A stretch of DNA of 64,000 bases from positions 211,695-275,694 of the forward strand of contig CAMYJA010000007.1 in assembly GCA_947258705.1 (NCBI GenBank), read 5' to 3'. Positions 1-64,000 of this stretch are shown here, one piece after another. Below the pieces are notes generated by a model. It worked only from the letters and a program-made list of their open reading frames with translations. It searched no databases and was not told where the DNA came from. Positions within the stretch are counted from its first letter, which is position 1, and every line of letters starts with the position of its first letter. The stretch comes from an uncultured Hyphomicrobiaceae bacterium. GTDB lineage: Bacteria; Pseudomonadota; Alphaproteobacteria; Rhizobiales; CAMYJA01. A program made the translations under genes and the position numbers.

Positions 1-525
1 GAGATCATTCCTGTCGAGGTTGTGGTCCGCAATATCGCCGCGGGATCCATCGCCAAACGGCTCGGCATTGACGAGGGCACGCGGCTGCCGCGATCCATCG
101 TGGAGTTTTATTACAAATCGGACGATCTCGACGATCCGATGGTCACGGATGAGCATATCACAGCGTTTGGCTGGGCCAATCCGCAGGAACTCGACGACAT
201 GATGGCTCTGGCTCTCAGGATCAACGATTTTCTGACGGGGCTTTTTCTGGGCATCGGCATTCGGCTTGTCGACTTCAAAATCGAGTTCGGACGCCTTGAG
301 GAAAACGACACCCTGCGGATCGTGCTGGCCGATGAAATCAGTCCCGATTGCTGCCGTCTGTGGGATATCGAAACGGATGAAAAGCTCGACAAGGATCTGT
401 TCCGCCGCGATATGGGCGGTCTTGTGGACGCTTATCAGGAAGTGGCGCAACGTCTCGGCATTCTGGCCGAAAGCCGTCCTGCCGCGGGTTCGGGGCCGGT
501 TCTCGTGACCGACAACTCAAACTGA
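1..525 (+). CDS. purC: Phosphoribosylaminoimidazole-succinocarboxamide synthase (5' end outside window)
   Basis: Open frame from base 1 ([11 protein letters not shown]); [23 protein letters not shown] and [10 protein letters not shown] motifs; precedes purS/Q/L. Confidence 0.97.
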
Positions 526-548
526 TCAGGCCAGGAGACCGGCCGACT

Positions 549-575
549 GGACAACGAGTGGGACAACGAGTGGGA
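549..575. repeat. 12-bp tandem duplication GGACAACGAGTG x2 just upstream of the purS RBS
   Basis: Copies at 549-560 and 561-572 plus a partial GGA. Confidence 0.9.
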
Positions 576-582
576 GAATGAC

Positions 583-828
583 ATGAAAGCTCGAATAAAA
601 GTTACGCTCAAGACGGGTGTGCTCGATCCTCAGGGCAAGGCCATCAAAAACGCACTGGGTGCGCTTGGATTTGAGGGCGTCGAGGATGTCCGGCAGGGCA
701 AGTTCATCGAGGTTGAACTCGACCAGTCCGACCCGGAAGCGGCGAAAACTGAGGTCGACCGGATGTGCCGCGACCTTCTCGCCAATATGGTCATCGAAGA
801 TTATGATTTTGAGATCGAGGCGGCGTAA
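583..828 (+). CDS. purS: FGAM synthase subunit PurS
   Basis: VLDPQG, VRQGK and LLANMVIEDY motifs; operon context. Confidence 0.97.
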   Translation: MKARIKVTLKTGVLDPQGKAIKNALGALGFEGVEDVRQGKFIEVELDQSDPEAAKTEVDRMCRDLLANMVIEDYDFEIEAA

Positions 829-831
829 GCG

Positions 832-1521
<690 letters not shown>

Positions 1522-1533
1522 GGGCATTGATCG

Positions 1534-3771
1534 ATGACAGAGGCCGCAATAGACATTGAAAAAGAAACAGGTTCCGCGATTACGCCGGAACTCGTGGCCG
1601 AGCACGGTCTGACGACGGACGAATATGACCGCCTGCTCGAAATTATCGGACGCGAACCGAGTGTCACGGAGCTCGGCATTTTCTCGGTTATGTGGTCCGA
1701 ACACTGCTCCTATAAATCATCGCGTTTCTGGCTGAAAAAGCTTCCCACGACCGGTCCGCAGGTCATTTGCGGCCCCGGCGAGAACGCAGGCGTCGTCGAT
1801 CTCGGCGATGGCGATGCGGCGATTTTCAAAATGGAAAGCCATAATCATCCCTCCTATATCGAACCCTATCAGGGGGCGGCCACGGGTGTCGGCGGCATCA
1901 TGCGCGATGTCTTCACAATGGGTGCGCGCCCCATAGCCAATATGAACGCGCTCAGATTCGGTTCGCCGGATCATCCGAAAACCAGGCATCTTGTCTCGGG
2001 AGTGGTCGCGGGTATCGGCGGATACGGCAATTGCATCGGCGTTCCCACTGTTGGCGGAGAGACCAATTTCGATGCGCGTTACAACGGTAATATTCTCGTC
2101 AACGCCATGTGCGTGGGGCTCGCGAAGACAGACAATATTTTCTATTCGGCCGCCAAGGGCGTCGGGTTGCCGGTGGTCTATGTCGGATCAAAAACCGGCC
2201 GCGACGGCATTCACGGCGCAACCATGGCATCGGCCGAGTTTGACGACGATACGGACGAGAAACGCCCGACGGTTCAGGTCGGCGACCCCTTCACCGAGAA
2301 ACTTCTAGTCGAGGCCTGTCTCGAGCTGATGGCAACGGACATGATCATTGCCATTCAGGACATGGGAGCCGCGGGGCTGACTTCCTCATCTGTCGAGATG
2401 GCGGACAAGGGCGGGGTCGGCTTCAACCTCGATCTCGACAAGGTTCCACAGCGCGAAGCCAATATGACGGCTTATGAAATGATGCTGTCCGAAAGCCAGG
2501 AACGCATGCTGATGGTTCTGCGCCCCGGCACCGAGCAGGCGGCAGAGGAGATCTTCAGGAAATGGGATCTCGATTTCGCAATTGTCGGCGAAACCACGGA
2601 TTCGGGCCGGCTCATCGTTTCGCATTCCTCTGAAGGCGGCGTCGTGGCCGACCTTCCCGTGGCGAAACTCGCCGATTCCGCGCCCGTCTATGAGCGCCCC
2701 TGGGTGAAGACGACTCCCCCCGAGACGCTCGATCCGAAAGATGTGAAAACCCCCGACAGCCTCCTTGGCGCACTCGCGCAGATGATGGGCTCGCCCCATC
2801 TCTGCTCAAGGCGCTGGATTTGGGAGCAATATGATCACATGGTGATGGCCGACACGGTGGCGCGGCCGGGCGGCGATGCCGCCATGGTCCGCGTGCACGG
2901 CACGAATAAGGGCCTTGCCATATCCTGCGATGTGACGCCGCGCTATACCCAGGCCGATCCTTATGAGGGCGGCAAGCAGGCAGTGACGGAATGTTGGCGC
3001 AACCTGACAGCTACAGGCGCCAAACCGCTCGCCATTACCGACTGTCTGAACTTCGGCAATCCGGAGCGGCCCGAGATCATGGGGCAGTTCGTCGGCGCCA
3101 TCGAGGGTATGGCTGAAGCCATTTCGGCACTCGACTTCCCGGTCGTCTCGGGCAATGTGTCGCTTTACAACGAAACCCAGGGCGAGGCCATTCCGCCCAC
3201 ACCCGCCATTGGCGGCATCGGCCTTATCGACGATGTAGCGAAACGGGCGAATATAGCTCTCACGGGTTCGGGCGACCGGCTGATCGTGATCGGTGCAAAC
3301 AAGGGACATCTCGGCCAGTCGATTTATCTCGATGTGATTGCGGAAGATGCAAAGGGCGCGCCGCCGCGCGTCAATCTGGCGGATGAAATCAAGGCCGGGA
3401 ACATGGTGCGCAGCCTTATTCATGCGGGCAAGGTCCGGGCCGTGCACGATGTCAGCGACGGCGGTCTTCTCGTCGCCATAGCGGAAATGGCCCTTGCCGG
3501 TGGCACCGGCGCCCATTTGAACGTTTATGAGGGCGATCTCCCGGCCCATGCCTTCTGGTTCGGGGAAGATCAGGGACGTTATGTTCTGGCCGTTCCAATG
3601 CAGAATGTGGACAGCATTCTCGATCAAGCCCGCGCGCTCGCCCTACCCGCCCTGAAAGTGGGACGGACCGGGGGCGACAAGCTCAGCATCGAGGAATCGG
3701 GCGGCATCGCCCTGTCTGAGCTTCGCGAAGCCCATGAAGGCTGGTTGCCAAACTACATGGAGATAAGCTAA
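1534..3771 (+). CDS. purL: FGAM synthase subunit PurL
   Basis: [20 protein letters not shown] and SESQERM motifs; 745 aa small-type PurL. Confidence 0.98.
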
Positions 3772-3946
3772 TGAATTCATATATGTTGATTTGTGAATGA
3801 ATTTGGCTTGAAACCCGGCCTATTATAAGCAGCCCGGTGTTCCCAATGCGTTCGCTGCGGCATGACAGGGCTTGTATTTTTGGCCCTTCGAACCCAGATT
3901 TTGAACAGATTACGTCTCATTTCACCAAGCGGAGTAGAATACAGTC

Positions 3947-4186
3947 ATGCCAATGGAAGCGTCGGAAATCGAACGTCTCATCAAGGCAAAACTGCCGGAT
4001 GCCCAGATTGTCCTTCAGGACACACGCGGCGACGGCGATCACTATTCGGCGAATATCGTGTCGGAAGCCTTTCGCGGCAAATCGCGTGTTCAGCAGCACC
4101 AAATGGTTTACGAGGCGCTTGAAGGGCGCATGGGCGGCGTGCTGCATGCACTCGCCTTGCAGACATCAGCGCCGGAAAATAATTAG
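3947..4186 (+). CDS. bolA: BolA family protein
   Basis: GDGDHY, F.GKSRVQQHQMVY and LHALALQT motifs; adjacent to grxD. Confidence 0.93.
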   Translation: MPMEASEIERLIKAKLPDAQIVLQDTRGDGDHYSANIVSEAFRGKSRVQQHQMVYEALEGRMGGVLHALALQTSAPENN

Positions 4187-4271
4187 CCTTGTCAAATAAT
4201 CTGTCTTATCAATAAATTCGATTATTAAATTTCCCCCTCCCCTCACCCGGGGCTCAATACGGAGTAAAGAA

Positions 4272-4631
4272 ATGTCAGAACCGACAGAACAGAATGTGCA
4301 GGACTGGATCCGCAAACAGGTTGCCAATAACGATGTGGTCCTTTTCATGAAGGGCAACAAGAATTTTCCGCAATGCGGATTTTCCAGCCAGGTCGCGCAG
4401 ATCCTCGGCCATCTCGGCGTCACGTATGAAGATGTCAATGTGCTCGAAGACATGAGTGTCCGCGACGGCGTCAAGGCGTTTTCGAACTGGCCGACCATTC
4501 CTCAACTTTATGTCAAAGGCGAGTTTGTCGGCGGCTGCGACATCGTTACGGAAATGTTTCAGGCCGGTGAGCTGCAGCAGCATTTGACCGAGAAGGGCGT
4601 TCCCTTCCAGTCCGCGGCGTCGAACGCCTGA
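4272..4631 (+). CDS. grxD: Monothiol glutaredoxin Grx4
   Basis: CGFS active site, WPTIPQLY and GGCDI motifs. Confidence 0.97.
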
Positions 4632-4734
4632 TTGCGCATCATTTTCGGCTTGATCTCGGCGCCTGACGACTTGGCGCTGTGCCGCCCGTCGGCCATCCGG
4701 CGGCTGCGGCCCTTGTTAGCAAGGAAGGCAGAAC

Positions 4735-5247
4735 ATGAGAAGCATGTCCGTGGGTGGCCGTAAATTTCTTCTCAGCCTGATCATTGTTGCCGCATCCGTC
4801 TGCCTTGTCCTGGGGCTGATACTGCCCATAGTGAAGCTCTCCCAATTCTATGTGTTGACCGACGAACATTCGCTGATCTCGATCGTGCGCGCCCTGTATC
4901 AGGACGGGGAGATTTTTCTCAGCGCCATCATCATGATTTTCTCGATTGTCATACCGATTTTGAAAATCGTCTACCTGCTTGCCGTCGCGACAATCCCGGA
5001 AGGCGATGACATGGGGCGGAACAGGATGCTGCATCGCATGGAATGGCTCGGCAAGTGGTCGATGCTCGACGTTCTGGTCCTGGCCCTGATGATTTTTTAC
5101 ATCAAATCGTCCGGCATCGCGGATGCCTCATCGCAACCGGGCATCTATCTCTTTTTCAGCGCCGTGCTGCTGACAATGCTCGCCCATGGCTGGGTCAAAG
5201 GGCCCGAGGTATCAAAAACCAGGGACGATCAGGGCGGTAATCCTTAA
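4735..5247 (+). CDS. Paraquat-inducible protein A (PqiA) family membrane protein
   Basis: FSIVIPILK and LGKWSMLDV motifs; four hydrophobic segments. Confidence 0.85.
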   Translation: MRSMSVGGRKFLLSLIIVAASVCLVLGLILPIVKLSQFYVLTDEHSLISIVRALYQDGEIFLSAIIMIFSIVIPILKIVYLLAVATIPEGDDMGRNRMLHRMEWLGKWSMLDVLVLALMIFYIKSSGIADASSQPGIYLFFSAVLLTMLAHGWVKGPEVSKTRDDQGGNP

Positions 5248-5275
5248 ACGGCCGGGCTCGGGAATTGTGCGATAC

Positions 5276-6406
5276 ATGGCGGCACTCGAGACATTCATTC
5301 GCGTCACTAGGCCCTATCTTCTTCACGCGTGCCTATTGGAAATCCTGTTCAGCACCCTTGTCGTGTTGTATGTCCAGTCCCAACCGGCCCATTCCGATGA
5401 CGACTGGGCCCGGCACGCGCTTGAGCGCAGCCTGCATCCGCCCATCGGGCTACCCGAGTTGAAAGTCCCGAAAAGCGACCCCCTCACTGCGGCAAAAATC
5501 GGCCTGGGCGCCAAGCTTTTCTTTGACGACCGCCTGTCACGCGACAATTCCATGTCCTGCGCCTCTTGTCATGTTCCCGAACAGGGCTTTACCAGCAATG
5601 ACACGCCCACTGCCACGGGAGTTGGGGGCCGTGCTCTGCGCCGAAACGCGCCGAGCCTTTTCAATGTCGGTTATATGAAACGCCTGTTTCATGACGGACG
5701 CGAGGGGGACCTTTCCGCTCAGGTCTGGGGGCCTCTCCTTTCACCGCTGGAAATGGCCAATGCGTCGCCCTCGGAAATCATTGCCAGGATCAATAGCCTC
5801 AGGGACTATCGCGGTCTCTTTCAAACGGCCTATGGCCGCCCCGCAGACGCACGCAATCTCGGTCAGGCCCTGGCCGCCTATCAGCGCAGCCTGCTGTCGG
5901 CGAATGCGCCCTTCGACCGCTGGCGGCTTTTTGGTGAGGCGGACGCGATGCCATTGAGCGCCAGGCGCGGATTTTCACTGTTCACGGGAAAGGGCGGTTG
6001 CGCCCGGTGTCACACTGTCGAGGATGGTTATGCGCTTTTTACCGATCATCAGTATTACAATACCGGCATCGGTGCACAGTCGGCCGCGGGCGGTGGCGCT
6101 ATGGGCGATTTAGGCCGGATGGCGGTCAGCCGGGACCTCGCGGACATCTACCGCTTCAAGACGCCGGGCTTACGCAACGTCGCCCTCACCGCACCCTATA
6201 TGCATGATGGCTCGATCGCCACTCTCAAGGATGCGGTCAGGTTTTACAACAGGGGAGGTGCCGCCAATCCCGGTCTGCACGCCTCGATCAAGCCGCTTGG
6301 GCTCAACGATCGGGAGATCGACGATCTCGTCGCCTTTCTCCAGGCGCTGACGGGCAGCAATGTCGATGCGCTTATATCAGAGGCCCGCAATGCGTTTGAC
6401 CGCTAG
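5276..6406 (+). CDS. Di-heme cytochrome c peroxidase / MauG family protein
   Basis: Two CxxCH motifs (CASCH, CARCH); LFFD.RLS, RNAPS and FKTPGLRNVALTAPYMHDGS motifs; start uncertain (ORF opens at 5186). Confidence 0.9.
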   Translation: MAALETFIRVTRPYLLHACLLEILFSTLVVLYVQSQPAHSDDDWARHALERSLHPPIGLPELKVPKSDPLTAAKIGLGAKLFFDDRLSRDNSMSCASCHVPEQGFTSNDTPTATGVGGRALRRNAPSLFNVGYMKRLFHDGREGDLSAQVWGPLLSPLEMANASPSEIIARINSLRDYRGLFQTAYGRPADARNLGQALAAYQRSLLSANAPFDRWRLFGEADAMPLSARRGFSLFTGKGGCARCHTVEDGYALFTDHQYYNTGIGAQSAAGGGAMGDLGRMAVSRDLADIYRFKTPGLRNVALTAPYMHDGSIATLKDAVRFYNRGGAANPGLHASIKPLGLNDREIDDLVAFLQALTGSNVDALISEARNAFDR

Positions 6407-6421
6407 CGCGCAATCCGCACG

Positions 6422-7039
6422 TTAGCGCGAGTAAAACTCGATCACCAGATTGGGTTCCATATGGACCGGATAGGGTACATCGGAGAGGACGGGCGTGCGG
6501 ACGAATTTGGCGTTCATCTTGCTATGGTCGGCATCGATATATTCCGGCACTTCCCGCTCCGGCGATTGCGAGCCCTCGATGACGAGCGCCAGGTCGCGCG
6601 ACTTTTCCTTGACCTCGATGACGTCGCCTTCCTTGCAACGGTAGCTCGGAATATTGACCCGTGTGCCATTGACCTTGACGTGGCCATGATTGACGAACTG
6701 GCGGGCCGCGAAAACCGTCGGGACAAATTTTGCGCGGTAAACGATCGCGTCGAGGCGGCGTTCCAGAAGGCCGATGAGATTTTCCGACGTATCGCCCTTG
6801 ATACGCTCGGCTTCCTTGTAAATGGCCTTGAACTGTTTTTCGCTGATATTGCCGTAATAGCCCTTGAGCTTTTGTTTGGCGCGCAATTGCAGGCCAAAAT
6901 CCGATAATTTGCTGCGCCGGCGCTGGCCGTGCTGGCCGGGACCGTAATCGCGCTTGTTGACGGGGCTTTTCGGACGCCCCCAGATGTTCTCGCCCATGCG
7001 GCGGTCGATTTTATATTTTGCGTTCAGGCGCTTGCCCAT
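6422..7039 (-). CDS. rpsD: 30S ribosomal protein S4
   Basis: PGQHG, LERRLD and ARQFVNHGH motifs. Confidence 0.99.
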
Positions 7040-7241
7040 TTTTCACTGCTCCGTATCGGAAATGATGTAACGATCAATATGAAGCATGCCCTCCTCTCTC
7101 CAGTGCTCCCCTGAAAATTCGGGACCAACGGGAATGACAGGCCGCGTGCGCAGAAATCCAGATTCTTTCGAAAATTCCTTTGCCGCGAGCCGCAGGCACA
7201 CAAAAGCAATTGCGGGCCGATTGGGGCCCGCAAGTGCTCGT

Positions 7242-7270
7242 CTTATGAGCGATATGGCCCCCTCTGTCAA
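7242..7270 (-). promoter_or_regulatory. Sigma70-type promoter for rpsD (TTGACA-N17-CATAAG)
   Basis: Minus strand: perfect -35 at 7270-7265, 17-nt spacer, -10-like CATAAG at 7247-7242. Confidence 0.6.
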
Positions 7271-7347
7271 TGGCCGCGCTCAATTATTCGCAGGGTTGAA
7301 CAGAGCTGGTCACGCCCTGCCCTTTATGAACGGCCAGAGTGACGCGT

Positions 7348-7986
7348 TCAGGATGGTTTTTTGAGGGAATTCAGATAGGCCTCGATCTGTTCCTCGACCT
7401 TTTTTCTCTGTATTTCGGTGCAGGTCTTCTTGTTGGCCGGTGCGCGCTCATTCACGACCACTTCCTTCTCGCCTTCATTCTCGGTGACCTTAACGTTACC
7501 GGTCAGCCACATCACCGTGAAAAGGTGCAATTGGCTGATATACAGAAGCTGCTGATCGGTCCATTTTTTCTTGTCGACCTCAACGCGCATCATGCCGCGG
7601 TAATTGGCGGCCTGCGCCTCGATCAATTTGCAGATCTGGGCATGGGCGGACAGGCGCGCCACCTGTATGACGTTGCGCGCTACATCCGTCGGAACCATGA
7701 CGTCCTTGGGCTTTTTCTTGTCCACCTCGATCACTTTTCCGGTCTGGGTGGTGAATTTGCTGGGAAGGATTGACCAGGCATAGTTCATCAATACCTTGAC
7801 CGAGCGCTCGGACAGTTCCTTGGCCTCGGCAAATTGCGCCGTCCCGACCATCACAGTAAACATCATGGTGCCGGCCAAAACAGCAGGCACTGCTATTTTA
7901 TTTAATTTTTTCAACAAGTTACTTATCTCACTCGTCCCCGATAATTTCAGCGTCATCATACATTGCCGCATTACAAAAACAATCAT
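7348..7986 (-). CDS. Hypothetical exported protein
   Basis: 212-aa ORF with a signal-peptide-like segment (AVLAGTMMFTVMVGTAQFAEA); true start probably downstream of 7986. Confidence 0.7.
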   Translation of the reverse strand: MIVFVMRQCMMTLKLSGTSEISNLLKKLNKIAVPAVLAGTMMFTVMVGTAQFAEAKELSERSVKVLMNYAWSILPSKFTTQTGKVIEVDKKKPKDVMVPTDVARNVIQVARLSAHAQICKLIEAQAANYRGMMRVEVDKKKWTDQQLLYISQLHLFTVMWLTGNVKVTENEGEKEVVVNERAPANKKTCTEIQRKKVEEQIEAYLNSLKKPS

Positions 7987-8070
7987 TTTTCAGCCCCTAG
8001 AATTATCTATCGCAACGCTATCATTGATTGATGCAATCGCAAGATGAAAATCACGGCATAACTAAGGCGA

Positions 8071-8877
8071 TTAATCCTGGCCACCATCTTTTCTGTGGGC
8101 ACGTGTCAACGACGCGACAATCCCACGCAGGGTTCTGACTTCCTGTTCCGTCGCACCAATGCGGCTGAACAGGGCTCTTATGTTTCTCACCATGATTGGG
8201 CGTTTTTCAGGCGGGCGCAAAAAACCCGAATTATCCAGCTCTTTTTCAAGATGCCCGAAAAAACCGATCAATTCCTCCTTCGTGGCCGGGCGCGACGCGC
8301 GCCGGTTCAAACCTTCGCGGGCCGGACCGTCAAAAGCCGTTTCGCGGCCAAGCGACGCTGCGCCAATTGCCTTGCGCCATTCATAGCCGATCAGCAAAAC
8401 CGCCTGGGCGAGATTGAGCGATGCATGGGCCGGATTGACGGGGGCCATGATGACGGCATCGGCAAGCGCGATATCGTCATTGGTGAGCCCTGCCTGCTCG
8501 CGGCCGAACAGAATACCGCAGCTATCTGCATATTCAGAACGGTCCGTGACCTCCCGGGCCCAGCTTTCGGGCGAAAGAACGGGTATGGTCATGTCCCGTG
8601 GCCGCGCCGTCGTCGCATAGAGGTGGTTGATGTCTGCAACCGCTGCTTCGGTACTCTCGAACAGCTTTGCATCCTCAACAATCCGGTGGGCATTCGCAGC
8701 CGCGGAGAGCGCCTTTTCATTGGGCCAGCCATCGCGCGGATTAACGATACGAAGCTCGTCCAAATCGAAATTCGACATGGCGCGGGCTGCGGTACCGATA
8801 TTCTCGCCAAGCTGCGGCTCGATGAGAATTATGGCCGGTGCCCGGCGAACGTCGCGCGGGCCTGATGCATTATCCAA
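8071..8877 (-). CDS. trmJ: tRNA/rRNA methyltransferase, TrmJ/LasT (SPOUT) family
   Basis: PQLGENIGTAARAM, LFGREQAGL and SLNLAQAV motifs. Confidence 0.9.
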   Translation of the reverse strand: MDNASGPRDVRRAPAIILIEPQLGENIGTAARAMSNFDLDELRIVNPRDGWPNEKALSAAANAHRIVEDAKLFESTEAAVADINHLYATTARPRDMTIPVLSPESWAREVTDRSEYADSCGILFGREQAGLTNDDIALADAVIMAPVNPAHASLNLAQAVLLIGYEWRKAIGAASLGRETAFDGPAREGLNRRASRPATKEELIGFFGHLEKELDNSGFLRPPEKRPIMVRNIRALFSRIGATEQEVRTLRGIVASLTRAHRKDGGQD

Positions 8878-9017
8878 TTGTTTCGCTCTCCAGAATTGCG
8901 GACGGGTCTATCTCTGCCTTACCCCCATCAACCACTTGCGTTCAAGCGGCAGGAGGTTATTGTGCCGTAAATTTTTACCCGGCAGATTTTTAACAAATAA
9001 ACATTCAGGGCGTTTAA

Positions 9018-10235
9018 ATGAGCAAGATCAAAGTCGACAATCCCGTTGTCGAACTCGATGGTGATGAAATGACACGCATCATCTGGCATCTCATCAAAGA
9101 CAAACTCATCCATCCCTATCTCGATATTGATCTTGAATATTACGATCTGTCGATTCAGAAAAGGGATGAAACGGACGATCAAATCACTGTCGATGCGGCC
9201 GAAGCCATCAAAAAGCACGGCGTCGGGGTGAAATGCGCGACAATCACGCCGGATGAGGCCAGGGTCGAGGAATTCGGGCTGAAGGAAATGTGGCGCTCGC
9301 CCAATGGCACCATCCGGAATATTCTCGGCGGCGTCGTTTTTCGCGAACCTATCATCTGCACGAACGTTCCGCGCCTGGTGCCGGGCTGGACCCAACCGAT
9401 TGTGATCGGCCGCCATGCTTATGGCGATCAGTACCGCGCCACCGATTTTGTCGTGCCGGGTCCCGGACGGCTGACGATGAGCTATGAAGGCGATGACGGC
9501 ACCAAAATCGAAAAAGAGATCTTCCAGTTTCCAGGCGGCGGCGTCGCCATGGGCATGTACAATCTCGATGACAGTATCCGCGATTTCGCCCGCGCCTGCC
9601 TGAATTTCGGACTTGCCCGCGGCTATCCGGTCTACCTTTCCACCAAAAACACCATCCTCAAAGCCTATGACGGCCGGTTCAAGGATCTCTTTCAGGAGGT
9701 TTTCGACGACGAGTTCAAAGCCGCCTTCGAGGCCAAGGAGATCACATATGAGCATCGCCTGATCGACGACATGGTGGCGGCGGCGATGAAATGGTCTGGC
9801 GGTTTCGTCTGGGCCTGCAAGAATTATGACGGTGATGTGCAGTCGGATACTGTGGCGCAGGGCTTTGGTTCGCTCGGCCTGATGTCGAGCCAGCTGATGA
9901 CGCCGGACGGCAGGATTGTCGAGGCGGAGGCCGCGCACGGCACGGTTACGCGCCATTACCGCATGCACGAAAAGGGCGAGGAGACCTCGACCAATTCCAC
10001 CGCTTCGATTTTTGCCTGGACGCGCGGCCTCAAGCATCGCGCCACGCTCGATCAGAATGCCGATCTGGCGAAGTTCGCCCAGACGCTTGAAGACGTGGTC
10101 ATCGGCACGATCGAGGCCGGAGACATGACCAAGGATCTGGCCCTTCTCGTCGGGCCCGAGCAGAAATGGCAGTCGACGACGGGCTTTCTCGACAAGATCG
10201 ACGAGAATTTGCAGAAAGTCATGGCGGAAGCCTGA
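9018..10235 (+). CDS. icd: NADP-dependent isocitrate dehydrogenase
   Basis: [31 protein letters not shown] and [11 protein letters not shown] motifs. Confidence 0.98.
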
Positions 10236-10275
10236 ACGGGGCGCTCCGCCTTCCCCGCTCAGCCGCCTTAACAGC

Positions 10276-11499
10276 TCAGTTGTCGATGAGTTGGGCGCGC
10301 TTGCGCGCGGTTTCCCTGACGCGCCTGGAGATTTCGGGATGTTGCGCGCAGAGCCTGATAAAATCGTCGCGGTCAAGCAGAAGCAGGCGGCAGATTGAGC
10401 GCGTCCGTACAGGATGCAGATGGTCTCGATCTTCAATCAGCGCCATCTCGCCAAAAAATTCACCATCTGAAAGATGTCTCGTGCCTTTGTTGGTGTCGAT
10501 TTCCACCTCGCCGGAGGAAATGAAATACATTGTATCGGCCGGCGCGCCCTCGCGGACAACCGTCTGGTTAGGCCGGTAAGTCTGGGCGTAAAGCAGCGTC
10601 ATGATCTCGGCGATCGCCTGCGCGTCCAGGCCCTTGAACAGGGGTACGCGCGCGACCAGCCCCCAGCTGACCAGAAAATCCCTCCTGTTCGACTCCTGAG
10701 CAAAACCGGTGGCGATTATACCGATCGGCAGTGCGAACACACCGATCCCGAAGATCATGTAAATGCCGCCGAACAAGCGTCCCCAGGGGGTGATGGGAAC
10801 GACATCACCGTAACCGACCGTGGTCAATGTTGCTATGGACCACCACATGGCCTGAAACATGTTTCCGAATTTATCGGGCTGTGCCGCGCTCTCGATAAAA
10901 TATATACCGGCCGCTCCGAGCGTTATGAGCGAGAGCATGATGACAAGCGCGCCCGTGAGCGCACGGGCCTCGTTTTTTACGACCGTTGCGAGAGCGTGCA
11001 GTGCCGGCGAGTATCTCAAGAGTTTGAAAAAACGCAACAGGCGGAAAACGCGCAGCACCCTGAGATCAATGGGTAAGAGGAAACTCAGGTAGAATGGCGC
11101 GATGACCAGAAGATCGATGATCTGGAGCGGTCTTAGCGCATATTCAAGCCGTGCCCTGGTATTCGATTTGTCATTGAGGAAGGGCAGCTCGATGCAGGAC
11201 CAGATACGGGCGGCATATTCGATCGAAAAGACGATGACCGAAAAGAGATTGAAGCGTTCGAACCAGATCCCGTAAGCAGCGTTTAAGTCGGTTACGGTTG
11301 CCGCCGCGAATGCGATGACGTTCAAGACGATCAGAAATATGAGCGATATATTGACCAGATTTGAGAACGGATCATGGCCCAGCCCAAGCTCGAGAATATC
11401 GTGAACGCGGCGGCGGAGAGAGAACTCATTTAGGGTTTTGGGCATTCCGGTCTCAGTGTGTTGCATCCCATGATCGTTGACGGAACCATGGTTTGTCAA
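10276..11499 (-). CDS. Cyclic-nucleotide-gated potassium channel
   Basis: S4-like [24 protein letters not shown] selectivity filter, C-terminal cNMP domain (GEFFGEMAL); start uncertain. Confidence 0.92.
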
Positions 11500-14159
11500 C
11501 CGGCCAGCATTTCGCGTATGGCGGCTATTGCGTTTTCGGCCTTGGCTCCGTCCGGACCCCCTGCCTGGGCCATATCGGCGCGGCCGCCACCGCCCTTGCC
11601 GCCCATGGCCTCGGCGCCCGCGCGAACCAGATCTACAGCGTCAAATTCTTGTGTCAGATCGTCGGTTACGCCGACCACGATACCAGCCTTGCCGTCATCG
11701 CTCAGACCGATAATGGTGACGATGCCGGAGCCGATTTCGCGCTTTCCGTCATCGACCAGGCCGCGCAGATCCTTGGGCGAAATGCCTGTCAGCGTCCTAG
11801 CCAGGAATTTCGTGCTTCCCAGTTTTTCCACCACCTCGCCCGCACCGTTTTTTGAAGCGCCGCCGAGCGCCAGGGCGCGTTTTGCATCGTCAAGCTGCTT
11901 TTGCAGCGATTTACGTTCCTCGACGACCGACTTCAGGCGCTCGAGCATATTTTCTGGGCTGGTTTTCAGAACTGCAGCCCCCTCGCGCAGACGTTCCTTC
12001 TGGGCGATGAGATATTCGCGCGCGCCCGTTGCAGTCAGCGCTTCGATGCGGCGCACGCCCGACGAGACGGCCGCTTCAGAAACGATATGGAGTAGACCGA
12101 TATCGCCCGTTCGCGATACGTGGGTGCCGCCGCAAAGCTCGATCGAATAGGCGGACCGGTCGCCATGCCCCTCCAGGGCCGTCCCCATGGAGACCACTCT
12201 GACTTCGTCTCCGTATTTTTCGCCAAAGAGCGCCATCGCCCCCACCTCATGGGCGTCGTCGAGCGCCATCAGACGGGTTTCAACGGGCGCGTTTTGCAGA
12301 ATGATACGGTTTGACAAGCGTTCTATTTCGTCCAGTTCATCGGGGCTTACAGGCTTGGGGTGCGAGAAATCGAAACGCAGCCTGCCGGGACTGACCAGCG
12401 ATCCTTTCTGCGTGACATGATCGCCGAGGACCTGACGCAGAGCCTCGTGCATAATATGCGTGGCCGAATGGTTGGCCCGTGTCGCTGTGCGCGCCTTGTG
12501 GTTGACGTTGAGGGTTGCGGTCTGGCCCGCTTTAAACGGCCCCTTATCGACTCTGCCCTGGTGGACAATCAGATCGCCGGCCTTTTTCCTGGTATCGGTA
12601 ACTGTGAAAAGCGCCTTTTCAAAAATGATCGTCCCGGTATCGCCGACCTGCCCGCCCGACTCGCCATAGAAGGGGGTCTGGTTGGTGATGATCTCGCCTT
12701 CGTCGCCCTTTTTAAGCGCCTTGACGGGTTTGCCCTTGCGGATCACGGCGACAATTTCCCCTTCCGCCTGTTCAGCTTCATAGCCGAGGAATTCGGTGGC
12801 GCCGAACCGGTCCCTGAGGTCGAACCACAATTCTTCCGTCGCCTCATCGCCGGAACCGACCCAGGCCTTCCTCGCCTCGGCCTTCTGACGGGCCATGGCC
12901 TGTTCGAATTTTTTCCAGCCGACGGTGATCTTGCGCGCCTTGAGCGCGTCCTCCGTCAGGTCGAGCGGGAAGCCGTATGTATCGTAGAGCTTGAAGGCGA
13001 TATCGCCCGAGAGTTCGTCTCCCTCCTGCAAGTCCGCAACTTCCTCTTCGAGCAGGGAAAGTCCACGGGCCAGCGTACCGGCGAAACGGCTTTCTTCAAG
13101 CTTGAGAGTTTCGGTTATAAGCGCATTGGCGCGGAGAAGTTCCGGGTAGGCCTGTCCCATTTCGCGGATGAGTGCGGGCACCAGGCGATACATGAGCGGT
13201 TCCTTGGCGCCAAGAATGTGGGCCTGGCGCATGGCCCGGCGCATGATACGGCGGAGCACGTAGCCGCGCCCTTCATTGGACGGCAGGACACCGTCGGCTA
13301 TGAGAAAGCTTGATGCGCGCAGATGATCGGCAATGATCCTGTGGGGCACCTTGAAGTCGCCTTTGGCCTTGATGCCGGTTTCTTCAACGGACGCTTTGAT
13401 CAGTGTTCGGAAGAGGTCCGTCTCGTAATTATCGTAATTGCCCTGCATCACCGCGGCCATGCGCTCCAGTCCCATACCGGTGTCGATGGAGGGTTTTGGC
13501 AAGCTGACGCGCTTGCTTTTGCTTAATTGCTCATATTGCATGAATACGAGATTCCAGATCTCGACAAAGCGGTCGCCGTCTTCATCCACGCTACCGGGCG
13601 GGCCGCCGGGAATCTTGTCGCCATGATCGAAAAAGATCTCGGAGCATGGGCCGCATGGCCCTGTTTCCCCCATCGACCAGAAATTGTCGGATGTTGAAAT
13701 CGGAATAATCCGCTCTTTCGGCAGGCCCGCAATTTTTTCCCAGAGCTGGCCGGCTTCCTCGTCTTCCGAAAAAATCGTGACAGTCAACCGTTTCGGATCG
13801 AGGTCGAATTCCTTCGTGATCAGGTTCCAGGCGAGCTCGATGGCGCGCTCCTTGAAATAATCGCCGAAGGAGAAGTTTCCGAGCATTTCAAAAAACGTAT
13901 GATGGCGGGCCGTGAAGCCGACATTGTCGAGATCATTGTGCTTGCCGCCGGCGCGGACGCATTTCTGGGACGATGCGGCCTGCGTGTAGCTTCGCTTTTC
14001 CGCGCCCGTGAATACGTTCTTGAACTGCACCATGCCCGCATTGGTGAACATAAGTGTCGGATCATTGTGGGGCACGAGCGGGCTCGAGGGCACGATTTCA
14101 TGACCGTTTTTCCGAAAATATTCGAGAAATGTGCCGCGTATGTCGTTGACGCCCGTCAT
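11496..14159 (-). CDS. alaS: Alanine--tRNA ligase
   Basis: [41 protein letters not shown] and GGKGGG motifs; start chosen at MTGVNDIR. Confidence 0.98.
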
Positions 14160-14585
14160 TGATATTCGTGCCTTTTCCGTGACTTTCGAGTCCGCTCCGG
14201 GACTTTCGAATCCGCGGCTTGAAGTTATGTAAGCAATCCGATTTGGCGCACCAGCGTAATTGCCCGTGCGCGCCTCATACAATCATATCAGATCACATAT
14301 CCGTTTTCGCGTTGCAATAGAGAGATTGCACAGCTCATGAAGCGAGCATATTCGTCCGCCACAGCCCGCACACTCGTTGTTTTTCCGCCCACGCCGCATT
14401 GCCAGGGCCCTGTTCTTACTGGGGGTTCTAGCGCTCCCGATTAAGACTGTCCAGCGGGCATATTGACCGGGAACGCCCAGCTATCGCTAGTCTGCCCGGC
14501 GGTCCCGCGGCCTCGCCGCGGCGGGCAATTCCAGCATGGCCGTTCCGCGCTCGCGGGCGATGAATTTCTGAGGGCTTTTGAAATC

Positions 14586-14618
14586 AAAAAGACCCGCGGC
14601 ATTTTCATGCTGCGGGTC
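14586..14618 (-). terminator. Rho-independent terminator after recA
   Basis: Minus strand reads GACCCGCAGCAT-GAAA-ATGCCGCGGGTC followed by TTTTT. Confidence 0.8.
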
Positions 14619-14734
14619 AATTGTTTCCTGTTATGCATTGCCGGGCCGGCGTCGGCGCTTATGCCTCTTTGACCTGAGATGACATCCTGCCGGAGAGGAC
14701 ATCTTGTCAGGGAGGGCAGAGATCAGCCGCAGGC

Positions 14735-15847
14735 TTAACCGGTTGCCACGTCCTTCTTGGCCTCGCTGTTTTCGCCCGCCGCCTCGTCCTCTTCAGGTTC
14801 GGGCTCGCCCATGATCTGCTCGGCGATGAGGCCGGCATTCTGGCGGATGGCGCGTTCGATCTCATCGGCGATATCGGGGTTTTCCAGAAGGAACGTCTTG
14901 GCGTTCTCGCGGCCCTGGCCGACGCGCTGGCCATTATAGGAGAACCAGGAACCGGACTTCTCGACAATGTCGCCTTTGACTCCGAGATCCAGAATCTCGC
15001 CCATTTTGGAAATACCCTGGCCATACATGATGTCGAACTCGACCTGACGGAAGGGCGGCGCCACCTTGTTTTTGACGACCTTGACGCGGGTCTGGTTGCC
15101 AACGACCTCGTCGCCGGCCTTGATCTGGCCGATGCGGCGGATATCGAGCCGGACGGAGGAATAGAATTTCAGGGCATTGCCGCCGGTCGTCGTTTCGGGG
15201 CTGCCGAACATGACGCCGATCTTGTGGCGAATCTGATTGATGAAAATCACCATGGTGTGCGATTTGGAAATGGAGCTTGTCAGCTTGCGCATGGCCTGGC
15301 TCATGAGGCGCGCCTGAAGACCCGGCAGGCTGTCGCCCATTTCGCCTTCAAGCTCGGCGCGGGGCGTCAATGCGGCGACCGAGTCGATCACCAGAATATC
15401 AACCGCGCCGGAGCGGACCAGCGTGTCGGTAATTTCCAGCGCCTGCTCTCCGGTGTCGGGCTGCGAAATCAACAGATCATTGACATTGACGCCGAGCTTG
15501 CGGGCGTATACCGGATCGAGCGCGTGCTCGGCATCGACGAAGGCCGCCGTGCCGCCGGCTTTCTGCGCTTCGGCGACCGCGTGGAGCGTGAGCGTCGTCT
15601 TGCCGGACGATTCCGGCCCGTAGACCTCGATCACCCGGCCTTTCGGCAGACCGCCTATGCCGAGGGCAATGTCGAGGCCCAATGAGCCGGTGGAGATGGC
15701 TTCGACATCCATCGCCTGAAGGCCTTCGCCAAGACGCATGATCGAGCCTTTTCCAAAATTGCGCTCAATCTGCGACAATGCGGCATCCAACGCCTTCTGT
15801 TTATCCATAATACTCCCCTCTATTACCCGGAGCTCCGGTTTGGTCAT
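14735..15847 (-). CDS. recA: Recombinase RecA
   Basis: [29 protein letters not shown] and GGNALKFY motifs. Confidence 0.99.
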
Positions 15848-15898
15848 AAGCCTGTCCCTTTATTTCATGAGTCTATGATAATGGCAATCGAGGTAAAT

Positions 15899-15913
15899 GT
15901 ACATGATTTGTTC
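15899..15913 (-). promoter_or_regulatory. Alphaproteobacterial LexA (SOS) box GAAC-N7-GTAC
   Basis: Plus strand GTAC-ATGATTT-GTTC, upstream of recA; matches the known alpha-type recA SOS box. Confidence 0.85.
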
Positions 15914-15968
15914 TCATTGACAAGATTATCGCATAACTCATTGTTACTGCTGGATAATTCATCCACAT

Positions 15969-15983
15969 GTTTGCCTTATGTTC
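15969..15983 (-). promoter_or_regulatory. Second, imperfect LexA box (GTTT-N7-GTTC)
   Basis: One mismatch to GTTC-N7-GTTC, 70 bp from the first box. Confidence 0.5.
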
Positions 15984-16205
15984 TAAATTTTCAGGCGAAT
16001 CAGGGACGTTGATTCGGCTTCGGCCTTGGCATGTTCACGATTACCTCTTCTGACCGGCTGTTGGGTTCCAGGAATGCTGACATACCGGCTTCCATCCGGA
16101 CTAAGTCCAAAGCCGTCATTTCATCACAACCTGCCGCAAAATCGTCAGGCAGAGGGCTGTGGGGTCGTATATCACCTGATACCGCACCGGATCGGCTAAG
16201 TGACA

Positions 16206-16231
16206 TGGGTCCCGGCCTTCGCCGGGATGAC
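16206..16231. repeat. REP-like palindrome (GTCATCCCGGCGAAGGCCGGGACCCA on the minus strand)
   Basis: Hairpin TCCCGGC-CTTC-GCCGGGA; resembles common alphaproteobacterial intergenic palindromes. Confidence 0.65.
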
Positions 16232-16340
16232 GGCGTTTTTTGTTTAATGACGCGCTGCTTGATTTGAGACCGTAATCGTTTTCCCGTTCACCGACACATG
16301 CTAAGAGGGACGGGTCATTCAACAATCGGACAAGTCCGCC

Positions 16341-17516
16341 ATGTTCATCAATTTCTTTCATGAACTGAAATCGGCCAAGCTGCCCGTCACGCTAAAGGAG
16401 TACCTGACGCTGATGGAGGCGATGGACGCCGATCTCGCCTCCGCCCGTGTCGAGGATTTCTATTATCTCTCGCGCGCCACGCTCATCAAGGATGAGCGGC
16501 ATCTCGACAAGTTCGACCGGGTGTTCGGACATGTGTTCGGCGGGCTCGACCTCATGCAGGACGTGGCCGACGCCGAAATCCCCGATGAGTGGCTCAAGAG
16601 CGTGGGCGCGCTTTACCTCTCGGATGAGGAAAAGGCGCTCGTCGAGGAAATGGGCGGCTGGGAAAAAATCATGGAGGCGCTGAAAGAGCGCCTTGCCGAA
16701 CAGGACGAACGTCACGAAGGCGGCAATAAATGGATCGGCACGGGCGGCACCTCGCCTTTTGGCGCGGACGGGTACAATCCGATGGGCGTGCGCATCGGCC
16801 AGAAAGGCAACAGGCATTTCCGCGCGGTCAAGGTTTGGGACAAGCGCGAATACAAGGATCTCGACGACAGCATCGAGCTGGGCACGCGGAACATCAAGGT
16901 GGCCCTCAGGCGGCTCCGGCGCTTTACCCGCCAGGGCGTTCCCGATGAGCTCGATCTAGACCAGACGATCCGTTCGACAGCGCATCAGGGCTATCTCGAT
17001 CTCCAGTTCAGGCCCGAACGCCGGAACAGCATCAAGGTTCTGATGTTTTTCGATATCGGCGGGTCGATGGACGGGCACGTCAGGAGCGCGCAGGAGCTGT
17101 TCTCCGCCGCCCGGACGGAGTTCAAGCATCTCGAATATTTCTATTTTCACAACTGCCTTTACGATTTTGTCTGGAAGGACAATGCAAGGCGCTGGTCCGA
17201 CAAGAACCCCACCTGGGATGTGCTGCATACCTTCCCGTCCGACTATAAGGTCATCTTTGTCGGCGACGCGTCGATGAGCCCCTATGAAATAACGATCCCG
17301 GGCGGCTCGGTGGAATATATGAACGACGAGCCCGGATCAATATGGATGCAGCGCGTTCTCGATGTATATGAGCACGCGATCTGGCTCAATCCCGTGCCCG
17401 AGGAACACTGGAACTGGACCCCGTCTATCGGCATCATGAAGGAATTGATGGAGGAGCGTATGTTCCCCCTGACCATTCGCGGCCTTGATCGCGGCATGCA
17501 GGAATTGATGCGGTGA
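16341..17516 (+). CDS. VWA-domain (CoxE-like) protein
   Basis: MIDAS-like DIGGSM, GGNKWIGTGGTSPFG, FVGDASM and WLNP motifs. Confidence 0.88.
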   Translation: MFINFFHELKSAKLPVTLKEYLTLMEAMDADLASARVEDFYYLSRATLIKDERHLDKFDRVFGHVFGGLDLMQDVADAEIPDEWLKSVGALYLSDEEKALVEEMGGWEKIMEALKERLAEQDERHEGGNKWIGTGGTSPFGADGYNPMGVRIGQKGNRHFRAVKVWDKREYKDLDDSIELGTRNIKVALRRLRRFTRQGVPDELDLDQTIRSTAHQGYLDLQFRPERRNSIKVLMFFDIGGSMDGHVRSAQELFSAARTEFKHLEYFYFHNCLYDFVWKDNARRWSDKNPTWDVLHTFPSDYKVIFVGDASMSPYEITIPGGSVEYMNDEPGSIWMQRVLDVYEHAIWLNPVPEEHWNWTPSIGIMKELMEERMFPLTIRGLDRGMQELMR

Positions 17517-17659
17517 GGGCAAAATATGTGGGCCAGGCATGCCCACCGATTGACACAGTTTGGGTGCAGAACTAGCCTGACATGAATATGAGAGAAATGC
17601 TCAAGGTTCTGTCCCTGGGCCGTCTCTCAAGGGTGATGCTTGATGGGGGTTATCTCGTT

Positions 17660-18208
17660 ATGTTTGCGCGAAAGACATCTCTGGTTTTTCTCACATTCGT
17701 TGTGACGGCTGGACTGGCCGGGTGCGGCGGTACGGGGCCTGGCAATCTGCCTGTGGTCGGCGGGCTCTTTGGCGGCGCTGCGGAAAAGACAGCCGGCGAT
17801 GACGGCTGGGCGCCGGCGCCGGTCATCACGCCGGAATCGCGCGCCATTCAGGTCGCCTACACTTCCGTGAAAGCAGAAAAATGCGGTTTTGTGTTTGATC
17901 CCAACCAGCTGCGCTCATCGTTTTTGGCGGCGGAAGCCCGGACATCCGCCGATCCAGCATCGCTGACCAAGACTGAGCGTGCTTATGATTACACAGCAAA
18001 AAATATTTCAGCGCGCATTGGCCCGGTAGAGAATTATTGCTCGGATGCAAGAACCAGGGTTATCAAATCTGATCTCAAGCGCCATCTGGCGGGTGATTTC
18101 AATCCGCCCCCGCCCAAACGCGGTAAAAAGACCGTCGTCTATAAAGAAGAGGGCGATACCAGACCGATTACGCAAGGCGAGGCGTTCGGCGAGGCCTTCG
18201 AAAGATGA
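17660..18208 (+). CDS. Hypothetical lipoprotein
   Basis: Signal peptide with lipobox LAGC; start chosen at MFARK. Confidence 0.75.
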   Translation: MFARKTSLVFLTFVVTAGLAGCGGTGPGNLPVVGGLFGGAAEKTAGDDGWAPAPVITPESRAIQVAYTSVKAEKCGFVFDPNQLRSSFLAAEARTSADPASLTKTERAYDYTAKNISARIGPVENYCSDARTRVIKSDLKRHLAGDFNPPPPKRGKKTVVYKEEGDTRPITQGEAFGEAFER

Positions 18209-18300
18209 GCCCCCGAGAACGGCGAAACATGAGTTTTTTCGTTTTCGACCTCCGAATCTGAACCGGACAATTTTTCCGAATTGATCAAGGGGGCTGCCGC

Positions 18301-18666
18301 ATGCTGGATCAAATTCTCTGGGTCAATGCGCTCATCTGCCTTGCCGCCGGTGCGGCTCTCATTCTCGTTCCCAAAATCACCATCCGCGCACTGGGCCTGC
18401 CTGCCACCATGCAATACTTTTATGTGCGTCTTTTCGGCGCCGCGCTCATCGGCATCGCTTTGTCGATCATTATTGAAAGAGCAAGCGTTCATTCGATCGG
18501 TCTCGGGGCGGGAGGCGCCATTGCCTTGAATTTCACAGCCGCAATAACGCTGGCGCTGCAGCTGATGCTCGTCCGGACCGGCATGACGGTCAGAGGGCGG
18601 ATCCTATTGTGGGCCCTCGTGTTCATCCTCGGTTTTATCGGCTTTGTCCTGATCGCCTATACCTGA
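18301..18666 (+). CDS. Small four-TM membrane protein
   Basis: Four hydrophobic segments; AAGGGGG RBS upstream. Confidence 0.75.
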   Translation: MLDQILWVNALICLAAGAALILVPKITIRALGLPATMQYFYVRLFGAALIGIALSIIIERASVHSIGLGAGGAIALNFTAAITLALQLMLVRTGMTVRGRILLWALVFILGFIGFVLIAYT

Positions 18667-18763
18667 TCGCCGCATACCTTCCATCCTCTTCCGACAACTG
18701 CCAGGCCCGGGCCCGCCAGAGGCTGAAAATAATCCAGGAATTAACCCTGCAGGGAACCCTGAA

Positions 18764-18778
18764 TGGCACAGGATTTGC
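18764..18778 (+). promoter_or_regulatory. Sigma54 (-24/-12) promoter TGGCAC-N5-TTGC
   Basis: TGGCAC-AGGAT-TTGC 38 bp upstream of the GNAT gene. Confidence 0.7.
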
Positions 18779-18816
18779 CAGTTGATCCTTAGTTTTCAAC
18801 CGGGAAACAAGGACGT

Positions 18817-20061
18817 ATGGCGCTTAAAGACCATCAATTCGATGACGCGGACCGGCTAGCGGTGTCGGCGGATCGTGCCGCTCATTCCCGATTTGAGACA
18901 TATGGGGTCAAAGAGGGCGCGCAGTTCGCCGTTGAAACCATCGAACAGGTTTCGCGATTTGAAGAACTCGAGCCATATTGGAACGATCTTTACACGCGCA
19001 TCGCGTCGCCCAAACATGTTTTCCAGACGTTCAACTGGCATTGGCACTGGTGCAATCACTATTTTCACGGCAGCGGAATGAAACTGCGGATTGTCGCCGT
19101 CTGGTCCGATGACCGCCTGGTCATGGTCTGGCCGCTACTGATCAAGCGCTCGCTCGGTGTGCGTCAGCTGCAATTCATGGGCGCACCCGTCTCGCAATAT
19201 GGCGACGTCCTGGTCGATGAGGGGCATGCCGGCGGCGATCTCCTCACCGACGTCTGGAATTATATCCAGCGGCATATAAAAGCCGATGTAATCGCGCTCG
19301 AAAAGGTCCGGGGCGATAGCCCGGCCGCTCCACTCCTGAAGTCGAAGCCAGGCATCGTCACGAGCTGCGCGGAGGCGCCCTTTCTCGACCTCGCTTCGGC
19401 CAGCGACTATGCGAATTACGAAATGCGCTTTTCGGGCCGTACACGAAAAAACAGGCGTCGTCAGCGCCGGCGGCTGGGCGAATTGGGACCCGTCCGGTTT
19501 CAAACACTGACCGAGGGTCCGGTGGCGCAAAAAATGGTCGGTCAGGCCATTTTTTGCAAGCGTGAATGGCTGAAGAAAAGGGGATTTGTGTCGCGGGCCT
19601 TCGCGGATGCAAAGTTCGATGCGTTTTTTACCGATGTCGCCGGCTCGGTCGATCGACCCACGGGTTGCATTGTCGGCCTTCTCTATTCCAATTCAAGGCC
19701 GGTGGCCTATGACATCGGTTTTTATTCGGGCAATAACATCGTTGCGCATATCGGCGCTTATGACGGCGAATATGAGCGCTTTGGCCCCGGCGGGCTCCTG
19801 ACCGAAAATACGCTTAAATATTGCTATGAGCGGGGCATTGAGCACTACGACTTCATGGCTCCGAAAGCGGATTATAAAATGTCCTGGGCCGATGGCTGTG
19901 TGGAGGTCTGCGACTATGCCTATCCCCTGAGCGGCATCGGCTCGGCTTATGCGAGGGGCATCTTATGGTTCGTCCGCAATGCGATCAAAAACGTGCTCGC
20001 ATATCTCCCCGTCAGCGCGCGCCGTCTGACACACCGGCTTTTTCGGGTGGTCGGATACTAA
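18817..20061 (+). CDS. GNAT family N-acetyltransferase (CelD/BcsL-like)
   Basis: VFQTFNW, PVSQYGD, RKNRRRQRRRL, FGPGGLL and DFMAPKADYKMSW motifs. Confidence 0.85.
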   Translation: MALKDHQFDDADRLAVSADRAAHSRFETYGVKEGAQFAVETIEQVSRFEELEPYWNDLYTRIASPKHVFQTFNWHWHWCNHYFHGSGMKLRIVAVWSDDRLVMVWPLLIKRSLGVRQLQFMGAPVSQYGDVLVDEGHAGGDLLTDVWNYIQRHIKADVIALEKVRGDSPAAPLLKSKPGIVTSCAEAPFLDLASASDYANYEMRFSGRTRKNRRRQRRRLGELGPVRFQTLTEGPVAQKMVGQAIFCKREWLKKRGFVSRAFADAKFDAFFTDVAGSVDRPTGCIVGLLYSNSRPVAYDIGFYSGNNIVAHIGAYDGEYERFGPGGLLTENTLKYCYERGIEHYDFMAPKADYKMSWADGCVEVCDYAYPLSGIGSAYARGILWFVRNAIKNVLAYLPVSARRLTHRLFRVVGY

Positions 20062-20094
20062 CCCTTGTCAGCCCGCATCATCCTGTAAATGCAA

Positions 20095-20730
20095 TCAGCT
20101 CGGAATTGCCTCGCCGCGATAGTGAAAGCCGATCAACGCCGGCGTATGGGGCAATGTGTAATTCTCCAGACTGGATATCTCGAAGCCCGCGTCTTGAATC
20201 AGCCCGGCAATGTTGCGGTTGAGGTTGCAGCCGCCCGCGAGTTTCTTCCATAGCGGATTCAGGCGGTCCTGCCATTTGACGGTTCCGGGATTTGTCGAGC
20301 GGCCATGCTCGCAGAAAAGAAGGCGGCCGCCCGGCTTTAAAACACGACGGATTTCGGCCAGAGCCAGTTCGGGACGCGGGATTGTGCAGAAACTGTAGGT
20401 CACGAGCGCCGTGTCGGCGCTGGCCGTCTCGAGCGACATGTCCTCGGCGCTTTCCTGCCGGACCTCGATTTCGAAATCCGCATTGTCCCATCTCTTTCTG
20501 CCGATTTCATTGAGCTTGGGATCCGGGTCGATACCGATGACCGCCCTGACCTTGCCGGGATCGTAATGGGGAACGTTTAAACCCGATCCTATGCCCACTT
20601 CGAGCACCACGCCCGCCGCTTTAGGCACGATCTTGCGCCGCTGTTCAGCGATCACGCCGAGCGAACAGGCGCCATGCACGAGATAGGGCGCGATATGTCG
20701 GCTGTAAAAGCCGGGTTTCGATGGGCACAT
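20095..20730 (-). CDS. Class I SAM-dependent methyltransferase
   Basis: VLEVGIGSGLN motif I; RVLKPGGRLLFCEHG motif. Confidence 0.92.
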   Translation of the reverse strand: MCPSKPGFYSRHIAPYLVHGACSLGVIAEQRRKIVPKAAGVVLEVGIGSGLNVPHYDPGKVRAVIGIDPDPKLNEIGRKRWDNADFEIEVRQESAEDMSLETASADTALVTYSFCTIPRPELALAEIRRVLKPGGRLLFCEHGRSTNPGTVKWQDRLNPLWKKLAGGCNLNRNIAGLIQDAGFEISSLENYTLPHTPALIGFHYRGEAIPS

Positions 20731-20805
20731 GGGCGTCTTCCCGTCGGTGCGTTGAGAAATGTACGACGATCAGCTTCTGATATGGGGCGCCTCCGCGCTT
20801 TTGGC

Positions 20806-20978
20806 AAATGGCGGGTGCATTGGGGACAGCATTGGTGGAGGGCAGCATCGATTAAGGGCCGTTAACCGCCGGGTGCCATCTCAGTCCTTTGCGCGAATGG
20901 CCTCCGGTTCCGCTCAAGATGCAAAACCAGCCGATTGAGGTTTTACGTTGCAAGGGCTGTTCGTCACACTAAGCAGAA
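20806..20978. repeat. ~170-bp direct repeat, copy 1 (ends in a degenerate double-palindrome site)
   Basis: Aligns by eye with 24173-24351 with scattered substitutions; CCTTTGCGCGAATGGCCTCCGGTTCCGCTCA is identical in both. Confidence 0.95.
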
Positions 20979-21784
20979 ACCGGAAGTCGCAATGTAACCG
21001 TTGCTCCTTTTTCAGGTCCGTCACTGCATACATAAAGCGCGCCCTGGTGCATTTCCGCGATACGAATAACGGACCACAATCCGAGCCCCGTACTCTTTTC
21101 GCCGCCAGTGGGGCGGGCAGATAGTTTTTGAAACGGCCGTCCGAAGTGAACCAAATCATCGGCTGTAAAACCTTGTCCCTGGTCTCGTATATGGATGAGG
21201 ACGGAGCTTTTCACGCGTCTGATCTCACAGCAAATATGCGTGCCGCACCGTGAATATTTGACGGCGTTGCCGATCAGATTGTCAATTGCTTCCACGAGCA
21301 ACATCTCGTTACAATTAACCAGACCAGCGTGACCGCTAATAGATATGGAGATCCGTTTTTTTTGCGCATTGTCCAAACTTAATTCGACGGCAGCAGCAAC
21401 GAGATCTTTCAACTGACAGGCTTCGAAGGCCATTGGATCTTTGCCGCCCCGAGCAATATCGATAAGTCGTTGCAGCATACCCTCAACCCGGTCCGCTGCA
21501 CGAAGACCGCGATCCAGGATCCTCTCCCTGTTGCGCAAATTGTCGTCCTGAGGTTTTCTGGCCAGAATCTCCAAAACAGATATGATACATGTTAGCGAGT
21601 TGCGTAAATCATGCGCGGTGATCGTCGCAAATTCCAACATTTCATTTTGTTGGTGCCACTGGTTGTCGGCAGCGTTTCCGTGACGCGACGGGCTGGTAAG
21701 ACCGGGATAAGATACCCGCTCATTAGAGCTGTTAATGTCGTGCGGTCTTTGAAGTTGTTCAAACATTCTTCTGGTCCAGGTCAC
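20969..21784 (-). CDS. Histidine kinase with HisKA and HATPase but no evident sensor domain
   Basis: H box AHDLRN, N box NLIGNAVKY, DQGQG and STGLGL motifs. Confidence 0.85.
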   Translation of the reverse strand: MTWTRRMFEQLQRPHDINSSNERVSYPGLTSPSRHGNAADNQWHQQNEMLEFATITAHDLRNSLTCIISVLEILARKPQDDNLRNRERILDRGLRAADRVEGMLQRLIDIARGGKDPMAFEACQLKDLVAAAVELSLDNAQKKRISISISGHAGLVNCNEMLLVEAIDNLIGNAVKYSRCGTHICCEIRRVKSSVLIHIRDQGQGFTADDLVHFGRPFQKLSARPTGGEKSTGLGLWSVIRIAEMHQGALYVCSDGPEKGATVTLRLPVSA

Positions 21785-21898
21785 CGGGCTTATTCGAAAA
21801 TTATTTAGCCGGGTGGGGGTTTCTGTTTTCGGTCATTATCAGTATTCGAGAGCAGCGCAGACGCTGTCTGTTAACTCCCGGATTTTCCGGGATTAGAT

Positions 21899-22249
21899 TC
21901 ACAACAACGCTCTCGGCGGTATGCACGGACTGGCTCGATGCTGTTCAAAATCATCTGATTGCCATGGGGCGCAACCTGTCGGCTTCAATTTTTGCGTCGA
22001 TTTGGATTTGCTGACGATCAGCCGGGCGGCATACCGCAATCCGTCGAGATCGATGTCGTGGGATTCGCTTGCGGCGAGAAGGAAAATGAGACCAAACGCC
22101 CGCAGAACAATTTTGAAACCGGACCTCTCGCGCGCGGTCCTCGCGATCGAGGTCGCGACCGGTGTCTCCACGGTCCGTGCAGTCTCGTCCATGCGTCGTG
22201 CGATCTGATCTTTACATAGCTCGGGATAGACTTTTGCCGGGTCAAACAT
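21899..22249 (-). CDS. Hypothetical protein divergent from LysR
   Basis: 116-aa ORF with AAGG-type RBS upstream; lies behind a LysR box. Confidence 0.5.
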   Translation of the reverse strand: MFDPAKVYPELCKDQIARRMDETARTVETPVATSIARTARERSGFKIVLRAFGLIFLLAASESHDIDLDGLRYAARLIVSKSKSTQKLKPTGCAPWQSDDFEQHRASPCIPPRALL

Positions 22250-22331
22250 TACCTTGTTCCTTGTCAGGTTTGTCGTGACCCAAATATGCGACCGTCTACA
22301 TCTAAACGGAAATACCGATTAGGTCTGAATT

Positions 22332-22350
22332 TGATAGCTAACGTCTATCA
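22332..22350. promoter_or_regulatory. LysR-type operator TGATAG-N7-CTATCA (T-N11-A)
   Basis: Perfect 6-bp arms between the divergent genes. Confidence 0.7.
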
Positions 22351-22410
22351 GACCGTCGGTGACATGATGCTTGACAAAAACTGCCGTCCCGAAGGGAGTT
22401 TTTCAAACCA

Positions 22411-23301
22411 ATGGAAATGCATCAAATCAGGTATTTTTTGGCAGTTTGCCAAACCCTCAATTTTACGCGTGCTGCAGAAGAATGTAATGTTGCACAGCCG
22501 TCGTTGACCCGCGCGATCAAAAAACTTGAGGCCGAACTTGGAGGCGAGCTTTTTTTGCGCGAACGCGCCCGAACGCATATCTCTGAACTTGGCCGGACGA
22601 TGCAGCCACTCCTTGCCAAGAGCTATGAAAGCGTACTGACGGCAAAGTTGCAGGCTGAACAATATAACAAGGTGGAGATCGCGCATCTCAGGCTTGGAGT
22701 GTCGCGCAGTGTCAATGCCGGCATTCTGATGACCGCACTGAAAGAGCTTAATGCAGCCCTGCCCGAGCTTGAGATACATCTTGTCCGGGGCTGCGCCGAC
22801 GAACTTGAAAAACTTCTCGAGGAGGGTGCGATTGAGCTCGCGATCACGGCAAAGGACGAACCCGATTGGTCGCGCATCGATCACTGGCCGTTGTTTTCGG
22901 AGGATTTCAAGGTGGCGATGAGCGCGGAACACCCATTGGCCAATCAGAGTTCCATCAAGCTCAAACAAATTACCAAAGAGTGCGTCGTCAGGAGGACACA
23001 TTGCGAGCATAGCGCCGCATTCAATGCTTTACTCCGTGCGCACAACTTGTCGATCGAGCATAGCCATGAAACGGCAAACGAGACCGATCACAAAATCATG
23101 CTCCGTAATGGAATGGGAGTGGGTATGGTGCCCAATAGCGTAGCCCCATCCGGCGATGGCATTATCAAACTTCCCTTGGAAGATATCGAGGTGCGGCGCT
23201 CGCTTGTTCTTCTCGCTGTTGCGGGCCGGAAATATTCAGTGCCAGCAGAATTGCTTATCAAGCTGCTCAGATCTTCCGACTGGTCCGACTATGAAAATTG
23301 A
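22411..23301 (+). CDS. LysR family transcriptional regulator
   Basis: N-terminal HTH NFTRAAEECNVAQPSLTRAIKKLEAELG; 296 aa. Confidence 0.95.
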   Translation: MEMHQIRYFLAVCQTLNFTRAAEECNVAQPSLTRAIKKLEAELGGELFLRERARTHISELGRTMQPLLAKSYESVLTAKLQAEQYNKVEIAHLRLGVSRSVNAGILMTALKELNAALPELEIHLVRGCADELEKLLEEGAIELAITAKDEPDWSRIDHWPLFSEDFKVAMSAEHPLANQSSIKLKQITKECVVRRTHCEHSAAFNALLRAHNLSIEHSHETANETDHKIMLRNGMGVGMVPNSVAPSGDGIIKLPLEDIEVRRSLVLLAVAGRKYSVPAELLIKLLRSSDWSDYEN

Positions 23302-23302
23302 G

Positions 23303-24001
23303 TCAGCTTGAGATACTGCCAAGTGCCGCCAGAATATCGTGTGGCGCCATGCGGGTGCGGAAGTCCGGGTGAACGTAATCCGCAATTATTTTTCCGTCCT
23401 GTGCAACGACATATGTGGCCGGCAGCGGCAAGAACATCCCATGATTTCCCTGGTCCGCGCCAAGATCGACGCCGAATTCCAGAAGTGCCTGATGCACAGC
23501 ATCTCCATTTGCCATCATCAATCCGCATGACAAAGCATAGCTGTTATCCATATCGCACAGTATCGCAAATGGCAGGTCAATGGCCTCCCGGAGCCGTTTT
23601 GCAGCAGGAACACGTTGCGGCGTTATCGATACAATTTCCGCGCCGAGGGCTTTAACCTCGTCATGAATGCCGGCAAGCCCCAGAAGCTCCAATTTGCAAT
23701 AGGGGCACCAATAGCCCCTGTTGAAACTTACAACGAGCGGGCCTGAGGCAAGCAGACTGTCAGAATTGACGAGACGCCCGTCAACATCCGGTAAAATGAA
23801 CTGGAGAAGTTTGGAGCCGGTCTTTATGGCATCCGACCCCGCGCCCGAAGATGTCAGCCGTTCCACAAGATCTTTGTACAGCGCGCCGAATTTTGGGAGA
23901 TTTTTATCCTCCCAGCGTGAAAATGCGGCAAGTTTCTCTGCCAGGGTAATGTCGAGGCATCTCAGCGCATCAAAATCGAGTTCCAAGGCTGTATCGCTCA
24001 T
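23303..24001 (-). CDS. Peroxiredoxin-like (AhpC/TSA) protein
   Basis: FNRGYWCPYC and LPLPATYVV motifs; start chosen at MSDTAL. Confidence 0.88.
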   Translation of the reverse strand: MSDTALELDFDALRCLDITLAEKLAAFSRWEDKNLPKFGALYKDLVERLTSSGAGSDAIKTGSKLLQFILPDVDGRLVNSDSLLASGPLVVSFNRGYWCPYCKLELLGLAGIHDEVKALGAEIVSITPQRVPAAKRLREAIDLPFAILCDMDNSYALSCGLMMANGDAVHQALLEFGVDLGADQGNHGMFLPLPATYVVAQDGKIIADYVHPDFRTRMAPHDILAALGSISS

Positions 24002-24172
24002 TTGCGGCCTATTTCCACTTGGGTGCACAACCAAACTTTAGTTGGTCGGCGATTTATGCAGGGTCAAACCTATAAAGCCCGGACGCCGGTGAAGCAATGG
24101 TCCTTTTCGTGGTCAATGGCGAATTACGAGCCAAAGAAATTTCGATGTCGGGCAGCTCTCTCGTCGCGGTAA

Positions 24173-24351
24173 AAATGGTGGGTGCATTGGGGGGCATTGG
24201 GGGCATTGGGGGAGGGCAGCACGATTAAGGGCCATTTACCGCCGGGTGCCGTCTCAGCCCTTTGCGCGAATGGCCTCCGGTTCCGCTCATGATGCAAAAC
24301 CAGCCGATTGAGGTTTTGCGCTGCAAGGGCTGTTCATGACCCAAGGCGGAC
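24173..24351. repeat. ~175-bp direct repeat, copy 2, ending in TGACCCAAGGCGGAC
   Basis: Direct repeat of 20806-20978; its last 15 bp are identical to 45065-45079. Confidence 0.95.
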
Positions 24352-24358
24352 CTTGCTG

Positions 24359-24697
24359 TCATTTCTCCACGAGCTTCTGAAGTCGTCCAATCGCATCATC
24401 CCATTGCTGCGACGCCCGTTCGAGATAGCGCTTTGCCTCGCCCAACCTGTTTGACTGGAGAGTGAAGCGAATTTCCCGCCCCACGCGTTCGCTTGTGACG
24501 AGGCGGGTTTGCTCCAAGATCGTCAGATGCTTGGTCACGCCCTGTCGGGAAAGTCCCATGCCACGTGTCAATTGCACAATCGATTGTGGTTGTCCGTTGG
24601 CGAGGCGCGCCAACAGCGCCAGGCGCTTTCTGTCGCCGAGAGCTGCGAACACTGGCGCGGCGGTGGTTGCGTTGAGTTCACGAGTGCGACGTGACAT
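24359..24697 (-). CDS. ArsR/SmtB family transcriptional regulator
   Basis: FAALGDRKR, LSRQGVTKHLTILE and RVGRE motifs. Confidence 0.92.
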   Translation of the reverse strand: MSRRTRELNATTAAPVFAALGDRKRLALLARLANGQPQSIVQLTRGMGLSRQGVTKHLTILEQTRLVTSERVGREIRFTLQSNRLGEAKRYLERASQQWDDAIGRLQKLVEK

Positions 24698-25130
24698 GGG
24701 CGGTAATGTTGTTTGCTTGAATGTCCCAGCCTTGGGTATTGCCACGCAGAACTTTAAGGCGACGAGGTTCAGGTAGCGCTTCGAAACCGCTTTCGGTGAT
24801 GGTCAAACGAGTTCCATCACTCGTTGGTTCAAGACGAAACTCGACGAGTGTCATTGGCTGTTCGGAAATATCAACACCCAGGTCTTCATCGAAGTCGTGC
24901 CATCTGAATGACAGAAACTCTTCAGGATCCAAACGCTCAACCACTGCTCGCCAAGGAAGGTGTTCGCAGCCCGGATAGGTCATCATGCCGGTGGACACGA
25001 CGCCAGGTTCGAAGGGTCCGTCTAACTTGACGCGGAACCATTGCCCAAACTCCAGGGGATCGGATAAGGCGCGCCAAACCCGAGCAACTGGCGCCGCCAA
25101 TTCGATTGTCTTGACGATACGATCGGCCAT
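24678..25130 (-). CDS. SRPBCC / AHSA1-like domain protein
   Basis: APVARVWRAL, TLVEFRLE...GTRLTITESGF and GW motifs; paired with ArsR. Confidence 0.92.
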   Translation of the reverse strand: MADRIVKTIELAAPVARVWRALSDPLEFGQWFRVKLDGPFEPGVVSTGMMTYPGCEHLPWRAVVERLDPEEFLSFRWHDFDEDLGVDISEQPMTLVEFRLEPTSDGTRLTITESGFEALPEPRRLKVLRGNTQGWDIQANNITAHVTSHS

Positions 25131-25134
25131 AAGA

Positions 25135-25195
25135 GCGACCTCTTGGTTGCTCATTACAGTATAATGTTGTTGGCAAATAGCAACCATAAGGTTGT
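25135..25195. promoter_or_regulatory. Two palindromic operators GC(A/G)ACC-N4-GGTTG(C/T), probably bound by the ArsR protein
   Basis: GCGACC-TCTT-GGTTGC at 25135-25150 and GCAACC-ATAA-GGTTGT at 25180-25195, directly upstream of the SRPBCC-arsR pair. Confidence 0.65.
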
Positions 25196-25206
25196 GCTTT
25201 AAAAGC

Positions 25207-25273
25207 GTCTCTTATTGGCCCATCGCGTCGATGTCACAAATCGGGGTCAGGGCAGCTTTTGCCAACAGCGGAC
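25207..25273. repeat. Right-boundary palindrome-family site
   Basis: Shares TTGGCCCA...AGCTTTTG...AACAGCGGA with 50560-50619. Confidence 0.7.
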
Positions 25274-25554
25274 GTAGACAGCTTGTAGCGGTGCACTTCG
25301 CTAATTTCCGCTCCTGTATAACTTCCGCCGAACGTCTCGTCGCCGGCAACCGTGATGCCATCTTCCCCTCCGGATCGACTGTCACCGTCTCCTCTGTCTC
25401 GCGACCTGCCGTTTTCCTGTGCGAAAGCTGCCGCCGGTTTACTTGTAAGCCCGGAACGAAAAATGCCGCGAACTCCGTTCCGAAGCCGCGGCATTAGCCG
25501 TTTCATGAACTGTCTCATGCGGTCGGCCGGGGCCGGATGCGCATGATTTGCGTA

Positions 25555-27297
25555 CTAATAGGTGTCGCCGAATATGGCCTGGAACAGGGTCTGCGGTTTG
25601 CGCCGCGTTCTTTGTGTAACCCGCACGTCGTCCACTTCGCGTTGGGCCTCAATGGCGATCAAATGCGCTTTGCCGTTAAGCGCGCCCGAGATGCGCCGGT
25701 CATGTCCGTAATAATCCCGGTAGGTCCGAAGCTCGCCCTTGTCGTCCACATGCGCCGTCATGTAGGTGATGTGCACGGGCACCTTGTTGTTGAACTCCAC
25801 GCTGTGGTTTGCGCCGGCTGCAAGAATCCTCTGGATTCGCCCCGGTCCCCAGCCCTTGTCGTGCTTGAGCAGGAGTTCGGCAAATTTGCGCGGGTTTTGC
25901 ACACGGATGCAACCGTGGCTGTAGGTGCGTACGTTCTGCGAGAAATGCTGCTTCGAGGATGTGTCGTGCATGTAGACCGCATGCTTGTTCGGGAACATGA
26001 ACTTCATATTGCCGAGAACATTGCTGCGGCCAGGCGGCTGATAAAAATGATATTGCTTCAGATCGGCATAGCTCCAGTTGACATATGACGGATCGATGGG
26101 GCGGCCGCGATATTTAACGCGGAGATTGTGACGCCTGAGGACGCCCGTGCTGCGCCGCAGGCTCGGCCAGATCTCCTTGTATTTGATCGATGGCGGGACA
26201 TTCCAGAAGGGATGAAAAACAATCCGCTCCATTTCGTCCGAAAAAATCGGCGTCTTGTTCTTGAGTTTTCCGACGACCACCCGTTCGGAATGAACGGGCT
26301 TGCCATTTTTCATGACGCGGAATCTGAATTCTGGAACGTTGACCTGAACATGAAGCTTGCCCATGTCCTCGGGCAACCAGCGCCAGCGTTCCATATTCAC
26401 CAATATGAGCTGGGTCCGGCTTCGGTTATTGGCATTCATTGCGCGCCGGGTACTGGGTCCAACAATGCCGTCGGGCTTCAGGCCATGTTTATTCTGGAAT
26501 GCGCGTACCGCATCTTCCAGGGCCGAGTCGTAGATTCTGGGGTTGAAGCGTTCCGCGCCGTATTCGTTTTTCGGCTGATCGACGCCGAGGCGTTGGCGTA
26601 GCAATTCGACATTGCGGTGGAGGTGTCCGGGCTTGAGGACCGGGCCCGACGGGATGTGTACAAGTCTCTGGGTGTCGTCTTTGAGGCGCAGTTCGAGAAA
26701 CTTCTGGCGCAGACGTTCGAATTGCTCATGTTTCGGATGCAGGTCCCTAAGAAAGGCCGCCTTGTCATCCGCCGCGTCAAACCGGTCCAGCACCTCGATT
26801 GGATCCGGCAGCGTCGGTCCGCGGTCGATCATTCTCGACAGCTTTCTCGGATCGAAGCGTCCGCCCTTTGCGAAACGCGCATATTTAAGCATGTTGAGGC
26901 TGAGCTGTTTCTCGGTCGCAATGCGCTGGTCCCGGGTCATGCCGCTTTCGGAGGCCGCAATTGACGGAAGGTCGAACTTGTTCGCTTCCAGGCCGTAATC
27001 GTCCGCCTGACTAATCTCCCGGATGATATCACGGGCGGCTTTGGTCAGCCCATTGTCCGTGGTCCAGTATGGCGCATTGTCACGCTTGTCATAAAACGCG
27101 CTCAAGGCTGCATATTCGAGTTTTTCCCTATCGTTCAGGCGCTTGTCGGCACGGTTGAGCTGATGACGGATCGACAATCCTATGGACTGCTCGGCATCCA
27201 GCATTTCTGCGGGTGCGGCGGGCTCAATCGACCAGGCAGGCGATAGCGCTGCGAAAAATATCGTCAAAGCTGACGCGGAACCGAGAATTTTCAACAT
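25555..27297 (-). CDS. L,D-transpeptidase (YcbB/LdtD family) with peptidoglycan-binding domain
   Basis: FQ.KHGL.PDGIVGP.T, NMERWRWLP, VYMHDT and SHGCIRV motifs. Confidence 0.93.
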   Translation of the reverse strand: MLKILGSASALTIFFAALSPAWSIEPAAPAEMLDAEQSIGLSIRHQLNRADKRLNDREKLEYAALSAFYDKRDNAPYWTTDNGLTKAARDIIREISQADDYGLEANKFDLPSIAASESGMTRDQRIATEKQLSLNMLKYARFAKGGRFDPRKLSRMIDRGPTLPDPIEVLDRFDAADDKAAFLRDLHPKHEQFERLRQKFLELRLKDDTQRLVHIPSGPVLKPGHLHRNVELLRQRLGVDQPKNEYGAERFNPRIYDSALEDAVRAFQNKHGLKPDGIVGPSTRRAMNANNRSRTQLILVNMERWRWLPEDMGKLHVQVNVPEFRFRVMKNGKPVHSERVVVGKLKNKTPIFSDEMERIVFHPFWNVPPSIKYKEIWPSLRRSTGVLRRHNLRVKYRGRPIDPSYVNWSYADLKQYHFYQPPGRSNVLGNMKFMFPNKHAVYMHDTSSKQHFSQNVRTYSHGCIRVQNPRKFAELLLKHDKGWGPGRIQRILAAGANHSVEFNNKVPVHITYMTAHVDDKGELRTYRDYYGHDRRISGALNGKAHLIAIEAQREVDDVRVTQRTRRKPQTLFQAIFGDTY

Positions 27298-27556
27298 GTT
27301 TTGCACCTTTTCGAATTGTGTGCACGCTAACGTAAAAGACATCGCTATATCCAGCATTGTTTGCGAAATTCCAAGGTATCCGCATGAGTTTTCAACATAG
27401 TGTTGCCATTCTGCAATTGGTAGGTTGGTACTGCAACTATTTTAAGCTGCATATACTGCTTATTGCGCGAAAGGTGGGCCCAGCAAAATGCTGGGCCCTG
27501 CGCGATTCCGACGGATGCAGAGGATTGTCGGGGGGACATGGCAATCTTCGTGGCGG

Positions 27557-29065
27557 CTAGTTGAGCCGCGCTTCCAGTCCGAACTCGCGCATTTTTCTGT
27601 ATAGTGTCGAACGGCCAATGCCCAGCCGCTTTGCCACTTCGGTCATGTGACCGCGATATTTGCCCAATGCCAGACGGATCATGTCGGCCTCGATGGCGTC
27701 GAGGGGGCGAATTTCGCCGCCAGTGGTCATTGCCGGTATGCCGAGCACTTGGTCGCTGGCATCATTCGAAACCTCGATGGTGTGCGGAATGGTGCTCTCG
27801 TCGCCGATGATCGCCGGCCCTTCATGCGTCTGCACGTCGCTGGCCGGGGAGGGGGCGGGCGGTACGCTCGCTTCAAAACCATCCACATGCGCCGCGATCT
27901 GCGGAAAATCGTCGATGGTCAGCACGGCGTCGTCGGCCAGAACGACGGCACGGAAAATCGTGTTCTCGAGCTGGCGTATATTGCCCGGCCAGTTATAGGC
28001 TTTCAGCAGCCTCAGGGCCTCGGGATCGATACCGTCAATTTTCTTGCCTTCCTCGGCGGCGAAGCAGGTGATGAAATAATCGACGAGTTCGTCAATCTCG
28101 TCCATTCGGTTGCGCAGGGGCGGAACCTGGACAGGGAAGACGTTCAAACGGTAATACAGGTCTTCGCGGAATTTGCCGTCCTTGACGAGTTCGATCATGT
28201 CGCGATTGGTCGCCGATATCAGGCGGATATCGACCTTGACCGGGCGCTTCGATCCGACCGGATCGATTTCGCCTTCCTGTAATGCGCGAAGCAGCTTGAC
28301 CTGCGCGGGCAGGGGAAGTTCGCCGACCTCATCGAGAAACAGCGTGCCTCCGTCGGCCTCGAGGAATTTGCCCTTGCGTTTGTCGACAGCGCCCGTGAAG
28401 GAGCCCTTTTCATGGCCGAACAAAATGCTCTCGACCAGATTTTCGGGGATGGCGCCGCAATTCACGGTAATGAAGGGTCCGCCCGCCCGGTCGCTTTCGC
28501 CCTGGATGGCGCGCGCGATCAGTTCCTTGCCGACGCCGCTTTCGCCCTCGACCAGAACCGGAATATTGGAAACCGCCGCCCGCTTGCCGATGCTCGCCAC
28601 CCGGGTCATCTCCTCGCAGCGGATGATCATGTCGTCGAAGGTCATCGTTCCGCTGACCTTGCGCTTGATCCGGGTGATTTCACCCTGAAGGCTGTCGATC
28701 TTGAGTGCGTTCTTTAAAGAGACTTCAAGCCTTTCGGGGCTGACCGGTTTGATCACGAAGTCGACCGCGCCAGATCGCATGGCGTCAATCGCAGTGTCGA
28801 TGCTGCCATTCGCCGTCTGGACGATTGTCGGGGGTGCCGAGGGATTGTGACGGATGCGTTCGAGCACTTCCTGCCCGGACATGCCCGGCATGACCAGGTC
28901 GAGAAGCATCACCGCAATATCATTATTGTCGGATTGTTCCAGACTCTGGATGGCTTCTTCACCGTCGGATGCGGTGCAGGTCTGGTAGCCCAGCCGCTTG
29001 ATCGTCTCTTCGAGGATGCGACGTTGGGTGGGATCGTCATCGACGATCAGAATACGCTTGGACAT
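27557..29065 (-). CDS. Sigma54-dependent response regulator (REC-AAA-Fis HTH)
   Basis: ILIVDDD, GESGVGKE, GSFTGA, WPGNIRQLEN and LGIGRSTLYRK motifs. Confidence 0.95.
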   Translation of the reverse strand: MSKRILIVDDDPTQRRILEETIKRLGYQTCTASDGEEAIQSLEQSDNNDIAVMLLDLVMPGMSGQEVLERIRHNPSAPPTIVQTANGSIDTAIDAMRSGAVDFVIKPVSPERLEVSLKNALKIDSLQGEITRIKRKVSGTMTFDDMIIRCEEMTRVASIGKRAAVSNIPVLVEGESGVGKELIARAIQGESDRAGGPFITVNCGAIPENLVESILFGHEKGSFTGAVDKRKGKFLEADGGTLFLDEVGELPLPAQVKLLRALQEGEIDPVGSKRPVKVDIRLISATNRDMIELVKDGKFREDLYYRLNVFPVQVPPLRNRMDEIDELVDYFITCFAAEEGKKIDGIDPEALRLLKAYNWPGNIRQLENTIFRAVVLADDAVLTIDDFPQIAAHVDGFEASVPPAPSPASDVQTHEGPAIIGDESTIPHTIEVSNDASDQVLGIPAMTTGGEIRPLDAIEADMIRLALGKYRGHMTEVAKRLGIGRSTLYRKMREFGLEARLN

Positions 29066-29377
29066 TACGCGAACTCAACTTTACTCTTGACTTGGTTACA
29101 AACTCAAACTGATCGAGGCCATCATGATGCGGTCCCGAAAATTACGTGCCCGTACGGGTTAATGTTCCGTCTCGAACTGCATCAATCCTGACGCGGAAGG
29201 GTAAACAAGATGTTTATGAGAGTCCTTTTCCAGAAAATTTGTTTCATTTTCGGATTAAGAAGGGAGCAAATTCCGCTATATTTAAGGGCTGCATTGAATT
29301 AATGATGCCGTAAATTTATTTTTCCGATCGGCTGATATTCCGGTTTTGAACGAGATTGATCGAAGAAAGGGCGACGC

Positions 29378-31213
29378 ATGAAGCTGGGTGAGTGGACGGG
29401 ATGCCGTTTCGACAAGGACGACCAGACGGGCGGCAGCACCGCACTCGGCGAGATGCCGGAATGGAATCTGGCGGATCTTTACCCATCGCATACATCGGAC
29501 GAGTTGAAGAAGGACCTCGACAGGGCGGCTGAAGACGCGCGCGATATCGCACGTGATTTTCAAGGAAAAATTACCGCAGCCGCCGGGGAACCGGATCGTT
29601 TGCTGGATGCCGTCAGGCGCTTTGAGGCGCTTCAGGACCGCCTCGGCCGCATCGCGTCCTTTGCCGGCCTGCTTTACGCGGCGGACACTTCCGATCCGGA
29701 GCGCTCGAAGTTTTATGGCGACATTCAGGAAAAGCTGACCAACATCACGTCGGTCATCCTGTTTTTTCCGCTCGAGATCAACAATGTCCCCGACGATGTT
29801 CTCGAGACGGCGCTCGCGCATAAGGATCTGGCGCGGTACAGGCCGTGGTTTGAAGATCTTCGCAAGGAGAAGCCCTATCAGCTCATCGATGAGCTCGAGC
29901 GGCTGTTCCACGAAAAGTCGGTGACGGGCCGGGGCGCCTGGAACCGCCTCTTCAACGAGACCATGACCTCCTTGCGCTTCGATATCGAGGGCGAGGAGCA
30001 CGCCATTGAACCGGCGCTTAATTTTCTCGCCTCCAGGGACGAGGAAAAGCGGCGCGCCGGATCGGAAGCCTTGTCGAAAGTGTTCGGAGAGAATATTAGG
30101 CTCTTTACTCTGATCACCAACACGCTGGCAAAAGACAAGGAGATTTCCGACCGGTGGCGGAAGTTCGAGGATGTCGCCGATTCGCGCCATCTGGCGAACC
30201 GGGTCGAAGGCGAGGTGGTGGACGCTCTGGTCAAGACCGTGCGCCAGCATTATCCCTCGATTTCACATCGGTATTATGCGCTCAAGGCAAAATGGTTCGG
30301 CAAGGACGCGCTCGCCCATTGGGACAGAAACGCGCCGCTTCCGAAACTGCCCGAGCGGAATTTCAGCTGGGCCGAGGCCCGGAGTACCGTTCTTGATGCC
30401 TATTCCGAGTTTTCGCCTGAAATGTCAGAGATTGCGGGCCGGTTTTTCGAGCGTTCATGGATTGATGCTCCCGTGCGCGAGGGCAAGTCGCCCGGCGCCT
30501 TTTCGCATCCGACGGTGCCGAGCGCCCATCCCTATATCATGCTCAACTATCAGGGGCGGCCGCGGGACGTGATGACGCTGGCGCATGAGCTCGGACATGG
30601 CGTGCATCAGGTGCTCGCCAATGTTCAGGGGCCGCTGATGGCGCCGACCCCGCTGACCCTGGCCGAGACGGCCAGCGTGTTTGGTGAAATGCTGACATTT
30701 AAGGCCCTGCTCAAGCGCACCACAGAAACGTCAGCGCGCAAGGCCCTGCTCGCCTCGAAAGTCGAGGACATGATCAATACAGTGGTGCGGCAGATCGCGT
30801 TTTACACCTTCGAACGCAAGGTTCATACCGCGCGCCGGGAGGGTGAGCTCACCTCCGACCAGATCAATCGTTTATGGCTCGATGTGCAGAGCGAGAGTCT
30901 CGGCTCGGCGGTGACGCTCGGCGAGGGTTATGAATATTTCTGGTGTTATGTGCCGCATTTCATTCACTCGCCCTTCTACGTCTATTCCTACGCTTTCGGC
31001 GAATGTCTGGTGAATTCCCTTTATGCCGTTTATGAAAATGCCGAAGAGGGATTTTCCCGAAAATATCTCGACATGCTGCGCGCGGGCGGCACCAAGCATC
31101 ATAGCGAGCTTCTGGCGCCCTTCGGTCTTGATGCGTCCAATCCCGATTTCTGGGCGCGCGGGCTGGGCGTGATCAGCGCGCTTATCGACGAGCTTGAAGA
31201 GATGGACGCCTAG
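29378..31213 (+). CDS. M3 family oligoendopeptidase F
   Basis: TLAHELGHGVH, AETASVFGE and FYVYSYAFG motifs. Confidence 0.95.
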   Translation: MKLGEWTGCRFDKDDQTGGSTALGEMPEWNLADLYPSHTSDELKKDLDRAAEDARDIARDFQGKITAAAGEPDRLLDAVRRFEALQDRLGRIASFAGLLYAADTSDPERSKFYGDIQEKLTNITSVILFFPLEINNVPDDVLETALAHKDLARYRPWFEDLRKEKPYQLIDELERLFHEKSVTGRGAWNRLFNETMTSLRFDIEGEEHAIEPALNFLASRDEEKRRAGSEALSKVFGENIRLFTLITNTLAKDKEISDRWRKFEDVADSRHLANRVEGEVVDALVKTVRQHYPSISHRYYALKAKWFGKDALAHWDRNAPLPKLPERNFSWAEARSTVLDAYSEFSPEMSEIAGRFFERSWIDAPVREGKSPGAFSHPTVPSAHPYIMLNYQGRPRDVMTLAHELGHGVHQVLANVQGPLMAPTPLTLAETASVFGEMLTFKALLKRTTETSARKALLASKVEDMINTVVRQIAFYTFERKVHTARREGELTSDQINRLWLDVQSESLGSAVTLGEGYEYFWCYVPHFIHSPFYVYSYAFGECLVNSLYAVYENAEEGFSRKYLDMLRAGGTKHHSELLAPFGLDASNPDFWARGLGVISALIDELEEMDA

Positions 31214-31314
31214 CTCATTCAACCTAAGGCCGCGGGATTACGGATCCCGTTCTCCATGAAATTTCACCATCGCCTTTCGTGCGCCCGCCTCGGCCGCCTT
31301 GCTATGGCCCGTGC

Positions 31315-31923
31315 CTATTTGCGGTAGCGCTTGAGATAGGCGTTGATGATGCGGATCATGGCGTCCTCGATTTCATCGCTGGTGTTGACCCATTTGCGCA
31401 CCGGCCAGCTCAGGACACGTGTTGCCCGCGTCGGCGCCGCCATTCCGGGGGTGGCCTCGATGGCCCTTCCGTCCTTGAAAATTACCCGTGGCCGGAATGA
31501 AAACGCGATCGGGAAAGCGCGCTTTGTTGTTTCGATGGTGCAGTTTACCGGTTGCGGCGGCGGCTCGAAAATATGGTCGGGGGTGTCGATGGCTTCGGTA
31601 ACCAGACGGCGTGCGATGCTGACAACCATGTTGCAATGGGCGTCGATCAGGACGCCGCGGGTCAGCTCCCGGACCTTTTTCAGCTCGATCGGCGTCATGC
31701 GCACGGGGAAATCGCAGTCGATGGTATCGGCCCTGCCCTCCGTCAACTGCCAGAAACAGTCTCTTTCGATCCTGTTTTCCGCCTCTTCAGCCGCGGAAGC
31801 GGGTGCTGCGGGCAGGACGGCATTGAGCGTCAGCGAAGCCGCCAATACGCAAACGGGGATCCATCTCGGAGGGGTGGGCTGCATGTTTCTCATCACGATA
31901 TTTCCGAAACCATGTGGTGTCAC
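31315..31923 (-). CDS. Hypothetical exported protein
   Basis: Signal-like segment ending PASA; four Cys in the mature part; start uncertain. Confidence 0.65.
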   Translation of the reverse strand: MTPHGFGNIVMRNMQPTPPRWIPVCVLAASLTLNAVLPAAPASAAEEAENRIERDCFWQLTEGRADTIDCDFPVRMTPIELKKVRELTRGVLIDAHCNMVVSIARRLVTEAIDTPDHIFEPPPQPVNCTIETTKRAFPIAFSFRPRVIFKDGRAIEATPGMAAPTRATRVLSWPVRKWVNTSDEIEDAMIRIINAYLKRYRK

Positions 31924-32039
31924 GGGATTGGGACAGGATTGAGATGAACCATGGTGTTGATTTTGCGATACTGCGTGTTATAGAAACCCAAACAATCGGA
32001 AAACTACAGACAAAACTGCAGAATTGAAAAGGAAGCATA

Positions 32040-32183
32040 ATGAGCGTGGATACTTCTGGCGGGCATCCGGAAATGGATTACGAGGAACATGAGCGGACTT
32101 ATCGCGGGTTCGTTCGCATAAGCGTTGTCACCACAGTCCTCATTGTGGCTACACTCGGATTGATGGCACTCTTTCTCGTCTGA
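32040..32183 (+). CDS. aa3-type cytochrome c oxidase subunit IV (47 aa, not in the ORF track)
   Basis: MSVDTSGGHPEMDYEEHERTYRGFVRISVVTTVLIVATLGLMALFLV; MDY.EH..TY.GF motif plus one TM; AAGGAAG RBS. Confidence 0.85.
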   Translation: MSVDTSGGHPEMDYEEHERTYRGFVRISVVTTVLIVATLGLMALFLV

Positions 32184-32390
32184 TCCATACTCTATCGCGG
32201 TCAGCTGATCGCGGGGTTGATTTGCAGCCCTGTCCCGGCCATTTTCGTTCCGGTCCTCCTGATCTGAAACCGTTGACGGAATTTTGCGGGATTATTCGAC
32301 CGGGCGGGATTGTAGACGAATCGTGACTTCACTCGAACCTTGGAAATCAGCTCACGCATATATTCGAATGTGAGCGTTCTGGATAATTTA

Positions 32391-33521
32391 ATGATTAAGA
32401 TCGCCGTATTGGCTGAAGGGGCTGATGAGCCGCGCGTCGCGGCATCTCCTGAAACAGTCAAGAAATTTGCCGGGAAGGCTTGCGAGGTGCGCATCGAGAG
32501 CGGTGCCGGAAACCGTTCGAACTTCACGGATGGGGCATTGACGGAAGCGGGCGCCAAAATCGTCGCATCCGCCGAGGACGCCTTGAAAGACGCCGATATC
32601 CTGCTGGCGGTCCGGCGACCCGACCCGGAAAGAATCTCATCACTGCCTAAGGGCGCCCTGGTCGCGGCAATGTTCGAGCCCTATGACGACAGGGACGGAC
32701 TCATAGGCCTTGCCGAATCCGGCATAACCGGTTTTTCCATGGAATTCATGCCCCGTATCACGCGGGCGCAGTCGATGGATGTGCTGTCATCCCAATCCAA
32801 TCTCGCGGGCTATAAGGCCGTGATCGACGCGGCGGCTCAATTCGGCCGCGCCATGCCGATGATGATGACCGCGGCGGGAACGGTGCCGCCGGCAAAGGCC
32901 TTCATCATGGGCGCGGGCGTCGCCGGTCTCCAGGCCATCGCGACCGCGCGCCGGCTCGGCGCCGTGGTTACCGCGACGGATGTGCGCCCGGCGGCCAAGG
33001 AACAGGTCGAATCCCTGGGAGCCAAATTCATCGCGGTTGAGGACGAGGAATTCAGGCAGGCGGAAACAGCCGCCGGATACGCCAAGGAAATGTCGGACGA
33101 ATACAAAAAGAAACAGGCGGAGCTGGTCGCCAAACACATCGCCGCGCAGAACATGGTTGTCACGACGGCGCTGATACCGGGGCGTCCTGCGCCGGAGCTC
33201 ATTTCGAAGGAAATGGTCGAGGCCATGGCCGAGGGTTCGGTCATCGTCGATATGGCTGTCGAGCGCGGCGGCAATTGCGCGGTATCGAAGCCGGGCGAGG
33301 TTGTCGAGTTTTCCGGCGTCACGGTCATGGGGCGCCTCAATCTCGCGGGCGGGATCCCCGCCAACGCCTCCGCGCTTTACGCCAAGAACCTCTATAATTT
33401 CCTTGAGCTGATGATCGACACGGAGAGCGAAAGCCTCAAAGTCGATTGGGAGGATGAAATTATCCAGGGCACCTTGGTCGCGCGGGACGGGAAACTGGTC
33501 CATCCGTTTTTTGAGAATTAA
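32391..33521 (+). CDS. pntAA: NAD(P) transhydrogenase subunit alpha, part 1
   Basis: PRITRAQSMDVLSSQ, GAGVAGLQA and TTALIPGRPAP motifs. Confidence 0.96.
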   Translation: MIKIAVLAEGADEPRVAASPETVKKFAGKACEVRIESGAGNRSNFTDGALTEAGAKIVASAEDALKDADILLAVRRPDPERISSLPKGALVAAMFEPYDDRDGLIGLAESGITGFSMEFMPRITRAQSMDVLSSQSNLAGYKAVIDAAAQFGRAMPMMMTAAGTVPPAKAFIMGAGVAGLQAIATARRLGAVVTATDVRPAAKEQVESLGAKFIAVEDEEFRQAETAAGYAKEMSDEYKKKQAELVAKHIAAQNMVVTTALIPGRPAPELISKEMVEAMAEGSVIVDMAVERGGNCAVSKPGEVVEFSGVTVMGRLNLAGGIPANASALYAKNLYNFLELMIDTESESLKVDWEDEIIQGTLVARDGKLVHPFFEN

Positions 33522-33537
33522 TGGGAGGCATGAGTTT

Positions 33538-33951
33538 ATGACGCATCTCGGATCAAGACTTCTATCGGCTGCGCTTGCCGTCATTTGCATTCTGCCGGTT
33601 TCGACCGGCCTGGCGCTGGCTGCGGGCGGGACCGGCGGCGATGTCGATCCCTTCGTTTACAGATTTTCGATATTCGTTATCGCGATCTTTGTCGGTTATT
33701 TCGTCGTCTGGAGCGTGACTCCGGCACTGCATACGCCGCTGATGTCCGTTACCAACGCCATCTCCTCGGTGATCGTCGTTGGCGCGCTTTTAGCCGTTGG
33801 CGTCCAGGCCACGGGCTTCATCGACGCCGCCGGCAGCAATGCCGCGAGAATTTTCGGATTTATCGCCCTCGTCATGGCCGCCGTGAATATTTTTGGCGGA
33901 TTTCTCGTCACGCAACGCATGCTCGCCATGTACAAGAAGAAGGACCGCTAG
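33538..33951 (+). CDS. pntAB: NAD(P) transhydrogenase subunit alpha, part 2
   Basis: VTPALHTPLMSVTNAISS and NIFGGFLVTQRML motifs. Confidence 0.96.
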   Translation: MTHLGSRLLSAALAVICILPVSTGLALAAGGTGGDVDPFVYRFSIFVIAIFVGYFVVWSVTPALHTPLMSVTNAISSVIVVGALLAVGVQATGFIDAAGSNAARIFGFIALVMAAVNIFGGFLVTQRMLAMYKKKDR

Positions 33952-33985
33952 CGCGCCCTGGCGTAGTTTGCGGATTTAAACACGA

Positions 33986-35386
33986 ATGTCGGCCAATATT
34001 GTCGCTCTCCTTTATCTCGTTTCGGGTGTCCTGTTCATTCTGGCGCTCAGGGGACTGAGTTCGCCCGAATCGTCGCGCCGTGGCAATCTTTACGGCATGG
34101 CCGGCATGGCCATCGCCATTTTGACGACCCTCGCCGTTGCCGCGCCCGACGATCCGACGGACTGGGCACTCATTCTCGGCGGTCTCGCGCTGGGCGGCGG
34201 ACTGGGCGCCTATATCGCCCGGCGTATCCCCATGACGGCGATGCCGCAGCTTGTCGCGGCATTTCACAGTCTTGTCGGTCTCGCCGCCGTATTCGTCGCC
34301 GCCGCCGCGCTTTATTCGCCGGAGGCGTTCGATCTGGGTTCACCGGGTTCCATTGCCGTTGCCAGTCTCGTGGAAATGTCGCTCGGCACCGCCATTGGCG
34401 CCATTACATTCACCGGCTCGGTGATCGCCTTTCTCAAGCTCGATGGCCGCATGTCCGGCGCACCCATCATCCTGCCCATGCGTCATGTCATCAATCTCGC
34501 ACTGGCCGTGTTGCTGGTCGTGCTCGTCGCCATGTTTTCCGTTGAGCAGACGAAAACGCTTTTTTGGGCGATCGCCGCCGTGTCGTTTCTCCTCGGTATT
34601 CTGATCATCATACCCATTGGCGGCGCCGACATGCCGGTTGTGGTTTCCATGCTCAATTCATATTCGGGCTGGGCGGCTGCCGGGATCGGCTTTACGCTCG
34701 GCAATGTGGCGCTCATTATCACCGGCGCCCTGGTCGGCTCCTCGGGCGCCATTCTTTCCTACATCATGTGCAAGGGCATGAACCGTTCCTTCATCTCGGT
34801 GATCCTGGGCGGCTTTGGCGGTGAAACGGTCGCGGCCGGCGGTGGCGACGGCGAACCGCCCAAGCCGGTCAAGCTGGGATCGGCCGAAGATGCGGCCTTC
34901 CTCATGAAAAACGCTTCAAAAGTCATCATCGTGCCCGGTTACGGCATGGCCGTGGCGCAGGCCCAGCATGCGCTTCGGGAAATGGCGGACCAGCTCAAGG
35001 AGGCCGGGGTCGAGGTGGCGTACGCCATTCATCCGGTCGCCGGGCGGATGCCGGGTCACATGAACGTTCTACTGGCCGAAGCCAATGTGCCTTATGACGA
35101 GGTGTTCGAGCTCGAGGACATCAACAATGATTTTGCCCAGGCCGATGTCGTCTATGTCATCGGTGCCAACGACGTGACCAATCCCGCGGCGGAAGACGAT
35201 CCTTCCTCGCCCATTTACGGCATGCCTGTCTTGCAGGTCTGGAAAGCCGCCACCGTCATGTTCAACAAGCGCTCGCTCGCCTCCGGTTACGCCGGCATCG
35301 ACAATCCGCTCTTTTACCGGGACAACACGATGATGATCCTGGGCGACGCCAAAAAGATGACCGAAGATATCGTCAAGGCGTTCTGA
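33986..35386 (+). CDS. pntB: NAD(P) transhydrogenase subunit beta
   Basis: MPQLVAAFHS, IGGADMPVV, PGYGMAVAQAQH and HPVAGRMPGHMN motifs. Confidence 0.97.
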   Translation: MSANIVALLYLVSGVLFILALRGLSSPESSRRGNLYGMAGMAIAILTTLAVAAPDDPTDWALILGGLALGGGLGAYIARRIPMTAMPQLVAAFHSLVGLAAVFVAAAALYSPEAFDLGSPGSIAVASLVEMSLGTAIGAITFTGSVIAFLKLDGRMSGAPIILPMRHVINLALAVLLVVLVAMFSVEQTKTLFWAIAAVSFLLGILIIIPIGGADMPVVVSMLNSYSGWAAAGIGFTLGNVALIITGALVGSSGAILSYIMCKGMNRSFISVILGGFGGETVAAGGGDGEPPKPVKLGSAEDAAFLMKNASKVIIVPGYGMAVAQAQHALREMADQLKEAGVEVAYAIHPVAGRMPGHMNVLLAEANVPYDEVFELEDINNDFAQADVVYVIGANDVTNPAAEDDPSSPIYGMPVLQVWKAATVMFNKRSLASGYAGIDNPLFYRDNTMMILGDAKKMTEDIVKAF

Positions 35387-35404
35387 TCGGTTCATAATAG
35401 GGCG

Positions 35405-36214
35405 ATGAGTTTTTCCCTGATCAAAATCGGCCTCGCCTTTGGCGCGCTGTATCTTATGCTTCTGCTCGGGCTCTTTTTCGGGCAAAAAAGACTGGTCTAT
35501 ATTCCCGACCGCACACGGATCGCACCTGAGGCGGTTGGTCTTGAGAATGTGGATGAGGTGGTGTTCCGTCCGGATGGCGCTGTCCGCCTTCTGGCCTGGT
35601 ATGCAAAACCCCGCCCCGGCCGGCCGACTATCCTCTATTTCCACGGCAACGCCGGCAATCTGGCCGGACGCACCGACCGCATACGGGTTTTTAAAAATGC
35701 GGGTTACGGCATTATTGTCATGTCCTACCGGGGCTATAGCGGCGGCACGGGCTCGCCCTCCGAGGCGGCGAATATTAGCGACGGCCTGCATGTCTATGAC
35801 TGGCTCGTCTCGAACGGCACCGCTGCAGGCGATGTCGTGCTTTATGGAGAATCGCTTGGCTCCGGCGTTGCGACGCAGGTCGCTGTGCAGCGGCATATTG
35901 CCGGTTTGATACTTGACGCTCCCTTTTCAAGTCTTGTGGAAGTCGCGCAACGTGCCTATCCCTTTGTTCCCGTGGGCCCCTTTCTCAAAGAGCGTTATCA
36001 GTCCGACGGTTTTATTGATCTTATCGATGTGCCGCTTTTGATCCTGCATGGCGCCCGCGACCAGGTCATTCCCGTCGAGTTCGGGCAATCGCTCTTCGAG
36101 ACAGCGAAACAGCCGAAGAAAATTGTTGTTTTTCCAAAGGGCAATCATTCCGATCTCTTTGAGCATGGCGCCTTCGACCGGATCAGGGATTTTCTCGAGA
36201 CGCTTCCCCGATAA
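35405..36214 (+). CDS. Alpha/beta hydrolase
   Basis: FHGNAGN, GESLG nucleophile elbow, HGARD and late His motifs. Confidence 0.92.
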   Translation: MSFSLIKIGLAFGALYLMLLLGLFFGQKRLVYIPDRTRIAPEAVGLENVDEVVFRPDGAVRLLAWYAKPRPGRPTILYFHGNAGNLAGRTDRIRVFKNAGYGIIVMSYRGYSGGTGSPSEAANISDGLHVYDWLVSNGTAAGDVVLYGESLGSGVATQVAVQRHIAGLILDAPFSSLVEVAQRAYPFVPVGPFLKERYQSDGFIDLIDVPLLILHGARDQVIPVEFGQSLFETAKQPKKIVVFPKGNHSDLFEHGAFDRIRDFLETLPR

Positions 36215-36386
36215 GTCGCCGTCGGCCGCCCGTCCTGCCCGATTTATGTTCTGTGGAAAGGCTGCGCGCGCCTGCTTTTCCATGGTGATTCGCGTGTTAT
36301 CAGCGAGATTGAACGATTTGGGCCTGCTCCTGGCGGCACAGGCTCATGTCCGGGTGTTCAACGCAGTCGCCAAATGAGATTTCGCG

Positions 36387-37307
36387 ATGGAAAAACTCCT
36401 CGATTTGAACGTTTTAAAAGCGGAAGCGGTCAATCTGTACGATATCGGTATTGAATACGGGCTGACGATCGGGACGGCGCTCCTCCTTCTCATTGCGGGT
36501 TTTTGGGCCGCCAAATTCGTGTCCCATGCCGTGCGCTACCGGCTCGAGAATATCAGGGACATGGACCCGACCCTGATCCCCATGATGGCTCAGATCACGC
36601 GTTACGCCATTCTTACCTTCACCCTGATCCTGGTGCTCGCGGAGTTCGGCGTGCAGACCGCCAGCATTATCACGGTCATTGGCGCGGCGGGTCTTGCCAT
36701 CGGTCTGGCGTTGCAGGGCACGCTGCAAAATGTCGCCGCCGGCATAATGCTTCTGGTCGTCCGTCCGATCCGTGTCGGCGATTATGTCGAGGTCGCCGGA
36801 GCCGGCGGCACGGTTATGGAGATCGGTCTCTTCATGACGCGGATGAAGACGCCGCAAGGTCTTTACATCTCGGTTCCCAATTCGAAGATTTTTTCCGACA
36901 CCATTGTCAATTACTCGATGAACGCTCAGCGCCGGATCGACCTTGTCGTCGGCATCTCATATGAAGACGATATCGACAAGGCCGTCGGGGTGCTCACCGG
37001 CCTCGTTCAGGCGGACGAGCGCATACTCGAAAGCCCGGAGCCCAAGGTCATCGTGACCGCGCTCGGGGAAAGCTCGGTCGATCTCGAGATCAGGGCATGG
37101 ACGGACCGCCCACAATATGCGGACACGCGGTTCGATCTTATGCGGTCGGTGAAATATGCGCTGGATGAAAAGGGCATATCGATACCCTATCCGCACCGGC
37201 AGATCATTTTGTCCGGCGGCGGTGCGCAGATCGAGCAGGTGATCGGCTGCGATGTCGAGGACGGGATGCCGGACGACATCTATCACAGCCATACGCTCCT
37301 GCGCTGA
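36387..37307 (+). CDS. Small-conductance mechanosensitive channel (MscS)
   Basis: GAAGLAIGLALQGTL.N, RPIRVGD and IPYP motifs. Confidence 0.93.
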   Translation: MEKLLDLNVLKAEAVNLYDIGIEYGLTIGTALLLLIAGFWAAKFVSHAVRYRLENIRDMDPTLIPMMAQITRYAILTFTLILVLAEFGVQTASIITVIGAAGLAIGLALQGTLQNVAAGIMLLVVRPIRVGDYVEVAGAGGTVMEIGLFMTRMKTPQGLYISVPNSKIFSDTIVNYSMNAQRRIDLVVGISYEDDIDKAVGVLTGLVQADERILESPEPKVIVTALGESSVDLEIRAWTDRPQYADTRFDLMRSVKYALDEKGISIPYPHRQIILSGGGAQIEQVIGCDVEDGMPDDIYHSHTLLR

Positions 37308-37598
37308 GATCTTCTTGGCTCACGGCCTATTCCGCATGTTTCACATACGGGGCCTCCGGCAGGGCGGCACTAAGTGCCGATACAGACTAATAAGGTTGTA
37401 TAAAACTCTACCGACATGTTTATGCGGCTCTGTCGCTTTAGGTTGATAGGCGAGGTTTGCAGTTATCATTTTCTTATTTTCGTCTTTTCGCATGTTCCTA
37501 CCCTCCACAGTCATCCCGGCGTCCTGTCGGAGACGGGCAGACAAATAAGGACGGGGCCTAGACATCCTTAGGTTGGGTAATCGGTTGCCGAGATTTTA

Positions 37599-38726
37599 TC
37601 AACTCTCTTTCTTGAGCTCCGAATTGTGAGCGCCGAGGGCCGGCGCGCCCTTGGGCTCCTGATCGTCCGTGCGGAATTCGGGCGCGAGCGGCAGGGGCAG
37701 GGCCGGGATGGTCGCACCGTCCGCGCCTGCAATTTGCCCTTTGAAAAGCCCGCGCGCCTCGAACTGCGGATCGTCCCTTACCTCGTCCATGCGCCGCACC
37801 ACATTGCAGCAGCAATCGGTCGTGGCGAAGCGGATCTCCCATTCATCGGATGGCCGGCCTGCGAGACGTTCCGCCACCGCCTCGATGGTCGCCTCCGGAT
37901 CGACGCTGTCGTCGCGCAGTGCGGGGTCTAGGCCGATCAATTCGCAAAAAGCCTCCCAGAATTTCTGCTCGATCGCCGCCACGGCGATGAGGCGCCCGTT
38001 CGCGGCCCGGTAAAGCCGGTAGCGCGGCGTCGCGCCGGTCAGTAGATGATCGCCGTTTTCAACGCCCGCACCGCGCCCCACGGCCTCGGCAAAGGCCCAG
38101 CAGGCAAAGGGCAGATGCGCCTCGCTCATCGCAATATCGAGATGGATGCCCTCGCCCGTCTGTTGGCGCCGCATCAGGGCCAATAGAATATTCATAACCG
38201 CCGGATAGCTGCCGCCGCCGACATCGCCGATGAGGCCGGGCGGGACGGTCGGCCGGTCGTCAGGCCCCGTGCTCACCGACAACAGGCCCGATCTGGCGAT
38301 AAAATTGAGATCATGCCCGGCGCGTTCGCGGTCGGGGCCGGTCTGTCCATGGGCGGTCAGCGAGCAATAAATAAGACGCGGGTTGATTTTTCTGAGTATG
38401 TCATAGCCGAGCCCCAGGCGGTCCATGACGCCGGGGCGGAATTGCTCCACAAGGATATCGGAACGCTCGATCAGGGGCTTTAAAACCGCTATCGCCCCGG
38501 GTGATTTCAAATCGAGCTCGATGCTTTTCTTGCCCCGGTTGAGGAGGGCGAAACCAAGGCTTTCCCCGGACCGTTTCGGCTCGTAATGGCGCATGTCCTC
38601 GCCTCTGCCGGGGCGCTCGATTTTCACGACTTCCGCGCCCGCTTCCGCCAGCATCAGCGTCGCCAGCGGTCCCGGGACCAGGGTGCTCAGGTCGAGTACG
38701 AAGACGCCGTCGAGTGGCGCTGACAT
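37599..38726 (-). CDS. CaiB/BaiF family CoA-transferase
   Basis: DLSTLVPGP, NRGKKSI.LDLK, EQFRPGVMDRLGLGY and GHD motifs. Confidence 0.93.
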   Translation of the reverse strand: MSAPLDGVFVLDLSTLVPGPLATLMLAEAGAEVVKIERPGRGEDMRHYEPKRSGESLGFALLNRGKKSIELDLKSPGAIAVLKPLIERSDILVEQFRPGVMDRLGLGYDILRKINPRLIYCSLTAHGQTGPDRERAGHDLNFIARSGLLSVSTGPDDRPTVPPGLIGDVGGGSYPAVMNILLALMRRQQTGEGIHLDIAMSEAHLPFACWAFAEAVGRGAGVENGDHLLTGATPRYRLYRAANGRLIAVAAIEQKFWEAFCELIGLDPALRDDSVDPEATIEAVAERLAGRPSDEWEIRFATTDCCCNVVRRMDEVRDDPQFEARGLFKGQIAGADGATIPALPLPLAPEFRTDDQEPKGAPALGAHNSELKKES

Positions 38727-38923
38727 GAAATTATCCCTTTTCATTTCTATATGCAGTCATTATGGAGGCAAGCTTTACGCATCCTGTCCTTGTGCGCCTT
38801 GTCTTTATGCACGTTGTCGCGATGATTTGCCATTCTTCTTGGCTGGTTTTACGGCTTGTCATCCATCACCGCCGGCGCCAAAATCAGCTGCGCCACATCC
38901 GAAACGGCCCTTTAGGAAAACGA

Positions 38924-39340
38924 ATGATGAAATCCGGTTACATGCCAACACCACAATTCGCGGCCTTGTTTGCGCTGCTTGCCGCACTATTTCCCGCCAT
39001 GGCCGGGATTTCGCCCCTTTGGGCCGGCGAGGCGGATGTCGTCGATGTCAAGGTCTCGAAGCAGGGCGCGGGCAGCTATAATTTCTCGGTCACGCTCAAG
39101 CATGCGGACACGGGCTGGAAGCATTACGCCAACCGCTGGGAAGTGCTTTCGCCCGACAAGAAAGTGCTTGCAACGCGCACCCTGCACCATCCCCATGTCG
39201 AGGAGCAGCCTTTCACCCGGTCGCTTTCCAGCGTGCGGATTCCCGACGGAATCAGCCAGGTCATCCTCCGCGCCAATGACAGCGTTCACGGCACGGGAGG
39301 TCGCGAGATGGCCGTGGATCTGCCGGGCAGGGCTAAATAA
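38924..39340 (+). CDS. Conserved exported hypothetical protein
   Basis: Signal peptide; HADTGWKHYANRWEV and LHHPHVEEQPFTRS motifs. Confidence 0.8.
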   Translation: MMKSGYMPTPQFAALFALLAALFPAMAGISPLWAGEADVVDVKVSKQGAGSYNFSVTLKHADTGWKHYANRWEVLSPDKKVLATRTLHHPHVEEQPFTRSLSSVRIPDGISQVILRANDSVHGTGGREMAVDLPGRAK

Positions 39341-39479
39341 AAACCCTCCCGAAGGCCTGCCCGATTTTACGCACGCATCATTGTTGCGCCCGCAAAATTG
39401 GACGAACGCGGTCTGAGCCGATATACAATCATCCCTTCCAAGTCACACACATCTCCCGGAAACATTTGAGAAAGATCCC

Positions 39480-40352
39480 ATGCGCGTTTCAGCATTTTAT
39501 TTGACTGCCCTGACCATGGTTTTCGCCATGGCTCTTGGCTCTTCCCTTGTCCCGTCCATAACACCCGCGGCTGCCGCGGGCAAAAGGCCGGGCGCTCTTC
39601 CCGATCTGCGCGTCGCCAAGGGCAGGAACCATATCGCCGAGGCATGGCTGGCCGATCCGACCACGCGCTACCGCCATTATGTGCTCGGTTCGCGTTACGA
39701 GGCGGGATCGCTCGTCGCGCGGCTCAGGGACGGCCGGACCCTGAAACTCGTCCTGCCGAGAAGTTCCGTCTTTGAAGACCGTCAGCCGCGTCTTGCCGAT
39801 GTCACGGGCGATGGACTGGACGAAATCGTGCTGGTGCATACATATGTCAACCGCGGCGCCGCACTGGCTATTGTCGGTGTCGTCGGCGAGGAACTCAGAA
39901 TCATTGCCGAAACGCCGCCCACCGGATCGCCCAATACATGGCTCAACCCGGCCGGTATCGCGGATTTCGATGGCGACGGCCGGGCGGATATCGCCTATGT
40001 CCAGATGCCGCATGTGCTCGGGCGGCTAAGGCTTTGGACCATGCGAAAGGGAAAGCTGGTTCAGATCACCTCCATCGCGAACGCGTCGAACCATGTCGGG
40101 GGCTCGCGCAAGCTCGGCCTCTCAGCGGTTGCAGATTTTAACGGCGACGGGGTGGCCGATCTCGCGGTTCCATCCCTCGACCGAAGGACGCTTCGTTTCA
40201 TCAGCTTCAAGGGTGGTGCGCGCGAGTTGCGGCGCGTGCGTCTGCCGGCCCGTGCGGTCTCGGATTTTTCCCTGAAGGTCGAGAACGGCAATCCGGTTGT
40301 TGTCGTCGGCCTTGGCGGCGGCCGAAAACATAAGGTCCGTTACAAGAAGTAA
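39480..40352 (+). CDS. Exported FG-GAP/VCBS-repeat protein
   Basis: Signal peptide; three AD(V/F)xGDGxxD repeats. Confidence 0.85.
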   Translation: MRVSAFYLTALTMVFAMALGSSLVPSITPAAAAGKRPGALPDLRVAKGRNHIAEAWLADPTTRYRHYVLGSRYEAGSLVARLRDGRTLKLVLPRSSVFEDRQPRLADVTGDGLDEIVLVHTYVNRGAALAIVGVVGEELRIIAETPPTGSPNTWLNPAGIADFDGDGRADIAYVQMPHVLGRLRLWTMRKGKLVQITSIANASNHVGGSRKLGLSAVADFNGDGVADLAVPSLDRRTLRFISFKGGARELRRVRLPARAVSDFSLKVENGNPVVVVGLGGGRKHKVRYKK

Positions 40353-40361
40353 GGCACGGAT

Positions 40362-41618
40362 TTACATCCCCAGAATTTTCCGCATCGCCTTGAGGAAGCG
40401 GGCCACTTCCTGCGCCGTATTGTAATGGCAGAGCGACACCCTCACGCAGTCGTCGAGTTCGAGCGGCCCTAGGACGTTGCCGGAATACATGTCGTTTTTA
40501 CGCACATGCACCCTGATGCCCTCTTCGCCGAGTGCCGCGACCATTTCGGCGGCCGGGATCGTCTTATGGCTGAAGGACAGCATTCCCTGACGCAGCGGAT
40601 TGTCTATCCCGCCGATGACCTCGACCGAATTCATCTCGGCCAGGCCCGGCTCGCCGTCAACGCCCAGGCGCATGGCATCCATCAGGGCCGTTTCCTGGAC
40701 ATGAATGGCCTCGCCCGCCGCCTCGATCCTTTCCCTGAGATCGGTCGAGGGGGTGAATTTTCCCCCCAGCCAATTGAAATAATCGACCACCTCGGAAAAT
40801 GTCGCATAGGCCCCGGCATCGCGCGTGCCAAGTTCCCATTGATCGGGTGAGGCGCCAATAAGCTGATCATGAGGCAGCGCACTCAATCGGTCGGACACCC
40901 AGGCAATGCCGTATCCATGGCGGGAGAAGACCTTGTAGGGTGATATTGCATAGCCGTCCACGCCATAGGCATCGATATTCATGGCCCCGTGGGCCGCATG
41001 TTGGATGCCGTCGACGATGATGTAGCAATCGGGCGCAATCGAGCGAATGTAACCGGCGATTTCCGCCACATCCACGACCATGCCGGTGACGGGGCTGGCA
41101 TGAATGATCGTCGCCAGCCGGGTGTTCTCGTTTACATGTCCCTCATAATCCCGGGCGGTTACCGTGCCTGTTTGCGAATTGTGCGGTGCCCGGACATATT
41201 CGCGTCCGGTTATTCCTGCCCACCGGTCACAGGCGCCGACCGAGGCGGGGTGTTCGAGCGTGCTGCCCACTACGCCGCCTCCCGCGGGTGCGCCCAGCAG
41301 TGCGGCACTGATCATACGGAACAGGACTTCAGTGCCGGTCTCGCCGACAAATACGGTCCCTGTTGTCGCGCCGAATAGCGCCCTGATATCGCTTTTTCCC
41401 TTCGCGATCATGTCCGAAAGCGCGTGTGACGCTGGATTGTCGCGGCCCTGATTGTCCGGCATCGCGGCGAGCTCCGCCGAGCGTTCGACGACGGATTTCA
41501 GCGTCAGGGCGCCGCCCGCGTTTTCAAAAAATATGCGCGGCCCCTGATACGGGCAGGCATCGACATGGCAAAACCGCTCGCGGATTTCCTCCAGAAGCGC
41601 CTCGTTGATCTCACGCAT
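40362..41618 (-). CDS. Class V aminotransferase / cysteine desulfurase-like protein
   Basis: FENAGG, EHPAS, VDGIQH, SPYK (PLP lysine) and RVSLCHYN motifs. Confidence 0.88.
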   Translation of the reverse strand: MREINEALLEEIRERFCHVDACPYQGPRIFFENAGGALTLKSVVERSAELAAMPDNQGRDNPASHALSDMIAKGKSDIRALFGATTGTVFVGETGTEVLFRMISAALLGAPAGGGVVGSTLEHPASVGACDRWAGITGREYVRAPHNSQTGTVTARDYEGHVNENTRLATIIHASPVTGMVVDVAEIAGYIRSIAPDCYIIVDGIQHAAHGAMNIDAYGVDGYAISPYKVFSRHGYGIAWVSDRLSALPHDQLIGASPDQWELGTRDAGAYATFSEVVDYFNWLGGKFTPSTDLRERIEAAGEAIHVQETALMDAMRLGVDGEPGLAEMNSVEVIGGIDNPLRQGMLSFSHKTIPAAEMVAALGEEGIRVHVRKNDMYSGNVLGPLELDDCVRVSLCHYNTAQEVARFLKAMRKILGM

Positions 41619-41796
41619 TCAAGTTTCCTCACGGATTTATCTGTGCCCGTCCAGGCAGAGATGTTCTTTTGTCCAGGGATCTGTATTTTGACCAGGACAC
41701 CTGTATAAAGAGTGCGGCTTGCCGATAATTGCCAATATATGTGTTTATAATTATACGCGACTTGCAAGAAGAAACAGGAACCGAGGAGGAACAGCC

Positions 41797-42114
41797 ATGG
41801 CGAATTTCATGCTGGCCTATCATAAGAGCGAAAATTCCAAGCCCCCCGAGAGCCCCGAGGCGGGTGCCGAGCATATGAACAAATGGAATGCCTGGGTCGA
41901 AGGCCTGGGCGAAATCATGGTCAATCCCGGCACGCCCCTGGGCATGTCCAGGACCGTCAGTTCGGATGGCGTCGCGGATGATGGCGGAGCGAATCCCCTG
42001 ATGGGATTTTCCGTCGTTGAAGCCGACAGCATGGAGGCTGCTCTCGAAATAGCCAAATCCTGCCCGTTTCTAGAAATGGGCACCATCGAAGTCGCCGAAA
42101 TGAAGCAGATGTAA
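41797..42114 (+). CDS. YciI-like protein
   Basis: GFSVVEADSMEAALEIAKSCP and IEV motifs; GAGGAGG RBS. Confidence 0.85.
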   Translation: MANFMLAYHKSENSKPPESPEAGAEHMNKWNAWVEGLGEIMVNPGTPLGMSRTVSSDGVADDGGANPLMGFSVVEADSMEAALEIAKSCPFLEMGTIEVAEMKQM

Positions 42115-42227
42115 GCGCGCATATGCGACTTGCCTGAGCCTGCACAATCCATTGCTCCTGCAGAGTCCACCGCAATGAGACGGGTGAGGATGATTGCGGG
42201 CTGATCCGGTGCGGCACAATGGTGCCC

Positions 42228-42283
42228 CTCTCCTCTCTCCTCTCTCCTCTCTCCTCTCTCCTCTCTCCTCTCTCCTTTCTCCT
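42228..42283. repeat. Heptamer tandem repeat (CTCTCCT)x7 plus one imperfect unit
   Basis: Read directly from the sequence; pure pyrimidine tract upstream of fba. Confidence 0.95.
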
Positions 42284-42378
42284 CTCCCGCGCATTGGCGC
42301 TTGAAAAAGCTGCGAGATTAATTACACAGGGAACCGAATTTTCTGAATTTGCGTGATGGGAAGGAAACCTCGTTAACT

Positions 42379-43548
42379 ATGCCTCTGGTCAATATGAAAG
42401 ATATGCTCGCTCATGCGCACAAAAACCGCTATGCGGTCGGTGCGTTCGATCTCGTCAATCTCGATTTTCTGCAAGGGATCATGCAGGCGGCCGAGAAGGC
42501 CCGTGCGCCGGTCATCCTGTCCCTGGCGGAATCGCATTTCGAATATTTCGATTTCGAACTGATCATGGCCGCAACCGAAAAAGCGGCGATGCGCGCGCGC
42601 GTTCCCGTCGCGATCCATCTCGATCACGGCGCGAGCCTCGCCTCGGCGGTTCAGTCTATCAGGTTCGGCTGTAACGGCGTGATGGTGGACGCCTCGCATT
42701 TGTCATTCGATGAAAATGTTTCCGTCTCGCGGGAGGTTGTCCAAATGGCGCATGGCTGCGGCGTGCCGGTCGAGGGCGAGCTCGGTTACGTTCCCGGCGT
42801 GGAAGGCGAGGACGCCGAAAAACATCCCGGCGACATTCAATACACGACGGTCGAGCAGGCCAGCGACTATGTCTCCGAGACGGGGGTCGATTTTCTGGCC
42901 GTGTCCATCGGCACGGTGCACGGGCGAATGAAGGGCGAACCCGTTCTCGATTTCGACCGGCTTGGTGAAATCAACGCAGCGCTCGGTATTCCCCTCGTCA
43001 TTCACGGCGGCACCGGATTGTCGGAAGCGCAATACAGGCAGCTCATCGAGAACGGGGTTACGAAAATCAATTATTACACGGCCCTTTCCGACAAGGGCGG
43101 CGCGAAGATCATGGCCAATGCCGCTACGGGGGGCAAGCTTGGCTATGCCCACCTGACGCAAGGCACCGTCGATGTGATTGCGGAGGAGGTGGAGCGCATG
43201 ATCCGCTTGTGGGGATCCGCGGACAAGGCGGGCGACGTGCTCGATCATTGCGCGCTCTGGAAGCCGGTCGAGCATCTCATTATCTACAATGCGGAAGGTC
43301 TCGATGAGGCCGGCGCCGATGAAATGATGCGCGAGGGCACGCGCATCCTCTCCGGCATACCCGGCGTCCGCGCCGTCTTTACCGGCAGCGCCATTCAGCC
43401 GGATGCCGCCTACCGCTATACCTGGCTTGTCCGCTTCTGCCACCCAATGGTGATTGAAAGCTACAAGCATCATCCGGATCATGTCGCCTTTGCCGACAAT
43501 TATTTCCGCCCGGTCGCGGGCGACCGGATCAGCATCGATTACTCATAA
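42379..43548 (+). CDS. fba: Class II fructose-bisphosphate aldolase with C-terminal Dabb domain
   Basis: HLDHG, VEGELG, GTVHG, VIHGGTG and KINY motifs; extra ~95 aa with IPGV...YKHHPDHVAF...IDY. Confidence 0.88.
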   Translation: MPLVNMKDMLAHAHKNRYAVGAFDLVNLDFLQGIMQAAEKARAPVILSLAESHFEYFDFELIMAATEKAAMRARVPVAIHLDHGASLASAVQSIRFGCNGVMVDASHLSFDENVSVSREVVQMAHGCGVPVEGELGYVPGVEGEDAEKHPGDIQYTTVEQASDYVSETGVDFLAVSIGTVHGRMKGEPVLDFDRLGEINAALGIPLVIHGGTGLSEAQYRQLIENGVTKINYYTALSDKGGAKIMANAATGGKLGYAHLTQGTVDVIAEEVERMIRLWGSADKAGDVLDHCALWKPVEHLIIYNAEGLDEAGADEMMREGTRILSGIPGVRAVFTGSAIQPDAAYRYTWLVRFCHPMVIESYKHHPDHVAFADNYFRPVAGDRISIDYS

Positions 43549-43640
43549 TGCTCATGAGGGCAAGGTGCTACGCACCGATGCGCGTTTGGTTCCCCAGTAA
43601 AGCTGGCGACTCCCCCGTAAAGATGGCGGGGTGGCGCTCG

Positions 43641-43931
43641 CTAGTCTTTTTTGGCCGAAGATGTTTTTGCGGGGGATTTGTTAGGGGGAGATGTGGCGGC
43701 CAATATCGCCAGTCTTTTTGCCGCCTCAGAAAAAGGCGCATCATCATCCGACCATTCGCCGCACCAGTGCAGATGATCCGTCAGCGGAAACTTTTGAACG
43801 ACCGTACCGGTTTGCGGATTGATATAGATGCCGGGCGGATACCGGTGGCAGTGGCCGACCGTCGGCCTGTCCACCGTCAGATCCACCATCCAATACACGC
43901 AGTGATTGCAGCTTGGCCGCAGATGCTTCAT
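43641..43931 (-). CDS. Small Cys-rich hypothetical protein
   Basis: CNHC...CHRYPP...FP.T...WCGEW pattern. Confidence 0.7.
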   Translation of the reverse strand: MKHLRPSCNHCVYWMVDLTVDRPTVGHCHRYPPGIYINPQTGTVVQKFPLTDHLHWCGEWSDDDAPFSEAAKRLAILAATSPPNKSPAKTSSAKKD

Positions 43932-44173
43932 TCGCCCCGTCTTCCGGGCATTGCCCGTGGTCAGATAAACAGACAGAAAACCCTATAGCAATAGGCTTGT
44001 TTCTAAGTGAGTCGGGAGAAAACGCCAAGCATTAAGATGCCGCGCTGACATATGTAGTTTCTCGGAATGGTTGCATACGGGCAGACCGGCTTCCGGCCCT
44101 CGGAGAGAATTCGGCTGACGGCATGTTTATCATTTTGATTTGCGCGTTCGCTACCGGCATCTGCCGCCCGCAC

Positions 44174-44587
44174 TCAAAGCTTCGAGACTTCGTCCACCAT
44201 GCTGCCATAACCGAGGCGGTCCAGCCCCTCCGCCCAATAATCGGCGACAAGGGGATGGTCCAGGAGATATTGCCCGGTGGGCACTTCCTTGCGTTCCTCG
44301 GCGAGCTTCAGCAAATCGGCCCATTCGGCGGGTTCGCCATCGTCCCTGCCGATCCACATGAGCGCCACCAGCTCCGCCTGCTGGCCCGGGCTCAGGCCCT
44401 CGATTTCCTCCATCACCTCTTCGCGGGTGAGGTCGTCGGGGCTTTCCTGCAGGGTTGCCGGCCCCTCGTCATCGGTCGGATTGCCGCCCGCGTCCGGCGT
44501 GACGACATCCTCCTTCACCATGATCGCCCGGACCTTGAGAATTAGCATGCGAATATATGCGGAATTTATGTGCAGCTCGTTTGTCAT
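44174..44587 (-). CDS. DUF3775 domain protein
   Basis: QQAELVALMWIGR and YLLDHPLVADY..EGL motifs. Confidence 0.85.
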   Translation of the reverse strand: MTNELHINSAYIRMLILKVRAIMVKEDVVTPDAGGNPTDDEGPATLQESPDDLTREEVMEEIEGLSPGQQAELVALMWIGRDDGEPAEWADLLKLAEERKEVPTGQYLLDHPLVADYWAEGLDRLGYGSMVDEVSKL

Positions 44588-44759
44588 GAATTTCACTTTA
44601 GGCAATGGCGGTTTTACGCGAAATGATCTGAATCAATTCCGCCCCTCATCAAATCTTCGCCCCGGGGCTTGATGACCGGGCGCGATGGCGCGATAATCGC
44701 CGGATCGAATCATTTCGGCTGCATACGCTCACCGCAACAGCAAAGCAGGACCCCGACCC

Positions 44760-44975
44760 ATGCACAGCAGCAATGACAATGATGAGGGAAAGCTTCGTAA
44801 ACTCCTCGAGGAGTTGCGCGGCGAGCACCGCGCGATCGATGCCCAGATCGCATCGCTCGAAGCCGAGGCGTCCGTCGATCATCTCGAGCTCAACCTGATG
44901 AAGCGCAAGAAGCTTTTTCTCAAGGACGAAATTATCGCTCTCGAAAACAAACTGCTGCCCGACATCATCGCCTGA
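44760..44975 (+). CDS. DUF465 / YdcH family protein
   Basis: LRGEHRAID and MKRKKLFLKDEI...LLPDIIA motifs. Confidence 0.9.
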   Translation: MHSSNDNDEGKLRKLLEELRGEHRAIDAQIASLEAEASVDHLELNLMKRKKLFLKDEIIALENKLLPDIIA

Positions 44976-44982
44976 AGCCCTG

Positions 44983-45014
44983 GGCTTAGGGCCTAAGGCC
45001 TAAGGCCTACGGCC
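44983..45014. repeat. Degenerate heptamer tandem (GGCCTAA-like x4)
   Basis: GGCTTAG GGCCTAA GGCCTAA GGCCTAC GGCC. Confidence 0.75.
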
Positions 45015-45064
45015 CGAGATCGCGGATCTGCGGCCTGCGGGTGTGCAGAGCTGCTGAGCTGGTC

Positions 45065-45079
45065 TGACCCAAGGCGGAC
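45065..45079. repeat. Left-boundary site TGACCCAAGGCGGAC
   Basis: Identical to 24337-24351. Confidence 0.85.
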
Positions 45080-45140
45080 GCAGACTCCAATTCGTCAGAT
45101 TAACGAGCTGAAGGTTTAGATCCGATGTGTCTGGCACAGG

Positions 45141-46172
45141 CTATTTTCCAGCCGTCCAGTCGATCAGCATCTGCCAGAGCCGGCCAAATTGTTCGCGCGC
45201 CCGCTCGCGGTGCGTTTCATAGCGGACATGTTTGGTAAGTCCTGCGTCCGACGCGAGTTCGATTGAAAACAACGCATTGATTTCATTCGGAACGAAGGAA
45301 TAGCGAACATCGACTATGCGATTGGGATTAACGGGATCGACCGCAGAGAAACCATCGCTGAAATGGTCGAACCGATCGATATCCCTTGCCTGTTGCGAAT
45401 TTGGTTTCAGCCAGGGGAAATCCCGGGCAGGATTTAGTTTTGATACGGATGTACCTTTATAGACTTTGGGACCGATGCCGGCCCGAACGGCATCAATAAA
45501 GAACTTGTCTTCTGTTTCATAGACGCTCCTCCAGACAAGAATATTGCCAAAGCTGGGCTTTATTTCAAAACGCAGCGGCGCATGCCCGCGCGATGCCGCC
45601 AAATTGGCCGCGATTTCACGCGCACCCTGATGCTGAAACCACCCCGCACCCAGATAGACAAGCGCCCAAACCAGGCCGATGCGGGCCAGGCGGGGCTCGT
45701 TGCGCACCGCCGCCAGGGCAACGGACAGCACCAGCGGCAAGGTGAAAAGCGGATCGACGATGGAAATAATGCTCCAGGAATAGCGCGTCTCGATGAGCGG
45801 CCAGAACAGCATCGTGCCGAACGATGTCGCCGCGTCCAGCAGCGCATGTGTGGCGTAGCCCAATGAACACAAAAGCACTGTCTGCCAAAAACTTAATTGC
45901 CATCGCCGCCCCAAAATCCAGTGCACGAACAGCGCTACGATCAAGCCGCCAAACGGAATGAAAAAAAGAGAATGCGTAAATTGTCGATGATAGGTGAGGA
46001 ACAGCAGCGGATCGGTATCCGAGTAGATCAGTATGTCCAGATCCGCAGCCATGCCGCCGATCATTCCCAGAAAGCCGGCGAGGGCAGCATGAGAATTGCG
46101 GAGCCCGGACCGTTTGGCCCATGTCGATTGCGGCAATGCGGCGCCCAACGCGCCCTGCGTTATAGGATCCAT
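45141..46172 (-). CDS. Membrane-bound metal-dependent hydrolase (YdjM-like)
   Basis: MDPITQGALGA, ADLD, HRQFTHS, THALLDAAT and IVDP motifs. Confidence 0.88.
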   Translation of the reverse strand: MDPITQGALGAALPQSTWAKRSGLRNSHAALAGFLGMIGGMAADLDILIYSDTDPLLFLTYHRQFTHSLFFIPFGGLIVALFVHWILGRRWQLSFWQTVLLCSLGYATHALLDAATSFGTMLFWPLIETRYSWSIISIVDPLFTLPLVLSVALAAVRNEPRLARIGLVWALVYLGAGWFQHQGAREIAANLAASRGHAPLRFEIKPSFGNILVWRSVYETEDKFFIDAVRAGIGPKVYKGTSVSKLNPARDFPWLKPNSQQARDIDRFDHFSDGFSAVDPVNPNRIVDVRYSFVPNEINALFSIELASDAGLTKHVRYETHRERAREQFGRLWQMLIDWTAGK

Positions 46173-46423
46173 ATTATTCCAGGGATGAAAAATACCGCCC
46201 CATGCGAGCGTTCGCAACCAGGCGGTTATAACACCAATACTGAGAGTCGTTTACACCCCGTCAAACCGGGTGGCGGCAATATTAGAGGTAAAAACGCGAA
46301 AAGCAATTGTCGCCGCAGCCTCCGTCCTTCGCGCGAAGGACATCCAGATGCCGGTTGCCCAGGCAACCACCCGATTGTACGGCGGGTGTCATCCGTGCAG
46401 CGCGGATTGCGTCTATATGAAAT

Positions 46424-46462
46424 CCTCATGGTGAGGCGGACCTTAGTCCGTCTCGAACCATG
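46424..46462. repeat. REP-like palindrome CCTCATGGTGAGG...GTCTCGAACCATG
   Basis: Resembles Rhizobiales intergenic palindromic repeats; internal hairpin GGCGGAC-CTTA-GTCCGTC. Confidence 0.6.
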
Positions 46463-46619
46463 GGCAGCCGATTCGCTCCATGTCAGGCGCGGTTTGCGCG
46501 AACCAATATTGCGCGTTGCGCCAACCGGACAAATGCGGAGGGTTAGCGGTGTTAGTTTGTGTGCAGGAGGGGGCATTGGGCGACCGACAAACAAGGAGTT
46601 TGATCGACGCTGCCCAAGC

Positions 46620-46688
46620 GTCCGCTTATGAAGGAGCTGCGGTAGTACGAACGGTTACGTGAATGACGGTGGATAACCCGGAGCGGAA
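46620..46688. repeat. Internal double-palindrome site
   Basis: GTCCGC-N13-GCGGTA, 20-nt spacer, GACGGT-GGA-TAACCC-GGA-GCGGAA; same geometry as 24281-24351. Confidence 0.6.
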
Positions 46689-46760
46689 ATGGCGACCATA
46701 TTTTTGATTTATGGTAATGGTGCCAGCTATATTTTTGATTAAGTGGGTGCCAGCCTGCGT

Positions 46761-47747
46761 CTACCGATAATGCTTATAGAGCCACCAGGCAAAAACTCCG
46801 CCGAGCAATACGAGCATGAGAGAAACGATCCAGAAAGCATAGGGATGTTCGGCACCGGGAATGCCGCCAACATTGATACCAAGCAGGCCGGCTAGAAAGC
46901 TCAAAGGAAGAAAGACCGCCGCCGCAATCGACAGAACCAGCATCGTGCTGTTCATTTTCTCCGCAAGACGATTAGTCAGCGCTTCCTGAATGACAGTGAG
47001 TCGTTCCCGTGCCTCGGCGAGATCTTCGACATAGCGGGTCAGGCGTTGTGCGCTTTCCCTCAATTGTGCGCGACTTAACTCATCGAGCCAAGGCGCTTTC
47101 GCAACCGCCAACTGGGTGAGGACGTCGCGTTGCGGCACCAAATGTCGCTTGAGCGGAATGATTTGGAGCCGCAAATCGCGTACCTGCTTACGCAGTTCGC
47201 CAATATCAGAATGGTTGCGATCGCTTTGATCGTCGAGATCGTCGATATCATCGTTTAGCTTTTGAAGCACGTTACCGATTTTATTGATAAGACCGTCGAC
47301 AAGCACCGTCACAAAACCACCTAGGCTTTCGGGACAGTCGCCTGAATCTATATCCTGCCTGATTTCATGCAGACTTTGCACACGCCGCCTTTGCAGGGTA
47401 ATTATTCTGTTCCGTTCGATAAAAGCACGAACCGTAACGAGATCTTCGGGATCTTCGTGAGGGTTCATGTTGATGCCGCGCAGGAGAAGGAGGATACCTT
47501 TGGTGCCTACGTGAATTCGTGGTTGCGGATTGATCAACGTGAGCGCCTCGACAGTGTGCTCCGCCATGCTCGCATCCGAGATCAGCCAGCGTGCAGTTGC
47601 GGGATTATCCATATCAAAATGCATCCAATGCCAGACATCGTCTTCCGGTGATTCATGAAACACGTCCTTGTCATTTAATTTGAGCGGACTCTGTCCTGCG
47701 CCAAGTTCATAGCCGAAAAGCAATCCTATCTTATTCAGTTCGGTCAT
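46761..47747 (-). CDS. zntB: Zinc transporter ZntB / CorA family
   Basis: LLLLRGINMN, PQRD and FLPLSFLAGLLGINVGGIPG (GIN signature); ATGA overlap with the upstream gene. Confidence 0.88.
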   Translation of the reverse strand: MTELNKIGLLFGYELGAGQSPLKLNDKDVFHESPEDDVWHWMHFDMDNPATARWLISDASMAEHTVEALTLINPQPRIHVGTKGILLLLRGINMNPHEDPEDLVTVRAFIERNRIITLQRRRVQSLHEIRQDIDSGDCPESLGGFVTVLVDGLINKIGNVLQKLNDDIDDLDDQSDRNHSDIGELRKQVRDLRLQIIPLKRHLVPQRDVLTQLAVAKAPWLDELSRAQLRESAQRLTRYVEDLAEARERLTVIQEALTNRLAEKMNSTMLVLSIAAAVFLPLSFLAGLLGINVGGIPGAEHPYAFWIVSLMLVLLGGVFAWWLYKHYR

Positions 47748-50257
47748 GAGTCTTCCAGTTTTGTTTCTGCACGCGTCATGGTTTCGGCATGCGAGCCCTT
47801 GATATGGATGTCTCGTTGCGGAAACGGAATTTCGATATTGTTGCGCTTCAATGCATCCCATATCTCGAACCTCAATTCGTTCATGATGCGAACGCGATTT
47901 ATGACATCGGGAAGAAACACCCGAAGCTCCAGGTCGAGGGAACTTTCACCATAATCCTTGAAATAGACGACGCTCTCAGGATAGGGCAGCACCTCGGGAT
48001 GATTCTTGGCAACCTCAAGCAGCACATCGCGCACCTTGCCGAGATCAGATTTGTAGGAGACGCCAATATTGATATCTAGGCGGCATGTGCGATCCCGGTG
48101 CATCCAGTTTTTTACTGTGCCGCTGATCAGTACTGAATTCGGAATAATGACAGCCTCCTTATTGACGGTTTCGATTTCCGTGGCGCGCACGTTGATCCGC
48201 CGGACATAGCCTTCATTCCCATCAACCATGATCCAGTCTCCGACTTTGATCGGTCGCTCCAAAAGAAGGATGAGCCCAGAGACAAAGTTATTAAAAATGC
48301 TTTGCAGTCCAAAACCAATGCCGACAGACAATGCACCGGCAATAATGGCAATTTTCGTAAAATCGATCCCGAGATAACTGGCGGCAAGGAGAAGGGACAA
48401 TACGAAGCCGGTATAACCGATGATTGTGTATACAGAGGTGCGTAACCCTGTGTCTGTACGCCCCACATAACTAAGCCTGTTTGAGATCCACCGCTGAACA
48501 ATTCTCGTTATCAAAACACCTCCGGCAAAGAAGCCGATGGCGACCAGCACTGTTTTTAGCGATAGCGTGAACCCGCCAAACTGAACGCCCCAAAAAGCCT
48601 GCACGATCCATGTACGGACTTCAGTCCAGTCAAAACCCCATTGCAGTAGCAGAAATGGAATTGCAAAGAGGAGGAGGAGTATGTCGAGGGACAGCCCCGT
48701 CAACACACGCAAGGTGCCTAAGGTAGCGGCGTGCCCGCCTTGGTCAGCATCGCCGACGAAATTTGAGGGAGCGCCTTCCTGGCCCGCAAAAAGGCGTTTC
48801 GTTGAATAATAGTCGATGACCAGATGCAGCATATAGGTGGCGTAAAGAATGCCTCCCGTTGCAACCACCTGGGATCCGGTAAAGCGAGCCAATGCGATAT
48901 AGCCAGAAAAGGCAGATACAAACAATGTGGCGACGAGCGCGAGTCCCACAACATAGAGTATACCTCGCCAGCCATCAAAAACCATTATCCTTTTGGCATC
49001 ACCCATACGCCGCAACGTCACCAGAACAGCCACGAGGCAAAAACCATAGAGCATGGCGAATATAAATGTTGTAATCACTGAGAAGGAATAGGTGGCCTGA
49101 AGGCCCTTGATCATGTTTCCAGTCAACTCGTCAACAAACCACAAAACCACCAGGGCGATGACAAGAAATTTCAGGAGCTGGTATTCGGTGTTATCCTGCC
49201 CGGACATGCGCTCAAAATATGCGATGTTAGCGTGGACAAGAAATCCGAGAAAACCCGCAGCCAGCGCGGCCAAGGTGACATTGATAAAATGCCGTTCACT
49301 TCCGGGCGCCGGTATATCGGCCCAGGCAGCGACTGCAAAAAATGTACCGATGATCGCAGCAAAGGGGATAAAATAATGCAGCGACGTACGCATAATCACC
49401 GCGCCCTGCCCCGAAAACCGGGATGTCTGTTCACCCGCAGGTTGAAAAGGTTCAATCTTCCGGAACCGGTAAATCAGAAAACCGGCAAAAAGGATTGGCA
49501 ACAGAACCAGCGCCAAAATGACTTGCCAACTACTGCTCTTGAGCCTGGTCGTCACAGTGACGAAACCCTGTTCGACTTTTTCGAAAAATCGAGCCCGTGA
49601 CCAAAAAGCCAGACTCCACAAATCCGGCCCAAAAAGATTAGGTACACGTGTCAGTAATCGTGTCGAAAATCTTTCCCGGCGTTTGACGTTTGACGCGGAA
49701 ACAATCTGAGCAATGCGAATAAGATAAACATCCGACCGCTTTATCAGCCCATCAATGGCTCCCAGTTGCTCCTTCAGTTTGCGCCATTCACCAGCAACGC
49801 CTCCGGTTTCAACTGGTTCGACATCCTTTGGCTCAGGTCCGAGTTTCTTTAGCTGTTGCTCCAAATCCTCGCGTTTTGACTTGAGGCTGGTGATGAATTT
49901 GGCAATCTCGTCCTTGATTTTCGCGAGAACCTCTGGCAGCTCCCGCAATTCATCATCGGAGCTGGAAACGGCCTGCAAAACCATGTCCGCATCGTCGATC
50001 TTGGTCTCCCATACAGCCATTTTTGGCGCATGTTGTTCGAGAATTCGCGAGGCCACGCCCCCCTCAATGAGTTGTGTAATCCATTCAGGCTGGGCAACCC
50101 GTTGCCTGAGAGGTGTTTCAACTGTAATCGCATCCGCACCGCCACTCGACTCCTGAGCGGCGGCCCCACAGGGCACCAGCATTGCGTAGACAAGCACTAA
50201 CGGGACTAGGGCAGTGAATGTGAGCACTCTTGGTCGTTGCGATTGGCAGATATGCAT
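47744..50257 (-). CDS. Large mechanosensitive channel (MscK-like) with periplasmic coiled-coil
   Basis: GALSVGIGFGLQ..FNNFVSGLILLLERPIKVGD and IPFPQRD motifs; signal peptide and many TMs. Confidence 0.92.
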   Translation of the reverse strand: MHICQSQRPRVLTFTALVPLVLVYAMLVPCGAAAQESSGGADAITVETPLRQRVAQPEWITQLIEGGVASRILEQHAPKMAVWETKIDDADMVLQAVSSSDDELRELPEVLAKIKDEIAKFITSLKSKREDLEQQLKKLGPEPKDVEPVETGGVAGEWRKLKEQLGAIDGLIKRSDVYLIRIAQIVSASNVKRRERFSTRLLTRVPNLFGPDLWSLAFWSRARFFEKVEQGFVTVTTRLKSSSWQVILALVLLPILFAGFLIYRFRKIEPFQPAGEQTSRFSGQGAVIMRTSLHYFIPFAAIIGTFFAVAAWADIPAPGSERHFINVTLAALAAGFLGFLVHANIAYFERMSGQDNTEYQLLKFLVIALVVLWFVDELTGNMIKGLQATYSFSVITTFIFAMLYGFCLVAVLVTLRRMGDAKRIMVFDGWRGILYVVGLALVATLFVSAFSGYIALARFTGSQVVATGGILYATYMLHLVIDYYSTKRLFAGQEGAPSNFVGDADQGGHAATLGTLRVLTGLSLDILLLLFAIPFLLLQWGFDWTEVRTWIVQAFWGVQFGGFTLSLKTVLVAIGFFAGGVLITRIVQRWISNRLSYVGRTDTGLRTSVYTIIGYTGFVLSLLLAASYLGIDFTKIAIIAGALSVGIGFGLQSIFNNFVSGLILLLERPIKVGDWIMVDGNEGYVRRINVRATEIETVNKEAVIIPNSVLISGTVKNWMHRDRTCRLDINIGVSYKSDLGKVRDVLLEVAKNHPEVLPYPESVVYFKDYGESSLDLELRVFLPDVINRVRIMNELRFEIWDALKRNNIEIPFPQRDIHIKGSHAETMTRAETKLEDS

Positions 50258-50559
50258 AATGATTTGGCTTTCCTCGATACCCGCTCAGATTATCTGTGCC
50301 GGCGGATACTGCTACCACTAAAAGAAAATATGCCACCAGTTTTTGATAGTTGAAGTCTGGTACAAGCTTTGGCGTTTTCTCAATTATGGATATGGATCAA
50401 TTCTGAGATGTCAACGAGGCTTGATAATTTGAGGGCATGAAACCTTGGCCGACCGTTATCAACAGACACTTCCGTAACCGGTCTAACCCTGACATCAAAT
50501 GGCGCCGGAAACAAACACACCAGATTTGTCTGTATTTAAGACTCATTTGCACAACAAAT

Positions 50560-50619
50560 GTCCGCTCTTGGCCCAACTCTGCCAATCGGCCAATGAAAGC
50601 TTTTGGGGGAACAGCGGAA
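50560..50619. repeat. Right-boundary palindrome-family site
   Basis: GTCCGC-TCT-TGGCCC-AAC-TCTGCC, then GAAAGC-N13-GCGGAA; similar to 25207-25273. Confidence 0.75.
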
Positions 50620-50774
50620 TCTCGTCCCGACGGACAGTTCCGATTGCTTCAATGCATCATCTAAGTCCGCTCCCTCTGCAATGCCCTCACCTCCACACCT
50701 CCCCCACCGCCCGCACCTCCCAAACGCCCGCAAGTAAAATCCCGAGGCTTCCCTGCAAAACCCTGCCCCGGCTC

Positions 50775-50802
50775 TTGCCAAGCCCGCCCGCGTGCCTATA
50801 AT
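50775..50802 (+). promoter_or_regulatory. Sigma70-type promoter for purEK (TTGCCA-N16-TATAAT)
   Basis: Near-consensus -35 and perfect -10. Confidence 0.6.
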
Positions 50803-50869
50803 CGCGCGCTTTCCCCGGCCCAGGCCGACCTGGGCCGGCCTAGGCCGGCTTCGGGAGAGTGCTGCGAAA

Positions 50870-51349
50870 ATAGGCATTATCATGGGCAGCCAGTCCGACT
50901 GGCCGACCATGGAACGTGCCGCCGACATCCTCACCGAGCTTGAAATACCCTTCGAGGTCCGCATTGTCTCGGCGCACCGGACGCCGGACCGGCTATACGC
51001 CTATGCCCGGGGGGCCGAAGAACGGGGCCTGCAAATCATTATCGCGGGCGCGGGCGGTGCGGCGCATCTCCCCGGCATGACAGCTTCGCTGACCACCCTG
51101 CCCGTTTTCGGCGTTCCCATCGAAAGCCGCGCTCTTTCGGGCAAGGATAGTCTCCTGTCGATCGTTCAAATGCCCAGGGGGATTCCCGTCGGCACGCTCG
51201 CCATCGGCGATGCGGGCGCGTCGAACGCCGCACTTCTGGCGGCGCAGGTCCTGGCGCTTCATGACGCGGCGCTGGCCGGCCGGCTCAAGGCCTGGCGTCA
51301 GGCACAGACCGATGCGGTCGTGGAAACGCCCGAAAGTCAGGGTTCGTAG
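50870..51349 (+). CDS. purE: N5-CAIR mutase PurE (start codon uncertain)
   Basis: [25 protein letters not shown] and SIVQMP.GIPV motifs. Confidence 0.96.
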
Positions 51350-51352
51350 CCG

Positions 51353-52456
51353 ATGGCCGACCTGCCGCTGAAACCTGGAAGCACCATCGGGATTTTTGGC
51401 GGCGGCCAGCTCGGCCGCATGCTGGCCATGGCGGCTGCGGAACTCGGCTTTGCGACGCATATCTATTGCGATCATGACGGCTCTCCGGCCTCGCAGGTCG
51501 CGACCCGCACAAGCGTCGCCGCCTATGACGACATGGCCGCGCTCGAGCGGTTCGCGGGCTCGATCGACGTCGCCAGTTTCGAATTCGAAAACATCCCGAC
51601 GGAAGCGCTCGAATTCATATCGGCCCATACCCGCCTCGCGCCCGGCGCCAATACGCTCGACACCACAAGGGACCGCCTGGTGGAGAAGGAATTCGTCGCC
51701 GGTCTCGGGATTCCGGTGGCGCCTTTTGTCAATATCGGCGAAGAACTCGACCTCGACCTCGATGAAATTGGGGATAAGATCCGCTTTCCCGCACTGATGA
51801 AATCGCGGCGTTTCGGCTATGACGGCAAGGGCCAGGTCCGGGTCGTGTCGCCCGGCGAGATCCATGCGGCATGGGAGAGCCTCGACCGGGCCGCCTCGAT
51901 ACTCGAGGAGATCATTCCCTTTGAGCGCGAGTTCTCGACCGTGGCCGTCCGCGACGATGGCGGGGAAATGCTGTTTTACGATCTCACGGAGAACGATCAT
52001 GAGGGCGGCATATTGCGCCGCGCCCAGGTGCCGGCCGCGGCCCCTCCCGAAATACATGAAAAGGCCCGGGACATTGCCGGGATCATTGCCGCGCGGCTCG
52101 ACTATGTCGGAACCTTTGCGGTCGAATATTTTTATTGCGGCCCCGATTTCGAGCATCCGCTCATCGTCAACGAGATCGCCCCCCGGGTTCACAATACCGG
52201 CCACTGGACGATGGACGCGGCCCTGACGAGCCAGTTCGAAAATCATATCCGCGCCATTGCCGGCTGGCCGCTCGCCTCGACGATCAGGATCGCGGATGCG
52301 GTGATGACCAATCTCATCGGCGACGATCTCCTCAACTGGCCCCGGCTCGCGAAATCGCCCGAAAACGTCCTGCATATTTACGGCAAGGACGAAATCCGCG
52401 CCGGGCGTAAAATGGCGCATGTCACGCGGCTTTCGCCCAGAACGGGCTGGAACTGA
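51353..52456 (+). CDS. purK: N5-CAIR synthetase PurK
   Basis: GGGQLGRM, GYDGKGQ, NEIAPRVHNTGH and YGK...GRKMAH motifs. Confidence 0.97.
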   Translation: MADLPLKPGSTIGIFGGGQLGRMLAMAAAELGFATHIYCDHDGSPASQVATRTSVAAYDDMAALERFAGSIDVASFEFENIPTEALEFISAHTRLAPGANTLDTTRDRLVEKEFVAGLGIPVAPFVNIGEELDLDLDEIGDKIRFPALMKSRRFGYDGKGQVRVVSPGEIHAAWESLDRAASILEEIIPFEREFSTVAVRDDGGEMLFYDLTENDHEGGILRRAQVPAAAPPEIHEKARDIAGIIAARLDYVGTFAVEYFYCGPDFEHPLIVNEIAPRVHNTGHWTMDAALTSQFENHIRAIAGWPLASTIRIADAVMTNLIGDDLLNWPRLAKSPENVLHIYGKDEIRAGRKMAHVTRLSPRTGWN

Positions 52457-52464
52457 AGCGCCGG

Positions 52465-52558
52465 CCACCAGTGGGCCACTAGTGGCTCCCACTAGTGGGG
52501 GACCAATGGCCGTCAGATCGCCTCCAGCCAACCAGATGCAACCAGTTGCCACGAGTGG
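52465..52558. repeat. Cluster of degenerate 10-bp palindromes (CCACTAGTGG-like)
   Basis: Units at 52465, 52476, 52489, 52529, 52539 and 52549. Confidence 0.7.
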
Positions 52559-52848
52559 GGGGCAGTCGTGGCACTATCGTCTGTTAAACCTGACGTCATG
52601 GCTGATGCAGTTTTCTGGACATTGCCCGCGGATTTTGATAAAAAGGGTCAAAGATTAATGCTGAACCGCCTTGTCGCGGCCGGCTTTCGTGCATTCCCTG
52701 CAGACGTTTCCTGCAGGTAATAACGGGAAGCAGGGTGTGCGGATGCGGTTTCTTGTGGTTTTCGAATTCCGCCAGGCCTTTGTTATTACCTTTGTAATTT
52801 CAGCTGTTTTGGCGAATTTGGAGCATTTAACAGATAAGGATCAATTAC

Positions 52849-53088
52849 GTGCAGGTTCACGTTCGAGACAACAATGTCGATCAGGCGCTCAAGGCGCTGA
52901 AAAAGAAAATGCAGCGCGAAGGCATTTTTCGCGAGATGAAGCTTCGCAACTTTTATGAAAAGCCTTCGGAGAAGCGCGCGCGCGAAAAGGCCGAGGCGAT
53001 TCGCCGGGCACGCAAGCTGGCGCGGAAACGCGCACAACGCGAGGGCCTTCTTCCGGCGTCACGCAGTGGCCCGCGCGGCCGACGGTAA
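52849..53088 (+). CDS. rpsU: 30S ribosomal protein S21
   Basis: [21 protein letters not shown] and YEKPSE motifs; GTG start. Confidence 0.98.
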
Positions 53089-53128
53089 GTTATTGAAAGA
53101 AAACAATAAATCCGTGAATGCAGACAGG

Positions 53129-53155
53129 AGGCTCCGTTCAAACGCGGGGCCTTTT
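53129..53155 (+). terminator. Probable rho-independent terminator after rpsU
   Basis: AGGCTCCG-loop-CGGGGCCT followed by a T run. Confidence 0.65.
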
Positions 53156-53203
53156 CTGTGTCCGGCTTTGGAGCCGGGTCTGTGTCCGGCTTTGGGGGCC
53201 GGG
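53155..53203. repeat. 24/25-bp tandem duplication TCTGTGTCCGGCTTTGG...GCCGGG
   Basis: Copies start at 53155 and 53179. Confidence 0.85.
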
Positions 53204-53325
53204 GTATGTATTTGACGGCTGTTCAGGCTTGCGCCCTCAGAATGAGCACATTTAAACTTTAGGCGTTGTGATCTCAAGGGTGTCGATGGGACAATGAACA
53301 TGATGGATATCAAGGGGCGCGGAAA

Positions 53326-54174
53326 CTGAAAATTCGGGCGACATATCCGGCATTATTTGCGCTAGTGACCGCTGCGTGCCAGCAGACGGGCGTCACTCCG
53401 GCGGCTTTCGACGGCACCGCGTCATCCGGCGGCCTGGCTTCCGTGAGCCCGCAATATGGCAAGGGCGGCAACATTGCCTCGCTCAGCTCCGTCATCAAGA
53501 ACAATCCCAATGACGCCGGCGCGCTGAATTTGCGCGGCACCGCCTATGGCCGCACCAGATCCTATAAAAAGGCGCTCAAGGATTTCGACCGGGCCATCGA
53601 GATCAATCCGGACTATTACCAGGCGATCGCCAACCGCGCCCTCATCCATGTGAAAATGAAGCGTTTCGACAGGGCCCTGGCCGATTACAACCGGACCCTG
53701 ACCCTCAGAAAAAATTACAATATCGCCTATATCGGCCGGGGCAATCTTCACGCCATTCAGAAAAACTACCACCTCGCCATTGCCGATTTCTCCCGCGCCA
53801 TCGAGCTTAAGAACGAAGATCCGATCGCATGGTTCAGCCGCGGCAAGGCCTACCAGACGCTCGGACAGCATGCGCGGGCCGTGCAGGATTTCGACCTGGC
53901 GATCAGCCTGAAACCGATTTCGTCGGAGCCTTATTTCCGCCGCGGCATCAGCCGGATGAAACTCGGAAAACTTGTCGAGGCTTATGATGATTTCTTCGTC
54001 GCCGGCAAGCGCAACGAAAAACATTACGCCGCCTGGACCTATCGCGGGCTCGCCGCGGAGCGCATGGGCGACAAGAAGAAAGCCGCCCGGGCTTTCAGGC
54101 GCGCCCTTTCCATCAATTCCTCATACAAGCCGGCGGTCGATGGGCTGCGCCGCGTCGGATCGGATTCGGTCTGA
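53326..54174 (+). CDS. TPR-repeat lipoprotein (probable CTG start)
   Basis: Multiple TPR repeats (RG.AY...ALKDFDRAI); in-frame extension gives the signal peptide MKIRATYPALFALVTAAC. Confidence 0.88.
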   Translation: MKIRATYPALFALVTAACQQTGVTPAAFDGTASSGGLASVSPQYGKGGNIASLSSVIKNNPNDAGALNLRGTAYGRTRSYKKALKDFDRAIEINPDYYQAIANRALIHVKMKRFDRALADYNRTLTLRKNYNIAYIGRGNLHAIQKNYHLAIADFSRAIELKNEDPIAWFSRGKAYQTLGQHARAVQDFDLAISLKPISSEPYFRRGISRMKLGKLVEAYDDFFVAGKRNEKHYAAWTYRGLAAERMGDKKKAARAFRRALSINSSYKPAVDGLRRVGSDSV

Positions 54175-54200
54175 GACGAAATTCCCCTAATTCTCGAATT

Positions 54201-54236
54201 ATATGAGCCCTCATATGAGGCCTCATATGAGGCCTC
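54201..54236. repeat. 12-bp tandem repeat ATATGAG(C/G)CCTC x3
   Basis: Read directly; creates the palindrome CCTCATATGAGG; lies at the island's left edge. Confidence 0.85.
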
Positions 54237-54262
54237 GGTTTGGCCGTCATTTCTGCCAGAAC

Positions 54263-54359
54263 AGCTGCATTGCAGAGATAGCCGCCGTCGTCTTTAAGGT
54301 AGTATTGCTCGAACAAAGCCTGCGAGCTTTTGTCCGCAGGGCAGGTAAACGCAGACAAA
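54263..54359. repeat. Palindrome-family units at the left edge of the third accessory block
   Basis: AGCTGC-N12-GCCGCC (54263-54286) and TTT-GTCCGC-N13-GCAGAC-AAA (core 54332-54356). Confidence 0.6.
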
Positions 54360-54409
54360 TGCAATTGGTCCAGTGGCCGAGCGGGGAATCGACAGGACAC
54401 AGCCGATTG

Positions 54410-54561
54410 GAACAACGCGCGTGGCCAGATGCACCTCGACTTCACGTAAACCCGCAGAATATCTTCGTCAGAATAACGCTTGCGAGCCATGAGACTTCTC
54501 CCTCAATATTGCAGAGTTAAGCAAATTTACCGGTTCATTTAGGGGGGGTGGGGGAAGGACA
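54410..54561 (-). mobile_element. IS3-family remnant: left end plus frameshifted orfA fragment
   Basis: MARKRYSDEDILRV then, after a frameshift, REVEVHLA (IS3 OrfA-like); minus strand begins TGTCCTTCCCCC at 54561, like an IS3 IRL; no orfB. Confidence 0.65.
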
Positions 54562-54564
54562 AAG

Positions 54565-54620
54565 GCGTACTGTACAATTACGGCGTGCACTGTACAATTG
54601 CGACGTGTGCTGTACAATTA
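54565..54620. repeat. Three direct repeats with core CTGTACAATT at 20-bp period
   Basis: TGTACAATT at 54571, 54591 and 54611. Confidence 0.9.
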
Positions 54621-54737
54621 TCATGTATGGCGTTGGAACTCATATAATAATTCACAGTAGAAAGTAATACACAGCTTAATGTCACGCAATTGACGTTCGC
54701 TAGTGACTTTTGGCCATTCTGCTTATTACAATATGGA

Positions 54738-57407
54738 ATGTTTCTAGAACTCGCAGATGTTGCCACACACCTTATAGCGCTCAGTCTGATTCAGGGACTC
54801 ATCGCCTGGCGATGGTCTGGTACGCTCATTGGTCAGGTTCTGTCGGGACTTCTGTTTGGCATTATTTGCGTGTCGGGCATGTCGAATCCGATCGAAATTG
54901 CGGCCGGCACGCTTTTCGTCAGCTGCACAATTATCTTGAGTATGGCCGGTTTGTTTGGCGGCCCCCTGGTCGCAGGTATCGCTATAACCACGGCGATTGG
55001 ATACAGCACATGGCTTGGTGGCAGCAGTATGCCATTGGGCATTGCTTCTATGATCACATCGACGCTTCTTGGTCTTGCTTTTCATTATTCCGACCTGGCG
55101 ATGGCGGCCATGAAAGATATCGCCATTCCCATGGTCATCATATTCACGCCGGCCACCGTCCTGTTGGGCATCTTGTTGAAGTCGTTTGAGGAGCAGGTCC
55201 GAACGAAAAATGCGCTCATAGCCAGCGATCAACGCCTCCGAATGTTCGCGAAAACCTTCCAGGCCAGTCCGACGCCATCCTCTATCTGCCGGCTTAACGA
55301 AGGCAGCTTCTACGACGTCAATGAAGCGTGGATGTCGGCCACGGGATATACGCGAGAGGAGGCCCTGGGACATAGCGCGCTCGAGCTCGGAATATGGGGC
55401 GATCCGGACAGGCAGGAGCAATTCGTCGAATTGCTCAAGAATGACGGAACCGTCAGTAATTTCGAAACCAAATTCAGGAACAAGAAGGGAGAGGAACGCG
55501 ACTTCCTCGTCTCCGTGGAACGCGTGGATTTTGGCCACGAGCCGATGTTGTTTTCTGTCTCTCATGACATCACAGCGCTCAAAAACTCAGAAATTATGAA
55601 TCTCAGGCTCGCACGCATCGTCGAGGATTCGATAAACGAAGTGTATGTGTTCGATGCCGAGACACTGGAGTTCATGCAGGTGAATGCGAGCGCCTGCGAA
55701 AATCTTGGCTACACTCAAGAGGAATTGCTCGGTCTGACGCCCCTCGACCTGAAACCAGAATATTCACATGACAAATTTTTTGAACTGATCGCGCCCCTCA
55801 GGAGTGGAGAGAAAGACCGAATACAGTTTAAGACCGTTCACATCGAAGACATCACCTTGCGCAAGATGGCTGAGGAAGCCCTCAGAGAGAGCGAAAATCA
55901 ACTCCGTGAAATTCTCGAGAACAGTCCGGTCGGCGTTGCAGTCGTCACTCATTCTAATGATGATGGCCGCCCGACCGGCAACCGGTTGTTCGTCAATAGC
56001 AGCCTCATGCGGATGTTCGGCGCTTCATCCCGAGGACAATTGTTGAAAGCGGATATTTCGGAAAGTTGGGTTGATCGCGATCAACTCAATACAGTCGAAA
56101 AAATTATGAGCCGCCGCGGGGAACTGGTTGATTTTGAGGTATTGAGACGCCGTATGGACGGGACCGAATTTTGGGTTTCGATGAATTCGCGCCCAATCCT
56201 TTTCAATGGCACGGACTGTAGTATGGTCTGGCATTTCGACATGACCAAACGCAAAAAGGCCGAGGAGCAGCTGCGCCAGGCCCAGAAGATGGAAGCTATT
56301 GGTCAACTTACAGGCGGAATTGCCCACGATTTTAACAACCTGCTTGCGGTAATTCTCGGTAATATTCAGCTTCTGGAAAAATCGATCGGAGGGGATGAAC
56401 GGGGCCGGCAGCAGCTGCGTTTTGCCGCGGATGCCGCCAGGCGCGGTTCTCAACTGGTTGAGCGGATGCTTGCCTTTTCCCGTAAGCAGAAGCTGGATTT
56501 GAAAATCATCGATGCCGACGATCTCCTCATCAACATCCGGGGTATGCTGTCACGCACGCTGGGGGAAAGGATCAAATTCAGGATAACAGGCAACAAAAAT
56601 CTCTGGTTGACCAAGGTGGATCCCAGTCAGCTCGAACTTGCGGTCCTGAATCTGACCATCAACGCTCGAGATGCCATGCCCGAGGGAGGGATGCTGACAA
56701 TTGATACGGAGAACGTCCATCTGGACGAAGACAGTCACTCCGTTGATTCCGAACTGTCGGCCGGAGATTACGTATCGATCACGGTCACCGACACAGGCAA
56801 GGGAATTCCCGCAGATATACTTGGCCAGGTTATCGAGCCTTTTTTCACCACTAAAGGCATCGGCCAGGGCAGCGGGCTTGGACTGAGCATGGTCTATGGT
56901 TTTGCCAGGCAATCCGGTGGCGGAGTCGAAGTCGTTAGTGAGATCGGCCAGGGAACGATGGTCAAGCTTTATCTTCCTCGTAACGCCGCGAAGAAAGCAG
57001 ATGCCCTGACAGTTGTTGCCAATGCCGGAAATCTCGTTGGCGGCAGCGAAAAAATCCTCGTTGTCGAGGATGACCCTGCGGTTTGCAGGGTCGCGGTGTC
57101 CTTGCTCGAAGAGCTTGGATATCGGGTTTTGAAGGCAAACGACGGCCCCTCTGCGATACAGGTGCTCAAGGACGAGCAGGTGGACCTACTTTTTAGCGAC
57201 ATCATTATGCCGGGCGGCCTGAGAGGCGATGAACTCGCCACGCTTGCCGTCAAGAGCTACCCCGAGCTCAAGGTGCTGCACTGCAGCGGTTATGGTCTGC
57301 CCAGGAATTTGCATGACGGCATCGCAATACCGGAACATGCCATGCTTAAAAAACCTTACCAAATCGAGGATCTGGCCACTTCTGTACGACAGGCATTGGA
57401 CGCTTGA
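54738..57407 (+). CDS. Hybrid sensor histidine kinase (5TM-LYT-like, PAS x3, HisKA, HATPase, REC)
   Basis: QAQKMEAIGQLTGGIAHDFNNLL, NARDAM, DTGKG, EPFFTTK, GSGLGL and ILVVEDD motifs. Confidence 0.92.
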   Translation: MFLELADVATHLIALSLIQGLIAWRWSGTLIGQVLSGLLFGIICVSGMSNPIEIAAGTLFVSCTIILSMAGLFGGPLVAGIAITTAIGYSTWLGGSSMPLGIASMITSTLLGLAFHYSDLAMAAMKDIAIPMVIIFTPATVLLGILLKSFEEQVRTKNALIASDQRLRMFAKTFQASPTPSSICRLNEGSFYDVNEAWMSATGYTREEALGHSALELGIWGDPDRQEQFVELLKNDGTVSNFETKFRNKKGEERDFLVSVERVDFGHEPMLFSVSHDITALKNSEIMNLRLARIVEDSINEVYVFDAETLEFMQVNASACENLGYTQEELLGLTPLDLKPEYSHDKFFELIAPLRSGEKDRIQFKTVHIEDITLRKMAEEALRESENQLREILENSPVGVAVVTHSNDDGRPTGNRLFVNSSLMRMFGASSRGQLLKADISESWVDRDQLNTVEKIMSRRGELVDFEVLRRRMDGTEFWVSMNSRPILFNGTDCSMVWHFDMTKRKKAEEQLRQAQKMEAIGQLTGGIAHDFNNLLAVILGNIQLLEKSIGGDERGRQQLRFAADAARRGSQLVERMLAFSRKQKLDLKIIDADDLLINIRGMLSRTLGERIKFRITGNKNLWLTKVDPSQLELAVLNLTINARDAMPEGGMLTIDTENVHLDEDSHSVDSELSAGDYVSITVTDTGKGIPADILGQVIEPFFTTKGIGQGSGLGLSMVYGFARQSGGGVEVVSEIGQGTMVKLYLPRNAAKKADALTVVANAGNLVGGSEKILVVEDDPAVCRVAVSLLEELGYRVLKANDGPSAIQVLKDEQVDLLFSDIIMPGGLRGDELATLAVKSYPELKVLHCSGYGLPRNLHDGIAIPEHAMLKKPYQIEDLATSVRQALDA

Positions 57408-57660
57408 TTTGGCGCTGACGGATCTGAAATCGATCTTTCGCGCCCCCCTCCGAATGACCGGTCTGATCTGAGCAATCCATTTTTAAAAAAAATCCGCCGG
57501 ATCCCGATATTGTCGCTTCAGCCGATGCGGATGGTTGACCGGAACACAATATCTATGGCGTCCTCTGGGCACGCACCTGTGGACCATCTCCATAACCAGT
57601 GCGGGCGCCTCTCCGAAACACTCACAGAACCTCACGGTCTTTGGTGAACGTGCGTCGCGA

Positions 57661-59067
57661 TCAATCTCGGCGATCCACTGGTAGAAGGATTGAGACTGTC
57701 GTGCCGCCGTCAGCTGAAGTCGTCACATCGACATACCCGTTGGCGTTTTCAGCGAAGTCCTTGACCATGCTGAGACCGGAGCCGGTATCGGAACTTCTGT
57801 TTTTGGCGGTGACAGGTGTATCGAGGGCGGAATCCTCTTGGTTCGGGAGCACGTCGCCGCCGGAAACCGTAACCTGTATCATCACGTGTTCATCGAAATT
57901 TGTAGATTCCATGGAGCGATTGCTTACTGTCGAGTCGGGCGGCCTGACCGACACCTTGATCTCGCCGCCCCCCGGCATCGCATCGCGAGTGTTCAGCACC
58001 AGATTCAAGAGAGCGTTTTCGAACTCTCCAACGTCGATATGGACGAAAGCCTCAGGTGATTGCAGATCAAGATTGATGCGATACGCCCTGCCCAGGAGCC
58101 GCGTTAAAAATTTACCCATCCGTGAGACCACTTCCACACATGGTTCCGTCGTCACAGAGGCAATTCGAGGCCGGGAAAACGTCAGCAGACAGTCGGTCAA
58201 CTCTTTGCCCACCTGAACCGCTTCCATTGCATCATTAAGTGCATTGCCCGCCTTGTCGTCCAATTTATCAACCGAAGCGAGCCTTAAGACCTCAAGGTTG
58301 GAGTTAACTGCTGTCAGCGTGTTGTTGAAGTCGTGAGCCATGCTTCCGGCGAGCTCACGCAAGAGCTCCAATTTCTGTTGCTGCTTTGAGTTCCCTTCTG
58401 CCGCCAACAGTTCGGTAACACGCAGGCCAAGTGTCAAGATCTGGCCATCATCCAAAATAAAGTCTGTTATACCCGTCCTTTGATTGTCATTGTGTCGGAA
58501 GATCAGGCTATTTGCCGGATTGTTGCGGCGATCGAGTCGTTGCGCAATCCAGTCTTCTGTGTCCTGGGCGGAGCTACCGATCCCATTCGCTTTGGCAAAA
58601 GCACGCACGATGTCCTCGTACCGGATACCCGGTTTCACGGAAACACCTGCCGATTCATAGATACGGCCGCATTCCCGATTGCAAAAGACGAGATGATCCT
58701 CAGAATCGAAAAGTGCAATTTCGACCGGTGTGGAATTCAGTGCGGTTGCCAGCCGGGTCTCGACTTTACTCCGTGTACTGATCACATAGGTAAGAATACA
58801 AACGCCGATGACAAAGCCCAGACCGACCACACCATAAAGTATTTCATCAGCGCTTAATGACAATTGCGGTGGCCAGATAACTTTGGATGAAAATCGATTA
58901 TAAAACTCATGGAATATAAACAATCCAATTATAGCAACAAGTGTTAGCACCGCCCATTGCCTTATTCTTAACAATATCAATAGACAGATAAAGAATCCAG
59001 TTACAATAAGGATTGATATTATGTATAATGCTAAGTTCATCCAGTATTTTACTAATTGAGTATACAA
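57661..59067 (-). CDS. Membrane PAS histidine-kinase-like protein with degenerate ATP-binding boxes
   Basis: AHDFNN and NLVLNTRDAM intact; G1 and F boxes replaced by VSGGD and DTPVTAK. Confidence 0.8.
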   Translation of the reverse strand: MYTQLVKYWMNLALYIISILIVTGFFICLLILLRIRQWAVLTLVAIIGLFIFHEFYNRFSSKVIWPPQLSLSADEILYGVVGLGFVIGVCILTYVISTRSKVETRLATALNSTPVEIALFDSEDHLVFCNRECGRIYESAGVSVKPGIRYEDIVRAFAKANGIGSSAQDTEDWIAQRLDRRNNPANSLIFRHNDNQRTGITDFILDDGQILTLGLRVTELLAAEGNSKQQQKLELLRELAGSMAHDFNNTLTAVNSNLEVLRLASVDKLDDKAGNALNDAMEAVQVGKELTDCLLTFSRPRIASVTTEPCVEVVSRMGKFLTRLLGRAYRINLDLQSPEAFVHIDVGEFENALLNLVLNTRDAMPGGGEIKVSVRPPDSTVSNRSMESTNFDEHVMIQVTVSGGDVLPNQEDSALDTPVTAKNRSSDTGSGLSMVKDFAENANGYVDVTTSADGGTTVSILLPVDRRD

Positions 59068-59267
59068 ACTAAGTGGCTTTAAATCTCTATGAAAACGGCA
59101 AGTTTCGAAAATTCCATTTTGATGCGACTAAGAATTATTCTAGACTAATTGTCGACGTTTTTGAAATACACACAGGTTGTAGGAGGTCGCATAGGACAGT
59201 CAGAAGTTGAATCGTTCCAATCATGAAGCGAATAATAAAAATGTGAAACTTTTTTGGGCGAGCAGAA

Positions 59268-59900
59268 ATGATGACGGCGGAAAATCAAAATTACGAGGTC
59301 TGTGTTGTTGAAGACGATCCCCTTGTCAGCAAGGGGCTAACCTCGTTGCTCGAACAAAAGGGATTTTCGGTTCAGTCATTCGCGACAGGTCATCAGATTC
59401 AAAACGAAACTTCGAGTTTGACCTGTTGCTGCGTCCTTCTCGACATCAACCTCCCGGATATCCATGGGCTCGATGTCCTGCGCAAGCTCAGATCCTGCCG
59501 CCCGGACATAAATGTCATAATGATCACCGGTCAGGCAGACATTCCGACTGCCGTCAAAGCCATGCAGCATGGCGCCCTGGATTTTATCGAAAAGCCGCCA
59601 ACAGCCGATAGGCTGATAGAAGCGATTGACCGCTCGCTGCAATTAAGTAAACAGGAAATCCAAAATCAACCTGGAGACAATGGCGAACTTCGCCCGCCAC
59701 TCGACAAGCTCACAACAAGAGAGCTTGAGGTGCTCGTGCAGCTCGTAAAAGGCCATCAACATAAAATGATCGCCCACGAGCTTGGTATTAGCCACAGAAC
59801 CGTCGAGGTCCATCGAGCACGAATCATGAAGCGTTGCGGCGCAAATTCTTTCGCTGAACTCATAAGAATAGCCGTCCTCTCCGGTCTCCAAATCGAATAG
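59268..59900 (+). CDS. FixJ/LuxR-family response regulator
   Basis: VVEDD, LLDINLP, TGQADIPTAVKAM..GA.DFIEKP and LT.RE...LGISHRTVEVHRARIM motifs. Confidence 0.93.
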   Translation: MMTAENQNYEVCVVEDDPLVSKGLTSLLEQKGFSVQSFATGHQIQNETSSLTCCCVLLDINLPDIHGLDVLRKLRSCRPDINVIMITGQADIPTAVKAMQHGALDFIEKPPTADRLIEAIDRSLQLSKQEIQNQPGDNGELRPPLDKLTTRELEVLVQLVKGHQHKMIAHELGISHRTVEVHRARIMKRCGANSFAELIRIAVLSGLQIE

Positions 59901-59944
59901 CCAAATCGAAAAATACTGAGACCAGTTATAGCGGCTACATGGAT

Positions 59945-60006
59945 TCCCTTAAGTGCTATCCCCTAATGGTTTAATGACATAACTGCATCCCTTAAGGACT
60001 ATCCCC
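59945..60006. promoter_or_regulatory. Paired 19-bp direct repeats TCCCTTAAG(TG/GA)CTATCCCC, FixJ-box-like
   Basis: Copies at 59945-59963 and 59988-60006, 43 bp apart. Confidence 0.55.
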
Positions 60007-60131
60007 AACTAGCGGCGCTTTAACCAAATCGAATAGCTTTGAATCATAGCTGGCGCACGCCGGTGCGTTAGTGGGACAGTTTGCCGGATATCCAAACGCC
60101 GACGGGCGGGTATAGAGGGGCTGTGAAAAAA

Positions 60132-60377
60132 ATGATCGAAGCTAAAGACTATATTGATAGTTGCACCGACAAAGACAGCTTACGAAAAACGGACAAAGAC
60201 ATCGTACGGAAAGCAGATAAGGACATCGTGCGAAAAGCGCTCGAATTGGCTATTGATCTCCGCTATCTCGTGGCCGACGGTACACTTAACGATCCGAAAT
60301 TTGCGATTAGCCTTGCATTCGTGCTCGAGCAATATGCTGAAGCGGAGCGCGGTAACACCGGTAACCAGCTCCCCTGA
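60132..60377 (+). CDS. Small hypothetical protein with 8-aa internal repeats
   Basis: DKDSLRKT-DKDIVRKA-DKDIVRKA; AGAGGGG RBS upstream. Confidence 0.5.
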   Translation: MIEAKDYIDSCTDKDSLRKTDKDIVRKADKDIVRKALELAIDLRYLVADGTLNDPKFAISLAFVLEQYAEAERGNTGNQLP

Positions 60378-60810
60378 AGTGTCGACGTTTTCGTAAGGAT
60401 CTATTGTGCTCTTGAAGGAGACGGTGTTCCTATTTAGCGATCAAGAGACAGATTAGGGTATTCTACGAAGTGTAACCTTGACTCATTCAATCCCTGAGGA
60501 TCAAACGGCCATTGTAAAGCCCCTTTGTTATGGGCCATTTCTTGAAAGAGTTTCAGGTGCCGGAGGACGCATGTTAAGCGCCTGATGCGGACGGATGTGA
60601 TTGTACTGTCTGAGCGGAATGGCAGCCGATCTCAAAATTTAGACGTCAAGCGCTGATCGCGCAGAATTTCACCTTTGCCTGTTTCGCAGACTAATGCGTG
60701 GATCGCGTCTCTTCCTGTCATTCAATACACTTCACATGATGCACCTGAAGCCGACAAGGACGTTTGTTTTTAGAGATGATGGTCACTCACTCAACATGAG
60801 GAGTAGACCT

Positions 60811-61443
60811 ATGAAGTATTTTGAAAAACTTATCTCTAAGACGAACAGACGCGATCCCTGGAACAAAGGTAAGCTCATCGGCCCCAAGCCACCGCTTCGG
60901 CCAAAACATGTCTGGGCGGTTCGAACCAAACTTCAGATGGAACGCCGAACAAGGGACCTGGCCCTGTTCAATCTCGCGATCGACAGCAAACTCCGCGGCT
61001 GCGATGTTGTGCGGGTTCGTGTCGAGGACATTGCGCCTCGGGGATACGCGGTCGATCGTGCCATCGTTCGGCAGAGCAAGACCGGCCGACCGGTCAAGTT
61101 CGAGCTAACCGAGCAAACACGGGAGTCGCTGGACGACCACCTTCGAGAAGTGAGCCGTGAATGCGGGCAGTATCTCTTTCCGGGACGTGGAAAGGGCACG
61201 CACCTGACAACTCGTCAATATGCACGCTTGCTTGGCGACTGGCTCGCGAGCATAGGTCTTGATCCGTCGCTGTACGGCACGCATTCCCTGCGCCGTACAA
61301 AGGCTACGCTGATTTATAAGCGCACTGGGAACCTGCGCGCCGTCCAGCTTTTGCTGGGCCACTCGAAAATTGAGAGCACAGTTCGATATATAGGTATTGA
61401 GGTAGACGATGCTCTCGAAATCGCGGAACAGGTCGACATCTGA
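60811..61443 (+). CDS. Compact tyrosine recombinase/integrase (210 aa)
   Basis: Catalytic R (DSKLRGCD), K (QSKT), HxxR (HSLRRT), H (LLGH) and Y (TVRY); GAGGAG RBS. Confidence 0.95.
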   Translation: MKYFEKLISKTNRRDPWNKGKLIGPKPPLRPKHVWAVRTKLQMERRTRDLALFNLAIDSKLRGCDVVRVRVEDIAPRGYAVDRAIVRQSKTGRPVKFELTEQTRESLDDHLREVSRECGQYLFPGRGKGTHLTTRQYARLLGDWLASIGLDPSLYGTHSLRRTKATLIYKRTGNLRAVQLLLGHSKIESTVRYIGIEVDDALEIAEQVDI

Positions 61444-61450
61444 AACACTA

Positions 61451-61474
61451 GGGCAGAGCCTACGGGCTCTGCCC
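61451..61474. repeat. Perfect hairpin GGGCAGAGCC-TACG-GGCTCTGCCC immediately after the recombinase
   Basis: 10-bp perfect stem with no U-tract on either side. Confidence 0.9.
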
Positions 61475-61519
61475 ATTCGGCACGGATGAGATCAACAGAC
61501 AATGCCGAGCGAGTATTTG

Positions 61520-61544
61520 GTCAGCATTGCACTCATCAGCTGAC
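61520..61544. repeat. Palindrome-family unit GTCAGC-N13-GCTGAC
   Basis: Perfect 6-bp arms; same geometry as the block-boundary units. Confidence 0.7.
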
Positions 61545-62393
61545 TTTTGCCCCACACCCGACGATGCCCGTAAGAACATATCCCTCGACTTCTGCTCCTG
61601 TATAATTTCTTCCAAATATATGTCTCTCTCCGTTCCGATCGCCCTATCTGTTAAGTGCTCGTAGCGTTTCTTGGTTGTGTCGACGCGTCTTGGTTATCGT
61701 CAGCGGTTTTCAGGTGGATACAGCCGAGTAATCCGGAATTGTTGCCAAGGCGAGCCTACTTTTGTCCAGGATTCCAACCATGGTTTGCCCGCCAATTATG
61801 ATCAACCACCGACCAAAGGGGGGTATTCTATTAAAAGGCTGCGTCTACATTTAATGACATGTAATCGGTTTCCCAACCGTTGTTTACGGGCTTGAACCTT
61901 ACCTAAACCGAATGACCCACCTTGCTGAATTTGGATTATTATTTGTTTTTCTATTAATTATTGGTTTCTCTATTGCTTATGCCTATCGATACAGGGCTTT
62001 TCGCCTGTCACTTGCCTGGAATTCTTGTTTACAGGCATTGATGCGCATTTAATTTGTGTTTTTGCAATTTCTATTTTTAAAAATTCCGGTATTGAAATCG
62101 GGAAAATGGCTTAACTGCTACTCACATACATATGGAACCCGCAAACTTTGGGTGCCCCCCCACCCCGGCCCCCTTTTTTACCCACTTGCCATTGAAGCCC
62201 TTAAAATTGCTGTAATGGCCTATTTGCGAGACTTTGCGCGGGTCAATGCGCGTCAATGAAGGTGAATGTAGGACTTTGTATTTTGTTACGGACGCTTTGC
62301 AAAAGGTCGACAGGGTGATCCCTTGAGTGTCGGCGGTTTTCAATTCCGAAACTGTTTCATGATTGCATGGCTGGCACCAATGAGCTTTTTACA

Positions 62394-62738
62394 TCAACGC
62401 TCTAATGTACAAATGCGCACTGATTTTCTTGTCTTTTTTCTGTGAAGCCGCCATGCATCGAAATAGCTATTGAGAAATGCGGCGCGTAAACAGGCCTTTT
62501 CATAATCCTGTCCAAGCGGTTCATTGTGCAGTGGGCAGTTTTCGCGCCGAGCCCACCAGGGCAAACACCAGTAATAGGCCCATCGCTCTGATTTAAGCTG
62601 GCGTGTCTGCAAATATCGGGGGCGATTTTCAAGCTGTCTGTTTTCGACATTCGAGTAAACCCGCCTGATTTTCCGGATGCCGACAGCATTGGCGGGCGAC
62701 AATTCCCAGACATCCGTTGCAAGAATTAGATGCGCCAT
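62394..62738 (-). CDS. Hypothetical protein resembling a phage-integrase N-terminal region
   Basis: PRY...LKS.R.AYYW..P.WAR...CPL..EPLG.DY..A..RA..LN..FDAWR pattern, recalled from alphaproteobacterial phage integrases. Confidence 0.55.
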   Translation of the reverse strand: MAHLILATDVWELSPANAVGIRKIRRVYSNVENRQLENRPRYLQTRQLKSERWAYYWCLPWWARRENCPLHNEPLGQDYEKACLRAAFLNSYFDAWRLHRKKTRKSVRICTLER

Positions 62739-62932
62739 TGATCATTCATCAGCTGTCTGAAAAACGTCTTCGCGCTTTTCAAAGAATGCTTGAAGCGGTT
62801 TTCATGCTGAATTGATGGATTTGATGATGTTTGGAAGTGTTTTGATGTTTGAGCTGGAACAGAACATTTAGACATACCTATGGTAAATATATATGGGCGG
62901 TACTTCTTGCGGAGGTCGGAGAGCCCGATCAT
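62726..62932 (-). CDS. Possible small coupled ORF (may instead be non-coding origin sequence)
   Basis: ATGA overlap with the upstream gene; overlaps the downstream start; no recognisable motif. Confidence 0.25.
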   Translation of the reverse strand: MIGLSDLRKKYRPYIFTIGMSKCSVPAQTSKHFQTSSNPSIQHENRFKHSLKSAKTFFRQLMNDQWRI

Positions 62933-63468
62933 TTGCTTGACCCCTTGTTTTTGGGCCTTTTTGCAAAACCCTGGGCAGCATTATCCGCGACGATCCGCAA
63001 ATCCTGCCGGGGTCCTCCGTAATTTGTGCGGAGGGCCTCAGTAGATTTTGCGTGGTCATTCTGTTTTTTTGGTCTTCGCCCGATGGTGAGTATTGGCCGA
63101 TCCGGTTCCCAATCGCGCCAGTCATCGGTTGGCTCCCGCCCATTGTGTTCCTCGATAGTCAGGCGATATTCCGTCGCCTTGCCTGCCACATAGCAGGCCT
63201 CATGGGTAAGGGTCAGGAATCCGCGCTCTTCGAGTTGACGAAAGGCATTGCGGGCTGTGTTTTCACTCACACCAAGAAGCTCGCAGGCATTGGCATTGGA
63301 AATCGAAAGCCTGCCGTTCCGGTCCGGCCAATAAATCCTTTGAAACTCTTCAAGGAGACATCGTGCATTGGTTGAAAGACTGCGGTAGGCGGGTGAGTTG
63401 AGCCATTCTTCATGCTTCATAATGAAGCCGCCTTTTCTTTTGAACTTCGGCCTTTTAGTTTTTGGCAT
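62929..63468 (-). CDS. Winged-helix HTH protein, putative replication initiator of a phage/satellite-like element
   Basis: LNSPAYRSLS..AR.LL, NG.LSIS...ACELLGVSENTARNAFRQLEERGFL; GGGGGAGG RBS. Confidence 0.75.
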   Translation of the reverse strand: MPKTKRPKFKRKGGFIMKHEEWLNSPAYRSLSTNARCLLEEFQRIYWPDRNGRLSISNANACELLGVSENTARNAFRQLEERGFLTLTHEACYVAGKATEYRLTIEEHNGREPTDDWRDWEPDRPILTIGRRPKKQNDHAKSTEALRTNYGGPRQDLRIVADNAAQGFAKRPKNKGSSK

Positions 63469-63700
63469 GACCTCCCCCGATCAACTGCGACGCCTTGATT
63501 TCGCGTCCCATGGGGAGAAAGCGGCATCCGTCGGAGGTGATTTCAGCAATAAGACGCCCTATCTTTTCGCCCTTTCTCAATCTGGCAATTTTCACCACAC
63601 GCGTGTGGTTGGAACGGACAAGGGCAATGCCCCAGTTAATGCAATCATAAAGACCACCCATATGTGACAACCGACCGCTGAGACCGACGTAGGTTTTCAT
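63455..63700 (-). CDS. Hypothetical protein
   Basis: ATGA overlap with the upstream ORF; overlaps the start of the HTH gene. Confidence 0.55.
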   Translation of the reverse strand: MKTYVGLSGRLSHMGGLYDCINWGIALVRSNHTRVVKIARLRKGEKIGRLIAEITSDGCRFLPMGREIKASQLIGGGHAKN

Positions 63701-63975
63701 GAGACGGCCTGCCCTGATCCCCGCGTCGCATGTGAGGCTCTGCCTTTCAGCCGCTCGGATCGACGATTTTTTTCCTCCTCGGAAAGAACCGGTTTTTTGC
63801 GAAAGGGATTAGTACCCATCCGAAAGGGCCAAAGTGCACAATCTGTCGCCACGCATTTGCGAGTCTCGGCTTTGAATCCTCCACAGCAGTCGAGGCATTT
63901 TGCTCGAATGGCTCTTAAAGGATTTTTTTTCCTGAAATTGAGGGAGAGAAATTCTAAAGGTACATCTGTAGGCAC
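63697..63975 (-). CDS. Small Cys-rich phage-type hypothetical protein
   Basis: PLRAIRAKCLDCC...C...DCALWPFRMG.NP pattern; GGGTAGG RBS and GTG start. Confidence 0.7.
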   Translation of the reverse strand: MPTDVPLEFLSLNFRKKNPLRAIRAKCLDCCGGFKAETRKCVATDCALWPFRMGTNPFRKKPVLSEEEKNRRSERLKGRASHATRGSGQAVS

Positions 63976-64000
63976 CCTACCTACCCAGTGGCCATTGACC

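Follow-up and report, generated by a model that had tools for sequence, protein, structure and literature searches.

A repeated imperfect palindrome as the predicted recombination site of a small tyrosine recombinase, pointing to integron-like gene shuffling in a Hyphomicrobiaceae genome

The window, a stretch of 64,000 nucleotides from an uncultured Hyphomicrobiaceae bacterium, holds three gene blocks edged by copies of a short motif and, farther on, a gene for a small tyrosine recombinase (Table 1). As the preliminary description stated, all cargo genes of blocks 1 and 2 except that of the LysR regulator point toward the TGACCC end. Block 1 is flanked by a direct repeat of ~175 nt (20806-20978 vs 24176-24351, ~89% identical), unlisted in that description, which has just two copies in the genome. 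GC content is 0.50-0.53 at 21-24 kb (block 1) and 0.50-0.51 at 47-50 kb (block 3), against mostly 0.55-0.60 in the first 47 kb of the window; this GC contrast is the basis on which the blocks are called accessory.

Table 1. Gene blocks, site-like units and recombinase region of the window
Feature	Position	Strand	Basis
~175-nt repeat, copy A	20806-20962	-	direct repeat
Decayed site-1 unit closing block 1: TTCTGC TTA GTGTGA CGA acagcc	20953-20980	-	matrix score 8.2
Block 1 cargo: AhpC/TSA-like protein, LysR regulator (+ strand), hypothetical protein, histidine kinase	20969-24034	-	Pfam
~175-nt repeat, copy B; junction remainder with site-2-like element	24176-24335	-	HMM alignment runs from site 1 to site 2
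Site-1 unit closing block 2: GTCCGC CTT GGGTCA TGA acagcc	24326-24353	-	matrix score 17.7
Block 2 cargo: SRPBCC/AHSA1 protein and helix-turn-helix regulator (HTH_20/MarR/ArsR-type)	24359-25187	-	Pfam
Site-3-like unit opening block 2: cgacgc GAT GGGCCA ATA AGAGAC	25205-25232	-	matrix score 10.6
Site-2-like unit: GTCCGC TGT TGGCAA AAG ctgccc	25250-25273	-	by eye resembles 50596-50619
Site-1 half-site closing block 3: GTCCGC CTT GGGTCA, then unrelated sequence	45054-45081	-	15-mer
Block 3 cargo: YdjM (45141-46217), CorA (46761-47861), MscS-type channel (47744-50257)	45141-50257	-	Pfam
Weak site-1-like unit between CorA and YdjM: TTCCGC TCC GGGTTA ...	46663-46690	-	matrix score 9.9
Site-3-type unit opening block 3: ggcaga GTT GGGCCA AGA GCGGAC	50558-50585	-	matrix score 23.3
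Site-2-like unit: TTCCGC TGT TCCCCC AAA agcttt	50596-50619	-	part of HMM match 50555-50618
Upstream site, site-1 type	60668-60691	+	aligns with ATGTCCGCTTT-GGGTCA-TTAGC... site of relatives, ~140 nt before start codon
Second upstream site, right arm GAAGCCGAC retained	60732-60755	+	aligns with conserved AAAAGCTGAC arm of relatives
Tyrosine recombinase, 210 aa, catalytic domain only	60811-61443	+	Pfam PF00589, XerA/XerD alignment
Hairpin GGGCAGAGCC-TACG-GGCTCTGCCC right after stop codon	61451-61474	+	conserved in 52 aligned sequences
Expected downstream site, site-3 type	61481-61504	+	by eye vs L026, L028, L031
Palindrome, 6-bp arms (6/6), 13-nt core, site-2-like	61520-61544	+	weak junction HMM match

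Pfam PF00589 spans residues 46-194 of the recombinase, and its R, K, H-x-x-R, H and Y positions align with those of XerA/XerD; since this alignment begins only at about residue 92 of XerA/XerD, the enzyme lacks a core-binding domain. Homologues are 202-236 residues long, and the closest sequence relatives, by family and structure matches, are XerA, XerC and XerD. An IntI identity is ruled out (27.5 bits on the IntI model, cut-off 265), and the score on the FimB/E-type invertase model NF007371 is 17 bits against a cut-off of 222. The gene is present once in the 2.77-Mb genome; homologues are common on plasmids, with 2035 matching records, 85 of which share at least 60% identity.

The sites themselves are best seen in other genomes, at 80 loci holding recombinase homologues. 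Beside these genes the site is 24-28 nt long, an imperfect palindrome whose ~11-bp arms (..GTCCGCNNN / NNNGCGGAC..), one sequence in inverted order, enclose an asymmetric centre of 6, sometimes 7, bp. The consensus proposed earlier, GTCCGC-N3-TGACCC/TGGCCC-N3-GCGGAC with a 12- or 13-nt core, describes a real site family at these loci. A site with a matrix score of at least 14 lies ~43 nt past the last codon, after a conserved hairpin, in 28 of the 80 loci, and a second one, left out of matrix building, lies ~140 nt before the gene (~760-775 nt before the gene's end) in 18; an association of the motif with recombinase homologues is thus borne out by fixed positions on both sides of the gene. 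The sites run along the gene in 112 cases out of 127 and are opposed to it in 15. Read in the orientation of the gene, an arm-only search returns the centre GTGCCA 26 times, GGGTCA 24 times and TGACCC twice; TGGCAC is absent from the 25 commonest centres. On such comparisons, the repeated motif is the predicted recombination site of this widespread 210-residue recombinase.

The 11-6-11 geometry of the site is that of dif, and the enzyme's best family and structure matches are Xer proteins of related fold. Host XerC/XerD might therefore use the sites, as in pdif modules, with the small recombinase as one more cargo gene. This is quite improbable: arms identical in inverted order suit one protein rather than an XerC/XerD pair, in Alpha- and Betaproteobacteria alike the sites keep fixed distances to the gene on either side, they co-occur with the recombinase gene, and by eye they do not resemble a dif core.

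Arrays of sites are common and often take the form of ~120-nt junctions in which three tandem sites carry the centres GGGTCA, ACCCCC and GTGCCA or GGGCCA in order; 12 foreign instances were aligned, and such junctions are present in this genome too. Three sub-sites in ~120 nt adjoining a gene recall res and IRS, a small enzyme devoid of a core-binding domain recalls FimB/E, and plasmid homologues abound, all of which would suit a multimer-resolution or inversion module (res and resolvase, TnpI and IRS, FimB/E), in which the enzyme and its adjoining multi-part site would resolve dimers of a replicon or invert a segment and the other motif copies would be remnants. There is little likelihood of this, given that chromosomes carry many direct-repeat sites spaced by 0.5-3 kb, from between which a resolvase would remove the DNA, that the sites are in direct and not inverted orientation, and that the enzyme falls below the NF007371 cut-off.

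A matrix built solely from the foreign loci was used to scan this genome, with one reversed and three Markov-1 sequences as controls. At a score of at least 16 the genome holds 32 sites and the controls 6, 3, 3 and 2; at 14 or more the counts are 49 vs 16, 7, 7 and 13. The motif thus exceeds controls genome-wide. Sites scoring at least 16 lie mostly on small contigs, and contigs <30 kb carry 0.54 sites per 10 kb, larger ones 0.046; co-oriented arrays with single miscellaneous genes between sites occur on contigs C25, C52, C37, C27 and C55. A strict search for GTCCGC-N10-15-GCGGAC with at most one mismatch gave 107 matches in the genome, which is near chance; three fall in the window (43201, 50957 and 54332), and only that at 54332-54356 coincides with a listed unit. 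Co-occurrence with the recombinase family is partial: within the order, genomes with at least five strict matches number 6 among the 36 that are recombinase-positive and 5 among the 164 negative ones, but the genomes with the closest homologues, G002 (85%) and G001 (83%), have no strict match. Five genomes in which no recombinase was detected hold 5-16 matches.

Within the window, the sites are mostly decayed half-sites with one good arm and the centre, and several listed units score at or below background. The 24-nt units had been described as palindromic; arm complementarity is just 3, 3, 2 and 2 of 6 at 20955, 24328, 45056 and 46665, and only 61520-61544 has fully complementary arms. As block edges, 24326-24353 and 50558-50585 are significant against models built from foreign loci (three-site-junction HMM matches 24281-24355, E 6.8e-4, and 50555-50618, E 1.5e-3, profile positions 53-126), but 24100-24127 scores below 0, and 25205-25232, 46663-46690, 20953-20980 and 25248-25275 are weak or decayed; the best matrix score at the last of these is 7.6, and the HMM match to 46663-46690 is not significant (E 10). 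Similar sequences lie elsewhere: 25216-25320 is 74% identical to C60:866-970, and 50566-50620 is 89% identical to C8:1611-1665. IS110-type and IS3-type elements adjoin two paralogous units.

It is extremely improbable that the whole pattern consists of chance motif matches and unrelated insertion-sequence remnants with no system behind it. Most listed units are indeed poor palindromes, the strict pattern is near chance, and the insertion sequences do adjoin two units; this reading is contradicted by enrichment above controls, fixed positions, orientation bias and the coincidence of sites with homology breakpoints. Of 18 breakpoints between near-identical loci, 7 fall within 30 nt of a site, vs 2.2% of random positions. 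Homology between L033 and L039 begins at a site, and the 99 nt common to contigs C42 and C55 end exactly after GTGCCA. The left arm and centre of window site 24326-24353 recur at 45054-45081, the 15-mer TGACCCAAGGCGGAC having exactly two genome copies (24337-24351 and 45065-45079); the right arm of that site and the ~150 nt flanking it recur at 20953-20980 and beside it.

Loci L059 and L060 have only an 834-nt stretch in common (98.8% identical), which is the recombinase unit, and L043 and L071 only 838 nt. In the window, 60668-60755, listed earlier as further units, corresponds in position and alignment to the pair of sites found before the gene in relatives, whose conserved AAAAGCTGAC arm lies ~53 nt past site 1; 60668-60691 retains the right arm GCAGAC, its left arm and centre being decayed. 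Of the other units listed there, 54329-54356 scores below 0 and 61520-61544 has only a weak junction HMM match (61494-61550, E 0.099). The hairpin set comprises the window and 51 loci, picked from the 80 by a hairpin-arm motif search; past the hairpin, only the left arm of 61481-61504 resembles that of close relatives, and its matrix score is below 0. A beta-proteobacterial subfamily has matching inverted ends on either side of the gene, with outer arms that are inverted too, a layout compatible with insertion of a palindromic site into a target that is itself palindromic. Judged by these comparisons, the ~0.8-kb recombinase unit, bounded by sites, evidently behaves as a mobile cassette.

Discrete mobility of this kind is seen for no cargo block, which leaves room for a repeat-plus-enzyme pair of the REP/RAYT type: a non-autonomous intergenic repeat, the ~120-nt three-site element, would owe its spread or maintenance to the recombinase, and the intervening genes would be ordinary chromosomal ones. 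Such a pair could explain why the cargo of foreign arrays is mixed, with ORFs in both directions (38 minus and 28 plus in a crude count) and housekeeping-like genes among them, e.g., FabA and UPF0182, why the single-copy enzyme gene has its own repeats on either side, as do RAYT genes, and why a homologue of the block 2 gene pair in another family, 68% identical, has no sites adjoining. It is unlikely all the same, as sites share one direction over many kb (112 vs 15), loci cease to be homologous exactly at site centres, sites in this genome cluster in small-contig arrays instead of being evenly spread, the window blocks are low in GC, and the enzyme belongs to the tyrosine recombinases and not to the HUH transposases.

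The window probably contains pieces of a site-specific gene-cassette system whose enzyme is the small tyrosine recombinase and in which the motif would mark the edges of inserted gene blocks, pointing to integron-like gene shuffling. Recombinase dimers would bind the site arms of double-stranded DNA, sites with the same centre would pair, and strands would be exchanged at the edges of that centre. Where two junctions stand in direct order, a circle made of the cargo and one junction would then be released, able to enter another junction or a look-alike chromosomal site. The three-site junctions would separate gene modules, the recombinase gene being such a module too, and the one recombinase gene of the genome would act in trans on the intact arrays, which lie on other and mostly small contigs. 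Such insertions may have left behind blocks 2 and 3 and the recombinase unit, in all of which the conserved arm faces the cargo (at 50558-50585, the right arm) and the outer arm is unrelated, as expected of integrated circles. The edge units of block 1 are too decayed for arm direction to be judged. For the cargo blocks, unlike the recombinase unit, mobility is presumed from sequence.

The searched open-access literature yielded no description of such a system. The proposal that it differs from integrons, is tied to a compact recombinase and has dispersed sites, which would be acted on in trans, agrees with the fixed positions, co-oriented arrays, homology breaks and failed IntI model. Integrons are alike in using a tyrosine recombinase, one enzyme for many modules (as we infer here), and arrays of small mixed-function modules with imperfect-palindrome sites of ~60-140 nt in total between them. 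They differ in that the 210-residue enzyme lacks the core-binding domain, its gene lies inside the array, co-oriented and with sites on both sides and no attI/Pc platform, cargo runs in both directions, and junctions hold three sites with different centres. The attC consensus is RYYYAAC/GTTRRRY; the sites here are short palindromes of consensus GTCCGC/GCGGAC, by which they are not attC-like, and would need no folding.

Other known systems share single traits. Xer/dif and the pdif modules of Acinetobacter plasmids have 11-6-11 sites bounding gene modules and enzymes close to this one; here a dedicated small recombinase adjoins its own sites, arms are symmetric, and the sequence, judged by eye, is unlike a dif core. 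Whereas pdif sites alternate in orientation, those here are in direct order within arrays. Tandem accretion and CIMEs likewise place recombinase-less modules between direct att-type sites next to a recombinase-encoding module, but the autonomous unit here measures ~0.8 kb instead of tens of kb, the target is neither a tRNA nor the 3' end of a gene, sites are palindromic and junctions three-site. FimB/FimE invertases are also ~200 residues long and devoid of a separate core-binding domain; the enzyme here is below the family cut-off, and its sites are direct, not inverted around a promoter. Tn3-family res and TnpI IRS resemble the ~120-nt region of several sub-sites, probably dimer-binding, that adjoins the recombinase gene; here, by contrast, every sub-site combines complete symmetric arms with a centre of its own, and junctions recur many times per genome. 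An IS110-family element adjoins a junction-like unit, and IS1111-attC elements of integrons may offer a parallel.

The recombinase encoded in the window (210 aa, 60811-61443, plus strand) matches PF00589 and no other family (residues 46-194, E 2e-17), and its catalytic residues are in place: the LRG, K, HSLRR, LLGHS and RY positions align with those of XerD and XerA in an R-K-H-R-H/W-Y pattern. The alignment begins at about residue 92 of XerA and XerD, and, judged by its sequence, the protein is a catalytic-domain-only tyrosine recombinase that lacks the core-binding domain. Models of named groups score it far below their cut-offs: 59 bits against 335 for XerC, 43 against 330 for XerD and 17.1 against 222 for the invertase model NF007371, with the XerA model likewise far from its cut-off. 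The preliminary description had set the enzyme apart from integron integrases, and this separation holds: the score with the IntI model TIGR02249 is 27.5 bits, its cut-off being 265, and the match is confined to residues 155-196 of the 210.

The gene is single-copy in the 2.77-Mb source genome, yet its family is very large and strongly conserved in sequence: each of the 8000 scored candidates matched, and the best 120 of these are 202-236 aa long, 65-85% identical and spread across classes, many of them on contigs of about 1 kb. Within the order, 36 of 200 other genomes carry the recombinase (E <=1e-40); relatives also occur in 85 plasmid records (matches of at least 60% identity) and, 471 in number, in species-representative genomes; 80 of the 471 were kept as homologue loci. 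The available portion of a tyrosine recombinase classification (PMC8138268) contains nothing on proteins without a core-binding domain, and its subfamily tables may bear on whether the family has already been named. Tsy, as presented in the accessible part of PMC10293859, comprises several genes, targets comM and is a separate element. Full-text searches of open-access papers found no description of this system or of its site strings, and the chance that the system is undescribed is about even.

In the 80 foreign loci, a conserved hairpin follows the stop codon and is itself followed, ~43 nt past the last codon, by GTCCGC-N3-GKGYCA-N3-GCGGAC, which is perfect in two loci (L038 and L052) and represented by two sites with 11-bp arms in a third (L050). 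The site consensus is ATGTCCGCTTT-N6-AAAGCGGACAT, with symmetric arms of ~11 bp around a centre of 6, sometimes 7, bp. A second site stands ~760-775 nt upstream of the gene end in 18 loci, at a position that is supported by alignment and had no role in construction of the matrix used below. With sites both downstream and upstream, the recombinase gene is thus bounded by sites ~810 nt apart. Orientation is strongly biased: 112 of the 127 sites in these loci run in the direction of the gene and 15 oppose it. In a centre-blind search of the arms, read in gene orientation, GTGCCA (n=26) and GGGTCA (n=24) are found, TGACCC appears twice, and TGGCAC is absent from the 25 commonest centres. The hairpin 3' of the gene (L015-L071 and the window) contains, in many relatives, the string AGCGGACAT, identical to a right arm of the site; going by this identity, the hairpin may serve as an additional binding element and not solely as a terminator.

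Alignment of 12 foreign instances resolves a ~120-nt junction of three tandem sites: ATGTCCGCTTT-GGGTCA-TTAGCGGACAT (site 1), then one with an ACCCCC(R) centre (site 2), then ATGTCCGCTAA-GTGCCA-GAAGCGGACAT (site 3). Paired matches ~91 nt apart are therefore the outer members of such junctions, which are also present on five contigs of the source genome (C52, C53, C55, C56, C61). A plasmid search for the junction returned one weak match, without annotation. The Roseomonas gilardii plasmid NZ_CP015585.1 carries two recombinase copies, each with a RelE/ParE pair ahead of it, that alternate with small genes (catB, GST, VOC, NUDIX, enoyl-CoA hydratase); CGACCC-N3-GCGGAC stands 3' of each copy, and variant GTCCGC...GCAGAC units lie between cargo genes. 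Because catB sits beside recombinase copies in this array, the system may matter for the gathering and moving of accessory and resistance genes.

Foreign sites alone, 26 in number, were used to build a 28-nt matrix for a scan of the source genome. At a score of at least 16 it finds 32 sites; the reversed genome has 6, and Markov-1 simulations have 3, 3 and 2. At 14 or more, 49 sites are found, and the same controls give 16 and 7, 7 and 13. Most of the sites are on small contigs: site density is 0.54 per 10 kb on contigs shorter than 30 kb and 0.046 on larger ones. Sites frequently lie close to contig ends, so the junctions may account for the poor assembly of such genomes, and same-orientation arrays occur on C25, C52, C37, C27 and C55. 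Arrays are split over C25, C27, C36, C37, C42, C47, C50, C52-C56 and C61. Between the sites stand single genes with a mixture of functions: YtoQ, Sel1-repeat proteins, threonine dehydratase, an FGE-type enzyme, GGACT, GNAT, EamA and patatin. A junction HMM built from the 12 foreign junctions has 12 matches (E <0.01) in the source genome, two of them in the window: 24281-24355 and 50555-50618, the latter spanning sites 2 and 3. The matrix matches minus-strand positions 24326-24353 (17.7) and 50558-50585 (23.3) of the window, along with 24680-24707 (15.8), which lies within an ORF and is probably a chance match, and 16749 (11.3).

The motif consensus of the preliminary description, including its variant with a 13-nt core, is that of the foreign site family, since GGGTCA and GGGCCA, read on the opposite strand, are its TGACCC and TGGCCC. 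The individual units fare less well. Those listed at 20955, 24328, 45056 and 46665 had been called palindromes, but only 3, 3, 2 and 2 of their 6 arm positions are complementary; 61520-61544 is the only one of the listed units with perfect arms, and several score at background with the matrix. Searched strictly for the arms (GTCCGC-N10-15-GCGGAC, up to one mismatch), the 2.77 Mb hold 107 matches, a number that looks like chance; three fall in the window, one of them (54332-54356) at a listed unit. That unit gains no support from C42: the sequence upstream of the two-component module in the window and that of its C42 paralogue are not homologous. The genome has just two copies of the 15-mer TGACCCAAGGCGGAC, both at proposed left edges. 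A possible origin of the units in the ends of small coding genes (25207-25330 compared with C60) was considered and dropped once the site family was recognised.

Across the 200 genomes of the order, a strict site pattern (at most one mismatch) has at least 5 matches in 11, with 0-2 for reversed-pattern controls. Of the recombinase-positive genomes, 6 of 36 reach that count, and of the negative ones 5 of 164, a comparison in which the threshold of 5 was picked after the table had been inspected and related genomes are non-independent; the genomes of the two closest homologues have looser sites and for that reason no strict matches. Strict-pattern matches are numerous in five fragmentary or recombinase-negative genomes.

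Site units, cargo and neighbouring genes of the window; for the blocks (cargo gene groups), the minus strand is taken as the site orientation
Feature	Coordinates	Strand	Description
Block 1 cargo	20969-24034		histidine kinase, hypothetical protein, LysR regulator (opposite strand), AhpC/TSA-like protein
Block 1 frame			two copies of ~175-nt junction remainder, site-1 unit ahead of each
Block 2 cargo	24359-25187		helix-turn-helix regulator (HTH_20/MarR/ArsR-type), SRPBCC/AHSA1 protein
Block 2 frame	25273 down to 25205; 24353 down to 24326	-	as block 3
Block 3 cargo	45141-50257		YdjM, CorA, MscS-type channel
Block 3 opening	50619 down to 50558	-	site-2-like and site-3-type unit, right arm conserved
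Block 3 closing	45081 down to 45054	-	site-1 half-site, left arm and centre conserved
Weak site-1-like unit			between CorA and YdjM, block 3
purE-purK	50792-52456		
Recombinase unit, upstream sites	60668-60691, 60732-60755	+	right arms kept
Recombinase unit, hairpin	61451-61474	+	
Recombinase unit, downstream site	~61481-61504	+	left arm only kept

Blocks 2 and 3 and the recombinase unit (the gene with its bounding sites) have their conserved arms pointing to the cargo, which fits circles carrying good sites inserted at poor ones, or else decay of the outer arms. The edge units of block 1 are too decayed to show which way an arm faces (24100-24127 scores below 0 and 20953-20980 scores 8.2 with the matrix). 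Block 1 is flanked by a ~175-nt direct repeat, 20806-20978 and 24176-24351, ~89% identical; that this is a genome-wide element was ruled out, as the genome holds just these two copies. Over the first 47 kb of the window, GC content is mostly 0.55-0.60; blocks 1 and 3 are lower, at 0.50-0.53. Within the window, Rfam (at gathering thresholds) and tRNA scans found nothing, and a tRNA-type attachment site is thus absent. A 519-aa ORF (50993-52552, minus strand) opposite purE-purK has no family match and is probably spurious. Short tandem repeats of the GGCATTGGGG, AGGCCTA and ATGAGGCCTC types adjoin site units (24186-24215, 44985-45012, 54203-54235).

The sites coincide with breaks of homology. 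Ten locus pairs have at least 400 nt in common at an identity of 88% or higher; of their 18 internal breakpoints, 7 are no more than 30 nt from a site, a distance within which 2.2% of random positions fall. Two pairs have only the recombinase unit in common, site to site, in unrelated surroundings: 834 nt (98.8%) in L059/L060 and 838 nt in L043/L071. In a third, L033/L039, homology starts at a site whose left arms differ and which is identical from the centre on. The first 99 nt, the assembler overlap length, are common to the source-genome contigs C42 and C55, which diverge exactly after GTGCCA; theirs is the sole site-related case among 4 contig-end pairs. A common 914-aa gene after the strong sites of C42 and L059 was suspected and dismissed, the two genes being unrelated. 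Within the window, 24326-24353 has its left arm and centre in common with 45054-45081, and its right arm and the adjoining ~150 nt with 20953-20980; read from these alignments, it is a mosaic with the seam at the centre.

A betaproteobacterial subfamily (~61% identity; L076, L081, L078, L094) has a ~800-nt unit with inverted ends of ~37 bp, TGGCCGATTGTAC... and ...GTACAATCGGCCA, and its outer arms are inverted too. Two contigs of one such genome, 767 and 797 nt long, consist of the recombinase unit alone and look as an insertion sequence would in an assembly. Their reading as a circular form was rejected: they have no terminal overlap, and inverted ends instead. Inverted ends together with inverted outer arms would be expected if the palindromic site of a circle recombined with a palindromic target.

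Integrons and dif modules likewise shuffle gene modules by site-specific recombination. The attC sites of integrons consist of R''/L''...L'/R' boxes, RYYYAAC...GTTRRRY, and are recombined as folded single strands; set against this, the site consensus here shows no GTTRRRY box. In integrons, intI lies outside the array, divergent, with attI and Pc, whereas here the gene is co-oriented with sites that stand on both sides of it. Integron cassettes are mostly single, co-oriented and promoterless, whereas here the ORFs between sites face both ways (38 minus, 28 plus) and some intervals hold several genes. The defining features of an integron (IntI, an attI platform, co-oriented promoterless cassettes) fail. 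The 28-bp, 11-6-11 geometry is that of Xer/dif and pdif sites; XerC and XerD, however, act on unequal arms, whereas the arms here are symmetric and by eye unlike dif, and a dedicated enzyme without a core-binding domain further separates the system from dif modules. FimB/FimE-type inversion uses inverted repeats around an invertible segment, whereas the sites here are direct and the family model is unmatched. An enzyme gene flanked by its own repeats recalls REP/RAYT, in which the enzyme is an HUH (Y1) transposase and not, as here, a protein with PF00589 only.

Taken jointly, these observations lead us to propose, tentatively and at somewhat less than an even chance, a widespread, unrecognised second bacterial cassette system: a ~0.8-kb autonomous unit, coding for a tyrosine recombinase that lacks the core-binding domain, would move itself and neighbouring cargo modules via double-stranded palindromic sites; the three centres of a junction would be addresses that exclude one another; modules could be swapped between arrays by paired crossovers, as recombinase-mediated cassette exchange occurring naturally, or be excised as circles; and the one gene in the window would serve a large array broken by assembly. 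If so, integrons would not be the sole dedicated cassette-capture systems of bacteria, and a compact genome-engineering set would be at hand in an 11-6-11 site with naturally distinct centres and an enzyme of 210 aa. Each step of the proposed mechanism is open to a two-plasmid assay.

We infer the mobility of the cargo, part of which looks like housekeeping genes. The source genome is the sole member of its family among the genomes compared, and its relatives match in core-gene fragments only. The block 2 gene pair has one match in other genomes (68%, G041), with no sites beside the pair, and this case is therefore uninformative on block 2.

Mobile elements lie beside some site units. In the region C60:866-2559 and C27:1-923, an IS110-family transposase gene (C60:1244-2311, minus strand) has a junction-like unit (C60:913-979) on one side and, on the other, further sites on C27; the unit is 74% identical to window 25216-25320. 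IS1111-type elements target integron attC sites, and the position of this gene may be analogous. Within C8:1-1760, an IS3-family element ends at ~C8:1611, abutting a site-2/site-3 unit that is 89% identical to window 50566-50620; the 100 nt that follow match the beginning of a C25 module at 94% identity. A second, unrelated family of dispersed repeats, 120-450 nt long and 75-98% identical, is abundant (C4, C12, C20, C26, C32, C34, C39, C44).

The module at 54690-60377 of the window (two histidine kinases and a LuxR-type response regulator) has a paralogue on C42, with 75% protein identity in the response regulator, that begins directly after C42:83-110, among the best sites of the genome. In the window, CTGTACAATT occurs in three direct copies with ~20-nt spacing (54570-54625) upstream of the hybrid histidine kinase gene (54690-57407), an arrangement that looks like an operator. 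The stretch 58000-64000 is low in GC (0.45-0.52), and a larger island, with the recombinase unit at its edge, may extend beyond the window end. The small genes at 62929-63468 and 63697-63999 match no curated family above cut-off and appear phage- or plasmid-like by eye.

Follow-up and report, generated by a model that had tools for sequence, protein, structure and literature searches.

Background

In a Campbell-type insertion a circular DNA enters the chromosome by a single crossover via shared homology, no dedicated recombinase is required, and the length of the repeat corresponds to that of the shared segment; most known cases concern plasmids, phages and laboratory constructs. In integrons, the attC sites have a size of 57-141 nt and carry at their ends the core sites R'' (RYYYAAC) and R' (GTTRRRY). 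MITEs and other dispersed intergenic repeats are short, non-coding and devoid of a transposase, features that are also seen in the repeat described here. Genomic islets are genomic islands of less than 10 kb, and the features of islands include an atypical composition and flanking direct repeats; these repeats are given as 16-20 bp long and perfect or almost perfect (PMC2704930). In Escherichia coli, the prophage e14 has the intact icd gene at one end and the C-terminal fragment icdC at the other (PMC13626634).

In this work we analyzed a 64-kb stretch of DNA from an uncultured Hyphomicrobiaceae bacterium (the window), in which two long repeats enclose four genes. The repeats, the enclosed genes and their surroundings were characterized by repeat and homology searches, base composition, RNA folding and comparison with related genomes. 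From these analyses we conclude that the diverged pair of repeats is most likely the scar of the recombination of the block into the chromosome, a fairly ordinary event.

Results

Two diverged direct repeats bracket a module of four genes

A first-pass annotation, made from the sequence alone, had proposed that two diverged, non-coding direct repeats of ~170 nt bracket a four-gene module, and this arrangement was recovered by repeat search, BLAST and alignment. The two copies of the repeat (R) and the genes within and around the module are the following:

20095..20730, minus strand: class I SAM-dependent methyltransferase, left flank; native composition, part of a recA-alaS-VWA syntenic block
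20806..~20977: R_A, left copy of R; strict local alignment to 20962, weaker similarity maybe to ~20985
20817..20842, plus strand: two diverged units of the motif GCATTGG(G/T)G, at the left end of R_A
20969..21766, minus strand: histidine kinase with HisKA and HATPase_c domains and no sensor domain (Pfam); the ORF extends to 21784
21899..22249, minus strand: 116-aa ORF of no recognised family
22411..23301, plus strand: LysR-family regulator (Pfam), convergent with the peroxiredoxin-like gene
23303..24001, minus strand: AhpC/TSA-Redoxin (SelL-related) thiol peroxidase-like protein (Pfam); the ORF extends to 24034
24173..~24350: R_B, right copy of R; strict local alignment to 24335
24184-24215: three GCATTGG(G/T)G units in the matching zone of R_B
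24359..24745, minus strand: regulator of the ArsR/SmtB family, with 9 nt between its stop and the right end of R_B
24678..25187, minus strand: AHSA1/SRPBCC protein, overlapping the ArsR gene
25555..27357, minus strand: L,D-transpeptidase (LDT), right flank; native composition

The two copies are non-coding, lie in direct orientation, measure 172 and 178 nt with sharp left edges in both, and are 87-90% identical; in the identity profile a core of 130 nt at 90-100% is flanked by edges where the similarity decays. The repeat search resolved R into a 20-nt direct pair (20806-20825 and 24173-24192, 95% identity) and a 129-nt direct pair (20849-20977 and 24222-24350, 90% identity), separated by a short indel zone in which copy A has two diverged occurrences of the unit GCATTGGGG and copy B has three; the 7-nt indel between the copies is due to this difference in the number of units. 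The GCATTGG(G/T)G motif shows no genome-wide enrichment (21 + 10 occurrences), and blocks of 31 and 27 nt are identical between the copies.

On the right side of each copy lies the stop codon of a minus-strand gene: that of the kinase (20969-20971) abuts R_A, and that of the ArsR-family gene (24359-24361) is placed to the right of R_B; R begins within 0-9 nt of the stop codons of two unrelated genes. The earlier statement that each copy is followed by the 3' end of a different gene is correct, with the correction that the ArsR gene lies outside the bracketed module, where it is paired with the overlapping AHSA1/SRPBCC gene, itself of atypical composition.

Pfam confirmed the predicted content of the module (kinase, 116-aa ORF, LysR and peroxiredoxin) and the absence of a transposase from it. 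Comparison with P0006, a relative at 73%, supports MFEQ as the start of the kinase, and the start of the peroxiredoxin-like gene is likely the ATG at 24001; it is uncertain that the 116-aa ORF is a real gene, and an atlas search with it gave no usable match. No recombinase was detected within 37 kb of the block: the integrase family PF00589 has four matches in the genome, the nearest of them at positions 60946-61392 of the window, ~37 kb away, PF00239 has none, and the three matches to PF00665 are all on other contigs.

R is present in only two places of the genome and matches none of the repeat and RNA classes examined

The genome-wide BLASTn search that had been suggested for the repeat placed R in exactly two sites of the 2.77-Mb genome, the second copy being recovered with an E value of 6.8e-55 and 89% identity. 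A more sensitive search with nhmmer --max over the 66 contigs returned the same two places (E ~1e-62), and the next match had an E value of 0.67. A third degenerate copy, target-site duplications and terminal inverted repeats were searched for and none was found; in particular, no third copy is present at the outer edge of the array, the ends of R carry no inverted repeats, and its flanks share no short repeat of the kind left by a target-site duplication. Given the two copies only and the lack of terminal inverted repeats and target-site duplication, R was rejected as a MITE or dispersed repeat. A true dispersed repeat family, unrelated to R, exists in this genome (33 HSPs on 11 contigs).

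With Rfam 15, no match reached the gathering score in the 64 kb, nor was there any at E values up to 10 in the region 20700-24450. The proposal that the repeats are not tRNA fragments also held, as ARAGORN predicted no tRNA or tmRNA genes in the window. The first-pass annotation had named a high-copy MITE or a known ncRNA as the identities of R that would overturn its reading; with two copies and no Rfam match R is neither, so these grounds for abandoning that reading were not encountered.

Outside this genome, BLAST searches with R, first in 60 and later in 400 genomes of the order, none of them from the same family, revealed no homolog; in the 400 genomes the only matches were 25-37 nt long, with E values of 0.001-0.01, in 7 of them. 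Among plasmids no homolog of R was found (55 records were matched, all only within LysR), and there was no match in phages. Scans with exact seeds, which would miss copies below ~90% identity, gave 54 loci in metagenome contigs for an 18-mer of R, all restricted to ~20-55 nt around the seed, the best of which scored 15.7 bits as compared with 209-214 bits for the true copies. The same 18-mer gave one chance locus in viral contigs, where a 19-mer gave none; in genome contigs the 19-mer was located at five loci of unrelated phyla, with an extension of no more than ~28 nt.

Several other identities were considered for R and discarded. As a coding sequence, no frame is open with a start codon in both copies, and the best frame contains stops and shows 7 synonymous against 5 non-synonymous differing codons, a ratio that carries no information on coding; a 21-codon ORF on the minus strand of R was also examined and rejected as coding. 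A 59-aa ORF on the plus strand (20759-20938) is low in GC3, and no equivalent of it lies next to the methyltransferase of relatives. Promoter readings made by eye (sigma-54 and ECF-type, as well as a sigma-70-like TTGCCA-N17-CATATC spanning the left edge of R_A) were unconvincing, and a scan with promoter consensus sequences gave nothing above shuffle expectation. The plus strand is G-rich, but a G-quadruplex reading of it is valid in copy B alone.

The enclosed block differs in composition from its surroundings

The GC content of the block is 51.7%, compared with ~57% in the flanks, and its spacers are at 45-51%, while both copies of R are native-like in GC (56% and 60%). When GC3 was ranked among 1506 long ORFs, the kinase fell at percentile 1.3, LysR at 9.0, peroxiredoxin at 3.9, and AHSA1, just beyond R_B, at 1.5. 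The corresponding z values are -2.40 for the kinase, -1.31 for LysR, -1.78 for peroxiredoxin and -0.70 for the 116-aa ORF, whereas the flanking methyltransferase (+0.79) and LDT (+0.52) are typical; GC3 of the 116-aa ORF and of ArsR is not atypical. These values support that the enclosed block is compositionally foreign.

Gene order around the block in related genomes

The VWA and methyltransferase genes are also neighbours in two other genomes (G008 and G140). The gene upstream of the methyltransferase differs among relatives, and none of the right-flank genes is near the methyltransferase in the loci of 10 relatives; synteny breaks exactly at the block. As a weak proxy, given that positions on the contigs are not known, we looked for contig sizes common to the metagenome relatives of the kinase (P0006, 73%, contig of 3,735 bp), the methyltransferase (P0126-P0133, 70-76%, contigs of up to 27.9 kb) and LDT (P0246-P0252, 67-68%, contigs of up to 34 kb), and there were none. 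As no sign of linkage between the methyltransferase and LDT was seen, a straightforward insertion separating genes that were once adjacent is unsupported.

Regarding the enclosed genes, no near homolog of the kinase was found in 150 genomes of the order (the best at 39%), 25 pattern matches in contigs of species genomes gave none that was confirmed, and one relative, at 73%, was found on a metagenome contig. Of 9 homologous loci in the order, 7 keep the LysR-peroxiredoxin pair; since the pair is common, some of the block could have come by vertical descent and be merely unusual in composition. AHSA1 is patchy (4 of 150 other genomes) and probably belongs to the acquired stretch.

A second locus of the same genome shows a similar architecture

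Elsewhere on the same contig, at the locus C7:120k, a duplication of the 3' end of a hydrolase gene (223 nt, 92% identical) bounds a segment of 6.3 kb with 8 ORFs whose GC3 z values range from -1.4 to -3.65. Pfam identified no recombinase among these ORFs, and 5 of the 8 match no family. An empty site was observed in 5 of the 24 loci of relatives, where the gap between the hydrolase and AnmK genes is 52-171 nt and the interior genes are absent. Both repeat copies are native-like in GC3 (0.78 and 0.74), the intact copy of the hydrolase is closer than the fragment to the orthologs in all 24 loci, and 12 of the 16 codons that differ between the copies are non-synonymous. The fragment copy is a degraded form of the native gene end, and with the empty sites in relatives the C7:120k block is a proven insertion. 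Its repeat is coding, unlike R. Further repeat-bounded units are present on contigs C24, C26, C37 and C47, the last of which carries an array of three copies, and no boundary motif is common to R and the other repeat pairs.

Discussion

We give about an even chance to the reading in which R is a native-like segment that was duplicated when foreign DNA recombined into it, and that is now fixed. R would originally have been native-like intergenic DNA in the 3' flank of a minus-strand gene, and a foreign block of ~3.2 kb (peroxiredoxin-like gene, LysR, 116-aa ORF and kinase) would have recombined within it, duplicating R. A single crossover of the Campbell type between the chromosome and a circular intermediate with a homologous R could have produced the arrangement R-insert-R in direct orientation; the crossover point would lie within R, and the order of events proposed here is likewise a reconstruction. 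Alternatively, an integrase borne by the element and later lost would lead to the same picture. The copies of R may have diverged after the insertion or could have been already diverged before it; R itself would not be mobile, and the block is probably fixed. That an insertion occurred at R is what we infer from sequence features: only two copies of R, their direct orientation, the foreign nature of the enclosed genes, the lack of a nearby recombinase, and the same architecture at C7:120k.

The first-pass annotation had gone further, attributing the repeats to successive insertions at, or duplication of, one attachment region. The foreign block and the C7:120k precedent agree with part of this proposal, and AHSA1, atypical and patchy beyond R_B, fits successive acquisitions. 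In contrast, a site-specific attachment region is unsupported, because a nearby recombinase, an att-like core, a third copy and a target-site duplication were all searched for and not found; it is at least equally likely that general recombination duplicated a stretch of homology.

The location of R near two stop codons, together with its conserved core and decaying edges, is unlike a neutral scar, whose end points would be random, and hints at a function in the 3' flank. R could be a functional cis-element of the minus-strand transcripts (a 3' UTR, a Rho-dependent terminator or a 3'-derived sRNA), of which selection would keep one copy behind each of the regulator genes, ArsR and the kinase; that four genes are bracketed would then be incidental. 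A Rho loading site is expected to be rich in C and poor in G, and the 3' third of the minus strand of R is strongly so, the counts per 40 nt being 18 C and 5 G for copy A and 22 C and 3 G for copy B; in addition, each copy starts 0-9 nt past a stop codon, the 130-nt core is conserved between edges that decay, and no pair of the predicted consensus fold is broken by substitution. We nevertheless regard a cis-element as unlikely, given that the folding energy is no better than that of shuffles on either strand (z +1.30 to -0.52), compensatory changes amount to none on the plus strand and one on the minus strand, the latter in a badly aligned edge, R contains no intrinsic terminator and has neither an Rfam match at E up to 10 nor a homolog in the other genomes searched, and two copies would still need a duplication event. 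The folding results (MFE z +1.30, -0.42, -0.52 and +0.41, with ends that pair inconsistently) also bear on the idea that R is a cassette recombination site, either in an array of integron type with no integrase close by (CALIN) or in a new analogue, where AHSA1-ArsR-R_B and Prx-LysR-ORF-kinase-R_A would be cassettes ending in R. Two compositionally atypical units with R directly after the last stop codon of each, the lack of a transposase, and similar repeat-bounded units such as the C47 array would suit such an array, but RYYYAAC and GTTRRRY are absent from both strands of both copies with their 30-nt flanks, no hairpin exceeds shuffles, R is ~170 nt long against 57-141 nt for attC, an integron integrase is missing from the genome (best TIGR02249 match 83.8 bits, cut-off 265), the other repeat pairs lack a boundary motif in common with R, and no third copy closes the outer edge; a cassette site is thus highly improbable. 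We consider it very unlikely that R and the other unique repeat pairs around small gene blocks, the C47 array among them, reflect an acquisition and stacking of cassettes at gene 3' flanks, recombinase-independent or dependent on a host recombinase, in which each unit would bring or regenerate a long sequence-specific 3' element that would serve as the landing site for the next.

An origin without horizontal transfer, through in situ segmental duplication around R, after which the duplicated genes were lost or replaced, would account for the native-like GC of both copies, and the decayed native gene end at C7:120k points in the same direction; against this, no gene has a paralog across R, tblastn of all seven genes against the genome detected only distant paralogs on other contigs (identity of 32% or less), and the enclosed genes are compositionally foreign, which makes this origin rather improbable. 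The locus could also be an assembly chimera in which foreign reads were joined via the short exact blocks common to the versions of R, as the genome is a 66-contig draft, the exact blocks measure 31 and 27 nt, and the composition of the block differs. Such an artefact is extremely improbable: it would take two separate mis-joins within one contig of 278 kb, the reported contamination is 0, and the copies are ~11% different, hence not collapsed repeats.

If the reading of R as a segment duplicated by the insertion of foreign DNA is true, the locus is one more small genomic islet that gained redox and regulatory genes at a synteny break, and its only unusual feature is that the boundary repeats are ~170 nt long, diverged and native-like, with no recombinase. 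It opens no long-standing question and a specialist would not be very surprised by it. At least one insertion of the same anatomy is proven in this genome, which also has several further candidates and therefore offers a convenient natural case for studying how often small blocks enter chromosomes by a single crossover via short homology rather than by integrases.

As compared with known systems, the locus resembles a genomic islet in that a block of a few kb with atypical composition and direct repeats coincides with a break in synteny, but the repeats are about ten times longer than those of islands and ~11% diverged, and neither a tRNA target nor an integrase or any different mobility gene accompanies them. 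With integron attC sites and CALIN it shares a repeated non-coding element located 3' of unrelated genes in a short array with no adjacent integrase, whereas R fails the core motifs, the hairpin and the size range, and the genome is without an integron integrase. The e14 prophage is similarly an insert that has the end of a native unit duplicated at its borders, as long direct copies that have diverged, and C7:120k, with a hydrolase gene end and its fragment, has exactly the e14 anatomy; in contrast, e14 has its own site-specific recombination, whereas here there is no recombinase and R is non-coding. The order homology-insert-homology in direct orientation, with two copies of about equal length (172 and 178 nt) at the borders, is that of a Campbell-type insertion, in which the circle and the donor would here be putative partners of the chromosomal R.

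Architecture of the repeat-bounded block

Four genes are enclosed by two copies of a non-coding direct repeat (R), of which R_A is the left copy and R_B the right copy. The gene content of the region, assigned by Pfam and NCBIfam searches, is as follows.

Features in and around the block (window coordinates)
20095-20730, minus strand, class I methyltransferase
20806 to ~20977, no strand assigned, R_A, non-coding direct repeat, left copy
20969-21784, minus strand, histidine kinase without sensor domain
21899-22249, minus strand, 116-aa ORF with no family
22411-23301, plus strand, LysR regulator
23303-24034, minus strand, AhpC/TSA-Redoxin protein (peroxiredoxin-like; SelL-related match weak)
24173 to ~24350, no strand assigned, R_B, non-coding direct repeat, right copy
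24359-24745, minus strand, ArsR-family regulator
24678-25187, minus strand, AHSA1/SRPBCC gene, overlapping ArsR
25555-27357, minus strand, L,D-transpeptidase (LDT)

Comparison with a metagenome relative of the kinase (cluster P0006, 73% identical) places the start of the protein at MFEQ and identifies its C-terminus as native, so the kinase stop codon marks the beginning of R_A. The ArsR stop is at a distance of 9 nt from the right end of R_B. Homologs of the peroxiredoxin-like gene in three genomes of the order (G143, G102 and G057) each carry one in-frame TGA, a sequence feature that suggests selenocysteine forms; the gene in the window has no in-frame stop.

Alignment and BLAST bear out the first-pass annotation in its description of two direct, non-coding, homologous but diverged repeats around the module. 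The repeat search of the window returned a gapless 129-nt pair with 90% identity and a 20-nt pair with 95% identity, separated by a short indel zone; here R_A has two diverged units resembling GCATTGGGG, and R_B has three. In a strict local alignment 157 nt (20806-20962) are paired with 163 nt (24173-24335); a core of 130 nt (20833-20962) shows 90-100% identity, both edges decay, and the divergence amounts to ~11% over ~170 nt. Within the genome this pair has an E value of 6.8e-55, far beyond chance similarity. The genome-wide BLAST proposed at the outset (2.77 Mb, 66 contigs) located R in exactly two places, and a profile search run with every filter disabled recovered the same two, the next match having an E value of 0.67. 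The GC content of R_A and R_B (56% and 60%) resembles that of native spacers, and the spacers within the block have 45-51%.

Composition and distribution of the genes

The third-position GC content (GC3) was ranked against the values of the genome's 1506 long ORFs, which have a mean of 0.656 and an sd of 0.059. Percentiles of 1.3, 3.9 and 9.0 were obtained for the kinase, the peroxiredoxin-like gene and the LysR gene, and the 116-aa ORF is unremarkable; most of the block is foreign by composition. The module had been delimited by the repeats, and the block between them is indeed mostly atypical; nonetheless, AHSA1, which lies outside R_B, is equally atypical (percentile 1.5), so that the atypical stretch runs from R_A through AHSA1 and exceeds the module of the first-pass annotation. 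Among 150 other genomes in the order, only 4 have the AHSA1-ArsR pair. The methyltransferase (33 of 150) and the LDT gene are typical in composition.

No near homolog of the kinase was found in the order (best 39%), and none was confirmed in the species-genome collection. The convergent LysR-peroxiredoxin pair is common in the order (seven of nine loci; best protein identity 53%), which indicates that the block itself is composite.

To the left, alaS, recA, VWA and the methyltransferase form a conserved block, and VWA also adjoins the methyltransferase in two relatives (G008 and G140). In 10 relatives' loci no right-flank gene lies near the methyltransferase; the gene directly upstream of it varies, being an FNR-like reductase (three relatives), EamA (two) or ETF-QO (one), and the FNR-like ortholog of the source genome is on another contig. 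No other genome of the same family is in the collection searched; family-level relatives exist, as metagenome proteins reveal for the methyltransferase (70-76% identity, 8 clusters), LDT (67-68%, 7 clusters) and the kinase (1 cluster), and these three sets have no contig of equal size in common.

R itself had no BLAST match in 60 order-level genomes, and in 400 such genomes only chance matches of 25-37 nt, in 7 of them. Exact-seed scans with the two most conserved blocks of R are insensitive below ~90% identity and may have missed diverged copies; they gave 54 chance loci in metagenomes, none extending past ~55 nt, five in species genomes of unrelated phyla, and in viral contigs one for the first block and none for the second. 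Among plasmid records 55 matched, always inside LysR and never in R, and no phage record matched.

Comparison of R with known elements

The possibility that R is a high-copy MITE or another dispersed repeat was discarded: its copy number is two, and it shows neither terminal inverted repeats nor a target-site duplication. A true dispersed repeat family, unrelated to R, is present in the genome: a single query of 171 nt gave 33 HSPs spread over 11 contigs. This mosaic intergenic family has a member at window positions 37310-37423, between the MscS and CoA-transferase genes. As the first-pass annotation held, R is not a tRNA fragment; the window contains no tRNA or tmRNA gene. Nor is it a known ncRNA, since Rfam gave no match in the window at the gathering score and none in 20700-24450 at E values up to 10. 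Folding of R on both strands was no better than that of shuffled sequences (z = +1.30, -0.42, -0.52 and +0.41), and no real covariation was found between the copies (no compensatory pair on the plus strand, one on the minus strand in a poorly aligned edge). No conserved peptide is encoded. An integron attC site was also rejected; both core motifs are absent from either strand, as is the hairpin, and the genome lacks an integron integrase (best score 83.8 bits, cut-off 265).

No recombinase is encoded near R: the nearest of four tyrosine recombinases (60946-61392) is ~37 kb away, serine recombinases are absent from the genome, and its three rve-type transposases are all on other contigs. Two tyrosine-recombinase genes near the contig end, ~37 kb from R (window 60694-61443 and, beyond the window, G000:C7:277156-277632), may mark an integrated element.

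Other repeat-bounded loci in the genome

Self-comparison of the genome revealed further unique local direct-repeat pairs bounding 1-8 genes. The clearest, locus L120, is on the same contig as R, outside the window.

Repeats of the other loci (local numbering)
L120:1304-1526 and 7578-7800 (G000:C7:120203-120425 and 126477-126699), 223 nt, 92% identical
L121:1199-1366 and 3447-3604 (contig C26), 168 nt, 87% identical, direct
L122:1542-1625 and 4187-4270 (contig C24), 84 nt, 96% identical, direct
L124:1321-1389 and 3021-3089 (contig C2), 69 nt, AGGAATC-rich
L126:2073-2270, 3389-3597 and 5790-5969 (contig C47, 6.1 kb), three copies of ~200 nt, 78-85% identical

The L120 repeat is the duplicated 3' end of an alpha/beta-hydrolase gene and encloses 6.3 kb with eight ORFs, whose GC3 z scores go from -1.4 to -3.65, against ~+1 for both flanking genes. 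Pfam detected no recombinase family among these ORFs and no family at all in five of the eight; the content of the low-GC3 block was listed as an asparaginase, an ATP-grasp ligase and six ORFs without family. The hydrolase belongs to the core genes, being present in 145 of 150 other genomes. Of the 24 loci fetched, 5 have the hydrolase and AnmK in convergent orientation, 52-171 nt apart, and lack the interior genes, whereas in the remaining 19 AnmK is not adjacent; given this empty site, the L120 block is a true insertion. Both repeat copies are native-like in GC3 (0.78 and 0.74), and the one on the intact hydrolase is closer to the orthologs in all 24 loci.

The C26 repeat starts 66 nt ahead of the stop of a DUF1015 gene; in this coding part both copies yield identical peptides, the five nucleotide differences being all synonymous by eye, and a DUF4437 gene and a PEMT/ICMT-type methyltransferase gene lie between the copies. 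The C2 pair flanks the core gene mnmE and resembles repeated regulatory motifs, not an insertion scar, so these repeat pairs are not all of one origin. The C24 repeat holds a terminator-like hairpin and bounds a putative arsenic-resistance unit (SBF/ACR3-type transporter, LMW phosphatase/ArsC-like protein and a 117-aa ORF). On C47 the copies are laid out like an array, and the gaps of 1.3 and 2.4 kb hold one to three genes (OMP beta-barrel, HTH-cupin regulator, fasciclin).

Origin of the block

A single crossover between the chromosome and a circular molecule that shares a homologous segment with it would produce a repeat-insert-repeat arrangement, and long native-like repeats with this topology and no recombinase are what such an event would leave. 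Recombinational insertion with duplication of R is the best explanation, and that it took place at this locus is a proposal we hold with middling confidence. The insertion at a shared region put forward by the first-pass annotation is thus plausible, backed by composition and by the internal precedent of L120, rather than proven. A live rival, rather improbable and compatible with recombinational insertion, is that R is a 3'-flank element, e.g. a Rho-dependent terminator region: two unrelated genes have their stop codons right beside R, its core is conserved, and the 3' third of its transcribed (minus) strand is strongly C-rich and G-poor, all of which disfavour a purely neutral scar. The same topology could also arise from an integrase-driven element that brought its own copy of the target end and has since lost its integrase; the e14 prophage is such an integrase-driven case, bounded by icd and an icdC fragment (PMC13626634).

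On the insertion reading, the block bounded by R is a small genomic islet, of a kind already known, with unusually long boundary repeats. For genomic islands, PMC2704930 gives flanking repeats of 16-20 bp, near-perfect; in contrast, R is far longer and more diverged.

Follow-up and report, generated by a model that had tools for sequence, protein, structure and literature searches.

A 5.5-kb block of three membrane-protein genes interrupts the DUF465–purE junction of an uncultured Hyphomicrobiaceae bacterium: a probable genomic islet whose end hairpin is within reach of chance

The DUF465 and purE genes of an uncultured Hyphomicrobiaceae bacterium (assembly GCA_947258705.1) are separated by a 5.5-kb block of three membrane-protein genes, and comparison with other genomes of the order supports the conclusion that this block was inserted into a junction that was tight ancestrally. 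The block lies within the 64,000-nt stretch of contig CAMYJA010000007.1 that was analyzed here (the window). Its two ends can be joined on paper into a near-perfect hairpin, which the initial annotation had taken to be the junction of an excised circle. Nothing was found in favor of self-excision, and the junction hairpin is no better than chance. The features of the block and its flanks are as follows:

44760..44975, plus strand: DUF465 gene, left neighbor (PF04325, E 1e-12)
44976..45049: spacer after DUF465, GC-rich (0.64-0.68), containing repeats of the GGCCTAA type, probably native
45050..45079, plus strand: left-end patch GCTGC-TGAGCTGGTC-TGACCCAAGGCGGAC, a 27/32 match to 24320-24351
45141..46217, minus strand: inner-membrane protein of the YdjM family, 358 aa, putatively a metal-dependent hydrolase (PF04307, E 9.6e-30)
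46218..46760: internal spacer between the YdjM and CorA genes, 543 nt, with a tandem ~33-nt repeat near 46700-46760
46761..47861, minus strand: CorA-family divalent-cation transporter, closest to ZntB (PF01544, E 1.5e-61)
47744..50257, minus strand: mechanosensitive channel of the MscS family, large (837 aa) and MscK-like (PF00924, PF21082)
50258..50557: region upstream of the MscS gene, AT-rich (GC 0.34-0.54) and compositionally part of the block
50558..50620, plus strand: module B, a self-folding, imperfect palindrome of 63 nt (arms, 50561-50575 and 50604-50618)
50621..50881, plus strand: purE upstream region, native and GC/C-rich (GC 0.64-0.78), with a GGCC-rich leader hairpin and a promoter-like site, TTGCCA-16-TATAAT, at 50775-50802 (11/12 matches)
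50882..52456, plus strand: purE and purK, right neighbors (PF00731; PF02222, PF22660 and PF17769)

The statement in the initial annotation that DUF465 genes commonly lie directly before purE in Rhizobiales was borne out by the genomes themselves. DUF465 was found in 108 and purE in 116 of 120 other genomes of the same order, and among the 105 that have both genes, DUF465 precedes purE in the same orientation with a gap of at most 500 bp in 54, with a gap of 0.5-1.5 kb in 26 and with a gap of 1.5-7 kb in eight; in the other 17 the pair is widely separated, not in this order, on opposite strands or split between contigs. The longest of the 54 directly adjacent spacers is 324 nt. Homologues of the YdjM, CorA and MscS genes were absent from the 10 enlarged spacers that were examined elsewhere. 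Enlarged spacers hold other genes: among those of 0.9-1.5 kb, each of the four scanned that contain an ORF (G060, G048, G016 and G040) has a GGDEF gene, and five larger ones have ordinary, unrelated genes, with no recombinase or transposase among the 23 ORFs scanned in enlarged spacers. One limited literature search found no description of DUF465–purE synteny.

Composition also sets the block apart. Its GC content of 0.517 ranks in the bottom 3.2% of 2466 genome windows, its tetranucleotide distance is within the top 4.3% of 517 windows, and GC shifts occur near 45070-45090 and 50560-50660, within tens of bases of the ends that form the hairpin. The order-wide synteny in 105 genomes, the absence of the cargo homologues from enlarged spacers, the atypical composition and these shifts together uphold the earlier proposal that the block is an insertion. 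The block corresponds well to a genomic islet in a synteny gap in that it likewise breaks an order-wide adjacency, has a lower GC content, atypical tetranucleotides and accessory transport and membrane cargo, and occupies a spacer that holds different genes in other lineages. All 30 of the relatives that were compared belong to other families, and the genomes searched included no relative at the level of genus or family. No close relative for boundary mapping was found with CorA (in genome contigs) or with DUF465 (in metagenome contigs), collections which may omit near-identical records.

A foreign origin of the block is only moderately supported. The YdjM gene has a normal GC content (0.55) and is 72.7% identical in amino acids to a gene at an unrelated locus of G024, a genome of another family; the 75% nucleotide identity of this pair falls at the upper limit of what core genes show (69-75%). 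MscK-like channels are widespread in the order: full-length homologues of the one in the block, which matched the MscK model NF008438 at 228 bits across its C-terminal 230 aa, were found at other loci in 83 of 120 genomes of the order, with a best identity of 41%. The CorA-family protein scored 221.6 bits against the ZntB model NF007092, under its cutoff of 292, and its best identity in 300 genomes of the class was 44%. Its true start is probably downstream of 47861, since the ORF as listed overlaps the MscS gene.

The hairpin was rebuilt from coordinates. The left-end string TGACCCAAGGCGGAC is at 45065-45079 and the right-end string GTCCGCTCT at 50560-50568, as the initial annotation had placed them, with TGGCCCAA (50569-50576) directly after the latter, and joining the two ends did produce the described stem of 6 plus 4 bp. 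This virtual junction of 24-27 nt folds as ((((((.((((...)))))))))) at -12.9 kcal/mol (RNA parameters). To judge from chance expectation, the fold is not distinctive. The shared core, TGRCCCAA, occurs five times in the window versus 4.65 expected. The two intergenic regions that were compared (44976-45140 and 50258-50881) have 33 cores in common at 7 or more of 8 positions, and of the hairpins derived from these the proposed join ranked third, behind two GGCC-rich joins (-14.4 and -13.8 kcal/mol) whose source is the spacer at 44976..45049. A hairpin of -12.9 kcal/mol or lower was obtained from 24 of 300 random pairs of genomic segments of the same sizes and spacing (8.0%), which shows that chance alone can produce a tidy hairpin where two intergenic stretches are joined. 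As for alignments of the two regions, the best in direct and in inverted orientation were matched by 46% and 57%, respectively, of 1000 shuffles.

Several candidates for a wider distribution of the end motifs were tried and set aside. The left-end motif had 53 matches at up to three edits in the genome versus 49 in the reversed genome, the arm motif GTCCGCT.TTGG had 77 versus 87 at one mismatch, and a loose expression for the arm was uninformative (194 versus 169). Matches to ATGTCCGCTCTTGGC on C36 and C15 are inside long ORFs and were attributed to chance, and TGACCC...CGGACAT on C35 and C37, considered as IS ends, is in both cases upstream of a gene with a signal-peptide-like N-terminus.

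Machinery for excision was likewise not apparent in the block. Domain profiles identified no recombinase or transposase within 45065-50620, and neither a tRNA nor any Rfam family was found in the whole window. The only recombinase in the window is of the tyrosine type (60694-61443), 10 kb away, and scored 26.7 bits against TIGR02249, for which the cutoff is 265; there are only four Phage_integrase matches in the genome. The block is present once in the genome, and no contig of its own assembly has an empty-site or circle junction. No LexA-type GTTC-N7-GTTC box was found upstream of the YdjM gene or elsewhere in the block, the four in the window (1.9 expected) all being outside it. With a hairpin at chance level, a core that is not enriched, no recombinase, transposase or tRNA and no junction contig, the claim that the ends constitute the junction of an excised circle was not sustained. 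As the hairpin is of chance level, it does not show that the block is able to cut itself out.

The block also differs from the established types of mobile DNA. Unlike a classical integrative island, it has no integrase, no tRNA and no direct repeats beyond the 7/8-nt core. Its likeness to an integron cassette is that the joined ends form an imperfect palindrome with an unpaired base. An attC site is about 57-141 nt long and has RYYYAAC and GTTRRRY boxes. The right core of the block, GCCCAAC, fits the former box, but there is no GTTRRRY partner and the junction is only 24-27 nt. There is also no integron integrase (IntI) near the block, and whereas an integron cassette is a single, mostly promoterless ORF in an array, the block consists of three genes with a 543-nt spacer and a 624-nt upstream region, and its neighbors are housekeeping genes rather than an array. 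Nor does it resemble an insertion sequence, composite transposon or non-autonomous transposon, since it has no inverted repeats above chance, no visible target duplication, no transposase and no extra copies.

A non-autonomous transposon with a transposase encoded elsewhere and with imperfect, TG-initiated inverted repeats at its termini (left, TGACCCAAG-GCGGAC; right, the complement of GTCCGCTCTTGGCCCA) was nevertheless considered, given that by eye the inverted repeats match at 13 of 15-16 positions, the near-palindromic core included, and that the genome contains IS3-family elements and solitary IS end fragments. We regard this reading as extremely improbable. The ends as an inverted repeat (CCAAG-GCGGAC versus CCAAGAGCGGAC) had a score of 17, which 86% of 400 random pairs also attained. 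Comparison of GTC with ACT reveals no target-site duplication, and the IS3 ends found in this genome, starting TGTTCCCCGTCAGCG, are unrelated to those of the block, which is single-copy. A transposase of the Y1/RAYT type is also absent: a search with Y1_Tnp (PF01797) returned no match in the 66 contigs of this genome (G000), while the control search matched six of 14 genomes.

The right end has a local partner. Module B includes the right-end string and core, and the GTCCGC of the right end already pairs within it (fold z -2.0, with 7 of 200 shuffles equally good). A segment that is 89% identical to module B over 55 nt (C8:1611-1665) abuts an IS3-family element of 1512 nt with HTH_Tnp_1 and rve ORFs and touches its left inverted repeat. 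Interpretation of the right end as an IS3 remnant was rejected, as the shared 55-63 nt fall beyond the inverted repeat of this element, and module B is unrelated to its inverted repeats; neither the element nor a remnant of it was found in the block.

We infer that the end motifs of the block belong to a family of short palindromic repeats. In total, 15 units were collected from 11 loci, each of 27-28 nt with arms near GTCCG and CGGAC and often arranged as inverted doublets. Eight copies, on contigs C42, C52, C53, C55 and C61, had an nhmmer E below 0.01. Elsewhere in the genome the units cluster in twos or threes, as at C52:156-247, and the C52 doublets lie between ordinary genes (EamA, Sel1-repeat and patatin). 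Matches to the family were found in one further genome among 100 of the order, and module B as a gapped pattern had no match in the collection of genome contigs. Against an HMM of 10 units from other contigs, the halves of module B scored 3.7 and 6.0 bits, which puts them among the best 0.4% and 0.075% of 4000 random 55-mers, but the right-end motif had itself served as the query that uncovered the family, making this match partly circular, and in a unit-HMM scan of the window every match had an E of at least 1, none being individually significant. The natural left ends were not detected by the 10-unit HMM. An arm-like site in the internal spacer (GTCCGCTTATGA, 46620-46631) is accompanied by a unit-HMM match of 5.0 bits.

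These units recall REP sequences. A REPIN, as defined in PMC3337134, comprises two inverted REP units with a spacer and owes its mobility to a RAYT transposase. The copies on small contigs are intergenic and similarly consist of inverted pairs of palindromic units of ~27 nt with a spacer, and module B, also intergenic, may be another such pair, but here there are ~15 units rather than hundreds, and the genome has no Y1_Tnp/RAYT gene.

A second locus in the window bears on how the ends should be understood, and has two relevant features:

24320..24351, plus strand: sister copy of the left-end patch, 9 nt past the ArsR stop, ending copy 2 of a ~170-nt direct repeat
25202..25275, plus strand: palindrome upstream of the ArsR-AHSA1 operon, module-B-like but diverged, in colinear alignment to module B

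The initial annotation had described an ArsR cassette that joins in the same register. The part of this that stood is the homology of the flanks: the left flanks of the two loci are identical at 27 of 32 bases, a score reached by none of 500 shuffles, and the right flanks have a colinear similarity with p from 0.003 (loose gaps) to 0.03 (strict gaps); the part that did not is their interpretation as a junction. A 15-mer of the left-end patch occurs exactly twice in the 2.77-Mb genome, and the palindrome at 25202..25275 contains unit-HMM matches of 5.4 and 6.1 bits. The internal spacer of the block was tried as a third copy of the 170-nt repeat and has no homology to it.

In the cassette model of the initial annotation, the block would be a site-specific cassette that forms a circle with a 27-nt palindromic site (GTCCGC-loop-GCGGAC), with integration by crossover in the loop core TGRCCCAA leaving attL (45065-79) and attR (50560-76), a recombinase acting in trans and the ArsR-AHSA1 operon as a second such cassette. 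Consistent with it, the join restores a unit of natural length and register with a score of 4.9 bits (5 of 4000 random 55-mers do as well), the boundary sequences are homologous between the two loci on both sides, both operons are on the minus strand, GC shifts are near the proposed ends, and two tyrosine recombinases are 10-16 kb away (C7:272640-273086 and C7:277156-277632). We nonetheless judge it quite unlikely. The hairpin and core are at chance level, the right arm is already partnered in place, there is no recombinase in or adjoining the block and no junction contig in the assembly, the implied empty spacer of ~402 nt exceeds the maximum of 324 nt, and the ArsR right end matches poorly within the arm itself. 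The broader proposal that the 27-nt units are recombination sites of neither integron nor IS type, at whose loop core, TGRCCCAA, operon-sized cassettes (the block, the ArsR-AHSA1 pair and possibly a gene-by-gene array on C52) would be inserted and excised by a recombinase encoded elsewhere, strikes us as very doubtful.

Alternatively, the repeats may have been the target. A cluster of units would have pre-existed in the DUF465–purE spacer and the block would have landed between them, at ~45080 and 50557, with the same occurring at the sister cluster beside ArsR, the repeats being hot spots for illegitimate or repeat-mediated recombination. The homologous flanks at both loci, the clustering of units elsewhere in twos or threes (C52:156-247) and the separation of ordinary genes by the C52 doublets agree with this, as does the module B copy on C8, which abuts an IS3-family insertion and indicates that such sites do receive DNA. 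We consider this reading rather unlikely, however, given that the left-end copy has no recognizable left arm, that it implies an ancestral spacer of ~430 nt, exceeding that of any directly adjacent relative, and that two loci are too few for statistics; these data do not distinguish it from the cassette model or the islet interpretation.

The explanation that we favor, and hold to be probable, is that the block is a lineage-specific islet in an ancestrally short spacer, that it arrived by recombination and that the hairpin is a by-product of repeats. Its cargo is three minus-strand membrane genes for ion and osmotic homeostasis with their own AT-rich upstream region and no mobility gene. Arrival, the mode of which we infer, was probably by recombination into a spacer that recurrently gains genes in the order, rather than as a self-excising cassette. 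The block would end in or beside degenerate copies of low-copy palindromic intergenic repeats, and as half of one palindromic copy joined to half of another automatically yields a hairpin, the junction hairpin would be such a by-product. Two observations sit less easily with the islet interpretation. Homologous sequence at both ends of both loci fits a common cassette-like frame and is not obviously predicted by independent decay of scattered repeats. In addition, the virtual junction is equal in length to a natural repeat unit (27 nt, by our own count) and its 4.9 bits are slightly above the 3.7 bits of the natural right end.

The genome has a small palindromic repeat family, for which no RAYT was found, and degenerate copies of it bracket at least two operons. 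If the repeats were recombination sites, they would represent a new kind of cassette system, which the present evidence does not support. The DUF465–purE spacer is a site of recurrent gene gain across the order, with mobility genes absent from the spacers examined, and as it stands the block is an ordinary gain of accessory genes in a variable spacer.

The block of interest, an interval of about 5.5 kb (45065–50619) between DUF465 and purE, carries a cargo of three genes, all on the minus strand, in the following arrangement:

44760–44975, DUF465, left flank of the block
45141–46217, minus strand, YdjM-family protein (PF04307)
46761–47861, minus strand, CorA-family transporter, closest to ZntB
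47744–50257, minus strand, MscS-family, MscK-like channel of 837 aa
50882–52456, purE/purK, right flank of the block

No recombinase or transposase was found inside the block or adjoining it, and scans of the whole window identified no tRNA and no Rfam family. The remainder of the window comprises housekeeping genes, including purC/purL, rpsD, alaS, recA and pntAB, and a short tyrosine recombinase at 60694–61443, 10 kb from the block. This is one of two tyrosine-recombinase genes near the end of the source contig, C7 (the other, C7:277156–277632, is beyond the window end). The neighbours of both are unannotated ORFs of small size and a stretch of lower GC from ~54.2 kb, and an integrated element may lie at this contig end. 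Another MscS-family channel, a small one of 306 aa (36387–37307), is encoded 9 kb upstream of the block, bringing the mechanosensitive channels within the window to at least two. Directly downstream of the CorA stop there is a tandem repeat of ~33 nt (46700–46760; ATATTTTTGATT ... GGTGCCAGC, twice).

The initial annotation regarded the block as an insertion between DUF465 and purE, and within the reach of the data this was borne out by synteny in the order. The comparison was made at order level because none of the other genomes searched shares the family or genus of the source genome (G000), and it covered 105 other genomes in which both DUF465 and purE were found. A same-strand arrangement with DUF465 ≤500 bp upstream of purE was seen in 54 of these, whereas the gap was 501–1500 bp in 26, 1.5–7 kb in eight and >7 kb in three; in the others the order was reversed (one), the genes were on opposite strands (five) or they were on separate contigs (eight). 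Each of the four ORF-bearing spacers of 0.9–1.5 kb that were scanned (genomes G060, G048, G016 and G040) had an opposite-strand GGDEF gene, and larger spacers elsewhere contained ordinary, unrelated genes: a CoA-ligase/GNAT fusion, IclR plus an ABC transporter, a DNA ligase plus a phytase-like protein, LysR, and GGDEF. Based on this variety, the DUF465–purE spacer is a recurrent gene-gain site. None of the 23 ORFs scanned in enlarged spacers of other genomes was a recombinase or transposase, and there were no YdjM, CorA or MscS homologues at the enlarged spacer loci examined, so the cargo of the block at this position is unique to G000.

The atypical composition of the block agrees with an insertion, as its GC content (0.517) is in the lowest 3.2% of 5.5-kb windows (n = 2466) and its tetranucleotide distance in the top 4.3% (n = 517). 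GC shifts occur at ~45070–45090 and 50560–50660, within tens of bases of the ends initially proposed, and on its right side the insertion is bounded by a strong purE promoter-like site (TTGCCA-16-TATAAT, 50775–50802). After the DUF465 stop come heptamer repeats of GGCCTAA type (44985–45020), and the purE leader, 3' of the promoter-like site, has a GGCC-rich palindrome, GGCCCAGG-CCGA-CCTGGGCC, and then GGCCTAGGCC (50820–50860); neither matched an Rfam family. The cargo is of mixed origin. YdjM has 72.7% amino acid and 75% nucleotide identity to a gene at an unrelated locus in G024, which belongs to another family; the nucleotide value is at the upper limit of that seen for core genes of the two genomes (69–75%). 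For CorA, no relative above 44% identity was identified in 300 class genomes, and a search of a genome-contig collection found no close relative. Full-length MscK-like genes are present at other loci in 83 of 120 order genomes, with a best identity of 41%.

Both end strings are where they had been reported, the right-end GTCCGCTCT at 50560–50568, followed by TGGCCCAA at 50569–50576, and the left-end TGACCCAAGGCGGAC at 45065–45079. Joining 50568 to 45065 at the TGRCCCAA core, as on an excised circle, reproduced the stem of 6 bp plus 4 bp with one unpaired T (-12.9 kcal/mol, RNA parameters). This junction hairpin is no more than chance. The core occurs five times in the window versus 4.65 expected, and among the 33 joins at cores (≥7/8) common to both intergenic regions (165 and 624 nt) the proposed one is third best, the two better ones (-14.4 and -13.8 kcal/mol) being between GGCC-rich stretches adjoining DUF465 and purE. 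Hairpins of -12.9 kcal/mol or lower were formed by 8.0% of random genomic segment pairs matched for sizes and spacing (n = 300). When the two intergenic regions were aligned with each other, the best direct and best inverted match were equalled by 46% and 57% of shuffles, respectively (n = 1000). No contig of the assembly carried an alternative junction. As a plain inverted repeat the block ends score 17, versus a mean best of 18.9 for random pairs, 86% of which (n = 400) reached 17 or more; that the ends are the terminal inverted repeats of a transposon is highly improbable.

The right-end string proved to be the left arm of module B, a 63-nt imperfect palindrome (50558–50620) that self-folds, TCCGCTCTTGGCCCA (50561–75) pairing with TGGGGGAACAGCGGA (50604–18), with a z of -2.0 (7 of 200 shuffles as good). 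The right-end GTCCGC thus has a partner in place, 40 nt off. Module B has a sister copy (89% over 55 nt) on contig C8 of the same genome, where it lies outside an IS3-family element of 1512 nt but directly against the left inverted repeat of that element. In this region (C8:1–1750) the element, whose OrfA is HTH_Tnp_1 and OrfB rve, lies beside a truncated cNMP-binding (Crp-like) gene. C8 opens with 99 nt identical to C7:122614–122712, a match which suggests that C7:~122712 is the site of a second or polymorphic IS insertion. A segment of ~100 nt is also common to C8:~1674–1760 and C25:16116–16209 (100% identity over 77 nt). The similarity fades just where module B starts, so that C8, C25 and the window together make a three-way mosaic.

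A search based on the arm motif revealed a low-copy family of palindromic units of 27–28 nt, with arms close to GTCCG and CGGAC and loops of TGGCAC, GGGGG or TGACCC type, often paired in inverted orientation. The units are mainly on small contigs (C42, C52, C53, C55, C56 and C61), with several on C52 between EamA, Sel1-repeat and patatin genes; matches were found in one of 100 other order genomes, and G000 yielded no Y1/RAYT transposase gene. On C52, ordinary genes of ~1 kb are separated by recurring palindromic doublets of ~80 nt, and many small contigs (C52, C42, C53, C55, C56, C61 and C65) have such doublets at their ends; these contigs may be one repeat-rich region that the assembler failed to join. 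An HMM built from 10 units, all of them from outside the window, was compared with 4000 random 55-mers, and it detected the two natural right-end halves (3.7 and 6.0 bits, reached by 0.4% and 0.075% of random 55-mers), the ArsR-side copy (5.4 bits, 0.125%) and the virtual circle junction (4.9 bits, 0.125%), but not the natural left ends or the virtual empty site, the corresponding flank-to-flank join. A 15-unit HMM gave eight window matches of ≥5.0 bits, two being 50560–76 on each strand, versus one in the reversed window; five intergenic sites were among the eight (50560–76, 24281–300, 25257–73, 24331–51 and 46620–31). Membership of these sites in the family is suggestive and partly circular, as the family was found from the right-end motif and all E values were ≥1.

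The sole result here that chance does not explain is the sequence link to a second locus, the ArsR-AHSA1 operon. The left-end patch (45050–45079) matches 24320–24351 at 27 of 32 aligned positions, a score reached by none of 500 shuffles, and the left-end 15-mer occurs in the genome only in these two places. Module B aligns colinearly with 25202–25275, upstream of the operon (p = 0.003 with loose gap penalties, 0.03 with strict). Two minus-strand operons are therefore bounded on either side by homologous sequence. Such sharing fits the excisable cassette initially proposed, which, with its junction hairpin at chance level, we consider distinctly unlikely. It also fits a repeat cluster whose sister copies received inserted genes; that the repeat was the target of insertion is a somewhat better but still doubtful reading. 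Decayed repeats of the same subfamily in intergenic DNA fit as well, and the three readings predict different empty sites.

Near the ArsR locus, a direct repeat of ~170 nt (20809–20977 and 24178–24350; 129 nt at 90% identity, longer with gaps) flanks a 3.37-kb segment with a histidine kinase, an unannotated 116-aa ORF, a LysR regulator and an AhpC/TSA-like gene. The repeat copies part exactly at GGGCTGTTC, and the arrangement resembles the product of a Campbell-type or repeat-mediated insertion. Elsewhere (C35:24660–24800 and C37:10300–10461, minus strand), two genes with predicted signal-peptide-like N-termini have a common conserved upstream leader, TGACCCAACTCGGACAT, ~37 nt on an 8-codon ORF starting MDQIA, and then more conserved blocks; the leader may be regulatory.

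The joining of two palindrome halves would produce the junction hairpin as a by-product. On balance, we favor the view that the block is probably a lineage-specific islet that is fixed, lies in a variable spacer, carries three ion-homeostasis genes and has its ends in degenerate palindromic repeats.

Follow-up and report, generated by a model that had tools for sequence, protein, structure and literature searches.

A catalytic-domain-only tyrosine recombinase gene and its dif-like site elements: a candidate gene-cassette module in Proteobacteria

Introduction

Integrons (IntI, attI, attC) and the related CALINs are the closest described parallel to the locus considered here: both combine a recombinase with arrays of cassettes, mostly of one gene each and all in one orientation, that a recurring element of about 100 nt joins; in both, arrays also exist without a resident recombinase. 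The pdif modules of Acinetobacter plasmids are gene modules bounded by XerC/XerD sites. As in the present case, short dif-like 11-6-11 palindromes bound small exchangeable modules, and toxin–antitoxin and resistance genes are found among the cargo (compare the Roseomonas plasmid below).

At the level of the enzyme, FimB and FimE offer the nearest likeness in size and build: about 200 residues, in which a short N-terminal tail precedes the catalytic domain and a separate core-binding domain is lacking. The single-recombinase Xer systems (XerA/dif, XerH/difH, XerS/difSL) share another feature, namely one enzyme with one kind of palindromic site next to its gene, and XerA, XerD and XerH give the best sequence and fold matches of the recombinase described here. 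Cassette exchange with heterospecific lox or FRT sites is a laboratory design; its flanking sites share their arms and differ in the crossover centre, as do the outer sites described below, and differing centres favour exchange of a segment over its excision.

The window, that is, the whole 64,000-nt stretch of DNA analysed, carries towards its right-hand end a gene for a small recombinase (the mini recombinase). Passages of a classification of tyrosine recombinases (Smyshlyaev et al. 2021, PMC8138268) describe the simple ones as having a core-binding and a catalytic domain and treat no catalytic-only group. Full-text literature searches listed no paper that describes the mini-recombinase family, the supplements of PMC8138268 being a place where such a subgroup could be listed.

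The mini recombinase and its family

The recombinase gene occupies positions 60811–61443 on the plus strand, from an ATG at 60811, preceded by GAGGAG, to a stop codon at 61441–61443. It encodes 210 aa: a catalytic domain only, behind a basic, unstructured N-terminal tail of about 29 residues with the PWNKGKLIGPKPPL signature. PF00589 is the sole Pfam domain (residues 46–194), and its score of 63.9 bits is above the curated cut-off of 27.1. Alignment to the XerA and XerD chains of solved structure identifies the catalytic residues as R62, K90, H158, R161, H184 and Y193; among 21 aligned relatives, which reach down to 41% identity, all six vary little or not at all. Only 61 residues lie N-terminal to the catalytic R62, and the alignment with XerA begins only at XerA residue 92. 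The N-terminal core-binding domain, which would comprise about 100 residues, is absent from both the Pfam annotation and the structural model.

The earlier note on this DNA had described a catalytic-domain-only enzyme with all catalytic residues in place and had proposed structure prediction as a check. The AlphaFold model (pLDDT 83.7, residues 1–11 below 50) has no secondary structure over residues 1–29, none indeed before residue 31, and then the catalytic fold only. Its best structural matches are XerA (5hxy, E = 1.1e-8), Tn1549 Int, XerH and Cre. The description holds, therefore, since the single Pfam domain, the aligned residues and the model fold all lead to it. The gene is intact and its product is a member of the tyrosine recombinase superfamily.

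Assignment to a named family within the superfamily fails throughout. All NCBIfam Xer models score below their cut-offs (XerA 61.7 bits against 220, XerC 58.9 against 335, XerD 43.4 against 330, XerS 32.4 against 267). The integron integrase model TIGR02249 reaches 27.5 bits against 265 and matches residues 155–196 only, and the tyrosine-type DNA invertase model NF007371 (FimB/FimE) reaches 17.1 bits against 222.

The leader may sequester the ribosome-binding site. A predicted stem-loop at 60781–60809 (plus strand) pairs the Shine–Dalgarno sequence GAGGAG with the upstream ACTCACTC; it folds at −14.3 kcal/mol, with z = −2.1 and an equally good fold in 8 of 200 shuffles, and an alignment judged by eye contains an analogous anti-SD/SD pairing in relatives. 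No sigma-70-like promoter was found, and the only terminator-like prediction is the hairpin behind the gene read on the minus strand. The search for tRNA genes in the window returned none, and Rfam gave no match within 59900–62400.

The family has very many members and has spread horizontally. Protein search returned at least 8000 significant candidates, the best 120 of which are 65–85% identical to the mini recombinase and 202–236 aa long. An exhaustive protein search, counted in representatives of 50%-identity clusters, gave 19,336 at E ≤ 0.001 and 1063 at E ≤ 1e-30. The mini recombinase has both the family signature PWNKGK..G.K.PL at its N-terminus and the size of about 210 aa. On plasmids, tblastn finds matches in 2035 records, at up to 68% identity among the matches listed, spanning Alpha-, Beta- and Gammaproteobacteria. 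Within the order of the window genome, the gene is present in 27 of 151 genomes and 23 of 101 genera, the genome counts, like the locus counts below, including kin, which are not independent. It often occurs there in several copies or as broken copies, and many of the contigs that bear it are merely 0.8–1.3 kb long, which suggests that the mini recombinase unit is a repeat that breaks assemblies.

Sites flanking the gene in homologous loci

At the DNA level, the window resembles 80 homologous loci over a stretch that starts near 60850 (codon 14) and ends near 61475, with the hairpin. In these loci the gene lies within a unit of about 0.84 kb that has dif-like palindromes on both sides. Site A, on the left, is placed about 130 nt upstream of the ATG and has the form ATGTCCGCTTT GGGTCA TTAGCGGACAT, an 11-6-11 palindrome; the inner site, B, between A and the gene, is a palindrome with a 7-nt centre; the right site, C, about 45 nt past the stop codon, reads ACGTCCGCTTT GTGCCA/GGGCCA TTAGCGGACAT.

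Gene and putative sites go together in most of the loci counted. A centre hexamer stands where expected on the left in 40 of 57 loci (2 of 54 in a control placed 400 nt outward) and on the right in 32 of 57 (control, 3 of 54). The two centres are distinct: the left one is GGGTCA in 35 of 42 loci, and the right one is GGGCCA, GTGCCA or GAGCCA in 31 of 32. Across 81 loci (460 kb) there are 82 good sites, compared with 3 in the reversed sequences, and they are co-oriented: 73 on the strand of the gene and 9 on the opposite one. These counts show, at the level of the locus, a recurrent candidate site architecture tied to the gene. Pairs of sites about 91 nt apart reveal A-B-C elements, and gene-less A-B-C elements of about 120 nt separate cassettes in the arrays of several loci.

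The ends of the module are clearest in L050 and L051, from two related genomes. Their units are 98% identical inside and unrelated outside, and the similarity breaks within the flanking palindromes, at their two centre hexamers, the place where a tyrosine recombinase would exchange strands. This one clean pair shows module boundaries at the predicted crossover centres. In other units the ends were unmappable by stringent blastn scoring because the units are too diverged, and clean ends were obtained in this 98%-identical pair only. The search for an empty site gave none: among the sister genomes of L050/L051, the left-flank match, in the synteny between L050 and L096, ends in a variable region without a site, and the relatives compared with the window genome itself share its order only, each belonging to another family and genus. 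A Roseomonas plasmid carries two units 2.8 kb apart, each following a toxin–antitoxin pair, amid integron-like cargo (catB, GST, VOC, NUDIX).

Between whole genomes, the co-occurrence of gene and sites is modest. A stringent full-site pattern is found in 8 of the 27 genomes of the order that have the gene and in 15 of the 124 in which the gene was not found, and the same pattern written backwards, as a control, has matches in 13 of 151; lineages use different site dialects, so a single pattern under-counts. G111 has 13 sites and no gene found with the window query (assembly 87% complete), G013 has arrays of sites and likewise no gene found with that query, and G151 retains only a C-terminal remnant of the gene.

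Site arrays such as those of G111 and G013, where no mini recombinase was found, give some weight to the alternative that survives best, although we consider it unlikely: the host XerC/XerD pair would act on the palindromes, as in pdif, and the mini recombinase would be a passenger, a regulator or a relic. It is true that the 11-6-11 layout is that of dif and that the enzyme lacks the core-binding domain with which canonical recombinases clamp DNA. But the site-bearing, gene-negative genomes are mostly incomplete assemblies (84–90% complete), the gene is found precisely between A/B and C in most loci, on the strand of the sites, and all catalytic residues are conserved in 21 relatives down to 41% identity.

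Sites beside the gene in the window and elements elsewhere in the genome

In the window itself the sites are recognisable, if degenerate. To the left of the gene, the first unit, a candidate decayed left site A' at 60666–60693 (plus strand), contains TTCACC-N12-GCAGAC at 60668–60691; 15 of its 22 arm positions agree with the consensus, and its centre is GCCTGT, not GGGTCA. It lies roughly where A is expected, though the left-flank profile leaves it unaligned, and its reading as a decayed A is weak. The degenerate inner site B' at 60729–60758 (plus strand) contains TTCACA-N13-GCCGAC at 60731–60755. The left-flank profile, built from 40 other loci, aligns from 60743 on, across the right arm of B', part of its centre, the leader and the gene; the A part of the profile has no partner next to the window gene.

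To the right, the alignment of the right-flank profile ends at the hairpin. A putative decayed right-hand site follows at 61476–61503 (plus strand), with the left arm GGCACGG and then the arm-like CAACAGACAAT. The GGCACGG arm is common to L017, L019 and L022 (compared by eye), the window spacing being 6 nt shorter than theirs, and the site has no GGGCCA or GTGCCA centre. Further on, a B-type palindrome at 61518–61546 (plus strand) contains GTCAGC-N13-GCTGAC at 61520–61544, with 10 of 12 arm matches. A junction profile, made from nine gene-less A-B-C elements of six loci, all in other genomes, matches 61494–61550 at E = 0.004 in the window and E = 0.17 genome-wide.

The earlier note had listed GCGGAC at 60587, the two left-hand units and GTCAGC-N13-GCTGAC as degenerate sites. 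All are present at the positions it gave, and as sites they fare unequally: the stretches from 60743 on and at 61494–61550 gain profile support, the first unit stays unaligned, and GCGGAC (60587–60592) falls at the edge of an unrelated repeat. This 78-nt repeat (60513–60590) was considered as part of the module and rejected because its copies elsewhere occur without the gene.

Motif counts would not single these units out. Hexamer-N12/13-hexamer units, by arms alone (at least 9 of 12), number 132 in the window and 120 in its reversed sequence, which is chance level. The unit pattern of the earlier note has 2 matches for 0.36 expected, 4 of 100 shuffles also reaching 2, a pattern that had been derived from those same two matches. 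It is homology that supports the units near the gene as putative sites. Such background-level arm matches, and the lack of any canonical centre adjoining the gene, are what one would see if the motifs were chance, the gene a solitary relic without a site of its own and the hairpin an ordinary terminator. We think this improbable, since profiles built from other genomes align from 60743 onwards and at 61494–61550, and the only other significant window matches of that junction profile are at 24.3 and 50.6 kb. An intact canonical A or C centre is absent from both flanks of the window gene; this copy is therefore probably immobile, fixed in place.

The elements elsewhere in the window are orphans, all on the minus strand. 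The one at 24282–24354 represents the A and B part of a junction element, with AGGTCCGCCTT GGGTCA and then further sequence; the left-flank profile matches it at E = 0.008 and the junction profile at E = 0.0015 genome-wide (3.5e-5 in the window). A partial second copy at 20897–20962 is 95% identical over 66 nt and has a decayed A half-site. An orphan A half-site at 45065–45079, GTCCGCCTTGGGTCA, is the same 15-mer as at 24337. The element at 50556–50618 represents the B and C part and ends in GGGCCA AGAGCGGACAT; here the flank profile gives E = 0.11 and the junction profile E = 0.012 genome-wide (2.7e-4 in the window), and contig C8 repeats 45 nt of it. The junction profile thus has three significant matches in the window, 24354–24282, 50618–50556 and 61494–61550, and these are precisely the three stretches (24.3, 50.6 and 61.5 kb) singled out in the earlier note; a fourth, at 46689–46602, is marginal (E = 0.045). 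Separately, the idea that the two identical half-sites (24337 and 45065) bound an element of 20.7 kb was dropped because the content of that stretch is housekeeping-like.

Across the genome to which the window belongs, the junction profile has 26 matches at E ≤ 1 and 11 at E ≤ 0.01; the reversed genome has none. They fall mostly on short contigs (C52, C53, C55, C56, C61, C42). With 9 of 12 arm matches as the minimum, the genome has 20 full sites; its reversed sequence has 5, and permuted arms give 4.1 ± 2.4. Exact half-site patterns, at 5 and 6 genome-wide against 3.2 ± 2.4 for permuted motifs, are not enriched. Single-gene cassettes lie between junction elements on C52 (an EamA transporter) and C55 (a methyltransferase), and a glyoxalase gene on C27 lies between two hybrid sites. 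Contigs C42 and C55 are identical over their first 99 nt and diverge right after the GTGCCA centre, the pattern expected if one segment had joined two partners at the crossover. The window recombinase is the only family member found in its genome and so the natural candidate catalyst; it would act in trans on the dispersed sites of the window and on the canonical junction elements and single-gene cassettes of the other contigs.

The hairpin behind the gene

Seven nucleotides past the stop codon, a perfect 10-bp hairpin with a 4-nt loop (GGGCAGAGCC/GGCTCTGCCC) spans 61451–61474 on the plus strand; no T run follows it on the 3' side. With a folding energy of −25.3 kcal/mol (z = −5.2; none of 200 shuffles folds equally well), it is far beyond chance. 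In describing a 10-bp hairpin without a U-tract, the earlier note was accurate.

The hairpin is a regular companion of the gene. Of 58 loci whose protein is at least 67% identical, 55 have a strong hairpin after the stop codon (10 of 54 in the control 400 nt outward); among loci more distant than these, 21 of 23 do. The earlier note had staked its reading on the flanks of homologues carrying both hairpin and site units, and with the hairpin in 55 of 58 loci and the left and right centres in 40 and 32 of 57, that reading passes the test. The close loci have the stem GGGCAGAGC/GCTCTGCCC and compensatory variants of it, and RNAalifold records compensatory (double) changes in 8 of 9 stem pairs. 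Counted by hand from its table, 37 cells are G.U and 8 are A.C, a bias that favours folding of the sense strand. Relatives at 60–64% identity have unrelated GC-rich hairpins instead, many followed by a short T run (GCTTTC).

The function of the hairpin is most likely that of a stem-loop at the 3' end of the transcript, a terminator or stabiliser, rather than that of a recombination site. This is favoured because gene-less junctions lack the hairpin, the hairpins of distant relatives are unrelated and many have a T run, and the wobble pairs point to the sense strand. Its position suggests the same: it lies inside the unit and not at the crossover, which makes an RNA 3' element likelier than an attachment site.

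The earlier note had suggested that the hairpin may be a primary attachment element, and this part of its reading is not supported. Near-identical units (L050/L051) stay similar for about 25 nt beyond the hairpin, up to the centre hexamer of C, and the similarity stops there. An attachment role could take two forms: a single strand folded in the manner of integron attC, or a palindromic core site with 9-bp arms and a 6-bp spacer. Some features of the relatives speak for it: the stem sequence is by far better preserved than the DNA around it, the loop too is conserved (mostly GAC), and in most of them loop and 3' stem resemble, by eye, the site arm GCGGACAT followed by GCTC, a string that also occurs, again by eye, 3' of site B in gene-less junction elements. 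But the GCGGACAT motif is missing from the loop of the window hairpin, gene-less junctions have no hairpin, and the hairpins at 60–64% identity are unrelated and often T-run-bearing; we give this reading little credence. The arm motif in the loop and 3' stem of relatives may nonetheless mark a binding role.

Proposed mechanism and significance

Taken as a whole, the locus is best explained, with rather more weight for this account than against it, as a cassette-module recombinase in a fixed copy, acting as a catalyst in trans, with the hairpin as an RNA 3' element. In the module as proposed, the order is A (11-6-11, centre GGGTCA), B (7-nt centre), a leader that would sequester the ribosome-binding site, the recombinase gene, the hairpin and C; gene-less A-B-C elements of about 120 nt would join cassettes in co-oriented arrays. 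The mini recombinase would catalyse recombination at these A-B-C sites: it might bind the arms as dimers and exchange strands within the 6-bp centres. The two outer sites have different crossover centres, so exchange of A with A and of C with C is most likely, and such exchanges could insert, excise or swap cassette segments. The mismatch between the A and C centres would prevent loss of the recombinase segment, and the three adjacent palindromes might make up for the missing core-binding domain. The orphan remnants at 24.3, 45.1 and 50.6 kb would be serviced by the window enzyme too.

A role in phase variation, with a FimB/FimE-like invertase inverting a promoter or gene segment close by, an idea prompted by the catalytic-only build of about 200 aa and a weak NCBIfam invertase match, is very improbable, given a score of 17.1 bits against 222, sites that are co-oriented in homologous loci (73 plus, 9 minus) and no segment near the gene flanked by an inverted pair of good sites.

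A wider reading of the cassette-module recombinase is more tentative, and we put it at slightly short of an even chance: a natural system of cassette capture and exchange, analogous to integrons and mechanistically distinct from them, would be widespread in Proteobacteria, Alphaproteobacteria among them, with the window enzyme servicing the arrays of its genome. This reading includes double-strand, dif-like sites and an enzyme gene that itself rides as a cassette.

If this is true, a second and very common route of gene-cassette capture and exchange exists beside integrons. The family occurs in Proteobacteria from soil, water and clinical sources, on plasmids as well as on chromosomes, and the cargo on the Roseomonas plasmid includes toxin–antitoxin pairs and catB. 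The system would also show how a tyrosine recombinase can dispense with a core-binding domain, perhaps by binding cooperatively to three palindromes side by side. For annotation, the 210-aa enzyme together with A-B-C elements could serve as a marker that flags mosaic regions which fragment short-read assemblies. For the window, it would explain an accessory stretch of low GC content and three intergenic repeats that are puzzling otherwise.

Comparison with known systems

The A-B-C module system falls outside the integron, FimB/FimE and Xer families by the criteria that define them. Integrons are the nearest in organisation and differ at three points. The mini recombinase scores 27.5 bits against 265 on the integrase model and lacks the core-binding domain; the junctions here are three double-strand palindromes, not one imperfect single-strand attC hairpin; and the recombinase gene lies inside the junction element, between B and C, not beside attI.

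The pdif modules are the nearest in their sites, whereas the A-B-C system encodes its own recombinase and has co-oriented site triplets with two different centres. FimB and FimE share the small, catalytic-only build, yet the mini recombinase has no membership in their profile, its sites are direct and not inverted, and they bound cassettes, not a promoter switch. From the single-recombinase Xer systems it is set apart by scores far below the cut-offs (XerA, 61.7 against 220) and by the missing core-binding domain; the gene is moreover patchy in distribution and often multi-copy, so this is not a system for resolving chromosome dimers. With engineered lox/FRT exchange the likeness is one of principle: what is built by design there would here have arisen naturally, as the consistent GGGTCA centre on one side and GGGCCA or GTGCCA on the other suggest.

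Sites and repeats around the recombinase gene

In most relatives of the recombinase locus (e.g. L029, L036 and L050), the loop and 3' stem of the hairpin downstream of the gene read GCGGACAT-GCTC, a string also found after site B in the gene-less A-B-C elements; the loop of the window's own hairpin (61451-61474) lacks it. Because the string is common to hairpins and site-B flanks, this sequence comparison hints that the hairpin arose from a site arm.

Upstream of the gene lies a 78-nt repeat (60513-60590), which contains a GGGCCA/GTGCCA hexamer. Within the same genome it has an 88% identical copy on contig C2 (174769-174846), with a good site 30 nt beyond it, and a partial copy on contig C21 (2604-2648); a genome of another family of the order (G003) holds several copies. 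The GCGGAC at 60587, listed in the earlier note among degenerate site units, is the edge of this repeat.

The genes immediately upstream of the recombinase (57661-60361) encode a sensor kinase, a LuxR-type response regulator and a 98-aa ORF, and a paralogous copy of all three (DNA identity 69-76%) is found on contig C42 at 4327-6921. Contig C42 starts with a canonical C-type site. Its first 99 nt are identical to those of contig C55 (positions 1-99 in both), and the two diverge directly past a GTGCCA site centre; this split reflects either two loci or population heterogeneity at a crossover point.

Gene content and composition across the window

GC content falls to 0.47-0.50 between 58 kb and the end of the window. 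Downstream of the recombinase module, small minus-strand ORFs follow in series (62394-63975) and continue past the window on its contig, C7. One encodes a protein of 179 aa that weakly matches a helix-turn-helix, another a Cys-rich protein of 92 aa. These ORFs, together with the low GC, suggest a mobile-element remnant.

A 66-nt direct repeat (95% identical) occurs at 20897-20962 and 24270-24335. Between its copies lies a 3.3-kb segment of lower GC that carries genes for a histidine kinase, LysR regulator and AhpC/redoxin, and this segment may be a module flanked by junction-element remnants. An identical minus-strand 15-mer, GTCCGCCTTGGGTCA, comprising the left arm and centre of site A, is present at 24337-24351 and 45065-45079. 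The two copies are spaced 20.7 kb apart, their right arms are unrelated, and the genes between them look housekeeping-like. The junction-element profile gives a weak additional match on the minus strand at 46602-46689, where GC is lower (0.50-0.53); its E value within the window is 0.045.

Comparison with integrons

A Roseomonas gilardii plasmid (NZ_CP015585.1, 246-254 kb; locus L001) carries two recombinase units spaced 2.8 kb apart. A ParE-type toxin-antitoxin pair precedes each unit, and catB, GST, VOC and NUDIX genes are located around the two. Such genes are typical integron-cassette cargo.
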